NCBI RefSeq assembly: GCF_020745735.1
Contig: NC_083426.1
Coordinates: 12,524,001-12,588,000 of the forward strand
Length of the DNA: 64,000 nucleotides
Origin: Hemiscyllium ocellatum
Taxonomy: Eukaryota
Reading direction: 5' to 3'
Below, one piece after another: positions 1 through 64,000 of this stretch. The translations under genes and the position numbers were made by a program. Numbering within the stretch: the stretch's first letter is position 1; each line of letters opens with the position of its first letter. The notes below the pieces were generated by a model, which saw only the letters and a program-made list of their open reading frames with translations, ran no database searches and was not told the DNA's origin.

Positions 1-300
1 CAGATCCAGTCCAGCAGCCATGACCTTTAGGACCTGACCAGCTCAATCAATAATGTTGTTGCTGAGCCTCTTTTGGTGATGGATACTGGAACCCGCCCCC
101 ACCCAGAGTATAGTTTGTACCCTTGCCAACCTCAGTGTTTCCTTCTGTTGTTGTTCAACATGGAGGAATACTGATTCATCAGCTGAGGAGAGAGACAATG
201 TGGCAACCAGCAGGAGGATTCCTTTCCCATGTTTAACCTGGAGCCATGAGACTTCACGGGGCCCAGAGACAGTGTTGAGAATTCCCAGGGCAACTTCCTC
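1..300 (-). mobile_element. Degenerate non-LTR retrotransposon AP-endonuclease fragment (CR1/L2-like clade)
   Basis: Minus translation ...LWVGAGSSIHHQKRLSNNIID*AGQVLKVM resembles the LINE endonuclease segment LWVGDFNVHHQEWL..TD.AG.VLK. Confidence 0.5.
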
Positions 301-1289
301 CCTATTGTGTACTGAGTTTTCATCAATTTTTTTAAAATTCCAAATATATTTTATCGAATTCCATGGCATATTCAAACATGGGTCCCCAAAGCATTCATTG
401 AATTTCGAGTTTAATAGTTTAGTAATAATACCATTTGGTCATTGCCTCCCCAAATGTCTGATACCATCTGTTACATTTAGGAGCTTAACTGTTTCAGTTC
501 CTTAAAACAGAAAATCAGGCAATTGTGAGGAATTTTCAGATAGCTTATTGTACTTATTAAGAACCAGCAGTACAGATCTGATACATTGGCTAATTGGATA
601 AAAGAAAAGAGCAGACAACACATGACCATTGAAGATGATTCACTTCCATCAAGGAACACTTAGACATTGGTACAGAGTGTGTCAATCTCTTTAATGTTGT
701 GCAGGCAGCAGCTTATTCTCTGAGCAAAGTGTTCCTGAACTCTCTCCTGGGTGTTTCCTCAATCCTTGTGGAAGTTTTTTACCTTTCACTCATCAGGACA
801 TTCACGAGAAATAGAAAAGAGTAACATCTTTTTAACTGTCTCAGAAGGCTGTGATGATTGGTGCGCAGATGGAAGCGTTATCAGTGAAAATACACCAGAT
901 AATGATGATTGACTATTAACTGCCAAGTTTTGTTTACATTTCTACCAAGCAAATTGACAATGATTAGACAGAACATTGCACTGTATAATTAATAAAATAA
1001 TAGCTATCACTTCTTTAAAGAAAAAGAAGGCACAATGCAGATGTATTTTCTTTCTATCAACAAATAGAGCGCTGATTTATGTCAATATATGTCAATTCTC
1101 ATGTGGACATCTACACGACAAAGTATGTGGAACTGAACAATTTGAAATTAGTTGTCAGAGATGTTCTTTGTACACACAGAATTATTTCACAACTGTTGTG
1201 CAGTTGTGGAATCACGTGTAATGTTGGATATAGTTTTTTGATGTTTGCAAGCCTGGACTGGTCAGGACAGTCAGTATGTTGTAAAAACA

Positions 1290-1410
1290 ATGACTGCAGA
1301 TGCTGGAAACCAGATTCTTGATTAGTGGTGCTGGAAGAGCACAGCAGTTCAGGCAGCATCCAAGGAGCAGCGAAATCGACGTTTTGGGCAAAAGCCCTTC
1401 ATCAGGAACA
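1290..1410 (-). mobile_element. Penelope-derived short element with decayed hammerhead motif
   Basis: Minus strand CTGATGA-AGGGC-TTTT-GCCC-AAAA-CGTC followed by the shared gatgctgcctga...ttccagcaccact tail; G12 is mutated to A. Confidence 0.65.
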
Positions 1411-1449
1411 ACTGAAGGGATTTGCTATTTCATATGATCCACAATATGT

Positions 1450-2000
1450 CATAGAGTCATAGAGATATACAGCACAGAAACAGGCCCTTCAGTCCAACTC
1501 ATCCATGCTGACCAGATATCCTAACCTAATCTAGTCCCATTTGCCAGCACTTTATCCATATCCCTCTAAACTCTTTCTACTCACATACCCATCCAGATGC
1601 TTTTAAATGTTGTAATTGTACCAGCCTCCAACACTTCCTCTGGCAGCTAATTCTATGCACGCACCACTCTCTGTGTGAAGAAGTTACCCCTTAAATCCTC
1701 TTTAAATTTTTCCTATTTCCGCCAAAACAAAAGGTGGTGGACCCAGCACAGATCCTTGTGGCACTCCACTGGTCACAGGCCTCCAGTCTGGAAAGCAATC
1801 CTCCACCACTACCCTCTGTCTTCTACCTTCAAGCCATTTCTGTATCCAAATGGCCAGTTCTCCCCATATTCCATGAGATCTAACCTTGCTAACCAGTCTG
1901 CCAAGAGGAACCTTGTCGAATGCCTTAATGAAGTCCACATGGATCACGTCCACCATTCTGCCCTCATCAATCCTCTTTGTTACTTCTTCGAAAAACTCAA
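1450..2000 (-). mobile_element. CR1 LINE ORF2 (RT) fragment plus 3' tail, internally deleted
   Basis: ORF 1702-2046: VDVIHVDFIKAFDKVPLGRL...WRPVTSGVPQGSVLGP; tctatgac tail at about 1450-1465. Confidence 0.9.
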
Positions 2001-2581
2001 ATACTACATACTTAGTATAACACCGACATTGTAATTCATATTCCACATGATTTATTTGTGTAAGAACATTTTCAGAAAACCATTTTTTGACTTGATGGTA
2101 GCATCCTGCTTGTGATGCTTCTCATGAAGTCAGCTCTCTACACAAGAGGGGAACCTTTCTGTTAGTGAGTGTCCTACTCAGTAAGTTCAACATTTTCCAG
2201 GGCCAGTGTAAATATGGAAGTCAGCATCAAATGGTCTGAAGACAAACTTGGGATCTGTCCTCACATGTAAGCAGATAAATTCATTTTCCTTACAAAATGC
2301 CCATGGGAGCATTTAACTTTGGAAATACCTGCTGTCAGAGGAGGGCATTCGTTGAGTTCAAGAAAAATGAAAATTGCATTCACTGTGACACCAACCCACT
2401 GCCAGGTTATAGTCAGGGCAGTCCTTGCTGCACCATTCAGTTTGAGGACTAGGAGTGGAGCTGGAGGTAACAACACAAATCGTTGAAGAATTTCTCAAAA
2501 TAGGGTCGTGCTTCACAGATGAAATTAAATTGCAATGTAAGAAGAAGAAATGTTCATCACAAATCCACATGAATAGATTTT

Positions 2582-2872
2582 TTAACATTTAACATTAGCA
2601 TAAATTGCCATTTCAGATTCTGAAGAATTCTCTGTTGTTGAAGAGACCACATTGTCCTCTGGAAGCTGGCTCTGAACCAGGGCATTGCCCCTGTTAGCTG
2701 AACAACTTGATGTCTCACCACTCCGTGCTGATGACTTCTTTTGAAAGTGTAAATCTGCATATACGACTCCATTTGTAGTATTCTTGAAATGGACAGTTCC
2801 TTCACTCTGTCTTGACCTGATTTGATTGTGAATACTTGAATATACAATGTTCTCTTCTGCTCCTACCATTTG
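2582..2872 (-). CDS. Gene AB terminal exon: cytoplasmic tail with ITIMs
   Basis: Acceptor ttttag|CAA (phase 0); QMVGAEENIVYSSI...VVYADL...AIYANVKC*. IVYSSI (2831-2848) and VVYADL (2750-2767) fit the ITIM consensus. Confidence 0.9.
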   Translation of the reverse strand, partial: QMVGAEENIVYSSIHNQIRSRQSEGTVHFKNTTNGVVYADLHFQKKSSARSGETSSCSANRGNALVQSQLPEDNVVSSTTENSSESEMAIYANVKC

Positions 2873-5800
2873 CTAAAACAAAAACACAAAGTTTGAATTC
2901 ATTTTTGATTAATGGTGATTTGTGTTCCTATGAAGGGAAATCTATTTTTGGATTATCATAAATTAATTGACAAACTGTTACAAGTTTTATAAGCTATCCA
3001 GCGATAAAACAAACAATTCGGTCTGGTAAGTTCATCGACACAAACCTGTTCACATTAGTCTTCATTTAAAACAATGGGTTGTGCTGTCAGTCCTTTCCAG
3101 CTCGTGTGCTGATGTGAAGTGGCAGTTAGGCAGGGAGGCAGTCAGTGTAGACAACAGCATATATATTCACAAAGGGATACACTGACAGACTACGTGAATG
3201 GGCAATATTGTGACAGGTGGAGTTCAATGTCAGCAAGTGTGAGTTTGTCCATTTTGGAATGAGATAGGATCGATCAGGATACTTTCTGGATGACATGAAG
3301 TTAAATATAATGGATGACAAAAGAAAGCTGGGAGTTCAAAGACCTTTAAAATGTCAAGTAAATCATCAAGGAAGCTAACAGAATGTTGACCTTTATGTCT
3401 AGGGTGGCACAGTGGCTCAGTAGTTAGCACTGTCGCTTCACAGAGCTAGGGACATGGATTCGATTCCCACCTCAGGCAACTGTCTGTGTGGAATTAGACA
3501 CCTTCTCCCCATATCTGTGTGAGTTTCCTTTCAAAGTCTAAAGTTGTGCAGGCCAGGTGAATTGGCCATTTTAAGTTGCCCATAGTGTTAGCTGCATTAG
3601 TCAGAGGGAAATGGGTCAGGGTGGGTTACTCTTCGAGGGTTGGTGTGGACTTGCTGGACCAAAGGGCCGGTTTCCACACTGGAGGGAATCTAACTTAATT
3701 TGGACGACAAGGATGCAGAAGTCGTGCAACACTTATACAAAATCCTGATTAGTTCCCACTTGGAGACTCTGAGCAGATCTTGGCACTCTACCTCCGGAAG
3801 GTTATTTTGGCGTTGGAGGGAATACAACGCAGGTTTACAAGAACATGACCTAGAAGTTTGGGGTTAAGTTATGAGGAGGTTTGCAGAAATTTATGTCTGT
3901 TTTCTTTCAAATTTAGAAGGGTAATTGGTGATCTGATTGAAATCTCAGGATATTAAAAGGACAAAGCTGGGTAGATAAAGATTAACTATTCCCACTATTT
4001 GAATTAGTGGGGATTGGATTAGATTCTCTACAATGTAGGGATAAGCCCTTTGACCCAACAAGTCCACATCGATCCTCCAAAGAGTAACTCACCCAGACCC
4101 ATTCTCCTCTGACTAATGCATCTAACACTATGGGCAATTTAGCATGGCCAATTCACCTAGCCTGCACATCTTTGGACTGTGGGCAGAAACCAGAGCACCT
4201 GGAAGAAACCCACGCAGTCATGGGGAGAATGTGCAAACTCCATACAGACAGTCACCTGAGGCTGGAATCAAACCTGGGTTCCTACTGCTTTGAGGCAGCA
4301 GTGCTCACCACTGAGCCACAATGCCACCCTTAATGTGAGAATTAGGGCCAGACCATTTGGGAGAGATATTCAAAATCACTTCTACATACAAAGGGTGGTG
4401 GATGTTTGGAATTCTGATTGAAGAAGCCCAAGTGAAGGATGAAAACATGCAACTCATACAAAGAGGAGTGTGTCGTCATGGTGACTAGTGGAAGTAGATA
4501 CTGGGGGAAAATACCATGAGGATTGATAGTATTTTCTTTTCCTTAATGTTTTTCTGATTTTCTATGATTACATTGAACCCGACAGAAACAGATACAAATG
4601 CAGGTTGAAAAGTGTCAGCAAATACAAAGTCATGATTAAGTGCTTAACTAAGCCTAATTTTTAATCGTAAAGACGACTCAATGTTTTTTACGCCCATCAA
4701 TTAGAATGTTCAAACTTTCACCAAGCTAGAAGCTAGTTCAGTCAGTAGCATGAATACATTTAAGGAGAATCTCAAGAAAGACAAGAGACAAAAAAGTGAG
4801 AGGCTTCTGTTGTTCGGGTTAGTTGGAGATGGGTGGGGGGAATGTTGGTGTTGAGTGTCCAGCAGGGACCAGGTGTGCTGATTGGCCTGTTTCTGTGCTG
4901 CTAGTTCATTATGTTAATTTATGATTATTATTCAAAAAATTCAAACTTGATCTCCTTACCTGATTCTCGAAAGCATTATCTGTTCCAGCACCTACACCAT
5001 CATTACCTGAAAAATTACACCATAATTGAAATATCTGGAATAGGGATAATGGATATTTGCAAAAATGCAAAACTGATGACATGTTGCAGCCTGACATTGA
5101 TTTGTTCACTTCTTCTTCTTAAATTCTGTGCGTGAAGGCATTGGGGTTACTTAACCTGTTTGGCTGCTGTGTTATGAACATCCTTCCTTTCCATCAAATC
5201 TCAGAGTGGGATTTGATGTGAAGAGGCAGGGATGCTGTTATTGCCTTACAAGACCTCCGATTCATCACCATAAAAAGGCAAGTAGTATTTTATATTTTGT
5301 TGCGAAGGGATTAGTGTAACATATGGGGAAGCAGTGAATCCATAGTGGCCGTGCTGTTTGTAGTATTGGGCTCCGCGAAGGGCCCACTTATCCTTGGGTT
5401 CGCTATTCCGGATGGAAATTGTTTTACAAGGAGGGCTTGAGTAGGATGAGCTTATATTCCCTGGCATTTTGATGATTGAAAAGTAACAACATTGAAATGT
5501 CTAAAATTCTGAAGGAACTTAGAATCATAGCATCTATGATATCTGCAGTGGGGAAGCAGATGGGTCCACACCAACCCTCCGAAGACCATCCCACCCAGAC
5601 CCATACACCCTTCTCTATTACTGTAACTCTGAAAATCCCATGGGTAATCCATTCAGCCTGCACATACCTGGACAAGGAAACATGGCCAACCCACTAAACC
5701 TGCACATCTTTGAACTGGATGAGGAAGCTGGAGCACCGAGAGAAAACCCTTGCAGACGGGGAGAACATGCAAACTCCACACAGTTACCCGAGGCTGGAAT

Positions 5801-8800
5801 CAAGCCTAGGTCTCTAGTGCTGTGTGAGGCAGCAGTGCTAACGACTGAGCCACCACGCCAGACTTGACAGGCAAACGTTGATAAAGTGTTTTTTTTTGGC
5901 TGGGGCTTCTGGAGCTGAGTGTCACGGTCTCAGAATAAAGGATGGGCCAAATTAGGACTGAGATTGGGCGAAATGTATTCACACAAAGATGAGTGAAACT
6001 TCAGAAGCCTCTCCCCAGACAGTTGTGAACACTCAGATACTGGGTGTATTGAAAGCTGAAACCAATAGATTGTTGGGAACTTATGGAATTCAGGCATTCA
6101 TAGGAAAAGACCACTCACTGAGAGATTTCCCCTTAAATAAACAGAAATAGTAGAGAAAGAATCATCTTGGCCTTAACAGAGATCTACTTGACAGTAAACT
6201 AAACCTCATTAGATTTTATAAAATACAGAGCTGCAGATGCTGGAGATCTGGAAAAAACCTGAGGTTGCTGGAGAAGCTGAGCAGGTCTGGCAGATGAAGA
6301 TGAAGAGACACTGGACCCAAAATGTTAACTCTGCTTTCTTCCCACAAATGCTGGCACACCTACTGAGTTTTCCATCAGATTTTACCCTGACAAGATCCTA
6401 CAGAGAATCCAGAACCAACCTGGGCAATCAGTCAATATTGGGCATCTGACTCTCCATCTAATTCTCTTAAAGAGGAAGTACTGCTCCTGAAATTGACTGC
6501 AACTGATTACTGTTGGATCAAATGGGAGAAATTCCACTTATGAAGTCCTCAATACTTGCAATTGTAATGTACATATTTCAACAATATGTTACATCAAGGT
6601 CTATCTAAATTTCAATTGACCAAATCACTTCCTGTCATTCACTTCTGTCAGTCTAAACCAATGTAGACGTCTCCTTCCTCCAGACTCCACCTCTTATTAG
6701 CGAGAAACATTAATTATTATTCTTCTAGGTTATATCCATCTGGACCAGAACGTGGAACAAGTTACTCCAATTTATTAATTAATGTTTGCTATTTACAATG
6801 AATTACAATTCATATAGCAAGCGATTGACATTTCATGAAATGATTAAGGAGAAAGCGACACTTACCCTTCTTAACTTGCCTCAGGTACAAAAGCAGAGAA
6901 ACAGCAAAAACAATGATCATGGCCCCCAGTGCACCGACCCCAATGTAAACCAGACTGTGATACAGAGAACAGGAAAGGGTCCGTGTGGGTTCACAATTGG
7001 TTCTTGGGCACTTGTTTAAAGAAAGGAGGCTTTAACATTTATATAGCACCTTTCATGACGTTTGAATGGCCCTCAGCATTTTACAGTTAAGGAAGTACTT
7101 TTGAGTGTTTGATGGTGTCTGAAACAGGAGATGAAGTGCATAATATCTGGAGAAAAATCTCATGAGTAACAATGAGATCTGACCAAATAAATATTAGCCA
7201 GATCTTTAGCAGAGTTCCTTATTTGTTTTTTCCAAACATATGGTCTGACTTGCTGCGTGCATCCACCACTCTCTATTTCTGTTTAATTTTCACTTCTCAT
7301 TTCCATTGTGTTTGATATTTTGTTTCTTTGTACTCTGTTAGAATCATTGGAAGTTCAAAGACTCAATTTCTCAGTGTTTATAACAGACGACAATTTCTGA
7401 TACTTACTGTCAGCAGCTTGAGCAAATAGCGTGGAAATATGAAGTGAATTCTGCAAAACGAGTATGTGAATCACAAATGAAAATGGAAAGATCTCCATCA
7501 AGCATTGACTTAACATGACACAAGGTCCAGCTGCCACCAGATAAACACCCAGTTGTTTCACAATTGGCTGACTGTGAAAATAGGCATGATTTGGAGATGC
7601 CGGCTATAAATTCTGTGTTACGATTGAGCCCTCCACAATCACCTGATGAAGGAGCGTCGCTCCGAAAGCTAATGTGCTTCCAATTAAACCTGTTGGACTA
7701 TAACTTGGTGTTGTGTGAATTTTAACTGTGAAAATAGGACTCACCATCTCCATGGACTTCAGTAAGGTGTTTGATAAGGTTCCACATGGTAGGCTGTGGA
7801 GAAAGTGAAGTCGCATAGGTTCCAGGGTGTACTAGCTAGATAGATAAAGAACTGCCTAGGCAACAGGCGACTAAGAGTAGTAGTGAAAAGGAGTTTCTCA
7901 AAGTGGAGACCTGTGACCAGTGGTGTTCCACAGGGATCCGTGCTGGGACCACTGTTGTTTGTGATATACATAAATGATCTGGAGGAAGGTACTGGTGGTC
8001 TGATTAGCAAGTTTGCAGTTGACACTAAGATTGATGGAGTAGCAGATAGTGAAGGGGACTGCCAGAGAATACAGCAGAATATAGATAGATTGGAAAGTTG
8101 GACAAAGAAATGCCAGATTGAGTTCAATCTGGGCAAATGCGAGGTGATGCATTTTGGAAGATCCAATTCAAGAGTGAACTGTACAGTAAATGGAAAAGGG
8201 CAAAAGTGAGGACTACAGGTGCTGTTGATCAGAGTCGGGATTGGAGTGATGCTGGAGGAGCACAGCAGGCCAGGCAGCATACGAGGAGCAGGAAAATTGA
8301 TGTTTTAGGCATAAGCCCTTCATCAGGAATGAGGCAGAGAGCCTCCGGGGTGGAGAGATAAATGGGAGGGCGGTGGGGCTGGGAGAAGATAGCTGAGAGT
8401 GCAATAGGTGGATGGAGGTTGGGATGAACATGATAGGTCAGAGAGGATGGTGGATCGGATGGGTGGGAAGGACGGTTAGCACGTAGGACTGGGCATAAGA
8501 ATAGCCTGAGTTGGCAGGTTGGAACTGGGGTAAGTGGGGGAGGGGAAATGAGGAAAATGAGGAAAAGTCCTTGGGAAAATTGATGTAAAGAGAGATCTGG
8601 GTGTTCAGGTCCATTGTATCCTGAAGGTGGCAATGCAGGTCAATAGAGTGGTCATGAAGGCTTACAGCTTGCTTACCTTCATCCGACGGGTTATTGAGTA
8701 CAACAGTCGGCAGGTCATGTTACAGTTGTATAAGACTTAGGTTCGGTCATGTTTGGAATACTGCATACAGTTCTGTCGCCACATTACCAAATGGATGTGG

Positions 8801-11800
8801 ATGCTTTGGAGAGGGTGGAGAGAAGGTTGACCAGGATGTTGCCTGGAATGGAGGACACTAGCTATGAAGGGAGGTTGAGTAGATTAGCATTATTTTCATT
8901 AGAAAGACGTAGGTTGATGGGTGACCTGATTGAGGTCTACAAAATCATGAGAGGTACAGACCGGGTGGATAGCAAGAAGCTTGTTCCCAGAGTGGGAGAT
9001 TCAGTTACTGGGGGGCTCACGAGTTCAAAGTGAGAGGGGAAAAGTTTGAGGGAGATGTGCAGGGAAAGTCCTTCACATAGAGGGTGGTGCATGCTGGGAT
9101 GCATTGCCAGTGGAGGTGGTAGAGGTGGGCATGATAGTGTCATTTAAGATGTATCTAGACAGATACATGAATGGGCAGGGAGCAAAGGGGATCACACCCT
9201 TAGAAAATAGGTATCAGGTTTAGATAGAGGATCTGGATCAGTGCAGGCTTGGAGGGCTGAAGGGCCTGTTCCTGTGCTGTAATTTTCTTTATTCTTTGTT
9301 CTTCTTTGACAGAGTCATAGATAGAATCATAGAATCACAGCATGGAAACAGACCTTCAGTCCAACTCATTCACACTGACCAGACATCCCGAGTTGCATTT
9401 GCCAGCATTTGGCCCATATCGCTCTAAACCCTTCCTATTCATATATCCATCCAGATGCCTTTTAAATGTGATCATTGTACCCACCTCCACTACTTCCTCT
9501 GACAGTGTTCTGTACCTGCACTGCCCTCTGCATGAAAAAGTTGCCCCTTAGATCCTTGTTAAATCTTTCCTCTTTCATCTTAAACCTATGTCCTTCAGTT
9601 TTGGACTCCCCCACCCAAGGGAATAGACCGTGGCTATTCACGTATCCATGGCCCTCACAACTTTATAATCCTCTGTAAGGTCATCCCTCAGCCTCCAAAG
9701 CTTCAAGGAATAAAGTTCCAGCCTATTCAACTCTCCATCAAACTTAAACCCTCCAGTCTCAGCAACATTCTTTACTGCATCCACTCACGTTTAACAAATC
9801 CTTCCTGTCGACATACTATGACAACGTCAACATCTGAGGGATCTATTTCGAACATCTTGTCACCATTACTCACAATCACCTAATGTCTTGTACCAGCCAA
9901 AAGGACGCATCAAATACCATCATGTGAACAGACCTCCTCAAAACAATATTCCATTCTGCCATGATAATATATTTTTGTTTCTTTGATAGAAATGTATATG
10001 ATTGCAACATTTGAAAGGCATCTGATGAATATATGAATAGGAAGGGTTTAGAGGGATATGGGCCCAATGCTGGTAAATAGGACTAGGTCAGATTGGGATG
10101 TCTGGTCAGCACAGACGAGTTGGACTAAAGGATCTGTCTCTAAGCTGTATGAGTCTATGACTCTATCTATGACTCTGCACTGTAAGGTACCTGGTATCTC
10201 CTACACCACATTGAGAATACCATCAAGACGAAGGCCTCCTCACTGCAAATTTGACCAAAGTTGACCAGGTGTTCCTCCCAAGTGACACCAAGGTTGAGCA
10301 GATTTATTAACACACAGAGAAACAACATTTCCTCAGTACCACACCGGGGTGGAAAAGGGCAAGGTCAATGTGACATTCACAGTCTTCATGAAATCCTATC
10401 AAGGTAGTAGTGAAGTAATTGTGATGAATAATGGATCTGAGGGCCAGCAACCTGCAGCTGTTTTCCACTTGTTCTTGTTTCCAACACAAATATCACAATT
10501 TGTTGAGAAGCTAATGCCACAGCCTGATGTCAATCCAGCCCCATTTCCATTCTGAGAGTTATGTCGTGAAATAGTAAATGATTTCCATCCCGAATAACAA
10601 AACAGTTTTCTAGAGGATTTAATCTATCACATGGAAGTCATCAAACACTAACGTTGAGATAGTCGTACCTTATACCAAGTTGAGACGTGATGTTTGAATT
10701 TGTAGTTGTCGATGATACTGTTGAAATTTTATAACAGTCATCAGCTCCTATTGTAACAAAGGAATAACATTCAGATTAACCTTTTTTTGCTATAGTTAAC
10801 CAAAAGAGCAACATTGTAAGATTGGAAGAAACGCCTGTCTGATACAATGGATTTGGAAAGTATAATCTCAGTGTGATGTCCACCCCCTCACCAGCCGGGT
10901 GTTCCCACTGTGACCTGTCAGTGACCCATCTTTCACGGTCGTTTCTAATTGTTTCCCATATGTCACAGATGGGAGCACAGCATTACCTACTGAGCCTGTT
11001 AAAGGACTCCATTCCCAACATCCCCTTTGTGTCCTCTGCAAACGCATAATTCCAGCCAGAGAACTGTCACTCCTCATCACTCGAGGAGGTGATGACCAAG
11101 TGGTGTTATTGCTAGACTATTAATCCAGAGAGGCGAAAGTGAGTAGTGCAGATGCTGGAGATGAGAGTCAGGATTAGAGTGGTGCTGGAAAAGCACAGGA
11201 CGTTAGGCAGCATCCTTGATGGTAGGCTTTTGCTCAAAACATCAATTTTCCTGCTCCTCAGATGCTGCCTGACCTGCTGTACTTTTCCAGTACACCACTC
11301 TAATCTTGACTATTAATTCAGAGACTCAGCAATGCTGTGGGGAGCTGGTTTTAAACCCTGCCATGCAGATAGTGGAATTCCAGTGTCATCAAACAAAAGA
11401 AACTGGAATTAAAAGTCTGATAGAGATCACAAATCTGTTGTCGATTGTCAGGAAACAACCATCGGGTTCTGATGTCCTTGAGGGAAAGGAACTGCCATCC
11501 TTACCTGATCTAACCTACATGTGACTCCAGACCTACAGCAATGTGGCTGACTCTGAACAATTCAGAATGGGAAATAAATGTTGGCTTAGTCAGTGACACC
11601 TACATTCAGTGAATGAATAAAATATTCACCAGAAAATGTTTTTCTGGAGACCTAATAACTTTGATTCTGGCCATGATGGAAAAGGAGCTTCAGCTGCACA
11701 CTGTATGTGGAGGGAAATATTAGACCAGGAATTACTGCCTTCAGTGTCAGTGACCAAATAACCAATATTCATTCGATATTCCCCTGATCAGATCTTATTG

Positions 11801-14800
11801 CTTGTCTCCAAGGCTCCCCACATCCATTGAACCTGCAGGTAAGTGCCTCAGATGTGATTCAGATCATTCATTTAATTCAAAATCTCACAATAAATTGTGC
11901 TGATCCTGCATCTTTCACAACCTCAGCACATCTTTAGATTAGACTTACAGTGTGGAAACAGGTCCTTCGGCCCAACAAGTCCACACTGACCCACCGAAGC
12001 GCAACCCACCCATACCCCTACATTTACCCCTTACCTAACACTACGGGCAATTTAGCCTGGCCAATTCACCTGACCCGCACATCTTTGGACTGTGGGAGGA
12101 AACTGGAGCACCCGGAGGAAACCCACGCAGACACGGGGAGAACGTGCAAACTCCACACAGTCGGTCGCCTGAGTCGGGAATTGAACCCAGGTCTCAGGCG
12201 CTGTGAGGCAGCAGTGCTAACCACTGTGCCACCGTGCCGCCCAGTTAAATACTACACAACCCACAAAGCTCTTCCCTTTATTGTAATCCTGGTTATGACA
12301 TGGGGAAACAGAAGCTAATTTGCATACATGAGAAATTCCCACAAATGTTATCACCAGATAATCTGCTCTCCATCATCTGAACTGAGGGGTGAAGTTGATG
12401 AAATACTGAGTGAATTTTCCTGTTCTTCCTTGAATTATACCAGCTGACTATTCTAATGTTTCTCACTGAAAGCAACATTGATGAAACAGTTCCTGCTGTT
12501 TAAACTGTTACATTCAAAGATGGTAAAGGCACCCTTAACTCAGAACCAAGTCTTTGCCCCATTTTGATTCTGATACAGTCAGTTTCTGGTCAATGTAAAT
12601 CTGAGATTTCTATTTGTAATTTGAGATGATGCAATGTTACAGCAAAGAAGAAGGAAGTTTAGAACAGAAGAAGGGTGACTGGATCTGAAAGTTTAAATCT
12701 ACTTTCTCTCCACAGAAGCTGCCAGAACTGCTGAGTTTCTCCAGCAATTTCAGTTTTTGTTTCAGATTTTCAGAATCTACAGTTCTTTGATTTTATTAAT
12801 ATCCTTTCACTTCCCTTTTAAACATTATTATTAACTCGGTTTCTAACACATATTCCAGCCTGCAATCCATGTTGCAAAGGATATTTACATCTGGGCCAGG
12901 GTTTGAGTATAAAATTGAATGCTCTCACTCCAGTGTGTTGGTGAAGGAATGCTGCAGGGCTGGCAGTGCTACCTTTTCGGTAAGATGTTAAACTGAAACT
13001 CCATCTGCCAACTCTGATCAATGCCAATGATCCAGGGCACTATCTTGAAGAAGAATAGTGCAGTTACTCCAGTATCTGGATAATATTTATCCCCCAATTA
13101 AAGATGTCATCTCGTGATTTTCACATTGTCATTTGTGATAGTTGTCTCTGGACAGATTGATTGCTGCACTTCCTGTATTGCAGGAGTGAGCAGACTTCAA
13201 CAAGCAATGGCTATAAATGCTTTAGATGTCCAGAGATTGTGCTCAGTCACTTCCATTTTAGATAAACTCTTTAACACTCTCTCCTGACATCCATCCTAAA
13301 TGAGAATGCAGGAGCTGGAAGTCACAATAGCTATTTCAGCTGTTGAAGACTCATCAATTTACTGGAATTTCTGCAAAATTTATCCATGTTTTTAAGATAT
13401 TTTATAATCTTAGTCTTCATCAGGAATGAAGGACTTTTGCCCAAAATGTCACTTTTCCTGCTCCTTGGATGGTGCCTGATCTGCTGTGCTTTTCCAGCAC
13501 CACTCTAATCTAGACACTGATTTCCAGCATCTGCAGTCCTCACATTTGCAATGTTGATTTTATAATCTTATCCTTATTTAACTAAATTGTCTTGTTCCGA
13601 TCTATTGAAAAACCAGATGAAGTAAATTTGGCCAGTTCCAATTTTTCAGACTGACTGCACGAATATAATCAGCAACTAATCTGTGAGACATTTATATTTT
13701 GACAATTACATTGTTTGTTTACAGTGTAACTTACCACTGGTGCTGACTTGTGCCACATAACTGCAGTTCTCCCCTGGTCTGTGTGTGACTGACACATTAA
13801 CCATTTCACTGGGTTTTGTTCCCTGAGTATTTGAGGCTGTGCAGTAATATTGATGATGTTGCTGTGTGAAGGATTGACAATGTAGATCCAGTTTACTGGT
13901 GTTAGAGATCTTTGAATCTTGAGATGGGGTCCTTTCATACCATGTGTAGTGAATGGGGAGGGATCCCTGGACACATTCACAGGAGATTGACACCGAGCTC
14001 CCAAAACATGAGGCATTTGATGGAGATGATAAAAATCTAAGTTCAGGAAGAGACACAGGATCGGGGGAAAAGAAGCAGATATTCAGATACCACATGAACA
14101 GCATTCAAATACATTCTTTTTGTGAACATTTCTACACTTCTACATCTCATACAGGGCTTATATGTTGGAATATCCTCAACACACCTCCCTCTCCATACCA
14201 CTCCGGACTCCAAGTAAAGTGATTTCCCATGTCTACTATTACAGGTGGTTCTCCTATAATGCTATAGTTGTGTTCCAGTGAGACCTCGCTGAATATAAAT
14301 AATGGGGCCTACGGGAAAAGTGGGGTTAGGGCAGACAGGCAAAAAATATCACTCAAGAGTGCTCAAATATCACCCAAAAGTCTAACGCGAAGTATAGCAC
14401 AGCCTGAATGAAGGTGGAAATCATATTTATTAATGAGACAAAAGTAAATTTAACACAGTGCATTTTAAAATGTCTGAAGGCTGCTCTCTGTGCAGTCCCT
14501 CTCACAGAAAGCTGCTCTGTCAGCAGCTGATATCAGCACATGTGCAGGACAGTGCGGAGACTTTGGCGCGGACATCGCTGTATGTGCAGAACGAAGCATG
14601 CAAACCCATCCCTGCTGGAAATGTGCGAGTAACAAAGGAGGTAAACGTTCTTGAAAATACCATTCCCTAATTCTTCAACAACGTTCTAGTCAAATCGCGC
14701 AGCCAAAGAGTACGTTATCCCAGAACTAACTGTATATCAGAACTTAGGAGAACTCTAAATCAGGACAAATGCAATGATGATGGTCATGAGTCAACATGGA

Positions 14801-17800
14801 AATCAGAGCCAATATTTTCTCTCAGTAGCAGATCAAAGACTGTAACTGGTTCAGTGTTTGATTTGCAAATGGAAAGCTGTCGGACAGAAACTTACATAAA
14901 AATGGAATAAAATAAGACAATAAATTGGCTGATATTTGTTGCAAGCTTTCTGGCCTTAAACACAGAATTTAAATATGCTTTGTCCGACTTCACTGTGACT
15001 GAAAATGACATTTTAACTCAAACATCCAGAGGGAGGTGGCAATTTGTGTTTCAGGGATTCTGAAATCCAGAAATGCTGGGTAAATGGATGTTGTGCCAGA
15101 TTTACTGTCTACTTCAGTGTCCCCAGAGCCAATGTCTTTAAGATATAATTTGGGTGAATTTATTGTTTACACTGACTAGAATCCGATCCAACATTCATCA
15201 GCCAAATTGGAGTAATGGGTGTGGAGTAACATTTTCCCCTTTATCTCTGCATCAAGAGAGTATCGAGACACACTGGTGACCAGACACATCCTTAGGACGG
15301 TTCCTGAGAGGAACTCACTGGATTCTCCTTTTGGCTACAAGTTCTGCATGTGTTCACCAGAGAGTGTGTAGTGTTTTAGTGATTGTCCTTCATGTTAGCT
15401 GAAGCAGTAATGCATACTTAATCTAGGTTGATCCTGATTGACACACAAGAGGCAATTGTGTATCTTGGATGCAACGCAATGAGCTATTCCTTGATGTGCA
15501 ATAATCCAATCTGCTGTTTGATCAAATCAAACTGATATTCTCCTTAAGACAGTATGAGGCTATTCTTCCCGAGTGATATCAATGGGCTTGAATAATATCA
15601 GCAAAGTGGTTGGTAGCAGAAAAGCTCCATAAAATGTTTCTGAATGACCTATTACAGCACATCCCAGAGCCCATCCCTCTCTCTCTGCACTGACAGCATG
15701 TCCCAGACTGAACCTGGCTCTTCCCCTTCAGGGAACTTGCTCAGGTCCGAGTGGTGCCCACTGCTGCTGAGGGACCAAAAGTCACATCCCCATTCACTTC
15801 CCTCTGTACTCAGTGTTAAATGACTGCAGGCAGCCATTGGGAATGGAGGTGTAAACTCTCACAATGTTTTAGCTGGTGGGGACAAGGAAAATAAGAACGA
15901 CAGCACTCAATTTCATCAAATTTGATGCTTTTAGATCAGTCGTCTTGGCCTCAAAGTTCCAATTCTTTTTCCAAAGCATTGAGCTACCTGCCCCCCAAAT
16001 GCAAAACCCTTTCACTGTCACGGGGCATCAGGATACTGGAAATGTCATGTTCTTTCACAGATAAAACATCGATCTTACATCTCAATGGGGAATAATAAAT
16101 GATATCACTGAGAAATGTACCATCAGATATTTGCAGCTCTACAGCAGACACTGAAATGAGGCCGGATTGGTCAATACCACAGCTGTACCATCCTGCATCT
16201 TCAAAACGAAGATCCTCCATAGTAACAGAAAATTTATTTTGTGTCGTGTTATCTGTGATCGACATCCTTCCTCGTTGTCCATGATGTTCACTTGATTTTA
16301 CTAAAACAGAGCACTGGCGCATCCAAAGTTTCACAGACCATTGTGACCATTGGCCATAGTGACAGTCTATTGTGATCGCTCTTCCCAAAACTCCTGTTAC
16401 TTTCCTTTTCACCGGCACTACACCTGAACCTGAAAAGACTATGAATTCATCAAACAGAAAATAGCTTCTCAACACATTCAGATACTTTTAATATGAGTTA
16501 CCACTAAGTACAGAGGTACCACTGCATCTACTCAGGCAGTTTGTGGTAAAATCCATATAATTGTGTTAGGGAGACCAGCATTGTTTGAGAAATGTAACAA
16601 CCAGTGGGCACTCATTTGCAAAGCTTTTTCACAGCAACATTCAATTCTGCCCAGCAACAGGGTTTGTATCAAATAGCCTCAAAATGGGGTGTTTTGAAGT
16701 ATTTCAGTTGGTCACTCAGCACAGTTTCTGGGTCACTAAGAGGAGTTCAAATGATTACAGACAGCGACTGAAGGTCACTGAATTTTGGAAAAGGCAGAGA
16801 GGAGACTTCTTCAAAGCATTGTTACTAGCATTGTAGTCTTGTGGACAAGGCAACAGAATTGCTTGGCTTCTACAGAGGGGACTATGAGTGAAGCTCAAAG
16901 GCAGTTGTATATGGCTAGGCTGTGTTGGATATGGCCATCAGTGATCTGGAGTAACTCTGAAGGACCCATTAGGCTGAGATCTTTGAGGGTAACACATGCA
17001 GTGGTGTCACCACACCGCAGGTAGAGGGGGAACTGACAGAAAAGGAATGGGAGACCACCCAGACAGAGTGAAAACATGAGGCAGGGAGTGCAGGAATACA
17101 CTGAGGCTGTATTCCTTTCTCATAGATTTTCCCTTTTGAATGCAACTGGGGGAAATGTGTTCTCAGGTGACTGCAGCGTAAGTCACATCCATGGCACCAG
17201 GAGTGGCTCAGCTGCCTGATTGTGGGGAGAGAGGGATTTAGACTTTTGAGGTATTGGGTCCAATTCTGGAGAAGATGGAATCTTTCCAAGTTGGACGGGT
17301 CATGAATCAGCAGGATCAAGACCAATACTCTCCAAGGGGCATTTGCTAGTTCTGTGATAAGACATTAAGCTTGGGTGGCAGGGTGCCATGATCATGGATC
17401 ATCACCTCATGTCACCTATGGATATCATAGAATGAATCATAAAATCCTGTAGTGTGTAAACGGGCCATTTGGCCCAAAAAATCACTACCAACACTACCAC
17501 TTCACATTCCCCCAGACTAATGCACCTACCCGACACACTATGGGTGATTTAACCTAACCTGCATATCATTGGATTGTAGGAAGAAAGCAGAGCACCTGGA
17601 GGAAACCCACAAAGACACAGGGAGAATGTGCAAACTCCACACAGACAGTAACCCGTGTCTCGAATTGAACCCAGGTCCCTGGTGCTGTGAGGCAGCAGTG
17701 CTAACCATTGAGCCACTGTGCCTCTGACATCTTATTTTTCAAGTATTTTCAAGTGTAACTATATTTCATTTAATTGCTTATATATAGAAATTTACTTTCG

Positions 17801-20800
17801 ATATTTGTTTTTAAAGAGAACTGATCAAGCCAAAGTGAGTACAGATGTGAATTCAGTGGAGATGTGGAGGGAGACCTTGGAAATTTGTACAAAACAGTGT
17901 GTCACGGAAACTTCAAAAGGATTGACTTAAATGGAGAAATATACAGAAAAAAAATGTATTCACCAGCACGGGATGGGTTGGAAGACCATTGTTCTGGACT
18001 TTTATTTCAGCAAGGCTGGACATTTTACTTCTTTATTTTCTAACATTTTGTAACTAAATAAACTGCACCTAGCTACCTTTGTACTTAAGATGTCACTGTA
18101 AGTGGCGACATAAACCTTTTCCCTGTACTCATTGAATGTATGTGATGGTAAAACTAATTTATCTGTGGACAGAGTCAAAAATCACACAACACCAGGTTAT
18201 AATCCAACAGTTTATTTGGAAGCACTAGCTTTCAAGCACTGCCCCTTCATCAGGTGATTGTGGAGGTTAAGATCATGCTCATAGAATTTATAGCCAAATG
18301 AGCCCAGTATCATGGAGATGTGATACAGTAAACAATCTTAGATTAAAACTTTCATCTTTGATAATGGAATGTGCTGGTTTCTGTTCTTTGTTAGGTAAAT
18401 CCCAGAATTTATTTGAAATCACATTCTCAAAATAGCACAGCTTTTTAAACAATAGCTGTGAAGTCTGTGTCCCAATGCTATGTCAAACTGACAATCCCTC
18501 TGTATAGTTTTACAGAGTTTTACATGGATTCATGCAGCAAAAATATAATGTAATTCTGGAAAAACAAATTCACCCCAGAAGCTGATATATGTGCATATGG
18601 AGGGGAGACAGATTGAGTTGCATGTGTGAGTGTGGATGTCAACCCACATGATAGAGTGTGTGTGTATATATGTGTGTGAGTAAGCTTGGCTCAGTGTGTG
18701 TGTGAATATTATGGTTATCTGTGAGGAGGTGCGCGTGTCGGTTTGAGTGTGTGTGTGTGTGTGTGTGTGTTTGAGAGAGAAAGCGAGAGTTTCGTGCAGT
18801 GGGGTCATCTGCTGTGTGACTTGAGCCCTAGGCCCCAGGTGATCTGTAGACAGCGTGGTGTGAAGGTCACAGTTTGGTGAACAGCCATTAAATATCCCTG
18901 CAGATTGGGAAAAGAATGAGGTTACACCTTTTCCTAATCGGAGTGCTGCCGGCCAGTATTTGTCAAACAAATGAATTTCAATTAACCTGCTCAACGCCAA
19001 GAATCTCAATCAACTGCTCAGTGCTCCAAGTAACATCCACTGTCATGGCTGTAATGTTCTCCTATCCACTCTTGATAAACAACTCAGAGTCTCAATCTCT
19101 TTAAATAACTTATATTATTTTCTTTAGAGTCACTTCATACTCTCAATATCTGTATATGTATGTTGTATTATTCATACTTCATTTGTTAAGTAAAGAACAA
19201 ACTCACTCACTGTTAACTCAAGAAAGCCCAGTTAATTGACTCCTCTTAGAACATAAACACATATGGTTTGGGAGAAAGGTAACAACAAAATAGAGAATAC
19301 ATTGTATTCTATTAATGCACAGATGAAATCAAAACAAACAAACTGCAGGTCTTGAACAGAAAGTATTATTTACCTCGGTTCCCAATCTGTGCCAGGAAAA
19401 TGCAGTTCCTCTCTGATCTGTGGACAATTGTCACTTTAACCATTTCACTGTATTGTTCTCCCTGAGTGTTTGAGGCTATGCAGTAATATTGATGATCTTG
19501 CTGTTTGAATAATTGACAATGTAGATCCAGTGTATTGTTCTCAGAAATCTTTGAACCTACAGATCGGATCCTTTCGTACCATGTGTACCGAATGGGAAAG
19601 GATCCCTGGACAGACTCACAGGAGACAGAAACTGGGTTCTCATAACACCAGATATTTGGTGTTAAAAATCTAATTACAGGGACAGACACAGGTTCTGTGG
19701 GAAAGAAACAAATGATCAGATACTCACTGAGGATCCAAAAATCAAATAATCTGTAAATTTCAACATTTCTATCTTTTCATCCAAGTATTTTCATATTGGA
19801 ATCTCCACAGAGCATGCTGATTTCAACTTAATATTGCATTAATTGAGAAATTAACAGACTGTAATTGATCCTCCAGAACATTTTGGATATATTTACGTGG
19901 TCACTTGAAGTGCCAGACCATGCAAGGCTATAGGCAAAGTACTGGAACATGGGATCACGTTAGATAGATGCTTGTTGACCAGCACGGACATAATGGGACA
20001 GAGGTTCTCTCAGTGTGCTGTTGTACTCTATGTCTCTAAAATGGATGTTGACAGGATTGGCTGGCTTCCAGAAATTCTGGGAACTGCTGTGTTGCTCCCA
20101 AACTTTGTGATACTGCAACCGACCATTACCAACTTGAGTTTTTTGGAGCAGGATGTTGTAGAGCTGACTAGAGGATGGGTTATTTTGGATGTACATCAAA
20201 GCCATGAGAAAGAACTAATTAAAGCCCTTGATGTAAAAGAACTTTTGGGATGAATGATCAGAATATGAGAGAATTATATGTTATGTCAGGAAGTGAGATA
20301 TTTCAAGCCGAAACAAGGTAAAATTAGGAAAATTATGAAAGAGAGAGACACAAATTGGCTGAGTTGGATTAGAAAAAAGTGAGGAATGTAGATATTGGAG
20401 ATCAGATGCTGGAAAAGCACAGCCAGTCAGGCAGCATCCACGGAGAAGGAGGATTGACGTACAGGCATTAATCCTGATGAAAGGCTTAGGCCCGAAACAT
20501 CGATTCTCTTGCTTCTTGAATGCTGCCTGACCGGCTGTGCTTTTCCAGCACCACACGCTTCGAGTCTGCGCTGAATTACAGAAGTAAATTGAATGGCAGG
20601 ATTATGGGTTGTGAGAAAGATATAAAACATCTTGAGGAGGATTTGGATACACTTAACGATTGGGCAGGACTTAGTCAATGCCCAACTTGGAGAAATGAGA
20701 AGTTATCCACTGTGGTCGCAAGAACTGATGTGCAGTGTCTTCTTCAAAAGGTGAGATGTTGGAAAGTACGGCTGTGCAAAGATACTTGGATGCTCTTGTC

Positions 20801-21636
20801 TATCAGAAACTGAAGGTTAACATGCTAGTGCAGCAAGTTATTTGGAAGGCTAATAGACTATCAACATTTAATACAAGAGGATTTGAGGGCAAGAATTGAG
20901 AATTGATGCTTCAGATGTTGTGTAGGATCTTGGTTAGACCACACCTGAAGTATTTTTTGCACTTTTAATCACTTGATCTCAGAAAAGATGAAACTGCCAT
21001 AGAAGGAGTGCATCATAGGTTCACCGGATCTTTTGTTGTATACTTAAAGTAGATGGTGATACATTTTTGATCATTAATAGGAGGAGGAGTTAAGTGTGGC
21101 TGAATGTATTGAAGTGTTCAATCAGCCATAATCATAGTAAAGTGTGAGGCAGGCTCAATAGCCTGTTGGCCTCCTCCTGTTCCTATGTTCCTACCAACAA
21201 GTATCAACATTGCTGGGGCACATTGGGATATTGGAGCGTTCATGGTTCCTCCCAGATAAAACATTGATCAGACATTTCAGTAGAGATTAATCAAGGAAAT
21301 CAGTGAGAAATGTACCATCAGATACTTCAAGCTTTACGGCACGTAATTGATCACCATCTTGTTTATCAACACCACAGCTGTACCATCCTGCATCTTCCCT
21401 GCGAAGATCCTCCATGGTCACAACAAATACTCCTTGTGCCTTGTAATCCTTGATTGATATTCTTCCTCGCTGTCCGCCTGGATCAGTTGTTCTCACTAAA
21501 TATGAGCAATGCATAGTCCAACCAAGACACCAGTATTTCATGTTGGGCTTGAACAGTGAGTTGTATCGACAATTTATTGTGATTGATCTTCCCACAATTC
21601 CTGTTACTTTCGTGTTTGTCCACAGAAATGATGAAA
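2582..21636 (-). CDS. Gene AB (multi-exon model): CD300/pIgR-like inhibitory receptor, V-C2-V-C2-stalk-TM-ITIM tail, about 583 codons without leader
   Basis: Eight exons (21316-21636, 19374-19694, 16121-16429, 13735-14061, 10669-10717, 6866-6954, 4960-5006, 2582-2872) join in frame with phases 1-1-1-1-2-1-0 and no internal stop. Leader not found; the acceptor at 14062-14063 is non-canonical. Confidence 0.7.
3402..3695 (+). mobile_element. tRNA-derived SINE (HE1/V-SINE-like)
   Basis: Head gggtggcacagtggctcagtagttagcactg...ggattcgattccc (A/B boxes) followed by the V-domain-like core. Confidence 0.8.
4015..4330 (-). mobile_element. tRNA-derived SINE (HE1/V-SINE-like)
   Basis: Reverse complement of the same head and core (…gcagcagtgctcaccactgagccaca). 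Confidence 0.8.
4960..5006 (-). CDS. Gene AB short cytoplasmic exon (47 nt)
   Basis: ttcag|GT AAT GAT...AAT CAG|gtaagg; (G)NDGVGAGTDNAFENQ; phase 1 to 0 links the TM exon to the ITIM exon. Confidence 0.8.
5530..5860 (-). mobile_element. tRNA-derived SINE (HE1/V-SINE-like)
   Basis: Same core and head as the other copies. Confidence 0.75.
6866..6954 (-). CDS. Gene AB transmembrane exon (uncharged, inhibitory type)
   Basis: tcacag|T CTG GTT...AAG G|gtaagt; LVYIGVGALGAMIIVFAVSLLLYL followed by basic RQVKK; phase 2 to 1. Confidence 0.85.
7600..7735 (+). mobile_element. Penelope-like terminal repeat (family 2) with hammerhead motif
   Basis: cac-CTGATGA-A-GGAGC-GTC-GCTCC-GAAA-GCTA at about 7640-7672, followed by aaacctgttggactataac. 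Confidence 0.65.
7737..9300 (+). mobile_element. CR1 LINE ORF2 3' half, interrupted by a Penelope-derived element (about 8204-8567, minus)
   Basis: ORF 7883-8209 [26 protein letters not shown]...SKFAVDTKI; ORF 8749-9033 is the CR1 C-terminus; 3' tail near 9290. Confidence 0.9.
9310..9800 (-). mobile_element. CR1 LINE 3' fragment
   Basis: Reverse-complement CR1 3' UTR (agagtcatag tail, aaacccttcctattcatatatcc). Confidence 0.8.
10669..10717 (-). CDS. Gene AB Ser/Thr-rich stalk exon (49 nt)
   Basis: tttcaacag|TA TCA TCG...ATA AG|gtacga; (V)SSTTTNSNITSQLGI(S); its 1-to-2 phase is exactly what is needed between the C2 and TM exons. Confidence 0.75.
11095..11625 (+). mobile_element. tRNA-headed SINE (second family) interrupted by a Penelope-derived element at 11132-11307
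   Basis: gtggtgttattgctagactattaatccagag head and tgaatgaataaaa end; the insert is flanked by the duplicated target gactattaat(c/t)cagaga (11115-11131, 11308-11324). Confidence 0.65.
11935..12243 (-). mobile_element. tRNA-derived SINE (HE1/V-SINE-like), well preserved
   Basis: Full head gggcggcacggtggcacagtggttagcactgctgcctcacagcgcc, core and CR1-like tail. Confidence 0.85.
12880..13250 (+). mobile_element. Degenerate DeuSINE/SacSINE1-like element
   Basis: gatgttaaactga...gcactatcttgaagaagaatag...aatatttatccc resembles the Deu-domain SINE core. Confidence 0.5.
13413..13556 (+). mobile_element. Penelope-derived short element with 14-bp target duplication
   Basis: attttataatctta at 13399-13412 and 13557-13570; decayed hammerhead region. 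Confidence 0.7.
13735..14061 (-). CDS. Gene AB second C2-type Ig exon (open frame, acceptor lacks AG)
   Basis: DPVSLPELRF...SCECVQGSLPIHYTWY...QYYCTASN...STS G|gtaagt; 327 nt, phase 1-1; the acceptor reads ttttcccccg|AT. Confidence 0.75.
14242..14732. mobile_element. Tc1/mariner (Tigger/pogo-like) non-autonomous element
   Basis: TA on both sides (14240-41, 14733-34); imperfect 20-bp TIRs CAGGTGGTTCTCCTATAATG / CAGTTAGTTCTGGGATAACG (14/20 match). Confidence 0.6.
16121..16429 (-). CDS. Gene AB second V-type Ig exon (CD300/pIgR-like)
   Basis: ttttcag|GT TCA...GAT G|gtacat; VTGVLGRAITIDCHY...KLW...GRMSITD...EDAGWYSCG; 309 nt, phase 1-1. Confidence 0.9.
16600..17400 (+). mobile_element. CR1 LINE ORF1 (esterase-like) relic
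   Basis: Frame near 17225-17350 reads REGFRLLRYWVQFWRRWNLSKLDG, resembling the CR1 ORF1p C-terminus GFRFL.HW..FW.RWDLYK.DG; many stops. Confidence 0.6.
17430..17720 (-). mobile_element. tRNA-derived SINE (HE1/V-SINE-like)
   Basis: Shared head and core. Confidence 0.75.
18170..18990 (-). mobile_element. Penelope-like element remnant (family 2 terminus) containing a (GT)n tract
   Basis: Minus cac-CTGATGA-AGGGGCAGTGCTT-GAAA-GCTA-GTG at about 18222-18257; (GT)n at about 18747-18770. Confidence 0.55.
19374..19694 (-). CDS. Gene AB first C2-type Ig exon
   Basis: tttcccacag|AA CCT GTG...CGA G|gtaaat; SCESVQGSFPIRYTWY...QYYCIASN; 321 nt, phase 1-1, open. Confidence 0.9.
20395..20560 (+). mobile_element. 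Penelope-derived element with inverted arms and a central hammerhead motif
   Basis: aatc-CTGATGA-AAGGC-TTAG-GCCC-GAAA-CATC-gatt at about 20470-20506, between inverted gatgctgcctgac arms. Confidence 0.7.
20580..21060 (+). mobile_element. Old CR1 fragment, shared with the inverted paralogous intron at about 62750-63230
   Basis: Degenerate RT C-terminal sequence; near reverse complement of 62750-63230. Confidence 0.7.
21316..21636 (-). CDS. Gene AB first V-type Ig exon (CD300/pIgR-like)
   Basis: ttccccag|TT TCA...GAT G|gtacat; SSFLWTNTKVTG...CRY...KYWC...C...DAGWYSCG with the extra C-C' cysteine pair; 321 nt. Confidence 0.92.
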
Positions 21637-24229
21637 CTGGGGAAATAATGTTTCAGAAATTGAACAAGAATGAAATTCTTAATACAAATAAATATAACTC
21701 AGTATGTTGTGCCCCTGTAAAGAGGGGAAACTGCACTATATCTGTGACAAATATATGACGATATATGTTAGATATTCAGTTGGCACAACATCGAGGGTTA
21801 AAGGGCCTGTACTGGGCTGGAATGTTCGATGTTCTGTGTTGGGGAGTACAATCTGGAATGATAAGGCAGAAGTGGGATCTTCAGCCCATTGAGAAGGTCA
21901 TGGCTGATCTGGCTGTGTTCGGAATTTCACTTTCCCATTCATCCCTGATTGCATTTGAATCCTGCAACAAATGGACCCTAAACCTTTTGATTACTTGGAT
22001 TGGGACAAAAATTATGGTTATTTCTGTGGAGTTTAATTTTATGGTCATGCAATTTAAAAATCATTTATGCATCTGCATAAACATTATTATAGTGGATAGT
22101 TTATCAAAACACATACAAAAAACACAATTTCTGTAATTCAAGTGGAATTATATTTAAAAAAAGGTTGTCATTAAACTTATTGCAAGTCTTAATGTCATTA
22201 CATGATTACCATAAACAAAATGCAAACATAAGGTTTTATCAAAATAATTTTTAATGTAAAATGGCACTGAATGATTGTGGGAGGAAACCGGAGCAAACAC
22301 ATGCAGACACGGGGAGAATGTGCAAACTCCAAACAGAGAGTCGCCTGAGGCAGGAATTGAACCTAGGTCTCTGGCGCTGTGAGGCAGTAGTGCTAACCAC
22401 TGTGCCACCATGCCGATGAAAGGCATCTGTACATATATGCATGTAAACATAATGTATATGCATCATTTTTAGTGATTGGATTTCAAATTGTTGGCATTTG
22501 GGTGTTGGTCACTCTTGTGACATAGTTATTGACAGGGCTATAAAAGACAACGTCAGAGTGACCTTTCCAGAATAATGATCCAATCCACACATGTCAAAGA
22601 GCAGAGAGGAGTCTGCATACCTTCTGGAGTGTTAAAAGATTATTGTTGATGCTGTGGAGTTTACGACAGGGTGGATAAATATTGAAAGGCACTTGCTTGC
22701 TTTTTGATTCAAATAATTATTGATTTACTTTAGCTCAGAAAAATACAGTCAGTCAAATCTTTTGGAGCAGGATTTGGTGGGGACCGTCATGGTGTCAAAG
22801 GCAAATATATTTTCTCAACTAAATTGCAAAGTACAGTTACCTCAATGTCAAGGCTTAATTTGAAAAATTTCCAAGCCTGAATTACAGATCTGTCACACAA
22901 CAGATGCAATGTATTAGAGAAACCGAGATTGCTGTCGAGTCTGTAATCACGTAGAATGGGGATGCAGGTTTTGATTGATTAATATGTAAATCCCAGAATT
23001 TCTCTGAAATTCCCACCCCGTGTATCTTTAGGTTTTATCCATCAATAAAATGTGACATCTCAGCTCAGGCAATGCATTAAAGGTATGAGGTTAGAGTCTG
23101 TGTCCCAACCTGGAGTCAGACTCATTTTATTTTGAAAATAGGAATTTACAAATTGTCACATTGTCTGGCTGTCAATAGATTGTATACTTTTTGAACAAAA
23201 TAAAAACCATCTGCAAATACAAATTTGCAAATGCATTTCACCCCATCGATTTATATGTGTATGTGTTTGTGTTTGTGAAAATTCAGGGGAAATGTTATTA
23301 TAACTTCATTAGGATGTCCAATGTGTGTATCCTCATCCAACTGTCATTGGCACAACCAAGGAGCCTTACACATTGCAGACTATCTCCTCACAGACTGACA
23401 ATTCAGTGTATGGCCATTGTAACTGAGGATTGCTGCCTTCCACTGTTTGCCATGCAGTGCATTACAGAAATACCAAACCCAAGTGGCCCTTTAAAATGTA
23501 CTCGTCTGATTACATTCATCTCATTAATGAGATACTAACTCACTTGTCTCTCTACCCAACAACATTTACATTGTCTTCATTCTAGATTAGGACATATGAC
23601 TATCTTATCCAATGAGATTTAAACGAGGGCATGGACAGGGCGAACAGCCAAGGTCTTTTTCCTCTCTGGCAGTGTCCAGATCTAAAGGTCATAGGTTGAA
23701 GGTGAGAGGGAAAAGATTTCAAAATGACCTGAGGAGTAACCTTTTCACACTGAGGGTGGGTGAGTGCATGAAATGAGCTGCCAGAGGAAGTGGTGGATGC
23801 TGGTACAATGACAGCATTTAACAGCATGAGGTCGTCATAGAGAGAGATGAGGCAGGACCAGAGTAGGCCATTCAGTCCCTCGAGGCTCCTTCAGCATTCA
23901 CCTGGATCAGAGCAGATCTTCCACCTGAATACCATGCTTTCTTGCACTATGCCTCATACCCTCTATAGTATATTTTTATTAGCCAGAACATTATTGATCT
24001 CTGTTTTGAATACACTCAAGGCTGGAGCCTCCAGAGCTCTCTGGGACAGAGAATTCCAACAAACCATCACCCTCTGAGTGAAGAAATTCCTGCTCATCTC
24101 AGTCCCAAATGATCAACCCATTCTTCTCAAACTGTGTCTCCTGCTTCAAAACCCCTCCACCCAGGGCCACCTCATTGATGGGGAACTTAGAGTGCTCAAA
24201 ATCATTCTTGTAAAGGCCATGATGCTCAC

Positions 24230-24320
24230 CTAATGTTTTCGTGTAAACATTGTGACTGAAACAGAACAAATCACCAGGAGAGTGAAGAGTACCCAGCGTA
24301 TCACATCCCAGACAACGTAA
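24230..24320 (-). pseudogene. Orphan activating-type TM exon
   Basis: ttttacacag|T TAC...CAT TAG|gtgagc; YVVWDVIRWVLFTLLVICSVSVTMFTRKH*; no Ig exon found upstream on this strand. Confidence 0.75.
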
Positions 24321-24397
24321 CTGTGTAAAATGGAGAAATACAAAATCATTTGAAGGAAACAACGCCGCTTCATACTTCAAACATATATTCCTTTGAA

Positions 24398-24705
24398 AGA
24401 TTAGATTCCCTACAGTATGGAAACAGGCCCTTCGGTGCAACAAGTCTGCACTGACCCTCTGCAGAGTAACCCACCTCGACCCATTCCCCTACATTTACCC
24501 TGAATATGGGCAATTCAAGATGGCTAGTTCACTTAACGTGCATGTCTTTGGATAGTGGGAGGAAAGCAGAGTACCCAGAGGAAACCCACGCAGATATGGG
24601 GAGAATGTGCAAACCCCACACAGCAGTCACCCGATTTGGGAATCAAACCCAGGTCCCTGGCTGTGTGAGGCAGCAGTGCTAACCACTGAGCCACCACGCC
24701 GCCCA
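24398..24705 (-). mobile_element. tRNA-derived SINE (HE1/V-SINE-like)
   Basis: Full head and core; absent from the paralogous site near 38130. Confidence 0.8.
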
Positions 24706-24869
24706 TGTTAACCTGTTACACTGCAGTATAATGTAGCAAAGTAAAGCAGCAAAGCTGATGCAGTAACGTGGGAAAATTAAATTATAATTTATTTTACTAA
24801 AATCATAAACAACATATAAAGGTCAAATGAAAGAATCCTCTGTGGTATGTCCTGTAAAAGTATTTATAC

Positions 24870-24972
24870 CTGATGAGGTAGTCTTTGTATTAGCTCCTGT
24901 CAGATGCAGACAAGGCGGGGCTAGTACTGACAAATCAGCAGATGTTCAGAACAGTTTCTGGTCTGATTGTGC
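24870..24972 (-). pseudogene. Probable decayed stalk exon upstream of the orphan TM
   Basis: tgtaag|GC ACA...ATC AG|gtataa; 103 nt, phase 1 to 2 as the TM exon requires; GTIRPETVLNIC*FVSTSPALSASDRS*YKDYLI with two stops. Confidence 0.4.
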
Positions 24973-25059
24973 CTTACATACACAGTAATGAACAGTAGAT
25001 AAAGGTTAAATGAAACAAGTTGCAGTAACACGTCCTGTAATGGTCAGCTCAACGTTATA

Positions 25060-26940
25060 TGTGAGGATTATATCCCCTCATGCTGGCAATCACCATCCGA
25101 GGAAAAAGGCACTCACTATCCACTCTGTCTCACCCTCTGATTGTCTTATATGTCCCAATCAACTCACCTCTCAATCTTCTTTTCTAGAACAAAAGCACCC
25201 TCAAAACCATCAGCATTTCCTCATAACACCTTCCCTCTATACCAGTCATGGTCCTAGTAAATCTCCTCTGAACTCTTCCACATCCTTCCCATAATGTGGT
25301 GACCAGAACTGTACACAATACAACAAGTGCGGCTGCACCAGAGTTTTCTACAGCTGCAGAATGACCGCATTGTTCTGAAACTCAATCCCTCTACCAATAA
25401 AAGCTAACACACCTTGTGCCTTCGTAACAACCCTATCAACCTGGGTGGCAACTTTCAAGGAGCTATGTACATGGACACCAAGATCTCTCTGCTCATTTAC
25501 ACTACCAAGAATCTTACAATTAGCCCAGTACTCTGCATTCCTGTTACTCCTTCCAAAGCAAATCACCTCACACTTATCTGCATTAAACTCTATTTGCTAC
25601 CTCTCAGCCCTGCTCAGCAGCTTATCTACTTCCCTCTATAACATACAACATCCTTCATCACTACCCGCAACTCCACCAAATTCAGTATCATACGTAAATT
25701 TACTAACCCATCCTTCTATGCACTCATCCAAGTCATTTATAAAAATGACAAACACCAGTGGACCCAAAACAGATTCTTGAGGTACTCCACTGGTAACTGA
25801 CATTCAGGATGGATATATTTCAACCACAACCCTCTGTCTTCTTTCAGTTTGCCAATTTCTAATCCAGACCATTAACTCTCCATCAATCCCATGACTCTGC
25901 ATTTTATGCAAAAGCCTACCGTAGGGAGCCTTCTCAAACACCTTCCTGAAATCCATATCCACCACATCAACTGTTTTACCCTCATCCACCTGATTTGTAA
26001 TCTTCTGAAAGAACTCAATAAAGTTTGTGAGACATGACCTATCCTTCACAAACTACATTGGTGTTGACTATACCTCATCACCTTTTTCATTTCTAGATGA
26101 TTAATGATCCTATCTCTTATAACCCCTTCCAACGCTATACCGACAACTGAAGTAAGACTCACTGGTCTATAATTACCGGGGTTGTCTCTACTCCCTTTTT
26201 CAACAACGGAACAACATTTGCCACCCTCCAGTCTTCTGGTACTATTCCTGGAGACAATAATGACATAAAGATCATAGCCAAAGGCTCACAATCTCCTTCT
26301 CAGCTTCCCAGAAAATCCATGGATAAATTCCATCTGGCCCAGAAGACTTTTCTATTTTAATACTTTCCAGAATTGCTAACACCCCATTCTTGTGAACCTC
26401 AATCCCATCCTGTAGCTCAGCATTCTCCTCAACAACATTGTCTTTTTCTAATGTGAATACTGATGAAAAGTAATCATTGTGTGCTTTTCCTATCTCCTCT
26501 GACTCCACGCACAAATTACCCTACTATTCTTGATTCGCCCTCATCTTGCTCTAGTTGTTCTTTTATTCATGATATAGCTGTAGAAAGCCTTAGGGTTTTC
26601 CTTGATGCTATTTCCAACAACTTCTCATGTCCCCTCCTGGCTCTTCTTAACTCTCTCTTTAGGTCTTTCCTGACTAACCTGTAACTCTCAAGTGCCCTTA
26701 CTGGGCCATCACATCTCATCCGAACATATACCTACTTCTTCGTCATGACAAGACATTTACTTTCCTGAATAAACCACGGCTCCTGCACTCAACAACTTCT
26801 TCCCTGCCTCATAGATCCCCGCAATAGCTGTTCCTTGAATAAGTTCCGCATTTCAATTGTGCCCATCCCTTGCAGTTTCCTTCCCCATCCTATGCATCTT
26901 CAATCTTGACTATCACATTGTAATTGCCTTGCCCCCTGCT
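25060..26940 (-). mobile_element. Long CR1 ORF2 relic
   Basis: ORFs 25804-26049 (SCLTNFIEFF...DVVDMDFRKVFEKAPY) and 26272-26514 (KSSGPDGIYP). Confidence 0.88.
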
Positions 26941-27429
26941 CTAACTCTTACCCTTGGGATATACCTCTCCCTAGGACAGGCAAAAACTGAGAGAAGCTTT
27001 GTCAATTAATCTACAGAGCACATTCCAAAGGACCAGAAAAAGAGTTCTTGCTTAAACTGCTGTAAACTGGAGCTAACGTTCCTACAGCACAGAACATTCC
27101 AGATAGTCCCGGAACTGTGTGACAAATAACTCAGGCGTCAAAGAATATATCACCAAGTGTTATAATGGGGGACATTAACAACCTCTTCCAAAAGCCTTCA
27201 AAGCTTATGGACTTTGTCATTGGGAGGGAGATGGATGTCACAGTGACTCACCACCAGAGTTCTACACCCCGACTGGTGCTCCAATCCTTTGGTTCTGCCA
27301 ATGACGTGTGGATGAGGGTACACATCCTGGACATCCTAATGGCGTTATGACATGGACAATAGTTCCCATGAATTTTCATACACACTCTCTCTCACTCACA
27401 CACATACATAAACAAACACACTGTCCCAT

Positions 27430-28020
27430 ACGGTGTGTTGGCATTTATCAACAGGGGGCTTGAGTTTCGGTTATGCTTCAGCTGTACAAGACACTGGTAA
27501 GGCTGCACCTGGAGTATTCTGTGCAGATCAGGTCACCGCATAATAGGAGGGACGTGGAAGCATTGGAAATGGTTCAGAGGAGATTTAGGAGGATGTTGCC
27601 TGGTATATGGAAGGAAGGTCTTATGAGGTAAGGCTGAGGGAACTGAGGCTGTTTTTGTTGGATGGAAGAAGCTTGAGGGGTGACTTTATTGAGTCATATA
27701 CTATAATCAGAGCTTTACATAGGGTGAACAGTGAGAGCCTTTTTCCTTGGATAGTGATGGCTAACACGAGAGGACAGAGCTTTAAATTGAGGGGTGATAG
27801 ATTTAGGACTAATGTAGGGGTAGTTTCCTCACTCAGAGAGTAGAAGTGATGTGGAACGGCCTGCCTATAACAGTAGTAGACTCGTCCATATTGAGGGCAT
27901 TTAAATGGGCATTGGACATACACACTGATAATTAGATGGGTGTAGATTAGATGGGAATCAGATTAGTTTCGCAGGTCAGCACAAAATGGAGGGCCAAAGA
28001 TCCTTTAGTGTGCTGTAACA
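27430..28020 (+). mobile_element. CR1 3' fragment
   Basis: ORF 27607-27843 is the CR1 C-terminus (SYEVRLRELRLF..RSLRGDFIE). Confidence 0.8.
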
Positions 28021-29039
28021 TCCTATATTCTGTGTTCTATATATGTACACTGTCTCTCCCTCACACACATACACACATCTCCTCATCTATGATGTCGTTA
28101 GCTTCACGCTCAATCATTCCAACATCATTCCAGCTGAGATTGAATCTTCCAACTTACACTCATCTATTTCTCTCCTCCAGTTTTACATTTTTGAAGGTGC
28201 TATATGAATGCAACTTGCCATATTCAATAACTCACTAATGACAAGGTTTTGAAAGAAATGAATGTGCCTCTCAGCTCACTGTATTTAGAAAGCTGAAAAT
28301 CCACCTATCATTCTGAAATAATTTGAACTTTTATCCCACATCCTACAATTCAAGTTAACTTCAATGGAATTGAATAATGCTAAAATTTTATCAAACTAAA
28401 TTTAAATCTGGTAAAAAAGTTTTCCTCCCAAAATTATTTCATTTCTAAAAATGTTTCAGTCTGCAGCATGCTGTGTGTGAATGGTTCATTGTAAATGAAC
28501 ACACATTCAGTTTGGGCCCATTCCATTAAGCCTTCAAACAGGTTCCTGGTCAATGAGAAATGTAACTGAGAAATATAGAAACCCGACAGTGCAGAACGAG
28601 GCCATTTGACCCATCTGGTCTGCTCCAGGCATCTGAAGAACATCCCACCAGACCCAGAACCCCACTCTGTTCCCATAGCCACACATTTCCCATGGTTAAC
28701 CCACCAAACCTGTACATCCCTGGACACGATGGGCAATTCAGCGTGCCCATTCCACCTAACCTGCGTATTGGTAGACAGTGGGAAAAAAACTTTAACAACT
28801 TGAGGAAACCCACAGAGACAGATGAAAAATGTGCAAACTACACACAGGCAATCACCCCAAGGTTTGAAGTGAGCCCAGGTCACGGAGGCTGTGAGACAGC
28901 AGTGCTAACCACTGAGACACTGTGCTGTCCATTTTTGAGAAGTTGAAGTGTAAAAACAAGTTTCCACACTTGTTGCATGTTTTGATGTTCATTGTCATTT
29001 GGCACTATAAGAAAAATGTGAATATTTTCAAGAGGAATG

Positions 29040-29330
29040 TGTGTTTGATGCCCATGGATGTACAATGAGTGTACGTGTTAATCAACAGGATATTGTGGGT
29101 GGCACACTCTGGGTCATTCAAGGCTGTACTGAGAGTTTTCAGACCCAGCCCTTTGATCACAATCTCTGGGAAGGAAACCTCCTGGGACAGGCTCATGTCC
29201 ATGTTGTGGGTGGATCACTGCACCATTCCAGAGCAAATGGGACATCCACCCGAATGGGGGAGGGCTTTGTGGCAGCTCCAGGTCCTGCAATTTTCTATCT
29301 CAGAAGAACGGTCTTTTAAAAACTGCTGAG
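29040..29330 (+). mobile_element. Possible L1/Tx1-like endonuclease-linker relic (longer copy at 42230-42805)
   Basis: Frame reading DHCTIPEQMGHP..WGR..WQL resembles the DHC...GRG.WKL segment of Tx1/L1 ORF2; recognition from memory only. Confidence 0.3.
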
Positions 29331-29839
29331 TGACCGTCTACCAGGATATGGCTTTGACACTGAGCAAGTCACTTTACAGGATCCCTGACAACTTGATCAG
29401 ATATTTTTCACTTTGTTAATAACTGTTGCACTCACTGTTTCATCACAGACTCTAATTTTACAATCTGGTCCTATTTTTCCAACTGATTCTACAGTGTCCA
29501 TGTCATTCAGGGGCTGGGGGATCCCTGCTCTCTGTTTCTGACACTCAGACACTGGTGACCTGATTGCAGAGGAGTTTCATCCCCATTGGGGTATTAACCC
29601 CCAATTGTTTCCAAATGTTCTCCAGGAGTTTACCTAACGTGTTGTTTCTGTTTCCCAGACAGAGCATTGCGATGGTCCTCGTTGGTTCAGTCTCTGGGTA
29701 ATGACTCCAGTGACTCTCCTTCCATATTAAGGGTTAAGGTGGGGGCACTGCCTTCAGCATTGTGGCTGGGGGTGAGCACGGTTGGTGAAGGGTGTCAGCC
29801 CTTTTGATCTTCGAAGAATAATGTTTTAGGGTTAAATTC

Positions 29840-29984
29840 CACCCTCTGGCTCACTGTGGTCTCAGAAGCTGGTTTTCTATATCCTCTTCGTCATTTAACT
29901 CCTTGTAGACATTGCAGTACACACTTATTTCAAAGTGAGAAACAGAGCTGAGAGACTGACATCATGAACTTTGTGAATAAAACG
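29840..29984 (+). promoter_or_regulatory. Conserved proximal upstream module of gene C (paralogous to 44045-44201 and 53740-53915)
   Basis: Same approximately 150-bp non-repeat block precedes all three MWTL leaders; TGTGGT at 29855-29860. Confidence 0.55.
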
Positions 29985-30021
29985 ATGTGGACTTTGATTC
30001 TCCTCATCTGTTCCATTCCCG
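29985..30021 (+). CDS. Gene C leader (signal peptide) exon
   Basis: ATG TGG ACT...CCC G|gtgagt; MWTLILLICSIP, phase 1; an in-frame upstream ATG lies at 29964. Confidence 0.85.
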
Positions 30022-32007
30022 GTGAGTGATCATCTGAGTTGTATATTCAGATAATCAATGTCTGTTGAAGTCCACTGTGTGGTTTTTGCAGTGGACATGT
30101 TTAAATTGCTGAAGATGTATAAAGGGATAAAGGCAAGCTTATGGCACAATGGGTAACATTGTTATTGCCATGTCAAATGCTGAGAATTTGATTCTCATTC
30201 AGCACATTTTGCAAAGGAATGTGTATTCTCACAAAGCCAAACAGGATCATTATCAACCTGCAAATCCTTCCAACATGCCCAGGGCAGGGAGCAGGACTGG
30301 GTGAGGTTCCAAGTCATGATCATTCAATGCAGGTTGCCACCCTTCACATTGCAACGACTCAGGAAGTGATAAGCTGCAGGAAACAGACACAGCATGTGCT
30401 TTGTCTGCCCCATGCATACCTGTACAACATTACAAAATGTACGACTTCTGCTGAACATTTTATAATCCCAGGTAACAGAGTTCCCAAATTCTTCAGAGCA
30501 GCATTAATTATTAATTAAATAAAAAGGACAAGTAATGTTGATTTTAAATCAAAAATAAAGTATCATAATTATCTAATTTGTCCAAAATTTTCAATTTTCA
30601 GTAGCCACTAAAACAGGGATGGAAGTAAGCCCTCAAACAAAACATCTTGAGTTTGCTTTTATTTCTGTTATTTTAGTTTAGAAATGCAGTTCATTAAGTA
30701 TTCATCAGTGAGGCTCAGTCACAAAAGCAGATGGATGTTTTACACTTCTCTTTGCATAACAAAGCTTTTTTTCCTTTCAGTCTAACTTGAATCAAGTTGC
30801 TTACTATCTTTCAATCCCATTGGTTTACATGTTACAATGTAACACTGCAATAAAAGTATTGTTCATCATTGCAATCTCTCCATTAATGATTTTGAAACAC
30901 TCAAGATTAAAATTCCCAGTGTTGCATGACTCTAGGCTACAACACAATGAATTCTATTACATGAAACCTTCCTGAAACATGTTGTGCTCTGCCTACCAAC
31001 TTCATACAGAATACTTCACAGATGTGCATCCCTCTGTTTTCACAATTCTCTTTTTTTCAAAGCTTCCTTTATTCAATAAGGTCTGTGTTTCCTGGTTTTC
31101 ATCACCTTTCAGCATTCATGAATTTTCCTCCCTTTCTTCTCCCCTCTCCACCTCTTCACTGAGGTTTAAAACCCTTTTTGTCACTTTGCTTGAAAATTCT
31201 TCCCCACACAAAGGGCGGTTCTCCCAACAAGCCTGTTAGTCTGGTATTTATTGAAGTAAATTTACCCCGTCATCAACAGGCTGCTGCTCCTCTTCCACAC
31301 CGGGACACAATGTAGCAACAATTTAAACATTTTCTCATTAAGCATCACTCAAGAAAAGTCAGTAAATAATTCTGTTATTTTCCTCTCCTCACACTGACAA
31401 CAATGTGTGATTACAAACCATCCTGCCTTTACTGCCCTCGAGATCCTGCACATTGATCTCTCTCTCCCATTGTGAACCATTCTTTACTGAACTTCAACTC
31501 TCTTCCTCTCCCACATCAGGTCTCTCATCATCTTCCTGGATCACCTGTTGTATTTGCCCCTTGAGCCCTGGACATGTAGACCCTGAGCCCACCATGAGTC
31601 TACACACAGCCCCGTCTCCTCCCTGGATGAAACCCACCTTCTCCAGTCGGAGGAAGAACCCTTCAGCACCTGTGCCCTCTTTTATACTAATCCTCAACCG
31701 ACTCCAATCCAGGCCTGTCACTCAGGCTGCTCTCCAGGGGGACAACATTTTGATGATGTCACACACGGTGGAGTTAGAGCCCACAGCGGGCAGCACAAAC
31801 CCAATTTCAAGATTGTCCCAAAGCTCGACCAATGGGGTAACAAAATATCCCGACTGTTTCAATCATTCCCTGGGAATTTGGAACAGCCTGAGGTTGTGAT
31901 AAGGGATTAATTTCACCATGTGCGAGATGCAATGTAGCTGATTAAAACATATCTGTGTATATTAAGGAGTTTTTTCCTGTTAAATTTTTGAAATATTGTC
32001 TCCTCAG

Positions 32008-32322
32008 TTACAGGTGCTTTATGCGCAGACAAACACGTAACGGGAATATTGGGAAGAGCGATCACAATATCTTGTCACTAGGAAGCACGGTGGTACCAGT
32101 CACACATAAAATATTGGTGTCTCGGATGGACTCGCCAGTGTCATGTTAAAGCAAAGACAAATTGGCCAAATGGGAGAATATCAATCACTGACAACAAAAC
32201 ACAAGGAATATTTCTTGTCACAATGAAGAATCTTCAATGGGGAGATGCAGGATGGTACAGCTGTGGGATTGAGATTCCTGGCCATGACCCGATGTTTAAT
32301 GTAAAGCTGCACATCTCACATG
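32008..32322 (+). pseudogene. Gene C V exon with premature stop
   Basis: Canonical splice sites, 315 nt; ...ITISCH*EARWYQSHIKYWCLGWTRQC...DAGWYSCG; TAG at 32079-32081 where paralogs encode Tyr. Confidence 0.88.
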
Positions 32323-32456
32323 GTAAATGTCTCAGTGATTTTTTAAAATTACTCTCATCTGATATATCTGATCAGTGTTTTATCCAGGAAGAAAATTGAC
32401 CAAGTGTTGAAGAATATTTGATCTTTAATCTGTCAATAATTGTTTCTTTCCCACAG

Positions 32457-32993
32457 AAGCTGTCTCTGTTCTTGGACTTCAATATTTATCCCGAAATAAT
32501 GCCTTATGTTTTGAGGGATCAGTGACAGTCTCCTGTGAGTCTGCCCAAGGATCCCGCCCCATTCACTACACATGGTCTGAGAAGAGCTGAAAATGTGTTG
32601 CTGGAAAAGCGCAGTAGGTCAGGCAGCATCCAAGGAGCAGGAGAATCGATGTTTTGGGCCTGAAGAAGGGCTCATACCCGAAACGCCGATTCTCCTGCTC
32701 CTTGGATGCTGCCTGACCTGCTGCGCTTTTCCAGCAACACGTTTTCAGCTCTGATCTCCAGCATCTGCAGTCCTCACTTTCTCCATGGTCTGAGAAGACC
32801 CCATCTCAAGATTCAAAGATCTCTGACACCAATAAACTGGATCTACATTGTCAAACCTTCACACAGCAACATCATCAATATTACTGCACAGCCTCAAATT
32901 CTCAGGGAACAAAACCCAGTGAAATTTTTCTTGCATCAGTCCACATTGTAACAGAGAAGAACTGCAGTTATAAAATAAAAACCAATGGCATCA
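32457..32993 (+). pseudogene. Gene C C2 exon disrupted by a 198-bp insertion
   Basis: ccacag|AA GCT...ATC A|gtaagt; the insertion 32586-32783 brings TGA at 32588-32590. Confidence 0.88.
32586..32783 (+). mobile_element. Penelope-derived element with inverted arms, hammerhead-like centre and 15-bp TSD
   Basis: catggtctgagaaga at 32571-32585 and 32784-32798; centre CTGAAGA-AGGG-CTCATA-CCC-GAAA-CGCC. Confidence 0.8.
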
Positions 32994-33739
32994 GTAAGTG
33001 TGATACACATGTTTATTATCTCATTCTGCAAAACTGAAATTTATAAAATGCACTCCACTTGTTTCATTGTCAGTTCTGATTTAAACCAATACTCTGTACC
33101 GTAGTTGGAAAATGAACAGGTACATAAAATATTATCCACAGCATGGATAAACCTTGCAACAACTCCAATAATCCCCACAAATTAAAATAATGTTTAATTG
33201 ACAGGTAAGTTACATTTTTCCTAACAGATGGAATTTTCAGTTCAGTACGTGACTTTTGTGTCCAGATTTCGGACAGATATTGGGGATAGAGTGGAGATCA
33301 GTTGTACAATGAAATGTCTGTAAATATTGCCTGCAGCCATTTCCTGATCTGATCTGTTTGAGCTGTCAGAGAAGAAGCAAGCCAGCATCAAGTCGAAGAG
33401 ACACACGGGAACTGTATTTGGAACTATCAGCAGCAGCTCATGTGGCTGCACTCTCACTTTTGATGCCAGCATGTTGGGGGTTCCAGTTCCCCTTCGGGGT
33501 TAAAATTCAGCTGGATCCCACTGCCCAGCAGAGAGAAGTAATGCTGTGCTGTGGCAGGTGAGATAGTGTCGATAAGGTGAGAAACTGAGAACCTGTTCCC
33601 CCTTTAGGAATGGCACCATTTGTAAACTATTTAAGGAATAGAGGTTCTCCTGGTATCCAAGCAAGCATTCATTCTTCAATCAATGTTACTAAACATTTCA
33701 ATGGCATTGGCTGCTGCAAATTAACTTCAACTTATTAGA

Positions 33740-35110
33740 GTCATAGAATGACAGAGATGTACAGCAAGGAAACAGACCCTTCAAACCAACCCGTCTATGC
33801 CAACCAGGTATCCCAACCCAATCTAGTCCCACCTGCCAGCTCCCAGCCCATATCCCTCCAAACCATTACTATTCATATACCCATATAGATGCCTTTTAAC
33901 TGTTGGAATTGTACCAGCCTCCACCACTTCCTCTGGCAGCTCATTCCACACAGCTACAACCCTCTGCATGAAAACATTGCCACTTAGGTCACTTTATATC
34001 ATTGCCTTCTCACCCTAAACTATGCCCACTACTTCTAGACTCCCCCACCCCAATGAAGAGACTTTGTCCATTTATCCAATCCATGCCTCTCATGATTTTA
34101 CAGACCTCGATAAGGTCAGCCCTCAGCCTCCAATGCTCCAGGGAAAACAGCCCCCGCCTTTTTAAACTCTCCTGATAGCTCAAATACTCCAACCCTGACA
34201 ACATCCTTGTAGATCTTTTCTGAACCCTTTCAGGTTTCACAACATCCTTCTGATAGGAAGGAGACCAGAATTGCACACAATATCCCAACAGTGGCCTAAC
34301 CATTGTCCTGTACAGTTGCAACATGACCTCCCAACTCCTGTACTCAATACTCTGACCAATGAATCTGCACTCAATGGTCTCTTGTTCACGGAGTGTATAA
34401 GTCCTGCTAAGATTTGCTTTCCCAAAATGCATCACCTCATATTTATCTAAATTAAACCCCACCTGCCACTTCTCAGCACATTGGCCCATCTGATCAAGAT
34501 CCCGAAGTAATCTGAGGAAAACTTCTTCGCTATCCACTACACCTCCAATTTTGGTATCATCTGCAAACTTACTAACCTTAGGCTCATACCCAAATCATTT
34601 GTATCAATGATAAAAAGTAGTGGACCACGTACTGATCCTTGTGGCACTCCACTGGTCACAGGCCTCCAAAACAAACTTCCACTACCAGCTTCTGTCTTCT
34701 ACCTTTGAGCCAGTTGTGTTTAGTTCTCCCTGAATTCCATGAGATCTAACCTTGCTAACCAGTCTCTATGGGAAATCTTGTCAAATATACAAGTCCATTT
34801 AGATCACATCCACAGCTCTGCCCTCATCAATCCTCTTTGTTACTACTTCAAAAAGCTCAATCAAGTTTGTGAGACATGATTGAATATGCACAAAGCCATG
34901 TTGACGATCCCTGATCAGTCCTTGCCTTTCCAAATACATGTACATTCTGTCCTTCAGGATTTCCTCCAAAAACTTGCCCACTACCAATGTCAGGCTCTCT
35001 GGTCTGTAGTTCCCTGGCTTGTCCTTTACCACTTTTCTTAAAGAGTGGCACCACATTCGCCAACCTCCAGTCTGCCAGCACTTCACCTGTGATCGTTGAT
35101 GATACAAGTA
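33740..35110 (-). mobile_element. CR1 ORF2 3' half
   Basis: ORFs 34010-34537 and 34799-35212 (GNYRPESLTLVVGK...SCLTNLIELF). Confidence 0.9.
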
Positions 35111-35119
35111 TCTCAGCAA

Positions 35120-35443
35120 GTCCACCAGTTTCCTCATTTCCCCTCCCCCCACCTTACCCCAGTTCCAACCCTCCAGCTCAGCACCATCCGCAATACGTGC
35201 CCCACCTGCCAATCTCCCTTCCCACCTGTCCGCTCCACCCTCTTCTCTGACCTATCACCTCCATCCCCATCCCCATTCACCTATTGTAATATTTGCTACC
35301 TTCTCCCCAGCCCCACCCCTCCATTTATCTTTCCACCCCGGAGGATTTCTGCCTCTATTCCTGATGAAGGGCTTTTGCCTGAACGTCGATTTTCCTGCTC
35401 CTCGGATGCTGCCTGACCAGCTGTGCTTTTCCTGCACTACTCT
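35120..35443 (+). mobile_element. Penelope-derived element with pyrimidine-rich body and decayed hammerhead
   Basis: attc-CTGATGA-AGGGC-TTTT-GCCT-GAA-CGTC-gatt at about 35367-35402; same family as 8204-8567. Confidence 0.65.
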
Positions 35444-35444
35444 A

Positions 35445-36770
35445 ACCAAAATTACAGATCTGAGTCTGACATCAGTGGTGGGTAAGTTGTTGAAGGGGAT
35501 TTTGAGCGTTCCGATTTACAGGCATTTAGAGAGGCAAGAACTGATTCGGGATAGCATGTGGGAAATCGTGCGTTCTAAACTTGATTGAGTTTTTTTGAGA
35601 ATGTAGCCAAAAATGTTGCGAGAGCAGAGCAGTAGATGTTGTCCATATGGACTTTAGGAACAAGGTTCCACATGGTAGACTGAGTCATAAAGTTAGATCA
35701 CATGGAATTCAGGGTGAGCTTGCCAATTGAATCAAAATTAGCTTGATGGCAGGAGACAGAGCGTGGTGGAGGGTCATTTGTTTGGATTGGAGGCCTGTGA
35801 TCAGTGGTGTTCTGCAGGGATCAGTGTAATTTATGCAAATAATTTGAATGAGAAATTAGAAGACATGGTTAGTAAGTTCACGGATGGCACCAAAATTGGT
35901 GGTATTGTTGACAGTGACAAAAGTTATTTACGATTGCAAAGGGATCTTGATCAATTGATCCTATGGACTGAGGATTGGCAGATGGAGTTGTATTTGGATC
36001 AATGTGAGGTATAGCCTTTTGGTAAAACAAACAAGGACAGGACTAATACAATGAAAAGTAGGGCCCTGGGTAATGCTGTCGAACAGAGAGACCCAGGGGA
36101 TCTTTAAAATGTTCACCAGAGATAGACAGGGTGGTTCAGAAGGTACTTAGCATGTTTACAATCATTTCTCAGACCACTGAGTGTCGGAGTTGGAACCTCA
36201 CGCTGCACCTGTACAGAATAATGGTGAGGCCACTTTTGGATTACTGTGCACAGTTTGAATCAACCTGCTTCAGGAAGATTATTATTAAATTGAAGATTTA
36301 CTAAGATTCACCGAAGATTTCCTAAGATGTTGCTGTGACTGGAGGGTTTGAGTGATAGGGATAGGCTGGGACGTTTTCCCCTGGAGCGGAGGAGGTTGGG
36401 AGGTGACTTTATCGAGGTTTATAAAATCATGAGGGATCTAGATAAGGTGTTTAGCAAAGGTTGTTTTCACGAGGCTGGCAGAGTTTAAAGTGAGGGGTCA
36501 TGTTTTCACAGTGAGAGGAGAAAGATGTAAAATGAACCTGAGAGGCAACATTCTCACTCAGAGAGTGGCTCATATGTGGAATGAGCTGCCAGAGCACATG
36601 GGAGATGATGGGTCAGTTGCAACATTAAAAACACATTTGGATCAATACATAAATAGGAAAGACTTGGAGGGAACGCGCCAAATGCAAACAAGTGGGACTG
36701 GTTTGTTTTGAGAAACGTGTTCATCGCGGATGTATTAAACTGCAGGGACTATTTCTGTGCCACATGAGTC
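35445..36770 (+). mobile_element. Old CR1 ORF2 3' half
   Basis: Degenerate RT (SKFTDGTKIGG) and 3' tail; shares private deletions with 48130-48820. Confidence 0.85.
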
Positions 36771-36901
36771 TATGACAGTGAATGGAATAATGAAGGGAAA
36801 AGTGTTGGTGGTTTCTAGCTTTTCAAATACAGTCAGTTTTCTAATAAATGTTTATTTCCCAAAAAGGAAAGTTTCCTGAACTTCAGTTTTAATCACAACC
36901 A

Positions 36902-37132
36902 AATGTCTCATGCTCTGGGGGTTTAGTCACAGTCTCCTGTGAGTCTGCCCGAGGATTCCTCCCCATTCACTACACATGGTCTGAGAAGACCCCATCTCAA
37001 GATTCAATGATCTCTGACACCAATAAACTGGAGCTACATTGTCAATCCTTCACACAGCAACATCATCAATATTACTGCACAGCCTCAAATACTCAGGGAA
37101 CAAAACCCAGTGAAATTGTTCATGTCTCAGTT
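36902..37132 (+). pseudogene. Truncated C2 exon fragment with no acceptor or donor
   Basis: NVSCSGGLVTVSCESARGFLPIHYTWSEK...QYYCTASNTQGTKPSEIVHVSV; open frame but both ends missing. Confidence 0.85.
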
Positions 37133-37231
37133 CCCAGTTATCTGTTGTTCAAGTCAGTAATAAAGTAAATTGTAATTTAATTTTCCCACATAACTCACTG
37201 AGCTGTGCTGCTTTACTTTGCTACAATATAC

Positions 37232-38121
37232 CAATGTCCTGTACAGCCGCAACATGACATCCCAACTCCTGTACTCAATACTCTGACCAATAAAGTAAAG
37301 CATACCAAATGCCTTCTTCACTATCCTATCAACCTGCGACTTCACATTCAAGGGGCTGTGAACCTGCACTCCAAGGTCTCTTTGTTCAGCAACACTCCCT
37401 AGGACCTTACCATTAAGTGTATAAGTCCTGCTAAGATTTGCTTTCCCAAAATGCAGCACCTCGCATTTATCTGAATTAAACTCCATCTGCCACTTCTCAG
37501 CCCATTGGCCCATCTGGTCTAGATCCTGTTGTAATCTGTGGAAGCCTCTTCACTGTCCACACCTCCAATTCCACTGTCGGAGTATTGCGTGCAATTCTGG
37601 TCTCCTTTCTATCGGAAAGATGTTGTGAAACTTGAAAGTGTTCAGATAGGATTTACAAAGATGTTGCCAGAGTTGGAGGATTTGAGCTATAGGGAGAGGT
37701 TGAACAGGCTGTGGCTGTATACCCTGGAGTGTCGGAGGCTGAGTGGTGACCTTATAGAGGTTTACAAAATTATGAGGGGCATGGAAAGGATAAATAGACA
37801 AAGTCTTTTCTCGGGGATCGGAGAGTCCAGAACTAGAGGGCATAGGTTTAGGGTGAGAGGGGAAAGATATAAAAGAGATCTCAGGGCCAACCTTTCCACA
37901 CAGAGGGTGTTAAGTATATGGAATGAGCTGCCAGAAGAAGTGGTGAAGACTGGTACAATTGCAGCATTTAAGAGGCATTTGGATGGGTATATGAATATGA
38001 AGGGTTTGGAGGGATATGGGCTGGGTGCTGGCAGGTGGGACTAGATAGGGTTGGGATATCTGGTCGGCAAGGACAGGTTGGACAGAAGGATCTGTTTCCA
38101 TGCTGTACATCTCTATGACTC
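37232..38121. mobile_element. CR1 insertion with inverted 5' part and TATAC target duplication
   Basis: 37232-37570 minus (…QWAEKWQMEF…LYRTLV); 37571-38121 plus (PLSEYCVQFWSP…tail); TATAC at 37227-31 and 38122-26. Confidence 0.8.
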
Positions 38122-38212
38122 TATACTGCAGTGTAAACAGAGGATAAATGTTTGAAACATCAAGCAGTCTTGTTTCCTTCAAATGATTTTGCATCTCTTC
38201 TGTTTTACACAG

Positions 38213-38303
38213 TTACGTTGTCTGGGATGTGATGCGCTGGGTACTCTTCACTCTCCTGGTGATTTGTTCTGTTTCAGTCACAATGTTTACACGAAAACAT
38301 TAG
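38213..38303 (+). CDS. Activating-type TM/terminal coding exon of the gene C locus
   Basis: ttttacacag|T TAC...CAT TAG|gtgagc; YVVWDVMRWVLFTLLVICSVSVTMFTRKH*; phase-2 start like the gene AB TM exon; Asp and Arg in the hydrophobic segment. Confidence 0.78.
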
Positions 38304-41300
38304 GTGAGCATCATGGCCTTTACAAGAATGATTTTGAGCACTCTAAGTTCCCCATCAATGAGGTGGCTCTGGGTGGAGGGGTTTCGAAGCAGGAGACACA
38401 GTTTGAGAAGAATGGGTTGACTATTTGGGACTGAGATGAGCAGGAATTTCTTCACTCAGAGAGTGATGGTTTGTTGGAATTCTCTGCCCCAGAGAGCTCT
38501 GGAAGCTCCAGCCTTGAGTATATTCAAAACAGAGATCGATAATGTTCTGGGTAATAAAGTTAGGGAGGGACGTGGGGTTAATGCAAGAAAACATGGTATT
38601 CAGGCAGAAGATCTGCTCTGAACCAGGTGAATGCTGCCGGAGCCTGGAGGGGCAGAATGGCCTACTTTGGTCCTGCCTCATCTCTTTCCATGATGACCTC
38701 ATGATGTTAAACGCTGTCATTGTACCAGCCTCCACCACTTCCTCTGGCAGATCATTTCATAAATGCACATCCTCTGCATGAAAACGTTAATCCTCAGGTA
38801 ATTTTGAAATAATTTCCTTCTCACCTTCAACCTCTGCTCTCTAGGTCTGGACACCCCCAGAGATGAAAAAGACCTTGGCTGTTCGCCCTGTCCATGCCCT
38901 CATTTAAATCTCACTGGATAACATAGTCATGTGTTCTAATCTGGAACAAAAACAATGTAAATGTTGTTGGGTAGAGAGACAAGAGAGCTAGTGTGTAAAT
39001 GTTTGATTGGACAAAACCTTGTTATCTGTTAAAATATTAAGATACATTTGTTGCTGTTCGAATGAATTGATCTGTTCAGCATTTATTGGTATGTACAGCT
39101 CCCATGCAGACATTAATAAACATTTAAACACAGAAACCTGAGTCTTGTCTGATATAAAGAGGAAACACAGCATTGAATCCCCCTTTCTGGGGCTCTCATA
39201 GAACATAGGAAGCGTCAGAGAACAACAGGAGGTGGGGTTATCCCAAGTCACTGTCACTTTGTCATTCACATGGGGAGGGTTAGGGCCAATAAGGTCTTTG
39301 AAAATTCTCACAGACATGAGCTCTGATGGGAAATTAGGGACATAATGGCTATAGAGGGAGAATGAACAGAAATGGTAAGGTGACAAAAGATCACTGGATC
39401 CACAGGGACAGCAACAATAAAGAGAGGAAGAAGGATCATTCTACACCACAGGTAGAGTCTGTTGTTAATTCACAGGAACGACCCACTCTGTGTCTGCAGG
39501 ATATGGAGCACCTTATCGAAACTACTAATAATTCTGAAGAATAATCAATGGACCCAAAACAGTAATTCTGCTTTCTCTCCACAGACATTGCCAGACCTGC
39601 TGTGTTTCTCCAGCAATTTCTGTTTTTGTCACAAAGACATTTCACCAATCCTGACCCAGTCGCTGCACAATAACTGTGTAAAATGACAGACACCCAATTA
39701 CAGTGTGGGGGTGGAGACAGTAATTCATATTTTGGGAGGGGGAGGAGAGCTGCATTAAAATTCTATGAATTTGAAACCTAGTCGTGGCAATTGCATCCAC
39801 CGTGCATCCACTGATTCAGTCCTACCACTGGCATCAACTTACACTTCAACAACAGGTCACTCATTCTCCAAAAATAAACATTACAGGTGAAGGCCTGAAG
39901 CAATTATTACCAACAATGTTGTTCACCCTCAGGGTCTTATTAACGACGTGAATGTAACCAGACAAGTACATTTTAAAGGGCCACTTGGGTTTGGTATTTC
40001 TGTAATGCACTGCATGGCAAACAGTGGAAGGCAGCAATCCTCAGTTACAATGGCCATACACTGAATTGTCAATCTGTGAGGAGATAGTCTGTAATGTGTA
40101 AGGCTCCTTGGTTGTGCCAATGACATTTGGATGAGGGTACACACATTGGACATCCCAATGGGGTTATGACAACATTTCCCCTGAATTTTCACACTCTCTC
40201 TTTCTCTCCCTCACACACAGGCACAAACATTTTCTCTGTCCCTCTCTCCTCCAACAACCCTTGCTACACACAAACACACCCACACAGAAGTCTATGAGGT
40301 GAACTCCATTTGCAAATTAGTATTTGCAGATACTTTCTATTTTGTTCAAAAACACACAATCTATATGTAGTCAGTCAATGTGACTTTTCCTAAATTCCTA
40401 CCCGCACAATAAAACCAGTCTGACTCCATGTAGGGACACACACTCTAACCTCATCCCTATAATACATTGTCTGAGCTGAGATGTCATTTCTTTATTTACT
40501 GATAAGTCCTTAAGATATACCGGGGCGGTGACGAGAGAAATTCTGGGATTTACATATTAATCAATTGAAATCTGCATCCCATTCTACATGACCACAGACT
40601 TCACAGCAATCTCGGTTTCTCTAATACATTGCATCCATTGTGTGACACTTTGATCTTTTACTGAAAAATCCTGTGCCCTATGTATCCTGCCCCACTGACT
40701 CCCTGACAAAGGAGTTGTGCTCTGAAAGCTTGTACTTTCAAATAAACCTGTTGGACTATAACCTGGTGTTGTGTGATTTTCAGCTTTGTCCATCCCAGTC
40801 CAACAGCACCCCTCCACATCCTGAATCTTCTTGCCAGTGGCTCATATCCAGCAGACAGTGAGTGCTGAGCCTGAGTCTGAATGACAGTTGTTCACCTCTC
40901 CAAGGAGACAGCTAGACATACGGCTCGGGATTGATAGTGATGGTTGATGCCTCCATCCCCATCGATCCAGTTTAAGGACTGTCTCTGACATACCGACCTG
41001 CTGTGATTGTGCTTGTCTCTGCATTTTCACAACTTCAATAAAATTACACCTGACAACTCTGAAGATTGAAGCCATTATCTTTATCCCACTGCAATCACCT
41101 TTCCTTAGCCACTGACTCCTCCATCTCCCTGTCCAACAGAGCTCTCATCCACGATATTGTTAGCTCCATACTGAATGATTCCAACATCATTCCAGCTGGC
41201 CTTGAATCTTCCACCATACATCAACTTATACTCATCTATATCTCTGCTCCACCTTTACATCTTTGAAGGTGCTATATAAATGCAACTTGCCATATTCGCA

Positions 41301-41644
41301 AACATACAAACAAGGCAAGGCGTTGAAAGAAATAAACGTGCTTCTCACCTCACTGCTTTTAGAAAGCTGCAAATCCACCTATCATTCTAAAACAATTTGA
41401 ACTTTTATCCCAAACATCGCAATCCAAATGAATTTCAATAGAATTGAATAATTTTAAAATTTTATCCAATGAAAATTTAAATCTGGTAAAATACTTTTCC
41501 TCCCAAAATTACTTTATTTCTAAAAATGTTTCTGCCTGCAGCATGCTGCGAGTGAATGGCTCATTGTAAAGGAAAACAAATTCAGTTTGGGCCCATTCCA
41601 TTAAAACCTCAAACAGGTTCCTGGTCAATGAGGAATGCAACTGG

Positions 41645-42128
41645 GAATTATAGAATCCCTACAGTGCAGAAAGAGGCCATTTGGCCCATCTGGTCTGCAC
41701 CATCCATCTGAAGAACATCCCACCAGACCCAGAACCCCACTCTGTTCCCATAGCATCACATTTCCCATGGCTAACCCACTGAGCCTGTACATCCCTGAAC
41801 ACAATGGACAATTTAGCATAACCACTCAACCGAACTTGCACATATTTAAAGTTAAAAATCACACAACATCAGGTTACAGCCCAACAGTTTAATCTGGAAG
41901 TGCACGCTTTCGGAGTGCTGCTCCTTTGTCAGGTAGATAGAGGAGTAGGATCACAGGATGCAGAATTTACAGCAAAAGATATTTAGACAGTGAGAGGAAA
42001 CTGTAGCACCTGGAGGAAACAAACGCAGACACAGGGACAACATGCAAACTGCACACAGTCACCCAAGGTTTGAACTGAACCCAGGTCACTGGGGCTGTGA
42101 GGCAGCAGTGCTAACCACTGAGACAGTG
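41645..42128 (-). mobile_element. HE1/V-SINE-like element (paralog of 28575-28925) interrupted by a Penelope-like terminus at about 41848-41980
   Basis: Same SINE at the orthologous position in both duplicated units; only this copy carries the aaaatcacacaac…ctcc insertion. Confidence 0.7.
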
Positions 42129-44201
42129 TGCTGCCCTTTTTTGAGAAGTTGAGGTGTAAAAAAACAAGTTTCCACACTTGTTGCATGGTTTGATGTTCAT
42201 TGTTGTTTGACACAAGAAGAAAAAAAGTGTGAATATTATCAAGGGGGATGTGTGATAGATACCCATGGATGTACAATGAGACTCAGTGTTAGTTACTTTT
42301 GGCTGCACATTGGAGAGAGAGCTACCCTGGAACAGCACTTACTGGAGGCTAATATTGTGGGCCCTGGTACATTTGAAGGACATTGTTGGATGTGGATTGA
42401 ACAAACAGTGAACTGATGTCCTGAGCAGGATGTCATATGTCATCTGAATATGTCTGCAGCCACGTTTGCACAGCCACTGATAGAAATGGTCAGTGGAGAG
42501 GCATTCAGAAAAGGCAGGGTGGGGGCCGTTTTCTTAGAGCCCACGTCAGTGTTAATGAACAGGATATTGTGGGTGGTGCACTCTGGGTCATTCATGGCTG
42601 TACTGAGAGTTTTCAGACCCAGCCCTTTGATCACAATCTCTGGGAAGGAAACCTCCTGGGACAGACTCATGTCCATGTTGTGGGTGGATCACTGCACCAT
42701 TCCAGAGCAAATGGGACATCCATCCAAATGGGGGAGGGGCTTTTGGCAGCTCCAGGTCCTGCAATTGTTTGTCTCAGAAGAACGGCCTTTTAAAAACTGC
42801 TGAGTGCCCATCTACCAGGATAAGGATTTTGAAATGAGTTTGAAGGAGTGTACTGTACCTTTAAGAGGGAGTGAAGGCTAACAAACACCTGCCATGTCAC
42901 AAAGTCTGCTGGAAAAATTAAAGTTGAAATGTTTTGGCTGTAACCTAGATACCTGATTTTTTTGTTCAGCAGTTTCGAATTTCACCAGTCTGTTTAAATT
43001 ATGCCCCAGGATACCAAAACCCAATCGAATTTGAATTTTCATGTTTGACAACATTGAACCAATGAGACAATGTGATGTTTTGGGGTATCAAAAGCAGGCA
43101 TTTTGGACAGGTAGCCAGAAAAAGAGCACCTTCTGCCATCAACAGACTGCTTTTCAAAACACTTTCTGAAAGGGGCCTTATTTTTCGTATGAAAAATCTG
43201 TGCAGTGGAAGACCAAAGATGACCAAAGAATATTTACAGACAGAGGAGGATCGACACTGCTCTCTGGATTTGAAAATTTAGTAGGGGCTTTATTGTATCA
43301 ATATATTGCTATCGATTGGGCGGTTTATAACAAACCTTTAAGAGAAAGGATGGTTAGAGTTGTAAATAATTGCTGTTTAATGTTCATTTTAGAGCTAAAT
43401 AATAAAATTGTCATTTGTTTTCTTTAAATAGTAGAGTTTGGGTCGTTCACCAGAGGGATCCTCACCTTGGAACTGAAGCTCACTCCCAGTTACTCCATCA
43501 CAGCTCACTTCCCCCTAAATTTTCTCTCCGTTATTGAGTTTGTTTATCTGCCTGAAATTGGCCCCATGGCTTGTTTACTTTTATTTCACTCATAATTAAT
43601 AATGCCACTCTAAAGTAATTGAGAACTATGTCGCATGGGATTATAATATGTTCAGGAGAAGATATGGCGGAAATGAAGCAGAGGGTGTCCTTCTCCTGTA
43701 CACCTCAGAGTTCAGATCCTAACACAATAATTATTCAGCATCAACAGGAGGCAGATTCTGAAAACAAACAAAATATTCTAAAAAATTCTATTTTAGCTCC
43801 ATGATTATTTTTTGCAAAACAAATCTATATTTGTCAAACACTGTTGAAATGTTCTAACATGAGAGAACGAGCCACTTGTCATTCAGCTGAGATTTCACTA
43901 TAACTACTGACCTTGGGTCAACCTGATCTTCACCACCGAATCCTTTAACTGTCTTGATTTCAGAATTTTCTATTCTTTCAGTGAAAAATAATTTAGTTCT
44001 TCTGTTAAACATAACTGATAGGAGAAAAAAATCTCCAGAATAAAATTTCAACCTCTGGCTCACTGTGGTTTCAGTCGCTGGCTTCCTTTATCCTCTTCCG
44101 TGTGTAACTTCTTGTAGACATTGCATTACACACTTATCACAATGTGAGAAACAAGAGCTGAGAGACTGATATCAATACTTGAACTGGTCTTTGTGAATAA
44201 A

Positions 44202-44241
44202 ATGATGTGGACTTTGATTCTCCTCATCTGTTCCATTCCCG
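44202..44241 (+). CDS. Gene D leader exon
   Basis: ATG ATG TGG ACT...CCC G|gtgaat; MMWTLILLICSIP. Confidence 0.85.
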
Positions 44242-44469
44242 GTGAATGACCATCTGAGTTATATATTCAGATAATCAATGTTTGATAAAGTTTATGGTCT
44301 GGTATTTCCAGTCAAGTTGTTTAAATATCTGGAAGTTTGTAAAGGACCAAAGGAAGATTGTATGAAACAGTGAGGAACATTGTTATTGTTGTGACAAATG
44401 CTCAGAGTTCAATTCACATTCCAGCACATTTTGCAAAGGAATGTGTATTCTGATAAAGCCAAACAGTTT

Positions 44470-44690
44470 CAAAGTTAGAAATCACATAGCACCAGGTTAT
44501 AATCCAGCATGTTTATTTGGAAGGACTGGCTTTCGGAGCGCTGCTCCTTTGGTAGATAGCAACCTGATGAAGGAACAGTGCTCCAAAAGCTAGTAATTCT
44601 AATGAAACCTTTTGGACTATAATCTGCTGTTGCATTATTTTTAACGTCACCCAACCGAGTCCAACACTGTCACCTCCTCAAATAAGGTTC
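44470..44690 (+). mobile_element. Penelope-like terminus (family 2) with inverted partial copy
   Basis: aac-CTGATGA-AGGAAC-AGT-GCTCC-AAAA-GCTA preceded by an inverted tttcggagcgctgctcc segment; absent from the gene C intron. Confidence 0.6.
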
Positions 44691-45494
44691 ACGATCAATC
44701 TACAAATCCTTCCAAAATGTCCATGGTAAGGAGCAGGACTGGGTAAGGTTCCAGGTCAGCCTTACACAATGCAGAGTGACACCCCTCACATTACAGCGAC
44801 TAGCTTCAGGTGAGTAACAAGCTGCAGAAAACAGACACAGCATGGACTTTGTCTGCCCCATGTGTCTCTAAATATGGAAGTCTTTGAGGTTTAAAGGAAC
44901 AAATTTAAAAATACCCGAACAACATCACAAAATGCCATATCTTCTCCTGAACATATTATAATCCCATGCGACATAGTTCTCGATTTCTTTAGGCATTATT
45001 AATTATCAGAGAAATAAAAAAGGACCAAAAAATATTTCTTTAAAGTGAAAAAAGCAGCATAATCCTTTTAATTTGCCCAAAGTTTTACATGTTCAGTACA
45101 TACTGAAAACTGGAGTGGGAACAAATTCTCAAAAAACACCATCTTAAATTTGCTTTTATTTCTTTTCTTTTTGAAGTGCAATTCATTAAATATTGTTTTG
45201 TGAGGTTCTGTCGCAAAAGAAGGTGGTTGGTTTATATTTCTCTTCACAGAAAAAACCTTCTTCCTTCCAGTCCAACATGAATCAAGTTGCTTAATCTCTT
45301 TCATTCTCTTTGATTTATACATTACAATGTAACACTGCAATAAACTTATTGTACATCATTACAATCTCTCCATTTAGGATCAAGAAATTTTGAAACACTA
45401 CGATAAAAATTCCCATTATCGCATTACTCTTGGCTACAAAACATTTAATTCAGATCCATGAAACGTTCCTGCAAGATGTTTTTTGCTTTCGCTA

Positions 45495-46064
45495 TGGAAA
45501 ATAAAGAGCATGAAGGCATGTGAAGGGTTAAACATGAGGACTGGTGGAATGTTACAAGGATCTGTGGAATACTCCATCAGTCGGGTATGGAACAATGGCA
45601 GTATCATTATGTTAGTTGGGCAGTATAATTAGGTTAGGTACCAACGGCAGCATAATCAGGTTAATCAAAGCACATGACATACAAGTGTTCGCATGATGTA
45701 ATAGGGTCAACCTGGGGCTGAAGACCATTGTCACAGATGTAATAGTAAATATCTAATCACTATATAGTAAAGTAAGAATAAGTTTGAAGTAGAAAAAAAC
45801 CATAGCGGCAGAAGTAGAGACATAACATGAACGAACATCATTGGTTTGTTGCATAACTGCAGAAAGATAACCCTGACTAACACAATTGGACATGCTGATA
45901 AACCTGAAGAAAGCATGATAACTAAGAGATATTAAAAATAACAGACCCCGAGGTGCAGGGGCAATCATGAATTCGCTTTCTGATTGTTCAGGCTTTTGTT
46001 TGCAAATAAAAGATCATCTGCTTGAAGAACTCACCACGTCTCCTGGTAATTCTCCACGGTATCA
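45495..46064. mobile_element. About 570-bp insertion relative to gene C, possibly a solo LTR
   Basis: Missing at the paralogous position (about 30990); TG…CA ends possible and AATAAA near 46005; no clear TSD. Confidence 0.3.
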
Positions 46065-47014
46065 CCCACCAACTTCATGCAGAATACCTCATGGACAGAA
46101 ACCTGAATTGTGCATCTCTCTGTTTGGTAATCCCCTTTCTTTTTAAAGCTTCCTGCTTCCAATGAGGTCTCTTTTTCCTCCCCTTCATCACATTTAAACA
46201 TTCATGTATCTTGCTCCCTGTCTCTTTTCTGAAAGTTATTAAAGTCGATCCAGTCATTAACAGGCTGCTCCTCTTCCACATCGGGACACAATATGGCAGC
46301 AATGTGAACATTTTCTCATGAAGCATCTCATCCAGAACAATCTGTAAACTATTTCTGTTATTTTATTATCCATACAATGACAACAATGTGTAATTACAAT
46401 TCATCCTGCCTTCACTGCCCTCCAGATCCTGCACATTGATCTCTCTCTCCCCTCATGAACCATCCTTTGCTGAGCTTCAATTCTCTTCCTTTCCCACTTG
46501 AGACCTCTCATCATCTTCCTGGATCACTTGTTGTATCACCCCCTTGAACTCTGAAAATTCAGCCCCTGATCCCACCATGAGTCCACACACACATCACCCC
46601 CCCCCACCCCTCTCCTTCCTGAATGAAAGCCTCCTTCTCCGGTTGGAGTAAGGACCCTTCAGCACCTGTGCCCTCCTTCACACTGATCCCCAGCCGACTC
46701 CAATCCAGGCCTATCACTCAGGCTGCTCTCCAGGGGGGCAACATTTCAATGATGTCACACACAGTGGAGTTAGAGCCCACAGCGGACAGCACAAACCCAA
46801 TTTCAAGATTGTCCCAAAGCACAACCGGGAGGTAAGAAAATATCCCGACTGTTTCAATCATTCCCTGGGAATATGGAACAGCCTGAGGCTCAGATAAGGG
46901 TTTAAATGAATGATTACCTTCATCATATACCGGATGGAATGTAGTTGCTTTAAATGCATCTGTGTTTATTAAACATTTATCTCCAGTTTAATTTCTGAAA
47001 TATTGTCTCCTCAG

Positions 47015-47322
47015 TTTCAGGTGCTTTTGGACAGAGAAACACATAACAGGAATTTATCACAATATCTTGTCACCACGTAGAAGGTGGTAGCAGCCACACA
47101 TGAAATATTGGTGTCACGGATGGACTTGTTCATGTAATGTTATAGCACTGACAAATTGGCCAAATGGGAGAATATCAATCACTGATAACAAAACACAAGG
47201 AATATTTCTTGTTACAATAAAGAATCATCAATAAGAAGATGCCGGATGGTACAGCTGTGGGATTCAGATTCCTGGTATTTACTCTGACCCCATGTCTAAT
47301 GTAAACCTGCACATCTCTGAAG
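47015..47322 (+). pseudogene. Gene D V exon with frameshifts and stops
   Basis: Indels near the 5' end (GRA segment deleted), TAG 47088-90, TAA 47232-34; KYWC and DAGWYSCG still readable. Confidence 0.88.
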
Positions 47323-47460
47323 GTAACTGTTTCAGTGATTTTCTTAAATTACCCTTTGTTGATATGTGTGATCAGTGTTTTATCAAGGAAGAAAGGGGGT
47401 GACAAAGCGAGGAAGGGTATTTGTATATTCGATCTCTCAATAATTGTTTCTTTCCCACAG

Positions 47461-47784
47461 AAGCCGTCTCTGTTCCTGGGCTTCGATATTTATCCCAAAC
47501 AAATGTCTCATGTTCTGGGGGTTCAGTGACAGTCTCCTGTGAGTCTGCCCAGGGATCCCTCCACATTCACTACACATGGTCTGAGAAGATGCCATCACAA
47601 GATTCAAAGATCTCTGACACCAATAAACTGGATCTACATTGTCAATCCTTCACACGGCAACATCATCAATATTACTGCACAGCCACAAATACTCAGGGAA
47701 CAAAACCCAGTGAAATGGTTCATGTGTCAGTCAACAATGTAAGAGAGAAGAACTGCAGTTATAGGATACAGATCAACAGCATCG
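47461..47784 (+). CDS. Gene D C2 exon (open frame, inside a pseudogene)
   Basis: tttcccacag|AA GCC...ATC G|gtaagt; 324 nt, phase 1-1. Confidence 0.85.
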
Positions 47785-47999
47785 GTAAGTGTGATGCAAA
47801 CAATGTTTGTTTATTATCTCACTCTGGGAAACTGTAATTGATAAAATGCACTCCATTTGTTTCATTGTCAGTTCTGAACAAAGATAATGGTTTACACTGT
47901 AGTTAGAAAATGAACAGGTTCATAAAATACTGCCCACAGCCTGCAGAAACATTGCAACAACTCCATTCTACATTGCAATCATTTGCTTCCTTCAACCAA

Positions 48000-48830
48000 A
48001 AACGTCACAAATGGGGGAGATACTAAACAAATATCTTGAATATTTTACTGTGGAGAAAGATATGGAGATTAGGAAACTCAGGGAAATAAACATTGATGTC
48101 TTGAAAATAGTACATGTTACAGAAGAGCAGTAGATGTTGTCTATATGGACTTTAGAAACAAGGTTCCACATGGCAGACTAATTCATAAAGTTAGATCTCA
48201 TGTGATTCAGGTTGAGTTTGTCAATTGAATACAAAATTAGCTTAATGGCAGGAGACAGAGCGTGGTGGTGAAGGGTCGTTTTTTTGGATTGGAAGCCTTT
48301 GACTAGTGGTGTTCCACAGGGATCGGTGTAATTTATATAAACAATTTGAATGAGAAATTAGAAGGCATAGTTCGTAAGTTCATGGATGACACCAAAATTG
48401 ATGGCGTTGTTGACAGTGACAAAGGTTATCTACAATTACGAAGGGATCTTGATCAATTGGGTCAATGGGCTGAGGAGTGGCAGAAGGAGTTTAATTTGGT
48501 CCAATGTGAGGTATAGCCTTTTGATAAAACAAACAAAGACAGGACTAATACAATTAAAAGTAGAGCCCTGGATAGTGCTGTCGAACAGAGAGACCCAGGG
48601 GATCTTTGAAATTTGCATCACAGGTGGACAGGGTGGTAAAGAAGGTATTTAGCATGTTTACTATCATTGCTCAGACCATTGAGGGGAGGAGTTGGAGCAT
48701 TACGTTGAGCTAGTACAGAATAATGGTGAGGCCACTGTTGGAAACTACGTACACTTCTAGTCCCACTGCTTTCAGCAAGTTATTATGAAATTGAAGAGGT
48801 TTCAGCAAAGATTTACCAAGATCAAAGTTT
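48000..48830 (+). mobile_element. Old CR1 fragment, duplicate of about 35630-36300
   Basis: Shares diagnostic deletions with the 35.6-kb copy. Confidence 0.8.
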
Positions 48831-49335
48831 GTGAGAAGATTTGTAGCTCGGGTGCCCGTTGTTATGTTTCTGTTCGCCGAGCTGGGAGTTTTTGTTGCAA
48901 ACGTTTCGGCCCCTTTCTAGGTGACATCCTCAGTGTTTGGGAAACTCCTGTGAAGCGCTTCTGTGCTGATTCCTTCAGCATTTAGAGTGATTTGAATCTG
49001 CTGCTTCCTGTTGTCAGTTGCTGTCCACTGCAGTGGCCGGTATATTGGGTCTAGGTCGATGTGTCTGTTGATAGAATTTGTGGATGAGTGCCATGCCTCT
49101 AGGAATTCCCTGGCTGTTCTCTGTTTGGTGTGCCCTATAATAGTGGTGTTGTCCCAATCGAATTCGTGTTGTTTATCATCTGAGTGTATGGCTACTAAGG
49201 ATATCTGGTCGTGTCGTTTCGTGGCTAGTTGGTGTTCATGGATGCGGGTTGTTAGCTGTCTTCCTGTTTGTCCTATGTAGTGTTTTGTGCAGTCCTTGCA
49301 TGGGATTTTTGTACACTACGTTGGTTTTGCTCAGA
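48830..49335 (-). mobile_element. Penelope-like element 3' end: GIY-YIG endonuclease plus terminal hammerhead
   Basis: Minus translation NVVYK/IPCKDCTKHYIGQTGRQLTTRIHEH…AREFLEAWHS (one frameshift); CTGAGGA…GAAACGTT at 48897-48937. Confidence 0.85.
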
Positions 49336-49620
49336 GATTTCTCATAAATTCCAGTGAAATTTGTATTCAGTAAAAGTTTGACGAATAAATGCATAGTCTC
49401 ATTTTGGAGTAATTTCCACCAACCCCATACTTACTTGACATGCCCCAAACTATACTTTCCCAAGACTCCTTCCACCCCTCAGACTCATGGTGGGAATCGT
49501 GGATGCAATAGTGATGACTGTAGCTCAGTACATGATTATGCACACTGCACTACATGTTCAGTTTGAAGGTTATAAACATCCTGTTAAATTTGCTTGAACA
49601 ATTGTATTGCAATGTTTCAG

Positions 49621-49673
49621 GTACCTTCTGCATCAGGTGTCATCAAAGAGCTAAGATTCTTAATGATGACCAG
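49621..49673 (+). CDS. Gene D short cytoplasmic exon (53 nt)
   Basis: tttcag|GT ACC...GAC CAG|gtaaga; (G)TFCIRCHQRAKILNDDQ; phase 1 to 0, positional equivalent of 4960-5006. Confidence 0.7.
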
Positions 49674-50468
49674 GTAAGAATAATAAATATTAACTTGCTG
49701 TGTATTGTTTAGAAATTTGCAGAACATAGGATTTACAGCACAGAAATCAGCTATTTGATCCATCCGCGACATCCTGGCTCTTATGCCCCATGCAAGACTT
49801 CTCCCACACCTCTTCATCTAACCCTTCCAATTCCCACTTCCAACTCCTTCTTTCTTCACACGCTGATCAAATTATCTCTTAAATTTCACAATGTAACTTG
49901 ACTCAACTCCTCCCTAAGAAAAAAGAAGTGGGCAATTCAGGAGAAACCTTGTTATCCAAAGATTGTCAGAAAGTGGAACTTATTGCCATTAGGGGTCCTT
50001 GAGGCAAATACTGTAAATCCACTCAGAGGGGCAGCTGGATAAGCACAGGAGGGTGAAATGAATAGTAAGATATGTTGATGAGATTGGATGAAAATGTATA
50101 GAGGAGGCTGGAGGAGAATTACTTTAGTACTGGGATGCATTACTTATTCTCCACTGGAAATAGAGTCATAGAAATGGACAGCACAGAAACAGATCCTTCG
50201 TTCCAACCCATCCATGCCCCAGCCTATTCGGCCTCCCCATTTAGCTCAAATCGTCCAACCCTGGCAACATCCTTGTCAGACCTTTCTGAACCTTTTAAGT
50301 TTCACAACTTCCTCCGATAGGAAGGGACCAGTACTGCACACAATAACAATTCATAATAAATTCTAATATACTGTATTGATTAATAATAATCAAGAAATTG
50401 CTTTCTCTTCGATATAACCCCAATCACCATTCAAGTGAAAGAAAAGCACTTTTTTTTTTCAATTTTAG

Positions 50469-50780
50469 GGATTAGCGTCAGTGGAAGAGAACTTGGTATA
50501 TGCAAATATAAACCATGTTCAAAGGAACACAGCAGAAAGACAGAGAGCGAGAAGAAGCAACTTGAAGAATGATGAAATCACACACGCAGTGTTGGAATTT
50601 CAAAAGAAATCTTCATCACTGAGAGGTGGGCTGGCAATGCACACAGGTGACAACTCAGACAGTGTCACCTACAGTGAGCTCAACTTTCCAAACCAACCGC
50701 CAAAGGGGAATAAAAAAGCCCCAAAACGCAACACCCCTCAGGAATCTGGAAGGGACGTTTATGATGATATTGATTTTTAG
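50469..50780 (+). CDS. Gene D terminal ITIM exon
   Basis: ttttag|GGA (phase 0); LVYANI, VTYSEL, DVYDDI; aligns with the gene AB tail (EEN.VY, FQKKSS). Confidence 0.88.
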   Translation, partial: GLASVEENLVYANINHVQRNTAERQRARRSNLKNDEITHAVLEFQKKSSSLRGGLAMHTGDNSDSVTYSELNFPNQPPKGNKKAPKRNTPQESGRDVYDDIDF

Positions 50781-51828
50781 GAAAACCATGATGAGATATT
50801 TGTACTGTTCATTTTTCCTTCTTTGCAATGCAGTTGTATTTAGTTTTGTCTGTTGTAAGCTGCCCGCACATTTACTTTGTCCAACTCCTTAGGACTTGAT
50901 CCCAACAATTCCATGCTCAATCCAGTTTGGTTTCCTAAGCAGGTGGAATTAATTTACCTTTTATTCCCAAGTCTGGGTCACTTGCATTAAATAACAAGAG
51001 CAGAAGTCTAAATACCTAGCTGTTTGGCAACCCAATCAGTCCCCACCTCCCTGTCTCCCCTCACTCTAACCTCGGAGTTCACAGATTCCAGGTTGGAGCT
51101 CCATTCCTGGAGCTAAGTTCAAGAATCAAACTTGACATGCTAGCACGGCACTATGGGACCCTAATGATTGTGTGATACAGACTTTGCACATTGTTAAAAA
51201 GAGACGCAAAAGTTAAAGTTTTTGTTCTACTTTCATCAGGATTAAGCCACAAGAAACTAAACTTCAAAAGGGAATATCAATATAAACAGCATGAGAAGAG
51301 AGTGCAAGTTGTTTGGCTAATGGTTGACATGGAGATGCAGCAGGAACTGATAACCAGCAAGCTTAACTGATTAAACTCAGACCAGCCAAGTAGGCTCTGA
51401 TTGGTTAAGGCTGCAATGATTAGCAAAATGCATGATTCTCTCCTCAATTAAAAAGGTGAGAAGTACAGACATATTCATTTTTCCTGGAAAGAACAGAGCC
51501 CTCAGTAGTAATATATGTAATTTCTAGCCTGCACAAATGAATCACACTGCAAGCCCAGTGGATAATCTGAAACTGGTTTCCAGTGTGTTTCTGTGCACAG
51601 GTGGGACTGTTCAATATTGTTCAACAGCAGCATCATGTCTAATGTTGGATATGTCACCCTGGGATTACAGTATGGGCTTGTTAACATGATTGGCTCACTG
51701 CTGGCCTGCAGTGTTGTCTGATATAGTCAGCCTACACACTTGGCATCACAGCAACATTAAAGCTGGCATTCCACAGTGTTTCTGGATTATAAGTGACAGT
51801 AAAAACATCAGAGTGTGGCAGCAGCCTA

Positions 51829-53210
51829 GGGCCTGGAGTGGAGTCGGCCTGGAGTAGAGTGGAGTGGGTAGTGGGTGTGGGGCCTAGAATAGAGTGGTGT
51901 GGACGGTGGGTGTGAGGTCTGGAGTAAAGTGGAGTGGGCAGTGAGTGGGGGTCCTGGAATAGAGGGGAGTGGGCGGTGGGTGGGGGTCATGGAGAAGAGT
52001 GGAGAGGGTGGTGGGTGTGGGACCTGCAGTAGAGTGGACTGGGTGGTGGGTGTGACGCCTGGAGTAGAGTGGAGTGGGTGGTAGTTGGGGGACCTGGAGT
52101 AGAGTGGAGTGGGCAGTGGGTGGGAGGACTGGAGTAGAGTGGAGTGGGCGGTAGGTGTGGGGCCTGTAGCAGAGTGGAGTGGGTGGTGGGTGGGGTTCCT
52201 GTGGTAGAGTGGAGTGGGCATGGGTGGTGGTCCTGGAGTAGAGTGGAGTGGGTGGTAGGTGTGTGGCCTGGAGTAGAGTGGAGTGGCTAGTGGGTGTGGG
52301 TCCTGGAGTAGAGTGAGTGGGTGGTAGTTGGGGGGCCTGGAGTAGAGTAGAGTAGGCTGTGGGTGGGAGGCCTGGAGTAGAGTGGAGTGGGTGGTGGGTG
52401 TGGGGCCTGGAGTAGAGTGGAGTGGCTGGTGGGTGTGGGTCCTGGAGTAGAGTGGAGTGGGTGGTAGTTGGGGGGCCTGGAGTAGAGTAGAGTAGGCTGT
52501 GGGTGGGAGGCCTGGAGTAGAGTGGAATGGGTGGTAGGTGTGGGCACTGGAGTAGAGTGGAGTGGGTGGTTGGTAGGAGGCCTGGAGTAGAGTGGATTGG
52601 GCGGTGGGTGGAGGGTGTGGGGGTTGGAGTAGAGTGGAGTGGGCGGTGGGTGGGGGTCCTTGAGTAGAGTGGAGTGGGTGGTGGGTGGTGAGTGTGGGGC
52701 CGAGAGTAGAGTGGAGTGGGCGGTGGGTGGCGGTTCTGAAGTAGAGTGAAGTGGGCGGTGGTGGGGGGCCTGGAGTAAAGTGGAGTGGGCGGTGGGTGGT
52801 GGGTGTGGGGCTGGGAGTAGAGTGGAGTGGGCAGTGGGTGGTGGTTCTGGAGTAGAGTGAAGTGGGCGGTGGTGGGGGGCCTGGAGTAGAGTGGAGTGGG
52901 TGGTGGGTGTGGGGTCTGGAGTGGAGTGGAGTGGGCGGTAGGTGGGGGGCATGGAGTAGAGTGGAGTGGGTGGTGGTTGGGGGACCTGGAATAGATCGGA
53001 GTGGGCGGTGGGTAGGGGGGCCTGGAATAGAGCAGAGTGTGCAGTGGGTGATGGGTGTGGGGCCTGGAGTAGAGTGGGGTGGGTAGGGGGTGGGGATCCT
53101 GGAGTAAAGTGGAGTGGGCGGTGGGTGTAGGGCCTGGAGTAGAGTGGTGTGGGCGGTGGGTGTGGGGCCTGGAGTAGAGTGGAGTGGGCAGTGGATGGGG
53201 GTCCTGGAGC
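51829..53210 (+). repeat. G-rich minisatellite, about 35-bp unit, roughly 39 copies
   Basis: Unit similar to gcctggagtagagtggagtgggtggtgggtgtggg; strongly strand-asymmetric. Confidence 0.95.
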
Positions 53211-53739
53211 AGGGAGCGTGTCACAGATGATGGTCAGCGGTTTTCTTGCCTGATTGGGGTCAGCTCAGTGTGAGGGGAGAGAGAGAAACCACATGTGGAA
53301 ATCCCCCAGTGTGGAGAGACTGCAGGCTCGAGAAGGACTGTAATGTCTACCTTTTAACTTTATCTCTTTATTTCCCTAACATGTGTAATGAAGAACTGTC
53401 ATGTAGAACTTTTAGATTTTTTCTTTTTTTCTCAATGTTTTGTACTAATCTATTTTAGTCCCTAAGGTTTGTAACAATATACTTTGTCCTAAGATGGCAT
53501 CGTGCATGGCAACATCGTACACTTTTCACTGGACCCCTGTACTTTTGTACTTGAGCACACATGACAATAAAACCTCATTCTAATTCTAATTCAGGATAAA
53601 TAATGAGCTTTGATCACCATTGTCCCCAGCATCTGAACTCTTCACCACCTTGATTTCACAATTCTTTGTTCATTTAATGAAAGTTCATTTCGTTCTTCTT
53701 TTAAATATAACTGACAGGAAACTGTCCCTTCAGGGTCAG

Positions 53740-53915
53740 TTCTCTGATTCTCAACCAGTTCTCTTCTGGTTGAGTGTGGTTTCAGAAGCTGGTTTCCTAT
53801 ATCCACTTCCTCAATTAAATTGTTGGAGACTTTGCAGTTCACACTTATCTCAATGTGAGAAACAAGAGCTGAGGGACTGACATCAAGAACTGAGCTGATC
53901 TTTGTGAACAAAACG
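53740..53915 (+). promoter_or_regulatory. Putative proximal promoter of gene E with RUNX and ETS/PU.1-like sites
   Basis: TGTGGTT 53775-53781 and CACTTCCTC 53804-53812, inside a block conserved before all three leaders. Confidence 0.5.
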
Positions 53916-53952
53916 ATGTGGACTTTGGTTCTCCTCATTTGTTCCATTCCCG
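53916..53952 (+). CDS. Gene E leader exon
   Basis: ATG TGG ACT TTG GTT...CCC G|gtgagt; MWTLVLLICSIP; phase 1 matches the V exon at 62218. Confidence 0.85.
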
Positions 53953-54619
53953 GTGAGTGACCATCTGATGACAATCAATGTTTGTTGAAGTCCACTGTCT
54001 GATTTAAACAGGACAGACACTGAAATATTTGTAGACGTGTAAAGGCAGAAAGGAAGATCTTGTCATACAGTGACAAAATCTTGAATTTGTGATTTTCTTA
54101 CAGGACAATTAATGAAATATCGTTTTGTGATGCTCAGTTGCACAAGTAGACAATTGACGTAGATTTCTTTCTTTACAAAACCTTTTTCCTTTCAGTCTTG
54201 TGCTTTAACCAAGTTGATTATGCTTTTTCACTTCCATCAAATTTAACATTGCAATGTAGCACTGCAACAAAATTATTGTTCAACAGTGACATCTCGCCTT
54301 CATTCATAATCAAGCTGTTTTGACACAATCAAAATTAAAATTCCCAGTGTAACTCTAAAGTTGTTATTCACTCACTGTAATTGTCCAAGTCTTTTTGCAG
54401 ATCTTTTGTTTTTTTCCTCACAGTGTGCACTCACACCGAACTTAGTCCCATCAGTTACACGTTGTGTTGTGATATACAATCTAATACTCAGAATACTCAT
54501 TTACAAAATTTTCTGAGCACCCTTCAGTAACTGATATTCCTCTTTGTTTCCTATTTAATTTAATTCTTCTCGTCAAGCTCAGGTAATTACATTTCCCAAT
54601 CAATTACTACATGGCTCTA

Positions 54620-54995
54620 TCAACGGTCTGAAAGAGAGTACACATTACAGAAGAGGAGGTTCCTGACATTTTAAAACACATTACGGTAGATAAATCCCCA
54701 GGGTCTTATCAAGTGTGTTTCAAAAGCACATTTGGGAGGCTTCGGAGGAAATTGTAGGGCCCCTAGCGCAGATATTCGTATCAGCGACAGCTGTGGGTGG
54801 GGTGCCGAGAGGTTGGAGTGAGGCGAATCTTGCAAAATTACTTAAGAAAGGCCACAGGGAAATGCCTGGGAACTTTAGATTGATCATCCGAACATCTCTT
54901 GTGGATAAGTTGTTAAAGGGGATTAAGACAGACAGGATGTACAGGCATTTGGCGAGGTAAGGACTCATTAGTAAAAGTCTTAATCGCTTTGTGCA
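54620..54995 (+). mobile_element. CR1 ORF2 fragment
   Basis: ORF 54715-54960 (EIVGPLAQIF…GNFRLI..TSLVDKLL). Confidence 0.8.
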
Positions 54996-55580
54996 TGGTC
55001 TGGAACTGTATAAGACACAACACCGTGCAGGGACTGAAACTGTAGATGACACAACACCGTGCAGGGACTGAAACTGTACATGACACAACACCGTGCAGGG
55101 ACTGAAACTGTGCAAGACACAATACCGTGCAGGGTTCTGGAACTGTACGTGAAACAACACAGTGCACGGTCTGGAACTGTACATGACACAACAGCCCACA
55201 GGGACTGGAAATGGACATGATACAACATCGTGCAGGGTCTGGAACTGTAAATGACACAACACTGTGCAGGGTCAGGAACTGTACATGACACAACACTGTG
55301 CAGGGTCTGGAACTGTACATGACACCGTGCAGGGACTGGAACTGTACAAGACATAACATCATGCAGGATCCAGAACTGTACATGACACAACACTGTGCAG
55401 GGTGTGGAACTGTACATGACACAACACCATGCAGGATCTAGAATTGTACATGACACAACACTGTTCAGGGTGTGGAACTGTACATGACACAACACTGTGA
55501 AGGGTGTGGAACTGTACATGACACAACACAGTGTATGATCTGGAACTGTACATGACACAATACCGTGCAAGGTCTGGAAA
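54995..55580 (+). repeat. Minisatellite, 34-bp unit, about 17 copies
   Basis: Unit similar to ggtctggaactgtacatgacacaacactgtgcag, head to tail with no spacers. Confidence 0.93.
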
Positions 55581-55867
55581 TGTGTGCATGCACCTTCTTG
55601 AGTGAGTGCACACTCACATTTGTCCTGTGTTCCCAATGTTAGTAGGCACTGTCTTAAGTTGTGAATTATTGACACATTTATTTTTTCAGCAGCATTAGAC
55701 ACTTATATTTTCAGCTTCTTTTCTTAGACATTTCAGGTTTGTTAGCATACTGTATGATGTCAGTAACTACATCTAAGACACCCTTCTGGTAATAATTCTC
55801 TACAAGGAAACAAACTGGCAGAAAGCTGTGCTTTCTGTTGCAAAACTATCTGCAGCTAACAAGGAAA

Positions 55868-55904
55868 ATGTGGAGTCTGATTTTATTCACCATTCACTGC
55901 CCAG
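55868..55904 (+). pseudogene. Second, divergent leader-like exon with an apparently damaged donor
   Basis: MWSLILFTIHCP has the same 12-codon length as the MWTL leaders, but is followed by CCA G|TGACT instead of G|GTGAGT. Confidence 0.5.
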
Positions 55905-56589
55905 TGACTAACAGCCAGAATTGGTGAGTCAGATTGTCAGTATTGACTTAGGTCTTGTCTTTATCCTATTCAGCAGCGATGGTTAAATACACAGAGACAT
56001 ATACAGGCACAGAATACTGAAGAGAAACGTTTGGATGAAGTCTTATACCTACTTTGTGTATACTATTCAATCTCAAAAATATTTACCAATTTATACTAAT
56101 GCACATTAATCTTGTTGAATATCAAACATAGGTTCCTACTTCATTTTTTACAACAGGTGTGAGTAACATATAAGAAATGCAAGAGTAACATAGTTAATCT
56201 GTTAAAAGTGAACTTTTGCTTGCAATTTGCTATCCAATAGAAACTGAAGGCTGCAGTGGTAATGAAGCCTCTAAGGGAACAGTCCCTGAGTTTGTAATTG
56301 TTTCTGTTCTGCTGCTGAAATATTGAGGCTCTGTCAATGTCACTGCTCCTCAATCACACACATTTTATACACAGTGCTACATCAGTAAGGTATCATTTTC
56401 CTTCCATTCTTTAGCTCTAAACAAGTGCATCCTCTCCAAATTAATGTTATGACTTTGGCTTCAGTGAAATTTGTGCAGGAGACTCTTCATGGCAGAACTG
56501 AAGAAATTGCACATTGGGCCCTTTGAGGTTGCTCCATCACAACAACATTATGGCTGATCTCTCTCAACTCCTCTTGCCCACACAAGGCC

Positions 56590-57360
56590 GATATGGAGTC
56601 ATAGAGTCACAGAGGTGTACAGAACAGAAACAGATCCTTCAGTCCAACTTGTCCATGACGACTAGATATCCTAACCTAATCCAGTCCCATTTGCCAGCAC
56701 TTTGCCCTTATCCCTGTGAACTCTTCCTATTCATATACCTGGACAGGAGCCTTTTAAATGTTGTAATTGTACCAGCGCCCACCATTTTCTTTGGCAGCTC
56801 ATTCCATACATGCACCATCTTTGGTGTGACCCTTAGGTTCCTTTTAAATTTTGACCCTCTCAGCCTAAACCTGGGCTCTGGAGTTCTGGACTCCACTGCC
56901 ACAGGGAAAAGACCTTGTCTATTTATCGTATGCATGCCTCTCATGATTTTATAAACTTCAATAAGGTCACTCTTCAGCCTCTAACACACTGAGGAAAACA
57001 TTCTTCAGCCCATTGACCCAACTGATCATGTTCCAATTGTACCCGGAGGTAACCTTCACTGTCCACTCCACATCCAATTTTGTTGTCATCTGCAAACTTA
57101 CTAACTATACCTGCTACATTCACATCCAAGTCATTTATATAAATGATGAAAAGCAGTGGACCCAGCGTAGATCCTTGGGGCACTCCACTGGTCACAGACC
57201 TCCGGTCTGAAAAGTAACCCTTCACCACCACTCTCTGTCGTCTACCATCAAGCCAATTCTGTATCCAAATGGTTAGTTCTTCCTGTGTTCCCTGATGTCT
57301 AATCTTGCTAACCAGTCTACAATGACGAACCTCTTGACAACCATGACAACCTCTTGCCCC
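56590..57360 (-). mobile_element. CR1 fragment (RT core plus 3' tail, internally deleted)
   Basis: ORF 56974-57231: SVTSGVPQGSTLGPLLFIIYINDL…SKFADDNKI. Confidence 0.88.
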
Positions 57361-57375
57361 TTAGTTTAAACATAT

Positions 57376-57601
57376 ACTGAAAATGTGTTGCTAGTTAAAG
57401 CGCAGCAGGTCAGGCAGCATCCAAGGAACAGGAAATTCGATGTTTCGGGCAAAAGCCCTTCATCAGGAATGATTCCTGATGAAGGGCTTTTGCCCGAAAT
57501 GTCGAATTTCCTGTTCCTTGGATGCTGCCTGACTTGCTGCGCTTTAACCAGCAACACATTTTCAGCTCTGATCTCCAGCATCTGCAGACTTCACTTTTTA
57601 C
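57376..57601. mobile_element. Palindromic Penelope-derived element with two head-to-head hammerhead motifs
   Basis: 94-bp arms 57377-57470 and 57472-57565; tttaaacatat duplicated at 57365-75 and 57602-12. Confidence 0.85.
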
Positions 57602-60194
57602 TTTAAACATATGCTCCCAGTCAATGCACACTCCATCAAAGGGAAACATTTCCTCCTGTCTTCCCTAACTATTCCCCCCTAATTTTATACATCTCAATCA
57701 TATCCTCTCTCAATCTCCTATGCACCACAGAAACAAACCCGATCTTTCCAAATCTGTCATCATAACAAAAACTCACTTCTAAATTCAAATCTAAGGTGAT
57801 AGACAGACTCCAGCCTAACTATGGTGTAATTGTTAGCGATAAACTTGGTTTGAGAGATCATGACGTAGAATCAGTTTGGATGAAGAATAATTTGGGTAAA
57901 GAGGTCACTTGTGGGAGTGATTTCCAAATCCCTGAACAGCAGCTGTTATGTAAGGAGAATGCAAGTAGAAATTTCTGGGTGCATGTGATTAGGAGATGGC
58001 AATAACTGGGAGCGATTTTAATCTGTCTGATGGGGCTTTTGTGGAATGCTTTTCAGATAGTTTCTTCAGCAATCCATTCATGAACTGAGCAGAAGGCTGG
58101 TATTTGTTATTGTGCCATGTGACAGGATTAATTAATGACCTCGGGGTCACAGCATCTCTGAATAGGAGGGACCACAGTCTGATTGCATTTCATACCCAGA
58201 CACAGAAGAACAAAAGTTTTATAACACAAAGTATGAAATTAAAAAGCACATAAATTATCCAGATACACAGTTTCAAAGAATCTTGCAACACGTAGCAAAA
58301 CAATTTTTCAACTATTTTCCAACATTATCAATTTACAGCAATTCAAGTCCAGAAAATGTACTCCTCCACATCAAATACTGATGTCCTTTCATCTCTCTTG
58401 AATGATTATTCCTAGTTTAGTTCCTCTGATCTATGTGAATATCTTACATGAATACTCACAAAACTGACAGTTTTAAATGTTTACATGCTCATACCCTACA
58501 AATTTCTAACCAATATCACCTGGTTTGAAATGTTTACAATCTACCATTCTGCTGAGATAAATTATTCAGTGACTGCTCCGAAAAACTCCATTCGAGGCTC
58601 GAAAACATAATTCCTTCTCAACCCAGCGATGATACAGCAGAACTGACCAAAGACATTTCAGCCTCCGATTGTTGCAAACTAAAATAAATTCATCACGAAT
58701 CTGAACTGAACTGAAAGCTAATATTATAAACCTGCCATCCAGCAGCACAGTATAAACAATTTTCAAATGATATACAACAAAGGGAATAGAAATACTTGCT
58801 TTCTGACCAATAATGGAATAAAGTCAGGTCTGCAAAGAGATTCTTACTTTCATTTAATTTCAACAAAAGCTTTTCACTGACTTATCCAACAAGAATGGAT
58901 AACTATTTTAAAATTCTGAACTCCAAAACTGATGTTAAGATCACATACCATCCTGCCTTGGAACTGTATCCCTGTTCCTTCACTGTTGCTGACTCAAAAT
59001 CCTGGGAACAGCTGAATTGTATTTGAAGTTCGACCAAAACAGAAATCCAAGGTGCAGAGCCATCTCGGGGTTCTAGTGCATGAGTCACATGAAGTTAGAC
59101 TGAAGGAACCAACAAGTGATTACGAAGGCTAACACATTGCTGTCCTTTAATACGAGAGAAACTGAATATAAAAGTGAGGATGCTATGTTTCAGTCAAAGA
59201 GGCCATTTGGGAGAGTACATCTTGAAAACTCCGTTTACTCTCCTAGGTGAGTCCACTGATGGGACACTGGTTTAAAATTCAAGGTCACCTTTTTAATCTA
59301 GAGATGGGAAGAATTTTTTTTTGAGAACTGTCTGCCTCAGAAGTTGGTGAAGATGGAGAGATATTTGTGAGTCAAGAATCGAAGGATACTGGGGGAAATG
59401 GGAATGTGGGATTTGGAACACCAGCAAAATACTTTCTGTATGTTGTCCCTCTCAGAGAAGCTTGGCTCTGTCTGGCTCCATCCATTTTCTAAAGTCTGTC
59501 CTTATCCAGAAAGAACTCCATTCCTAGCAATCCCAATACTTTTCTTCTGAACAGTCTCTCCATTCAGAGAATTACTTCTTTTATCTTTCGTTCTTACTGC
59601 TTCCCCATGTGATTTTGTGAATAGTCCTGTGTTTACTCCCCTTGAGATCCAACTCATTGATTAATCTCCAGATTTCTGAAACATCCTTTGTTAAACTTCA
59701 AATCTCTTCCTTTCTCCCGTTCCAAATCCTGCTGTAGTCCAGATTGGACTCAAGATATCGAGTGGGTTCAAATTATTTTAATAGTTTGCATGATGATGAA
59801 TGAATTGGAGAAGAACTTCAAATGTACTTGATGTTGTGGCTTAAAACAAATATTGGCAATTCGAACCATAGGGTGTCTCAAAGCACTTTACAGGCAAGTA
59901 TTCCTACGAGTTGTCATTGTTGTAATGATGAAAGTTTGTCAGCTCCTGAGTGTCCTGCAAGATTGCACAAACAGAAATATGACGTTAACTGGGTAATCTG
60001 TGTTTTTATAATTGTTGGTTGAGGGATAAAAGTTGACTATTTGACCCAGGGATTGCTAATTGTTCTTCATCACGATAAGAGATTTGCAAACTCATGGATC
60101 TGCCTGTGGGGCGATCATGCTAATACAAGGCACTGTCAATCCAGTAAAACGTACAACCACACTCCAAATTAAATGACTGGCTCTGACATTTATG

Positions 60195-60323
60195 CTGAAA
60201 ATGTGTTGCTGGAAATGCGGAGCAGGTCAGGTAGCATCCAAGGAGGTGGAGAATTGATGTTTTGGGCATGAGCCCTTCTTCAGGAATCCTCTGATCTCCA
60301 GCATCTGCAGTCCTCACTTTCTC
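60195..60323. mobile_element. Penelope-derived short element with 14-bp TSD
   Basis: ctctgacatttatg at 60181-60194 and 60324-60337; minus CTGAAGA-AGGGC-TCAT-GCCC-AAAA-CATC. Confidence 0.75.
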
Positions 60324-61149
60324 CTCTGACATTTATGGACACATTATGAATACGGACAATGTACTATTAACATAAATTTTCATCACAAATTAAAAGTGAA
60401 GCTTCCAAGATCCTATTCCAGGTTGACAGCGAGAGGAGAGGGTGTAAGACTAATATTTTCAATTTTAAAAGGCAACTGTGTGGACCTGAAAGCTGATCGA
60501 GCTGAAGGGAACTGGAGATAGGTCAGTACAGAAGCAGCTGCAGACAGTCAAAGTGATATTCCAGAATACTCAGAACACATGCATTCCTCCTGGAAAGGAA
60601 AATTTTAAGGGGATGGCCCTGAAAGAGTTTATTAAACGTTAATCCCAAAACAAACAAACATTAACTCGCGAATTCCATCGCCAAGGCAGATAGTTCTGCA
60701 GAAATGTCATGGGTGGAAAACATTGGCAAAGAGACCCCAATTGTTCTGATCAAGAATTCAAGTCACAAATCTGGAATTCAGTGATTTATCTCAAATCTTT
60801 TGTCTTCTGGCAATCTTAACTTTTTGTTAAATGTGATGATCTTTAATTTGGGAGCTGGCCAATGCATCTTGTTCTTTCATCAAGCAATAAAACCGAGATT
60901 TATTAAACAAAAGAACAAAAAGGATAAAAGAAAGTAAGTTGAGCTATCTGCTATGAAACAGCACTCTGAATAGACCACACAAAGTTATACACCTCAAAAA
61001 CCGTAAGCTTTCTGTATTGTCACTCCTGCATTACATTTTGATTTCTTAGTGTGTGTTTTTACATTGATTATATGGATCAACTCGAATATTTGATTAACCA
61101 GCACACTCCTGCTCTCATAGGGGTCAGACAAAACAAAGTTTGAGGTACC

Positions 61150-63230
61150 CTTGATTTGGAAATTTCTCAAATTAAGTCTTGACATTAGAGTAATTGTATT
61201 TATGCAATTAAGTTGAGAAAATATACTTGCTTCTGATCCCCAACAGGTCTCCACCAAATCCTGTCTCAAAAGGTTTAGCTTACTGTATTTTTCTGAGGTA
61301 AAGTAAGTCAATAATTATTTGAATTGAAAGCTAGCAAGAGCCATTCACTATTTATTCACCCTGTCGTAAACTCCACAACATCAGCAATAATCTATGAACA
61401 CTCCAGAAGGTATGCAGTTTCCTCTCTGCTCTCTGATAGGTGTGGATTAGATCATTATTCTGGAAAGGTCACTCTGACGTTGTCTTTTATAACCCTGTCA
61501 ATAACTATGTCACAAGAGTGACCAACACCAAAATGCCAACAGTTTGAAATCAGTTAAAAATGATACATATACATTATATTTACATCTATATATGTACAGA
61601 AACCTTTCATCACACCTCCCCATGAAGAAGATTGCAAATATATCATTCAGAGCCATTATCATTTCATATCAAAAATAATTTTAAAAAACCTTAGTTTTAT
61701 GTTCTTTTAATAGTAACAATAATAACATACATTGAGTTTAATGACAACCTTTTTGAAACATAATTCATTTGAATTACACAAATTGTGTTTTTTCAAACGT
61801 GTCTTGATAAACGATCCACTATGATAATGTCTACGCAGGCGCATGAATGATTTTTAAATTGCATGGTCAGAAAATTAAACTCCACAGAAGTAACCATAAA
61901 TTTTTGTCCCAATTTTATTTCTAAGTAATCGAAAGGATTACAGCCCATATAGTTACAGGAATCAAAGGCGATCAGGAATAAATGGGAAAGGGAAGTTCAG
62001 AACACAGCCAGATCAGCCAGGACCTTCTCAATGGCAGAGCAGGCTTCAAGGGCTGAAGGTCCCACTTCTGCATTATCGTTTCAGATTATACTTCCTAACA
62101 TATACGTCACAGATATAGTGCAGTTTGTACAGAGATATAACGTATTAAGTGATATTTATTTGTATTAAGAACTTATTTTTTCTTCCAATTCCTGAAAAGT
62201 TGAACATTTCTCCCCAGCTTCATCAAATTTGTGGACAAACGAAAAAGTAACTGGAACTGTGGGAAGATCGATCACAATAAATTGTAGATATGACACATGG
62301 TTCAAGTCCAACATGAAATACTGGTGTCTTGGTCGGTCTGCCCGTTGCTCATATTTGGTGAGAACAACTGATCCAGGTGGACAGCAAGGAAGAATGTCAA
62401 TCAAAGATTACACAGCACAAGGAGTATTTGTTGTGACCATGGAGGATCTTCGCATCAAAGATGCAGGATGGTACAGCTGTGGTATTGATAGACAAGTTAT
62501 TGATGAATTACGTGCTGTGAAGGTTGAAGTATCTGATGGTACATTTCTCATTGATTTCTGTTAGTAATCTCTAATGAAATGTCTGATCAATGTTTTGTCT
62601 GGGAGAAACCATGAACACTCCAATATCTCAAGGTGCCCCAGAAATGCTGATACTTGCTGGGGGGAACATAGGAACAGGAGGAGGCCATTCATCCTATTGA
62701 TCCTGCCCCACACTTTGCTGCGATCATGGCTGATCGAACACTTCAATACCATTAATTTTTCCTCCCATTAATCATTAAAAATGTATCACCTTCTACTTTA
62801 AATGTACAACTTAAAATCTGGTGAACCTATGATACACTCCATCTCTGGCAGTATTATCTTTTCTGAGATCAGGTGATCAAAACTGCAAACAATACTTCAG
62901 GTGTGGTCTAACCAAGATCCTACACAACATCTGAAGCAAGAATTCTCAAATCCTCTTGTATTAAATGTTAATATTCCATTAGCCTTCCAAATAACTTGCT
63001 GCACCTGCAAGTTAGCCGTCAGTATCAGATAGACAAGGGCATCCAAGTGACTTTGCAAATCTGTACTTTCCAACATCTCACCATTTGAAAACTACACTGC
63101 ACATCAGCTCTTCCTACCAAAGTGGATAACCTCACATTTCTCCACATCATAGACCATTGACCAAAATCCTGCTCAATCATTAAGCATATCCAAATCCTCC
63201 TGAAGAAGTTTTGCATCTTCCTAACAACAC
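61150..63230 (+). repeat. Inverted segmental duplicate of about 20580-22880
   Basis: Co-linear reverse-complement similarity across intron, V exon and downstream CR1. Confidence 0.85.
62218..62538 (+). CDS. Gene E V-type Ig exon (CD300/pIgR-like), intact; gene presumably continues beyond the window
   Basis: tctccccag|CT TCA...GAT G|gtacat; SSNLWTNEKVTG…CRY…KYWCLGRSARC…DAGWYSCG; 321 nt. Confidence 0.92.
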
Positions 63231-64000
63231 ATAATCCTTCTTTGCTTGTATCATCTGCAAAGTTGGGAATATTACATTTTGTTCCACATCCAAATCATTG
63301 ATATACATTGAGAAAAGCTGATCCTTGTGGAATCCCATTAGTCACAGCCTGCCAATGTGAGAAAGCTCAATTTATTCCTACTCTCTATTTTCTATCTGTT
63401 CACCAATCATCAATCCATGTCAGTACATTATGTCCTATACCTTGTGCTTCAACTTTGCAAACAAATCTCCTCTCCGGTTCATCTGAAAGGCCTTCTCAAA
63501 TTTCAAATGCTCTCTATCCATTAACTTAGCTTCATCAGTTTTGTTAGTAACCTTCTCAAAAAGTTCCAACAGTTCGTAAAACATAATTTTCCATTCACCA
63601 ATACACACTGACTACACAGCATTAATTCATTTTTATCCAAGTGTCCATTTATTATTATCTTTTTTGATACAGTCTAGCATTTTCCTCACAACTGATGGAT
63701 CAGTAAATCCTATTTTTCTCCTTTCTCCAATACATCATCTATCTCTATGAACACATTATTGACACTTTGGAATGCAGACTATCAGTTCTTGGGGATTTTC
63801 CAACTTTCATTAATTTCTCCAGTATATCCTTCTTACCAATACTAATGTCCTTCACCCCATCATTCTCACTTGTCAGTTGGATTTGTAAATCAACTGGATT
63901 TTTTGTATTTTCCTAACCAAAACTGTCACAAATTACTCATTTATCTGCTCTGCCATTTCTCCATTTGGTCTGTTAAATTAATAGAATAGAGTCGAATCCC
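62750..64000 (-). mobile_element. Old CR1 ORF2 relic running off the window
   Basis: Degenerate RT-like sequence continuous with the fragment shared with 20580-21060. Confidence 0.75.

What the first reader, a model, noticed from the sequence alone, without database searches (positions are those of the whole stretch)
2582..62538. Shark paired-receptor cluster built from a CD300/pIgR-type V domain fused to an FCRL/PECAM-like C2 domain
Seen: four V+C2 modules plus a further V exon, two ITIM tails, and two copies of a charged short-tailed TM, in both orientations. The V domains carry the CD300/pIgR/TREM hallmark C-C' pair (KYWC…C) and D.GWY.C. The C2 domains carry SC…GS.PI.Y.W, the pattern of FCRL/PECAM-1/Allergin-1 domains. 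Established: mammalian CD300 proteins have one V domain and pIgR has only V domains. To my recollection no bona fide pIgR orthologue is established in cartilaginous fish. Inference: this is a lineage-specific paired activating/inhibitory family joining two Ig-receptor domain types, and a candidate for missing shark Ig-binding or lipid-binding receptors. Automated annotation may already label these CMRF35-like or pIgR-like without noting the architecture.
Basis: partly seen in the sequence, partly recalled or inferred. Interest (0 to 1): 0.8.

Follow-up and report, generated by a model that had tools for sequence, protein, structure and literature searches.

The report
Epaulette shark MDIR immune-receptor cluster
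This stretch of epaulette-shark DNA holds several copies, some of them broken, of an immune-receptor family (MDIR) first described in a skate in 2006, so the exons are real but the V-plus-C2 layout is neither new nor shark-specific.

Summary
The exons are real. The window is Hemiscyllium ocellatum. It holds five V exons of CD300/pIgR type, five C2 exons, two ITIM tails and two charged-TM exons ending in a stop.

Three V and three C2 exons are intact. V32, C32, C36 and V47 are pseudo-exons. The two minus-strand modules form one V-C2-V-C2-TM-ITIM gene. That gene has no leader exon in the window, and one of its splice acceptors reads CG.

The domain typing holds. The V exons are closest to CD300F, then pIgR. 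The C2 exons are closest to FCRL5 and FCRL4.

The interpretation does not hold. The same layouts, ITIM tails and charged TM occur in clearnose-skate MDIR2, MDIR3 and MDIR5, at 42-68% identity to the window's exons. Full-length V-C2 relatives with an Arg-Trp TM also occur from teleosts to reptiles. V and C2 trees agree with each other, so the pairing predates the split between cartilaginous and bony vertebrates.

The likely mechanism is paired inhibitory and activating signalling. The ligand is unknown. Reviews from 2014 and 2026 still report no pIgR or FCRL in sharks, so Ig binding remains an untested idea. I obtained no RNA evidence. Another agent of this scan reached the same MDIR verdict about 246 kb upstream.

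The parts
21316..21636 (-). V21: first Ig exon (V-set, CD300/pIgR type, KYWC..C) of the minus-strand four-Ig gene. Phase 1-1, with AG and GT splice sites.
19374..19694 (-). C19: first C2 exon of the minus-strand gene, intact, with canonical splice sites.
16121..16429 (-). V16: second V exon, intact. Reads KLWM..C, so one cysteine of the extra pair is lost.
13735..14061 (-). C13: second C2 exon. The reading frame is intact but the acceptor dinucleotide is CG instead of AG.
10669..10747 (-). Stalk exon (ADDCYKISTVSSTTTNSNITSQLGI).
6866..6954 (-). Uncharged transmembrane exon (LVYIGVGALGAMIIVFAVSLLLYLRQVKK).
4960..5006 (-). Small cytoplasmic exon of 47 nt (GNDGVGAGTDNAFENQ).
2582..2872 (-). Cytoplasmic tail exon with IVYSSI and VVYADL (ITIM) and AIYANV (ITIM-like), followed by the stop codon.
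24230..24320 (-). Orphan charged-TM exon (YVVWDVIRWVLFTLLVICSVSVTMFTRKH, then stop). The TAG is followed directly by GTGAGC. No Ig exons lie upstream of it on this strand.
29985..30021 (+). Leader exon MWTLILLICSIP of plus-strand pseudogene a.
32019..32345 (+). V32: V pseudo-exon with an in-frame TAG at 32079.
32429..33025 (+). C32: C2 pseudo-exon split by an insertion of about 200 bp (32586-32785) that is repeated elsewhere in the window.
36848..37132 (+). C36: orphan C2 pseudo-exon with a TAA at 36890. Homology to the other C2 exons ends at 37132, next to a retroelement ORF.
38213..38303 (+). Charged-TM exon (YVVWDVMRW..., then stop), an inverted duplicate of the copy at 24230-24320.
44205..44241 (+). 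Leader exon of plus-strand pseudogene b.
47025..47345 (+). V47: V pseudo-exon with frameshifts and two stop codons.
47461..47784 (+). C47: intact C2 exon with canonical splice sites.
50469..50780 (+). Second ITIM tail exon, with LVYANI and VTYSEL. A third motif has decayed to ITHAVL. No TM exon was found upstream of it.
53916..53952 (+). Third leader exon (MWTLVLLICSIP), the probable true leader of the V62 gene.
62218..62538 (+). V62: first V exon of the gene for XP_060700982.1 (V-C2-V-C2, annotated 'Fc receptor-like protein 5'). It is 100% identical to residues 23-129 of that protein, and the gene runs off the window.

Best explanation
The window is part of the epaulette-shark (Hemiscyllium ocellatum) cluster of MDIR genes. 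MDIR stands for modular domain immune-type receptor, a multigene family first described in the clearnose skate.

The unit is a V domain of CD300/pIgR type followed by a C2 domain whose nearest outside relatives are FCRL domains. After these come a cysteine-containing stalk and one of two endings: an uncharged TM with a tail of ITIM motifs, or a TM carrying Asp and Arg (WDVIRW) that ends in a stop codon.

The window holds:
- one four-Ig ITIM gene with an uninterrupted 594-codon reading frame, but with no leader exon and one defective acceptor;
- two decayed two-Ig genes;
- an orphan activating TM exon;
- the 5' end of a second four-Ig gene.

Inferred mechanism (not shown here): inhibitory members recruit SH2 phosphatases through phosphorylated ITIMs. 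Activating members pair through the membrane Arg with an ITAM adaptor of the FcR-gamma or DAP12 kind. The V domain, by analogy with CD300, binds a lipid or another conserved ligand. Tandem and inverted duplication, exon shuffling and pseudogenisation generate the diversity.
For: Species and gene identity: V62 is 100% identical to residues 23-129 of XP_060700982.1 from H. ocellatum.

Family membership: a profile search returned UniProt-named skate MDIR2, MDIR3 and MDIR5. Their layouts are V-C2-TM-ITIM, V-V-C2-V-C2-TM-ITIM, and V-C2-V-C2 with the TM sequence WKVGRW. The window's exons are 42-50% (V) and 45-68% (C2) identical to them, at E of 1e-25 to 1e-42. A chimaera protein named MDIR2 has the same layout.

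Trees: the window's V and C2 domains fall in a shark clade that is sister to the ray and skate clade holding the MDIRs.

Gene model: the spliced minus-strand model gives an open frame with ITIM motifs.

TM conservation: the Arg-Trp TM motif is conserved from sharks to amphibians and gar.

Evolutionary rate: dN/dS between paralogous exons is 0.56-0.85, and exon identity roughly equals intron identity, as expected for fast-evolving receptor clusters.

Against: I obtained no expression data.

The one open four-Ig gene lacks a leader exon and has a CG acceptor at C13, so no functional protein may be made from this window.

Ligand, adaptor pairing and phosphatase recruitment are inferred by analogy only.

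The original MDIR paper (Cannon et al. 2006) could not be read here. The family's published definition therefore rests on database names, one citing paper and my own recollection.
Confidence: 0.85

Rival explanations
1. One reading: a shark-specific new family, made by fusing a CD300/pIgR-type V domain to an FCRL/PECAM-type C2 domain.
For: Automated names for these proteins are a muddle of 'FCRL5', 'pIgR-like', 'CMRF35-like' and 'A33-like'.
Against: The same layout is found in named skate MDIRs, in chimaera, and in teleosts, gar, sturgeon, coelacanth, amphibians and reptiles, with a conserved stalk and TM. The V and C2 trees agree with each other and with the species tree.
Confidence: 0.03
2. 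These genes are the functional pIgR or Fc receptors of cartilaginous fish and bind IgM, IgW or IgNAR.
For: pIgR has the highest summed score for the V domain. FCRL and Fc-receptor D2 domains are the nearest solved relatives of the C2 domain. Reviews state that pIgR, FCRL and classical FcRs are lacking in sharks, and ask how sharks opsonise and secrete Ig (PMC4016189; PMC13337447).
Against: The V domains fall outside the pIgR and pIgR-like group on the tree. The layout and the tails are those of paired ITIM and adaptor-coupled receptors, not of a transcytosis receptor. No binding data exist.
Confidence: 0.07
3. They are the shark orthologues of the bony-fish DICP family, which has D1-D2 or D1a-D2a-D1b-D2b layouts with ITIM tails or an Arg in the TM.
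For: The modular layout and signalling variants are identical (preprint 10.1101/2021.06.11.448072).
Against: I inspected the bowfin DICP D1, D2 and TM exon translations in that preprint's Table S1. They lack KYWC..C, D.GWY.CG, GS.PI.Y.W, QYYC.ASN and the WD..RW TM motif. No DICP-named protein appeared in three profile searches. The gar homologue is a lone gene, not part of a cluster. This rests on inspection by eye, not on a scored comparison.
Confidence: 0.05
4. Nothing in this window is functional. All copies here are relics of duplication within the larger cluster.
For: Four Ig exons are clearly dead. One TM exon is orphaned. Pseudogene b has no TM exon. The four-Ig gene lacks a leader and has a CG acceptor. 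Exon and intron divergence are about equal. No gene other than the V62 gene is called in the 10 kb upstream of it.
Against: The four-Ig gene keeps 594 codons open, and seven of its eight acceptors and all of its donors are canonical. Skipping the phase 1-1 C13 exon would keep the frame. A distant or unrecognised leader cannot be excluded.
Confidence: 0.35

Closest known systems
MDIR family (modular domain immune-type receptors; clearnose skate MDIR2, MDIR3, MDIR5; Cannon et al. 2006, Immunogenetics 58:362)
   Same: The two domain types are the same and come in the same order: V-C2, V-C2-V-C2 and V-V-C2-V-C2. The stalk cysteines match. Tails are either ITIM tails or a short-tailed TM carrying Arg-Trp. 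It is a multigene family with many modular variants. Domain identity is 42-68%.
   Different: The species and the copies differ, and the window's domains form shark-specific subclades. The activating TM here carries Asp plus Arg (WDVIRW), whereas skate MDIR5 carries Lys plus Arg (WKVGRW).
Unnamed bony-vertebrate V-C2 genes with an Arg-Trp TM (for example gar LOC107076814, coelacanth LOC102366132, and newt and caecilian 'pIgR-like')
   Same: They are homologous over the full length, including the stalk cysteines and the TM motif. Their V and C2 domains form the nearest outside clades.
   Different: They are mostly one gene per species, about 300-350 aa long, and of the activating type only. The shark family is expanded and includes ITIM and multi-module forms.
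CD300 / CMRF35-like molecules
   Same: The V domain has the extra C-C' disulfide, and CD300F gives the best single-domain match (64 bits). The family also pairs ITIM members with charged-TM members.
   Different: CD300 proteins have a single V domain and no C2 domain.
pIgR and FCRL
   Same: The V domains resemble pIgR D1, D4 and D5. The C2 domains resemble FCRL5 and FCRL4 domains.
   Different: pIgR has only V domains and a transcytosis tail. FCRLs have only C2-type domains. On the trees the window's domains fall outside both groups.
DICP (diverse immunoglobulin domain-containing proteins of ray-finned fish and coelacanth)
   Same: The layouts are D1-D2 or D1a-D2a-D1b-D2b, with ITIM or Arg-TM variants and clustered multigene loci.
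   Different: The bowfin DICP exon translations lack the MDIR sequence hallmarks. DICP looks like an analogous family and not the same one.

Membership tests
MDIR | Significant sequence similarity of each ectodomain to skate MDIR domains | tested here: met
   blastp of the window's exons against MDIR2, MDIR3 and MDIR5 gives 42-68% identity at E of 1e-25 to 1e-42.
MDIR | Modular ectodomains built from a V-like domain and a C2/I-like domain in variable numbers | tested here: met
   HMM domain maps show V-C for MDIR2, V-C-V-C for MDIR5 and V-V-C-V-C for MDIR3. The window has V-C-V-C and V-C.
MDIR | Members with cytoplasmic ITIMs and members with a charged TM residue | tested here: met
   ITIM motifs are IVYSSI, VVYADL, LVYANI and VTYSEL. 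Charged-TM exons lie at 24230-24320 and 38213-38303. The skate counterparts are shown.
MDIR | Phylogenetic placement with MDIRs rather than with other IgSF families | tested here: met
   The elasmobranch clade holds the window's domains and MDIR2, MDIR3 and MDIR5 (C2 tree 93/89; V tree 90/80). The subclades are well supported.
CD300 | A single V-type ectodomain with the extra disulfide, followed by a stalk | tested here: not met
   The V type matches, but every module carries a C2 domain.
pIgR | An ectodomain made only of V-type domains, a long non-ITIM tail, and V domains that cluster with pIgR | tested here: not met
   C2 domains are present, the tails are ITIM tails or a charged TM, and the V domains fall outside the pIgR and pIgR-like group (93/87).
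FCRL | An ectodomain made only of FCRL-type C2 domains, with C2 domains that cluster with FCRL | tested here: not met
   V domains are present. Mammalian FCRL5 C2 domains are separated by a 100/100 branch of length 1.11. Single-domain HMM scores are at most 29 bits, against 60-200 bits within the family.
PECAM-1 / Allergin-1 type C2 | The C2 domain is specifically closest to PECAM-1 or MILR1 | tested here: inconclusive
   Neither is among the best 60 sequence-profile matches. Both appear among weak fold matches, at ranks 7, 12, 20 and 23 with E of 5e-3 to 1e-2.
DICP | D1 and D2 sequence hallmarks and linkage to the MHC | tested here: inconclusive
   The hallmarks are absent when bowfin DICP exons are inspected by eye. 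No scored comparison was possible. MHC linkage was not testable from this window.

The most novel reading that the evidence does not exclude
MDIRs combine the V type of pIgR, CD300 and FcmuR with the C2 type of FCRL and FcR. They could be the missing Ig-binding receptors of cartilaginous fish. Alternatively, they could be living representatives of the ancestral receptor from which the V-only and C2-only Fc-receptor lineages arose by domain loss.
Probability: 0.1. Interest if true: 0.75.

Novelty: new member of a known kind. Interest (0 to 1): 0.3.

Why it matters
The finding matters mainly as a correction. Automated annotation calls these genes 'Fc receptor-like 5', 'pIgR-like', 'CMRF35-like' or 'A33-like' and merges neighbouring genes into one model. 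That hides the fact that they are MDIRs.

Reviews from 2014 and 2026 state that sharks lack pIgR and FCRL. Yet this family carries the nearest shark relatives of both domain types, so it is a reasonable place to look for shark Ig or lipid receptors. That idea is untested. The window itself adds only further copies, partly decayed, of a described family.

Tried and rejected
- RNA evidence. No run on record as RNA holds the stretch. Splicing and expression are therefore untested.
- Reading the source papers. The look-ups for Cannon et al. 2006 and for two further papers by PMC id (one recalled from memory, one from a reference list) found nothing held.
- A word-indexed search with chimaera MDIR2 found only itself.
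- A coelacanth homologue could not be placed on a contig to compare with the published DICP coordinates.
- DICP orthology was considered and set aside after inspecting the bowfin DICP exon translations.
- A Foldseek search of the C2 model against the PDB gave only generic Ig and FnIII matches, with E above 1e-3.
- A leader exon for the minus-strand gene was sought by motif, by fuzzy match and by a generic scan for a signal peptide followed by a donor. None was found.
- The long ORFs at 51.8-53.2 kb and 54.7-55.7 kb were rejected as genes. They lie in minisatellites with 35-bp and 34-bp units.
Full report
**What is in the window.** A self-search with the Ig-like ORFs and six-frame reading give the following map.

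- Minus strand: V21, C19, V16, C13 and an ITIM tail at 2582-2872.
- Plus strand: V32, a split C32, an orphan C36, V47, C47, a second ITIM tail at 50469-50780, and V62.

Pfam calls the V exons V-set at E of about 1e-12. The C2 exons score just under threshold for Ig_3, Ig_2 and Ig_C17orf99.

**Which exons are intact.**

- V32 carries a TAG at 32079.
- C32 is split by an insertion of about 200 bp that is repeated elsewhere in the window.
- C36 has a TAA at 36890 and loses homology at 37132, next to a retroelement ORF.
- V47 has frameshifts and two stops.
- V21, C19, V16, C13, C47 and V62 are open.

**Gene models.** Full-length shark relatives came from an exhaustive profile search with the three intact C2 exons. 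I mapped them back onto the window.

The minus-strand exons form one gene, in this order:

| Exon | Coordinates |
|---|---|
| V21 | 21636-21316 |
| C19 | 19694-19374 |
| V16 | 16429-16121 |
| C13 | 14061-13735 |
| stalk | 10747-10669 |
| uncharged TM | 6954-6866 |
| 47-nt cytoplasmic exon | 5006-4960 |
| tail | 2872-2582 |

Spliced together, these give 594 open codons ending in IVYSSI, VVYADL and AIYANV.

Two defects stand out. The C13 acceptor reads CG where the paralogous exons have AG. No leader exon could be found on the minus strand. By contrast, three canonical leaders (MWTL[I/V]LLICSIP) lie on the plus strand at 29985, 44205 and 53916.

The charged TM exons lie at 38213-38303 (+) and 24320-24230 (-). 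Both read YVVWDV[M/I]RWVLFTLLVICSVSVTMFTRKH. Both end in a TAG that abuts GTGAGC. The minus-strand copy has no Ig exons upstream of it and lies inside an inverted duplication.

Pseudogene b (leader at 44205, V47, C47, tail at 50469) has no detectable TM exon.

**Species and annotation.** V62 is 100% identical to residues 23-129 of XP_060700982.1. That protein is annotated 'Fc receptor-like protein 5' of Hemiscyllium ocellatum and has a V-C2-V-C2 layout. Its gene spans 22 kb and leaves the window.

Neighbouring paralogues are annotated 'pIgR-like', 'A33 antigen-like', 'CMRF35-like' or 'uncharacterized'. Several models merge two or more genes.

**Domain types.**

V domain. The best single-domain matches among solved structures are CD300F/CLM-1 (64 bits, E 9e-17), CD300C-like and CD300A. 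pIgR has the highest summed score. NKp44, FCMR, TLT-1 and TREM2 follow.

C2 domain. A single exon finds FCRL5 first. A 30-sequence family profile ranks the matches as follows:

| Match | E-value |
|---|---|
| FCRL5 (six stretches) | 1.6e-66 |
| FCRL4 | 5.7e-13 |
| CD22 d6-d7 | 1e-12 |
| VSIG4 | 1.5e-11 |
| CEACAM | intermediate |
| FcepsilonRI and FcgammaRIII D2 | about 1e-5 |

PECAM-1 is not among the best 60.

An AlphaFold model of C13 (pLDDT 87) gives weak fold matches to VSIG4, SLAMF9, FCRL1-6, Allergin-1, PECAM-1 and CD22.

In the 1.8-billion-protein library, scores are bimodal. Family members score 60-200 bits per C2 domain. The next tier scores at most 29 bits. That tier consists of multi-C2 proteins named FCRL5, CD22-like, hemicentin-like or CEACAM5-like.

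The similarity to FCRL is distant.

**What the family is.** One chimaera protein in the hit clusters is deposited as 'modular domain immune-type receptor 2'. A profile search of V-C2 proteins then returned the clearnose-skate proteins by name: MDIR2 (416 aa), MDIR3 (701 aa) and MDIR5 (501 aa).

Domain mapping and reading of their sequences show:

- MDIR2 is V-C2-TM-ITIM.
- MDIR5 is V-C2-V-C2 with the TM sequence YISWKVGRWLLF and a short tail.
- MDIR3 is V-V-C2-V-C2-TM-ITIM.

The window's V exons are 42-50% identical to these, and its C2 exons 45-68%, at E of 1e-25 to 1e-42.

[quoted passage not shown] I could not read the 2006 paper itself.

**Not shark-specific.** C2 domains of the same type, each preceded by a V domain, occur in teleosts, gar, coelacanth, a caecilian and a newt. 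They also occur in sturgeon, turtle and gharial.

The full-length alignment conserves KYWC..C, D.G.YWCGI, the C2 core, two stalk cysteines (NC.Y...Y.C) and the TM motif W-[DE]-x-x-R-W.

In the C2 tree the bony-vertebrate sequences form a 100/99 clade that follows the species tree. The elasmobranch sequences, including the window's and MDIR2, MDIR3 and MDIR5, form its neighbour. Mammalian FCRL5 domains sit across a 100/100 branch of length 1.11. The V tree gives the same picture, with pIgR and pIgR-like V domains outside (93/87).

The V-C2 pair, the stalk and the Arg-Trp TM are therefore older than the split between cartilaginous and bony vertebrates. Rows were chosen by hand, about one per species or layout. 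All other hits were left out of the trees.

**DICP.** Bony-fish DICPs share the layout (D1-D2 or D1a-D2a-D1b-D2b, with ITIM or Arg-TM variants, in clusters). However, the bowfin DICP exon translations lack the MDIR hallmarks on inspection. The gar homologue of the shark family is a lone gene. I treat DICP as an analogous family. No scored comparison was possible.

**Mechanism.** Shown here: the two alternative membrane and tail modules, and their conservation. Inferred: ITIM-SHP inhibition, Arg-mediated pairing with an ITAM adaptor, and a lipid or other ligand for the CD300-like V domain.

Between paralogous exons, dN/dS is 0.56-0.85 and exon identity equals intron identity at about 87%. This fits rapid birth-and-death evolution.

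**Open question.** Reviews from 2014 and 2026 state that pIgR, FCRL and classical FcRs are absent from cartilaginous fish, and ask how sharks opsonise and secrete Ig. MDIRs carry the nearest shark relatives of both domain types, so Ig binding is worth testing. Nothing here supports it directly.

**Earlier notes of this scan.** Other readers noted the four-Ig gene, the TM exon whose stop codon abuts a donor, and the V62 gene. I checked each of these myself. Another follow-up agent reached the same MDIR verdict for DNA about 246 kb upstream. That agrees with this report but is not independent evidence.

Noticed in passing
window 14062-14063 (minus strand): The acceptor of the C13 exon reads CG where paralogous exons have AG. 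The exon is phase 1-1, so skipping it would keep the frame and give a V-C2-V receptor.
   Followed up: partly
window 21640-34000 (minus strand): No signal-peptide exon could be found for the four-Ig ITIM gene, which is otherwise open. Upstream of V21 the homology switches to an inverted copy of the segment carrying the TM exon. The gene may therefore be a 5'-truncated duplicate.
   Followed up: partly
window 51846-53209 and 54991-55583: Two minisatellites (35-bp unit x 38 copies, and 34-bp unit x 17.6 copies) create long spurious ORFs of up to 446 aa on the minus strand.
   Followed up: yes
window 53916-53952 and 59180-59257: The annotated protein XP_060700982.1 starts with a non-signal first exon at about 59180. 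A canonical leader lies at 53916. The protein's C-terminus is 90% identical to the other reading frame of this window's charged-TM exon copies. The model is probably wrong at both ends.
   Followed up: partly
P0128, P0109, P0102, P0161, P0304, P0313, P0319, P0322 (not in the window): Bony vertebrates from teleosts to reptiles carry a gene, mostly single-copy and mostly 'uncharacterized', with the layout V-C2-stalk-TM and a W[DE]xxRW motif. It is homologous to shark MDIRs over its full length. No bird homologue appeared, and the only mammalian hit had V domains only. The searches were limited to shared words.
   Followed up: partly
P0001, P0002, P0151, P0173, P0179 (not in the window): Several NCBI gene models in sharks fuse two to five neighbouring MDIR genes into one protein, or read through introns.
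   Followed up: partly
window 1702-2046, 7883-8209, 34010-35212, 37154-38044, 56974-57231: There are many reverse-transcriptase fragments of LINE type and short interspersed repeats. One short repeat is inserted in C32, and a retroelement ORF abuts the end of C36.
   Followed up: no
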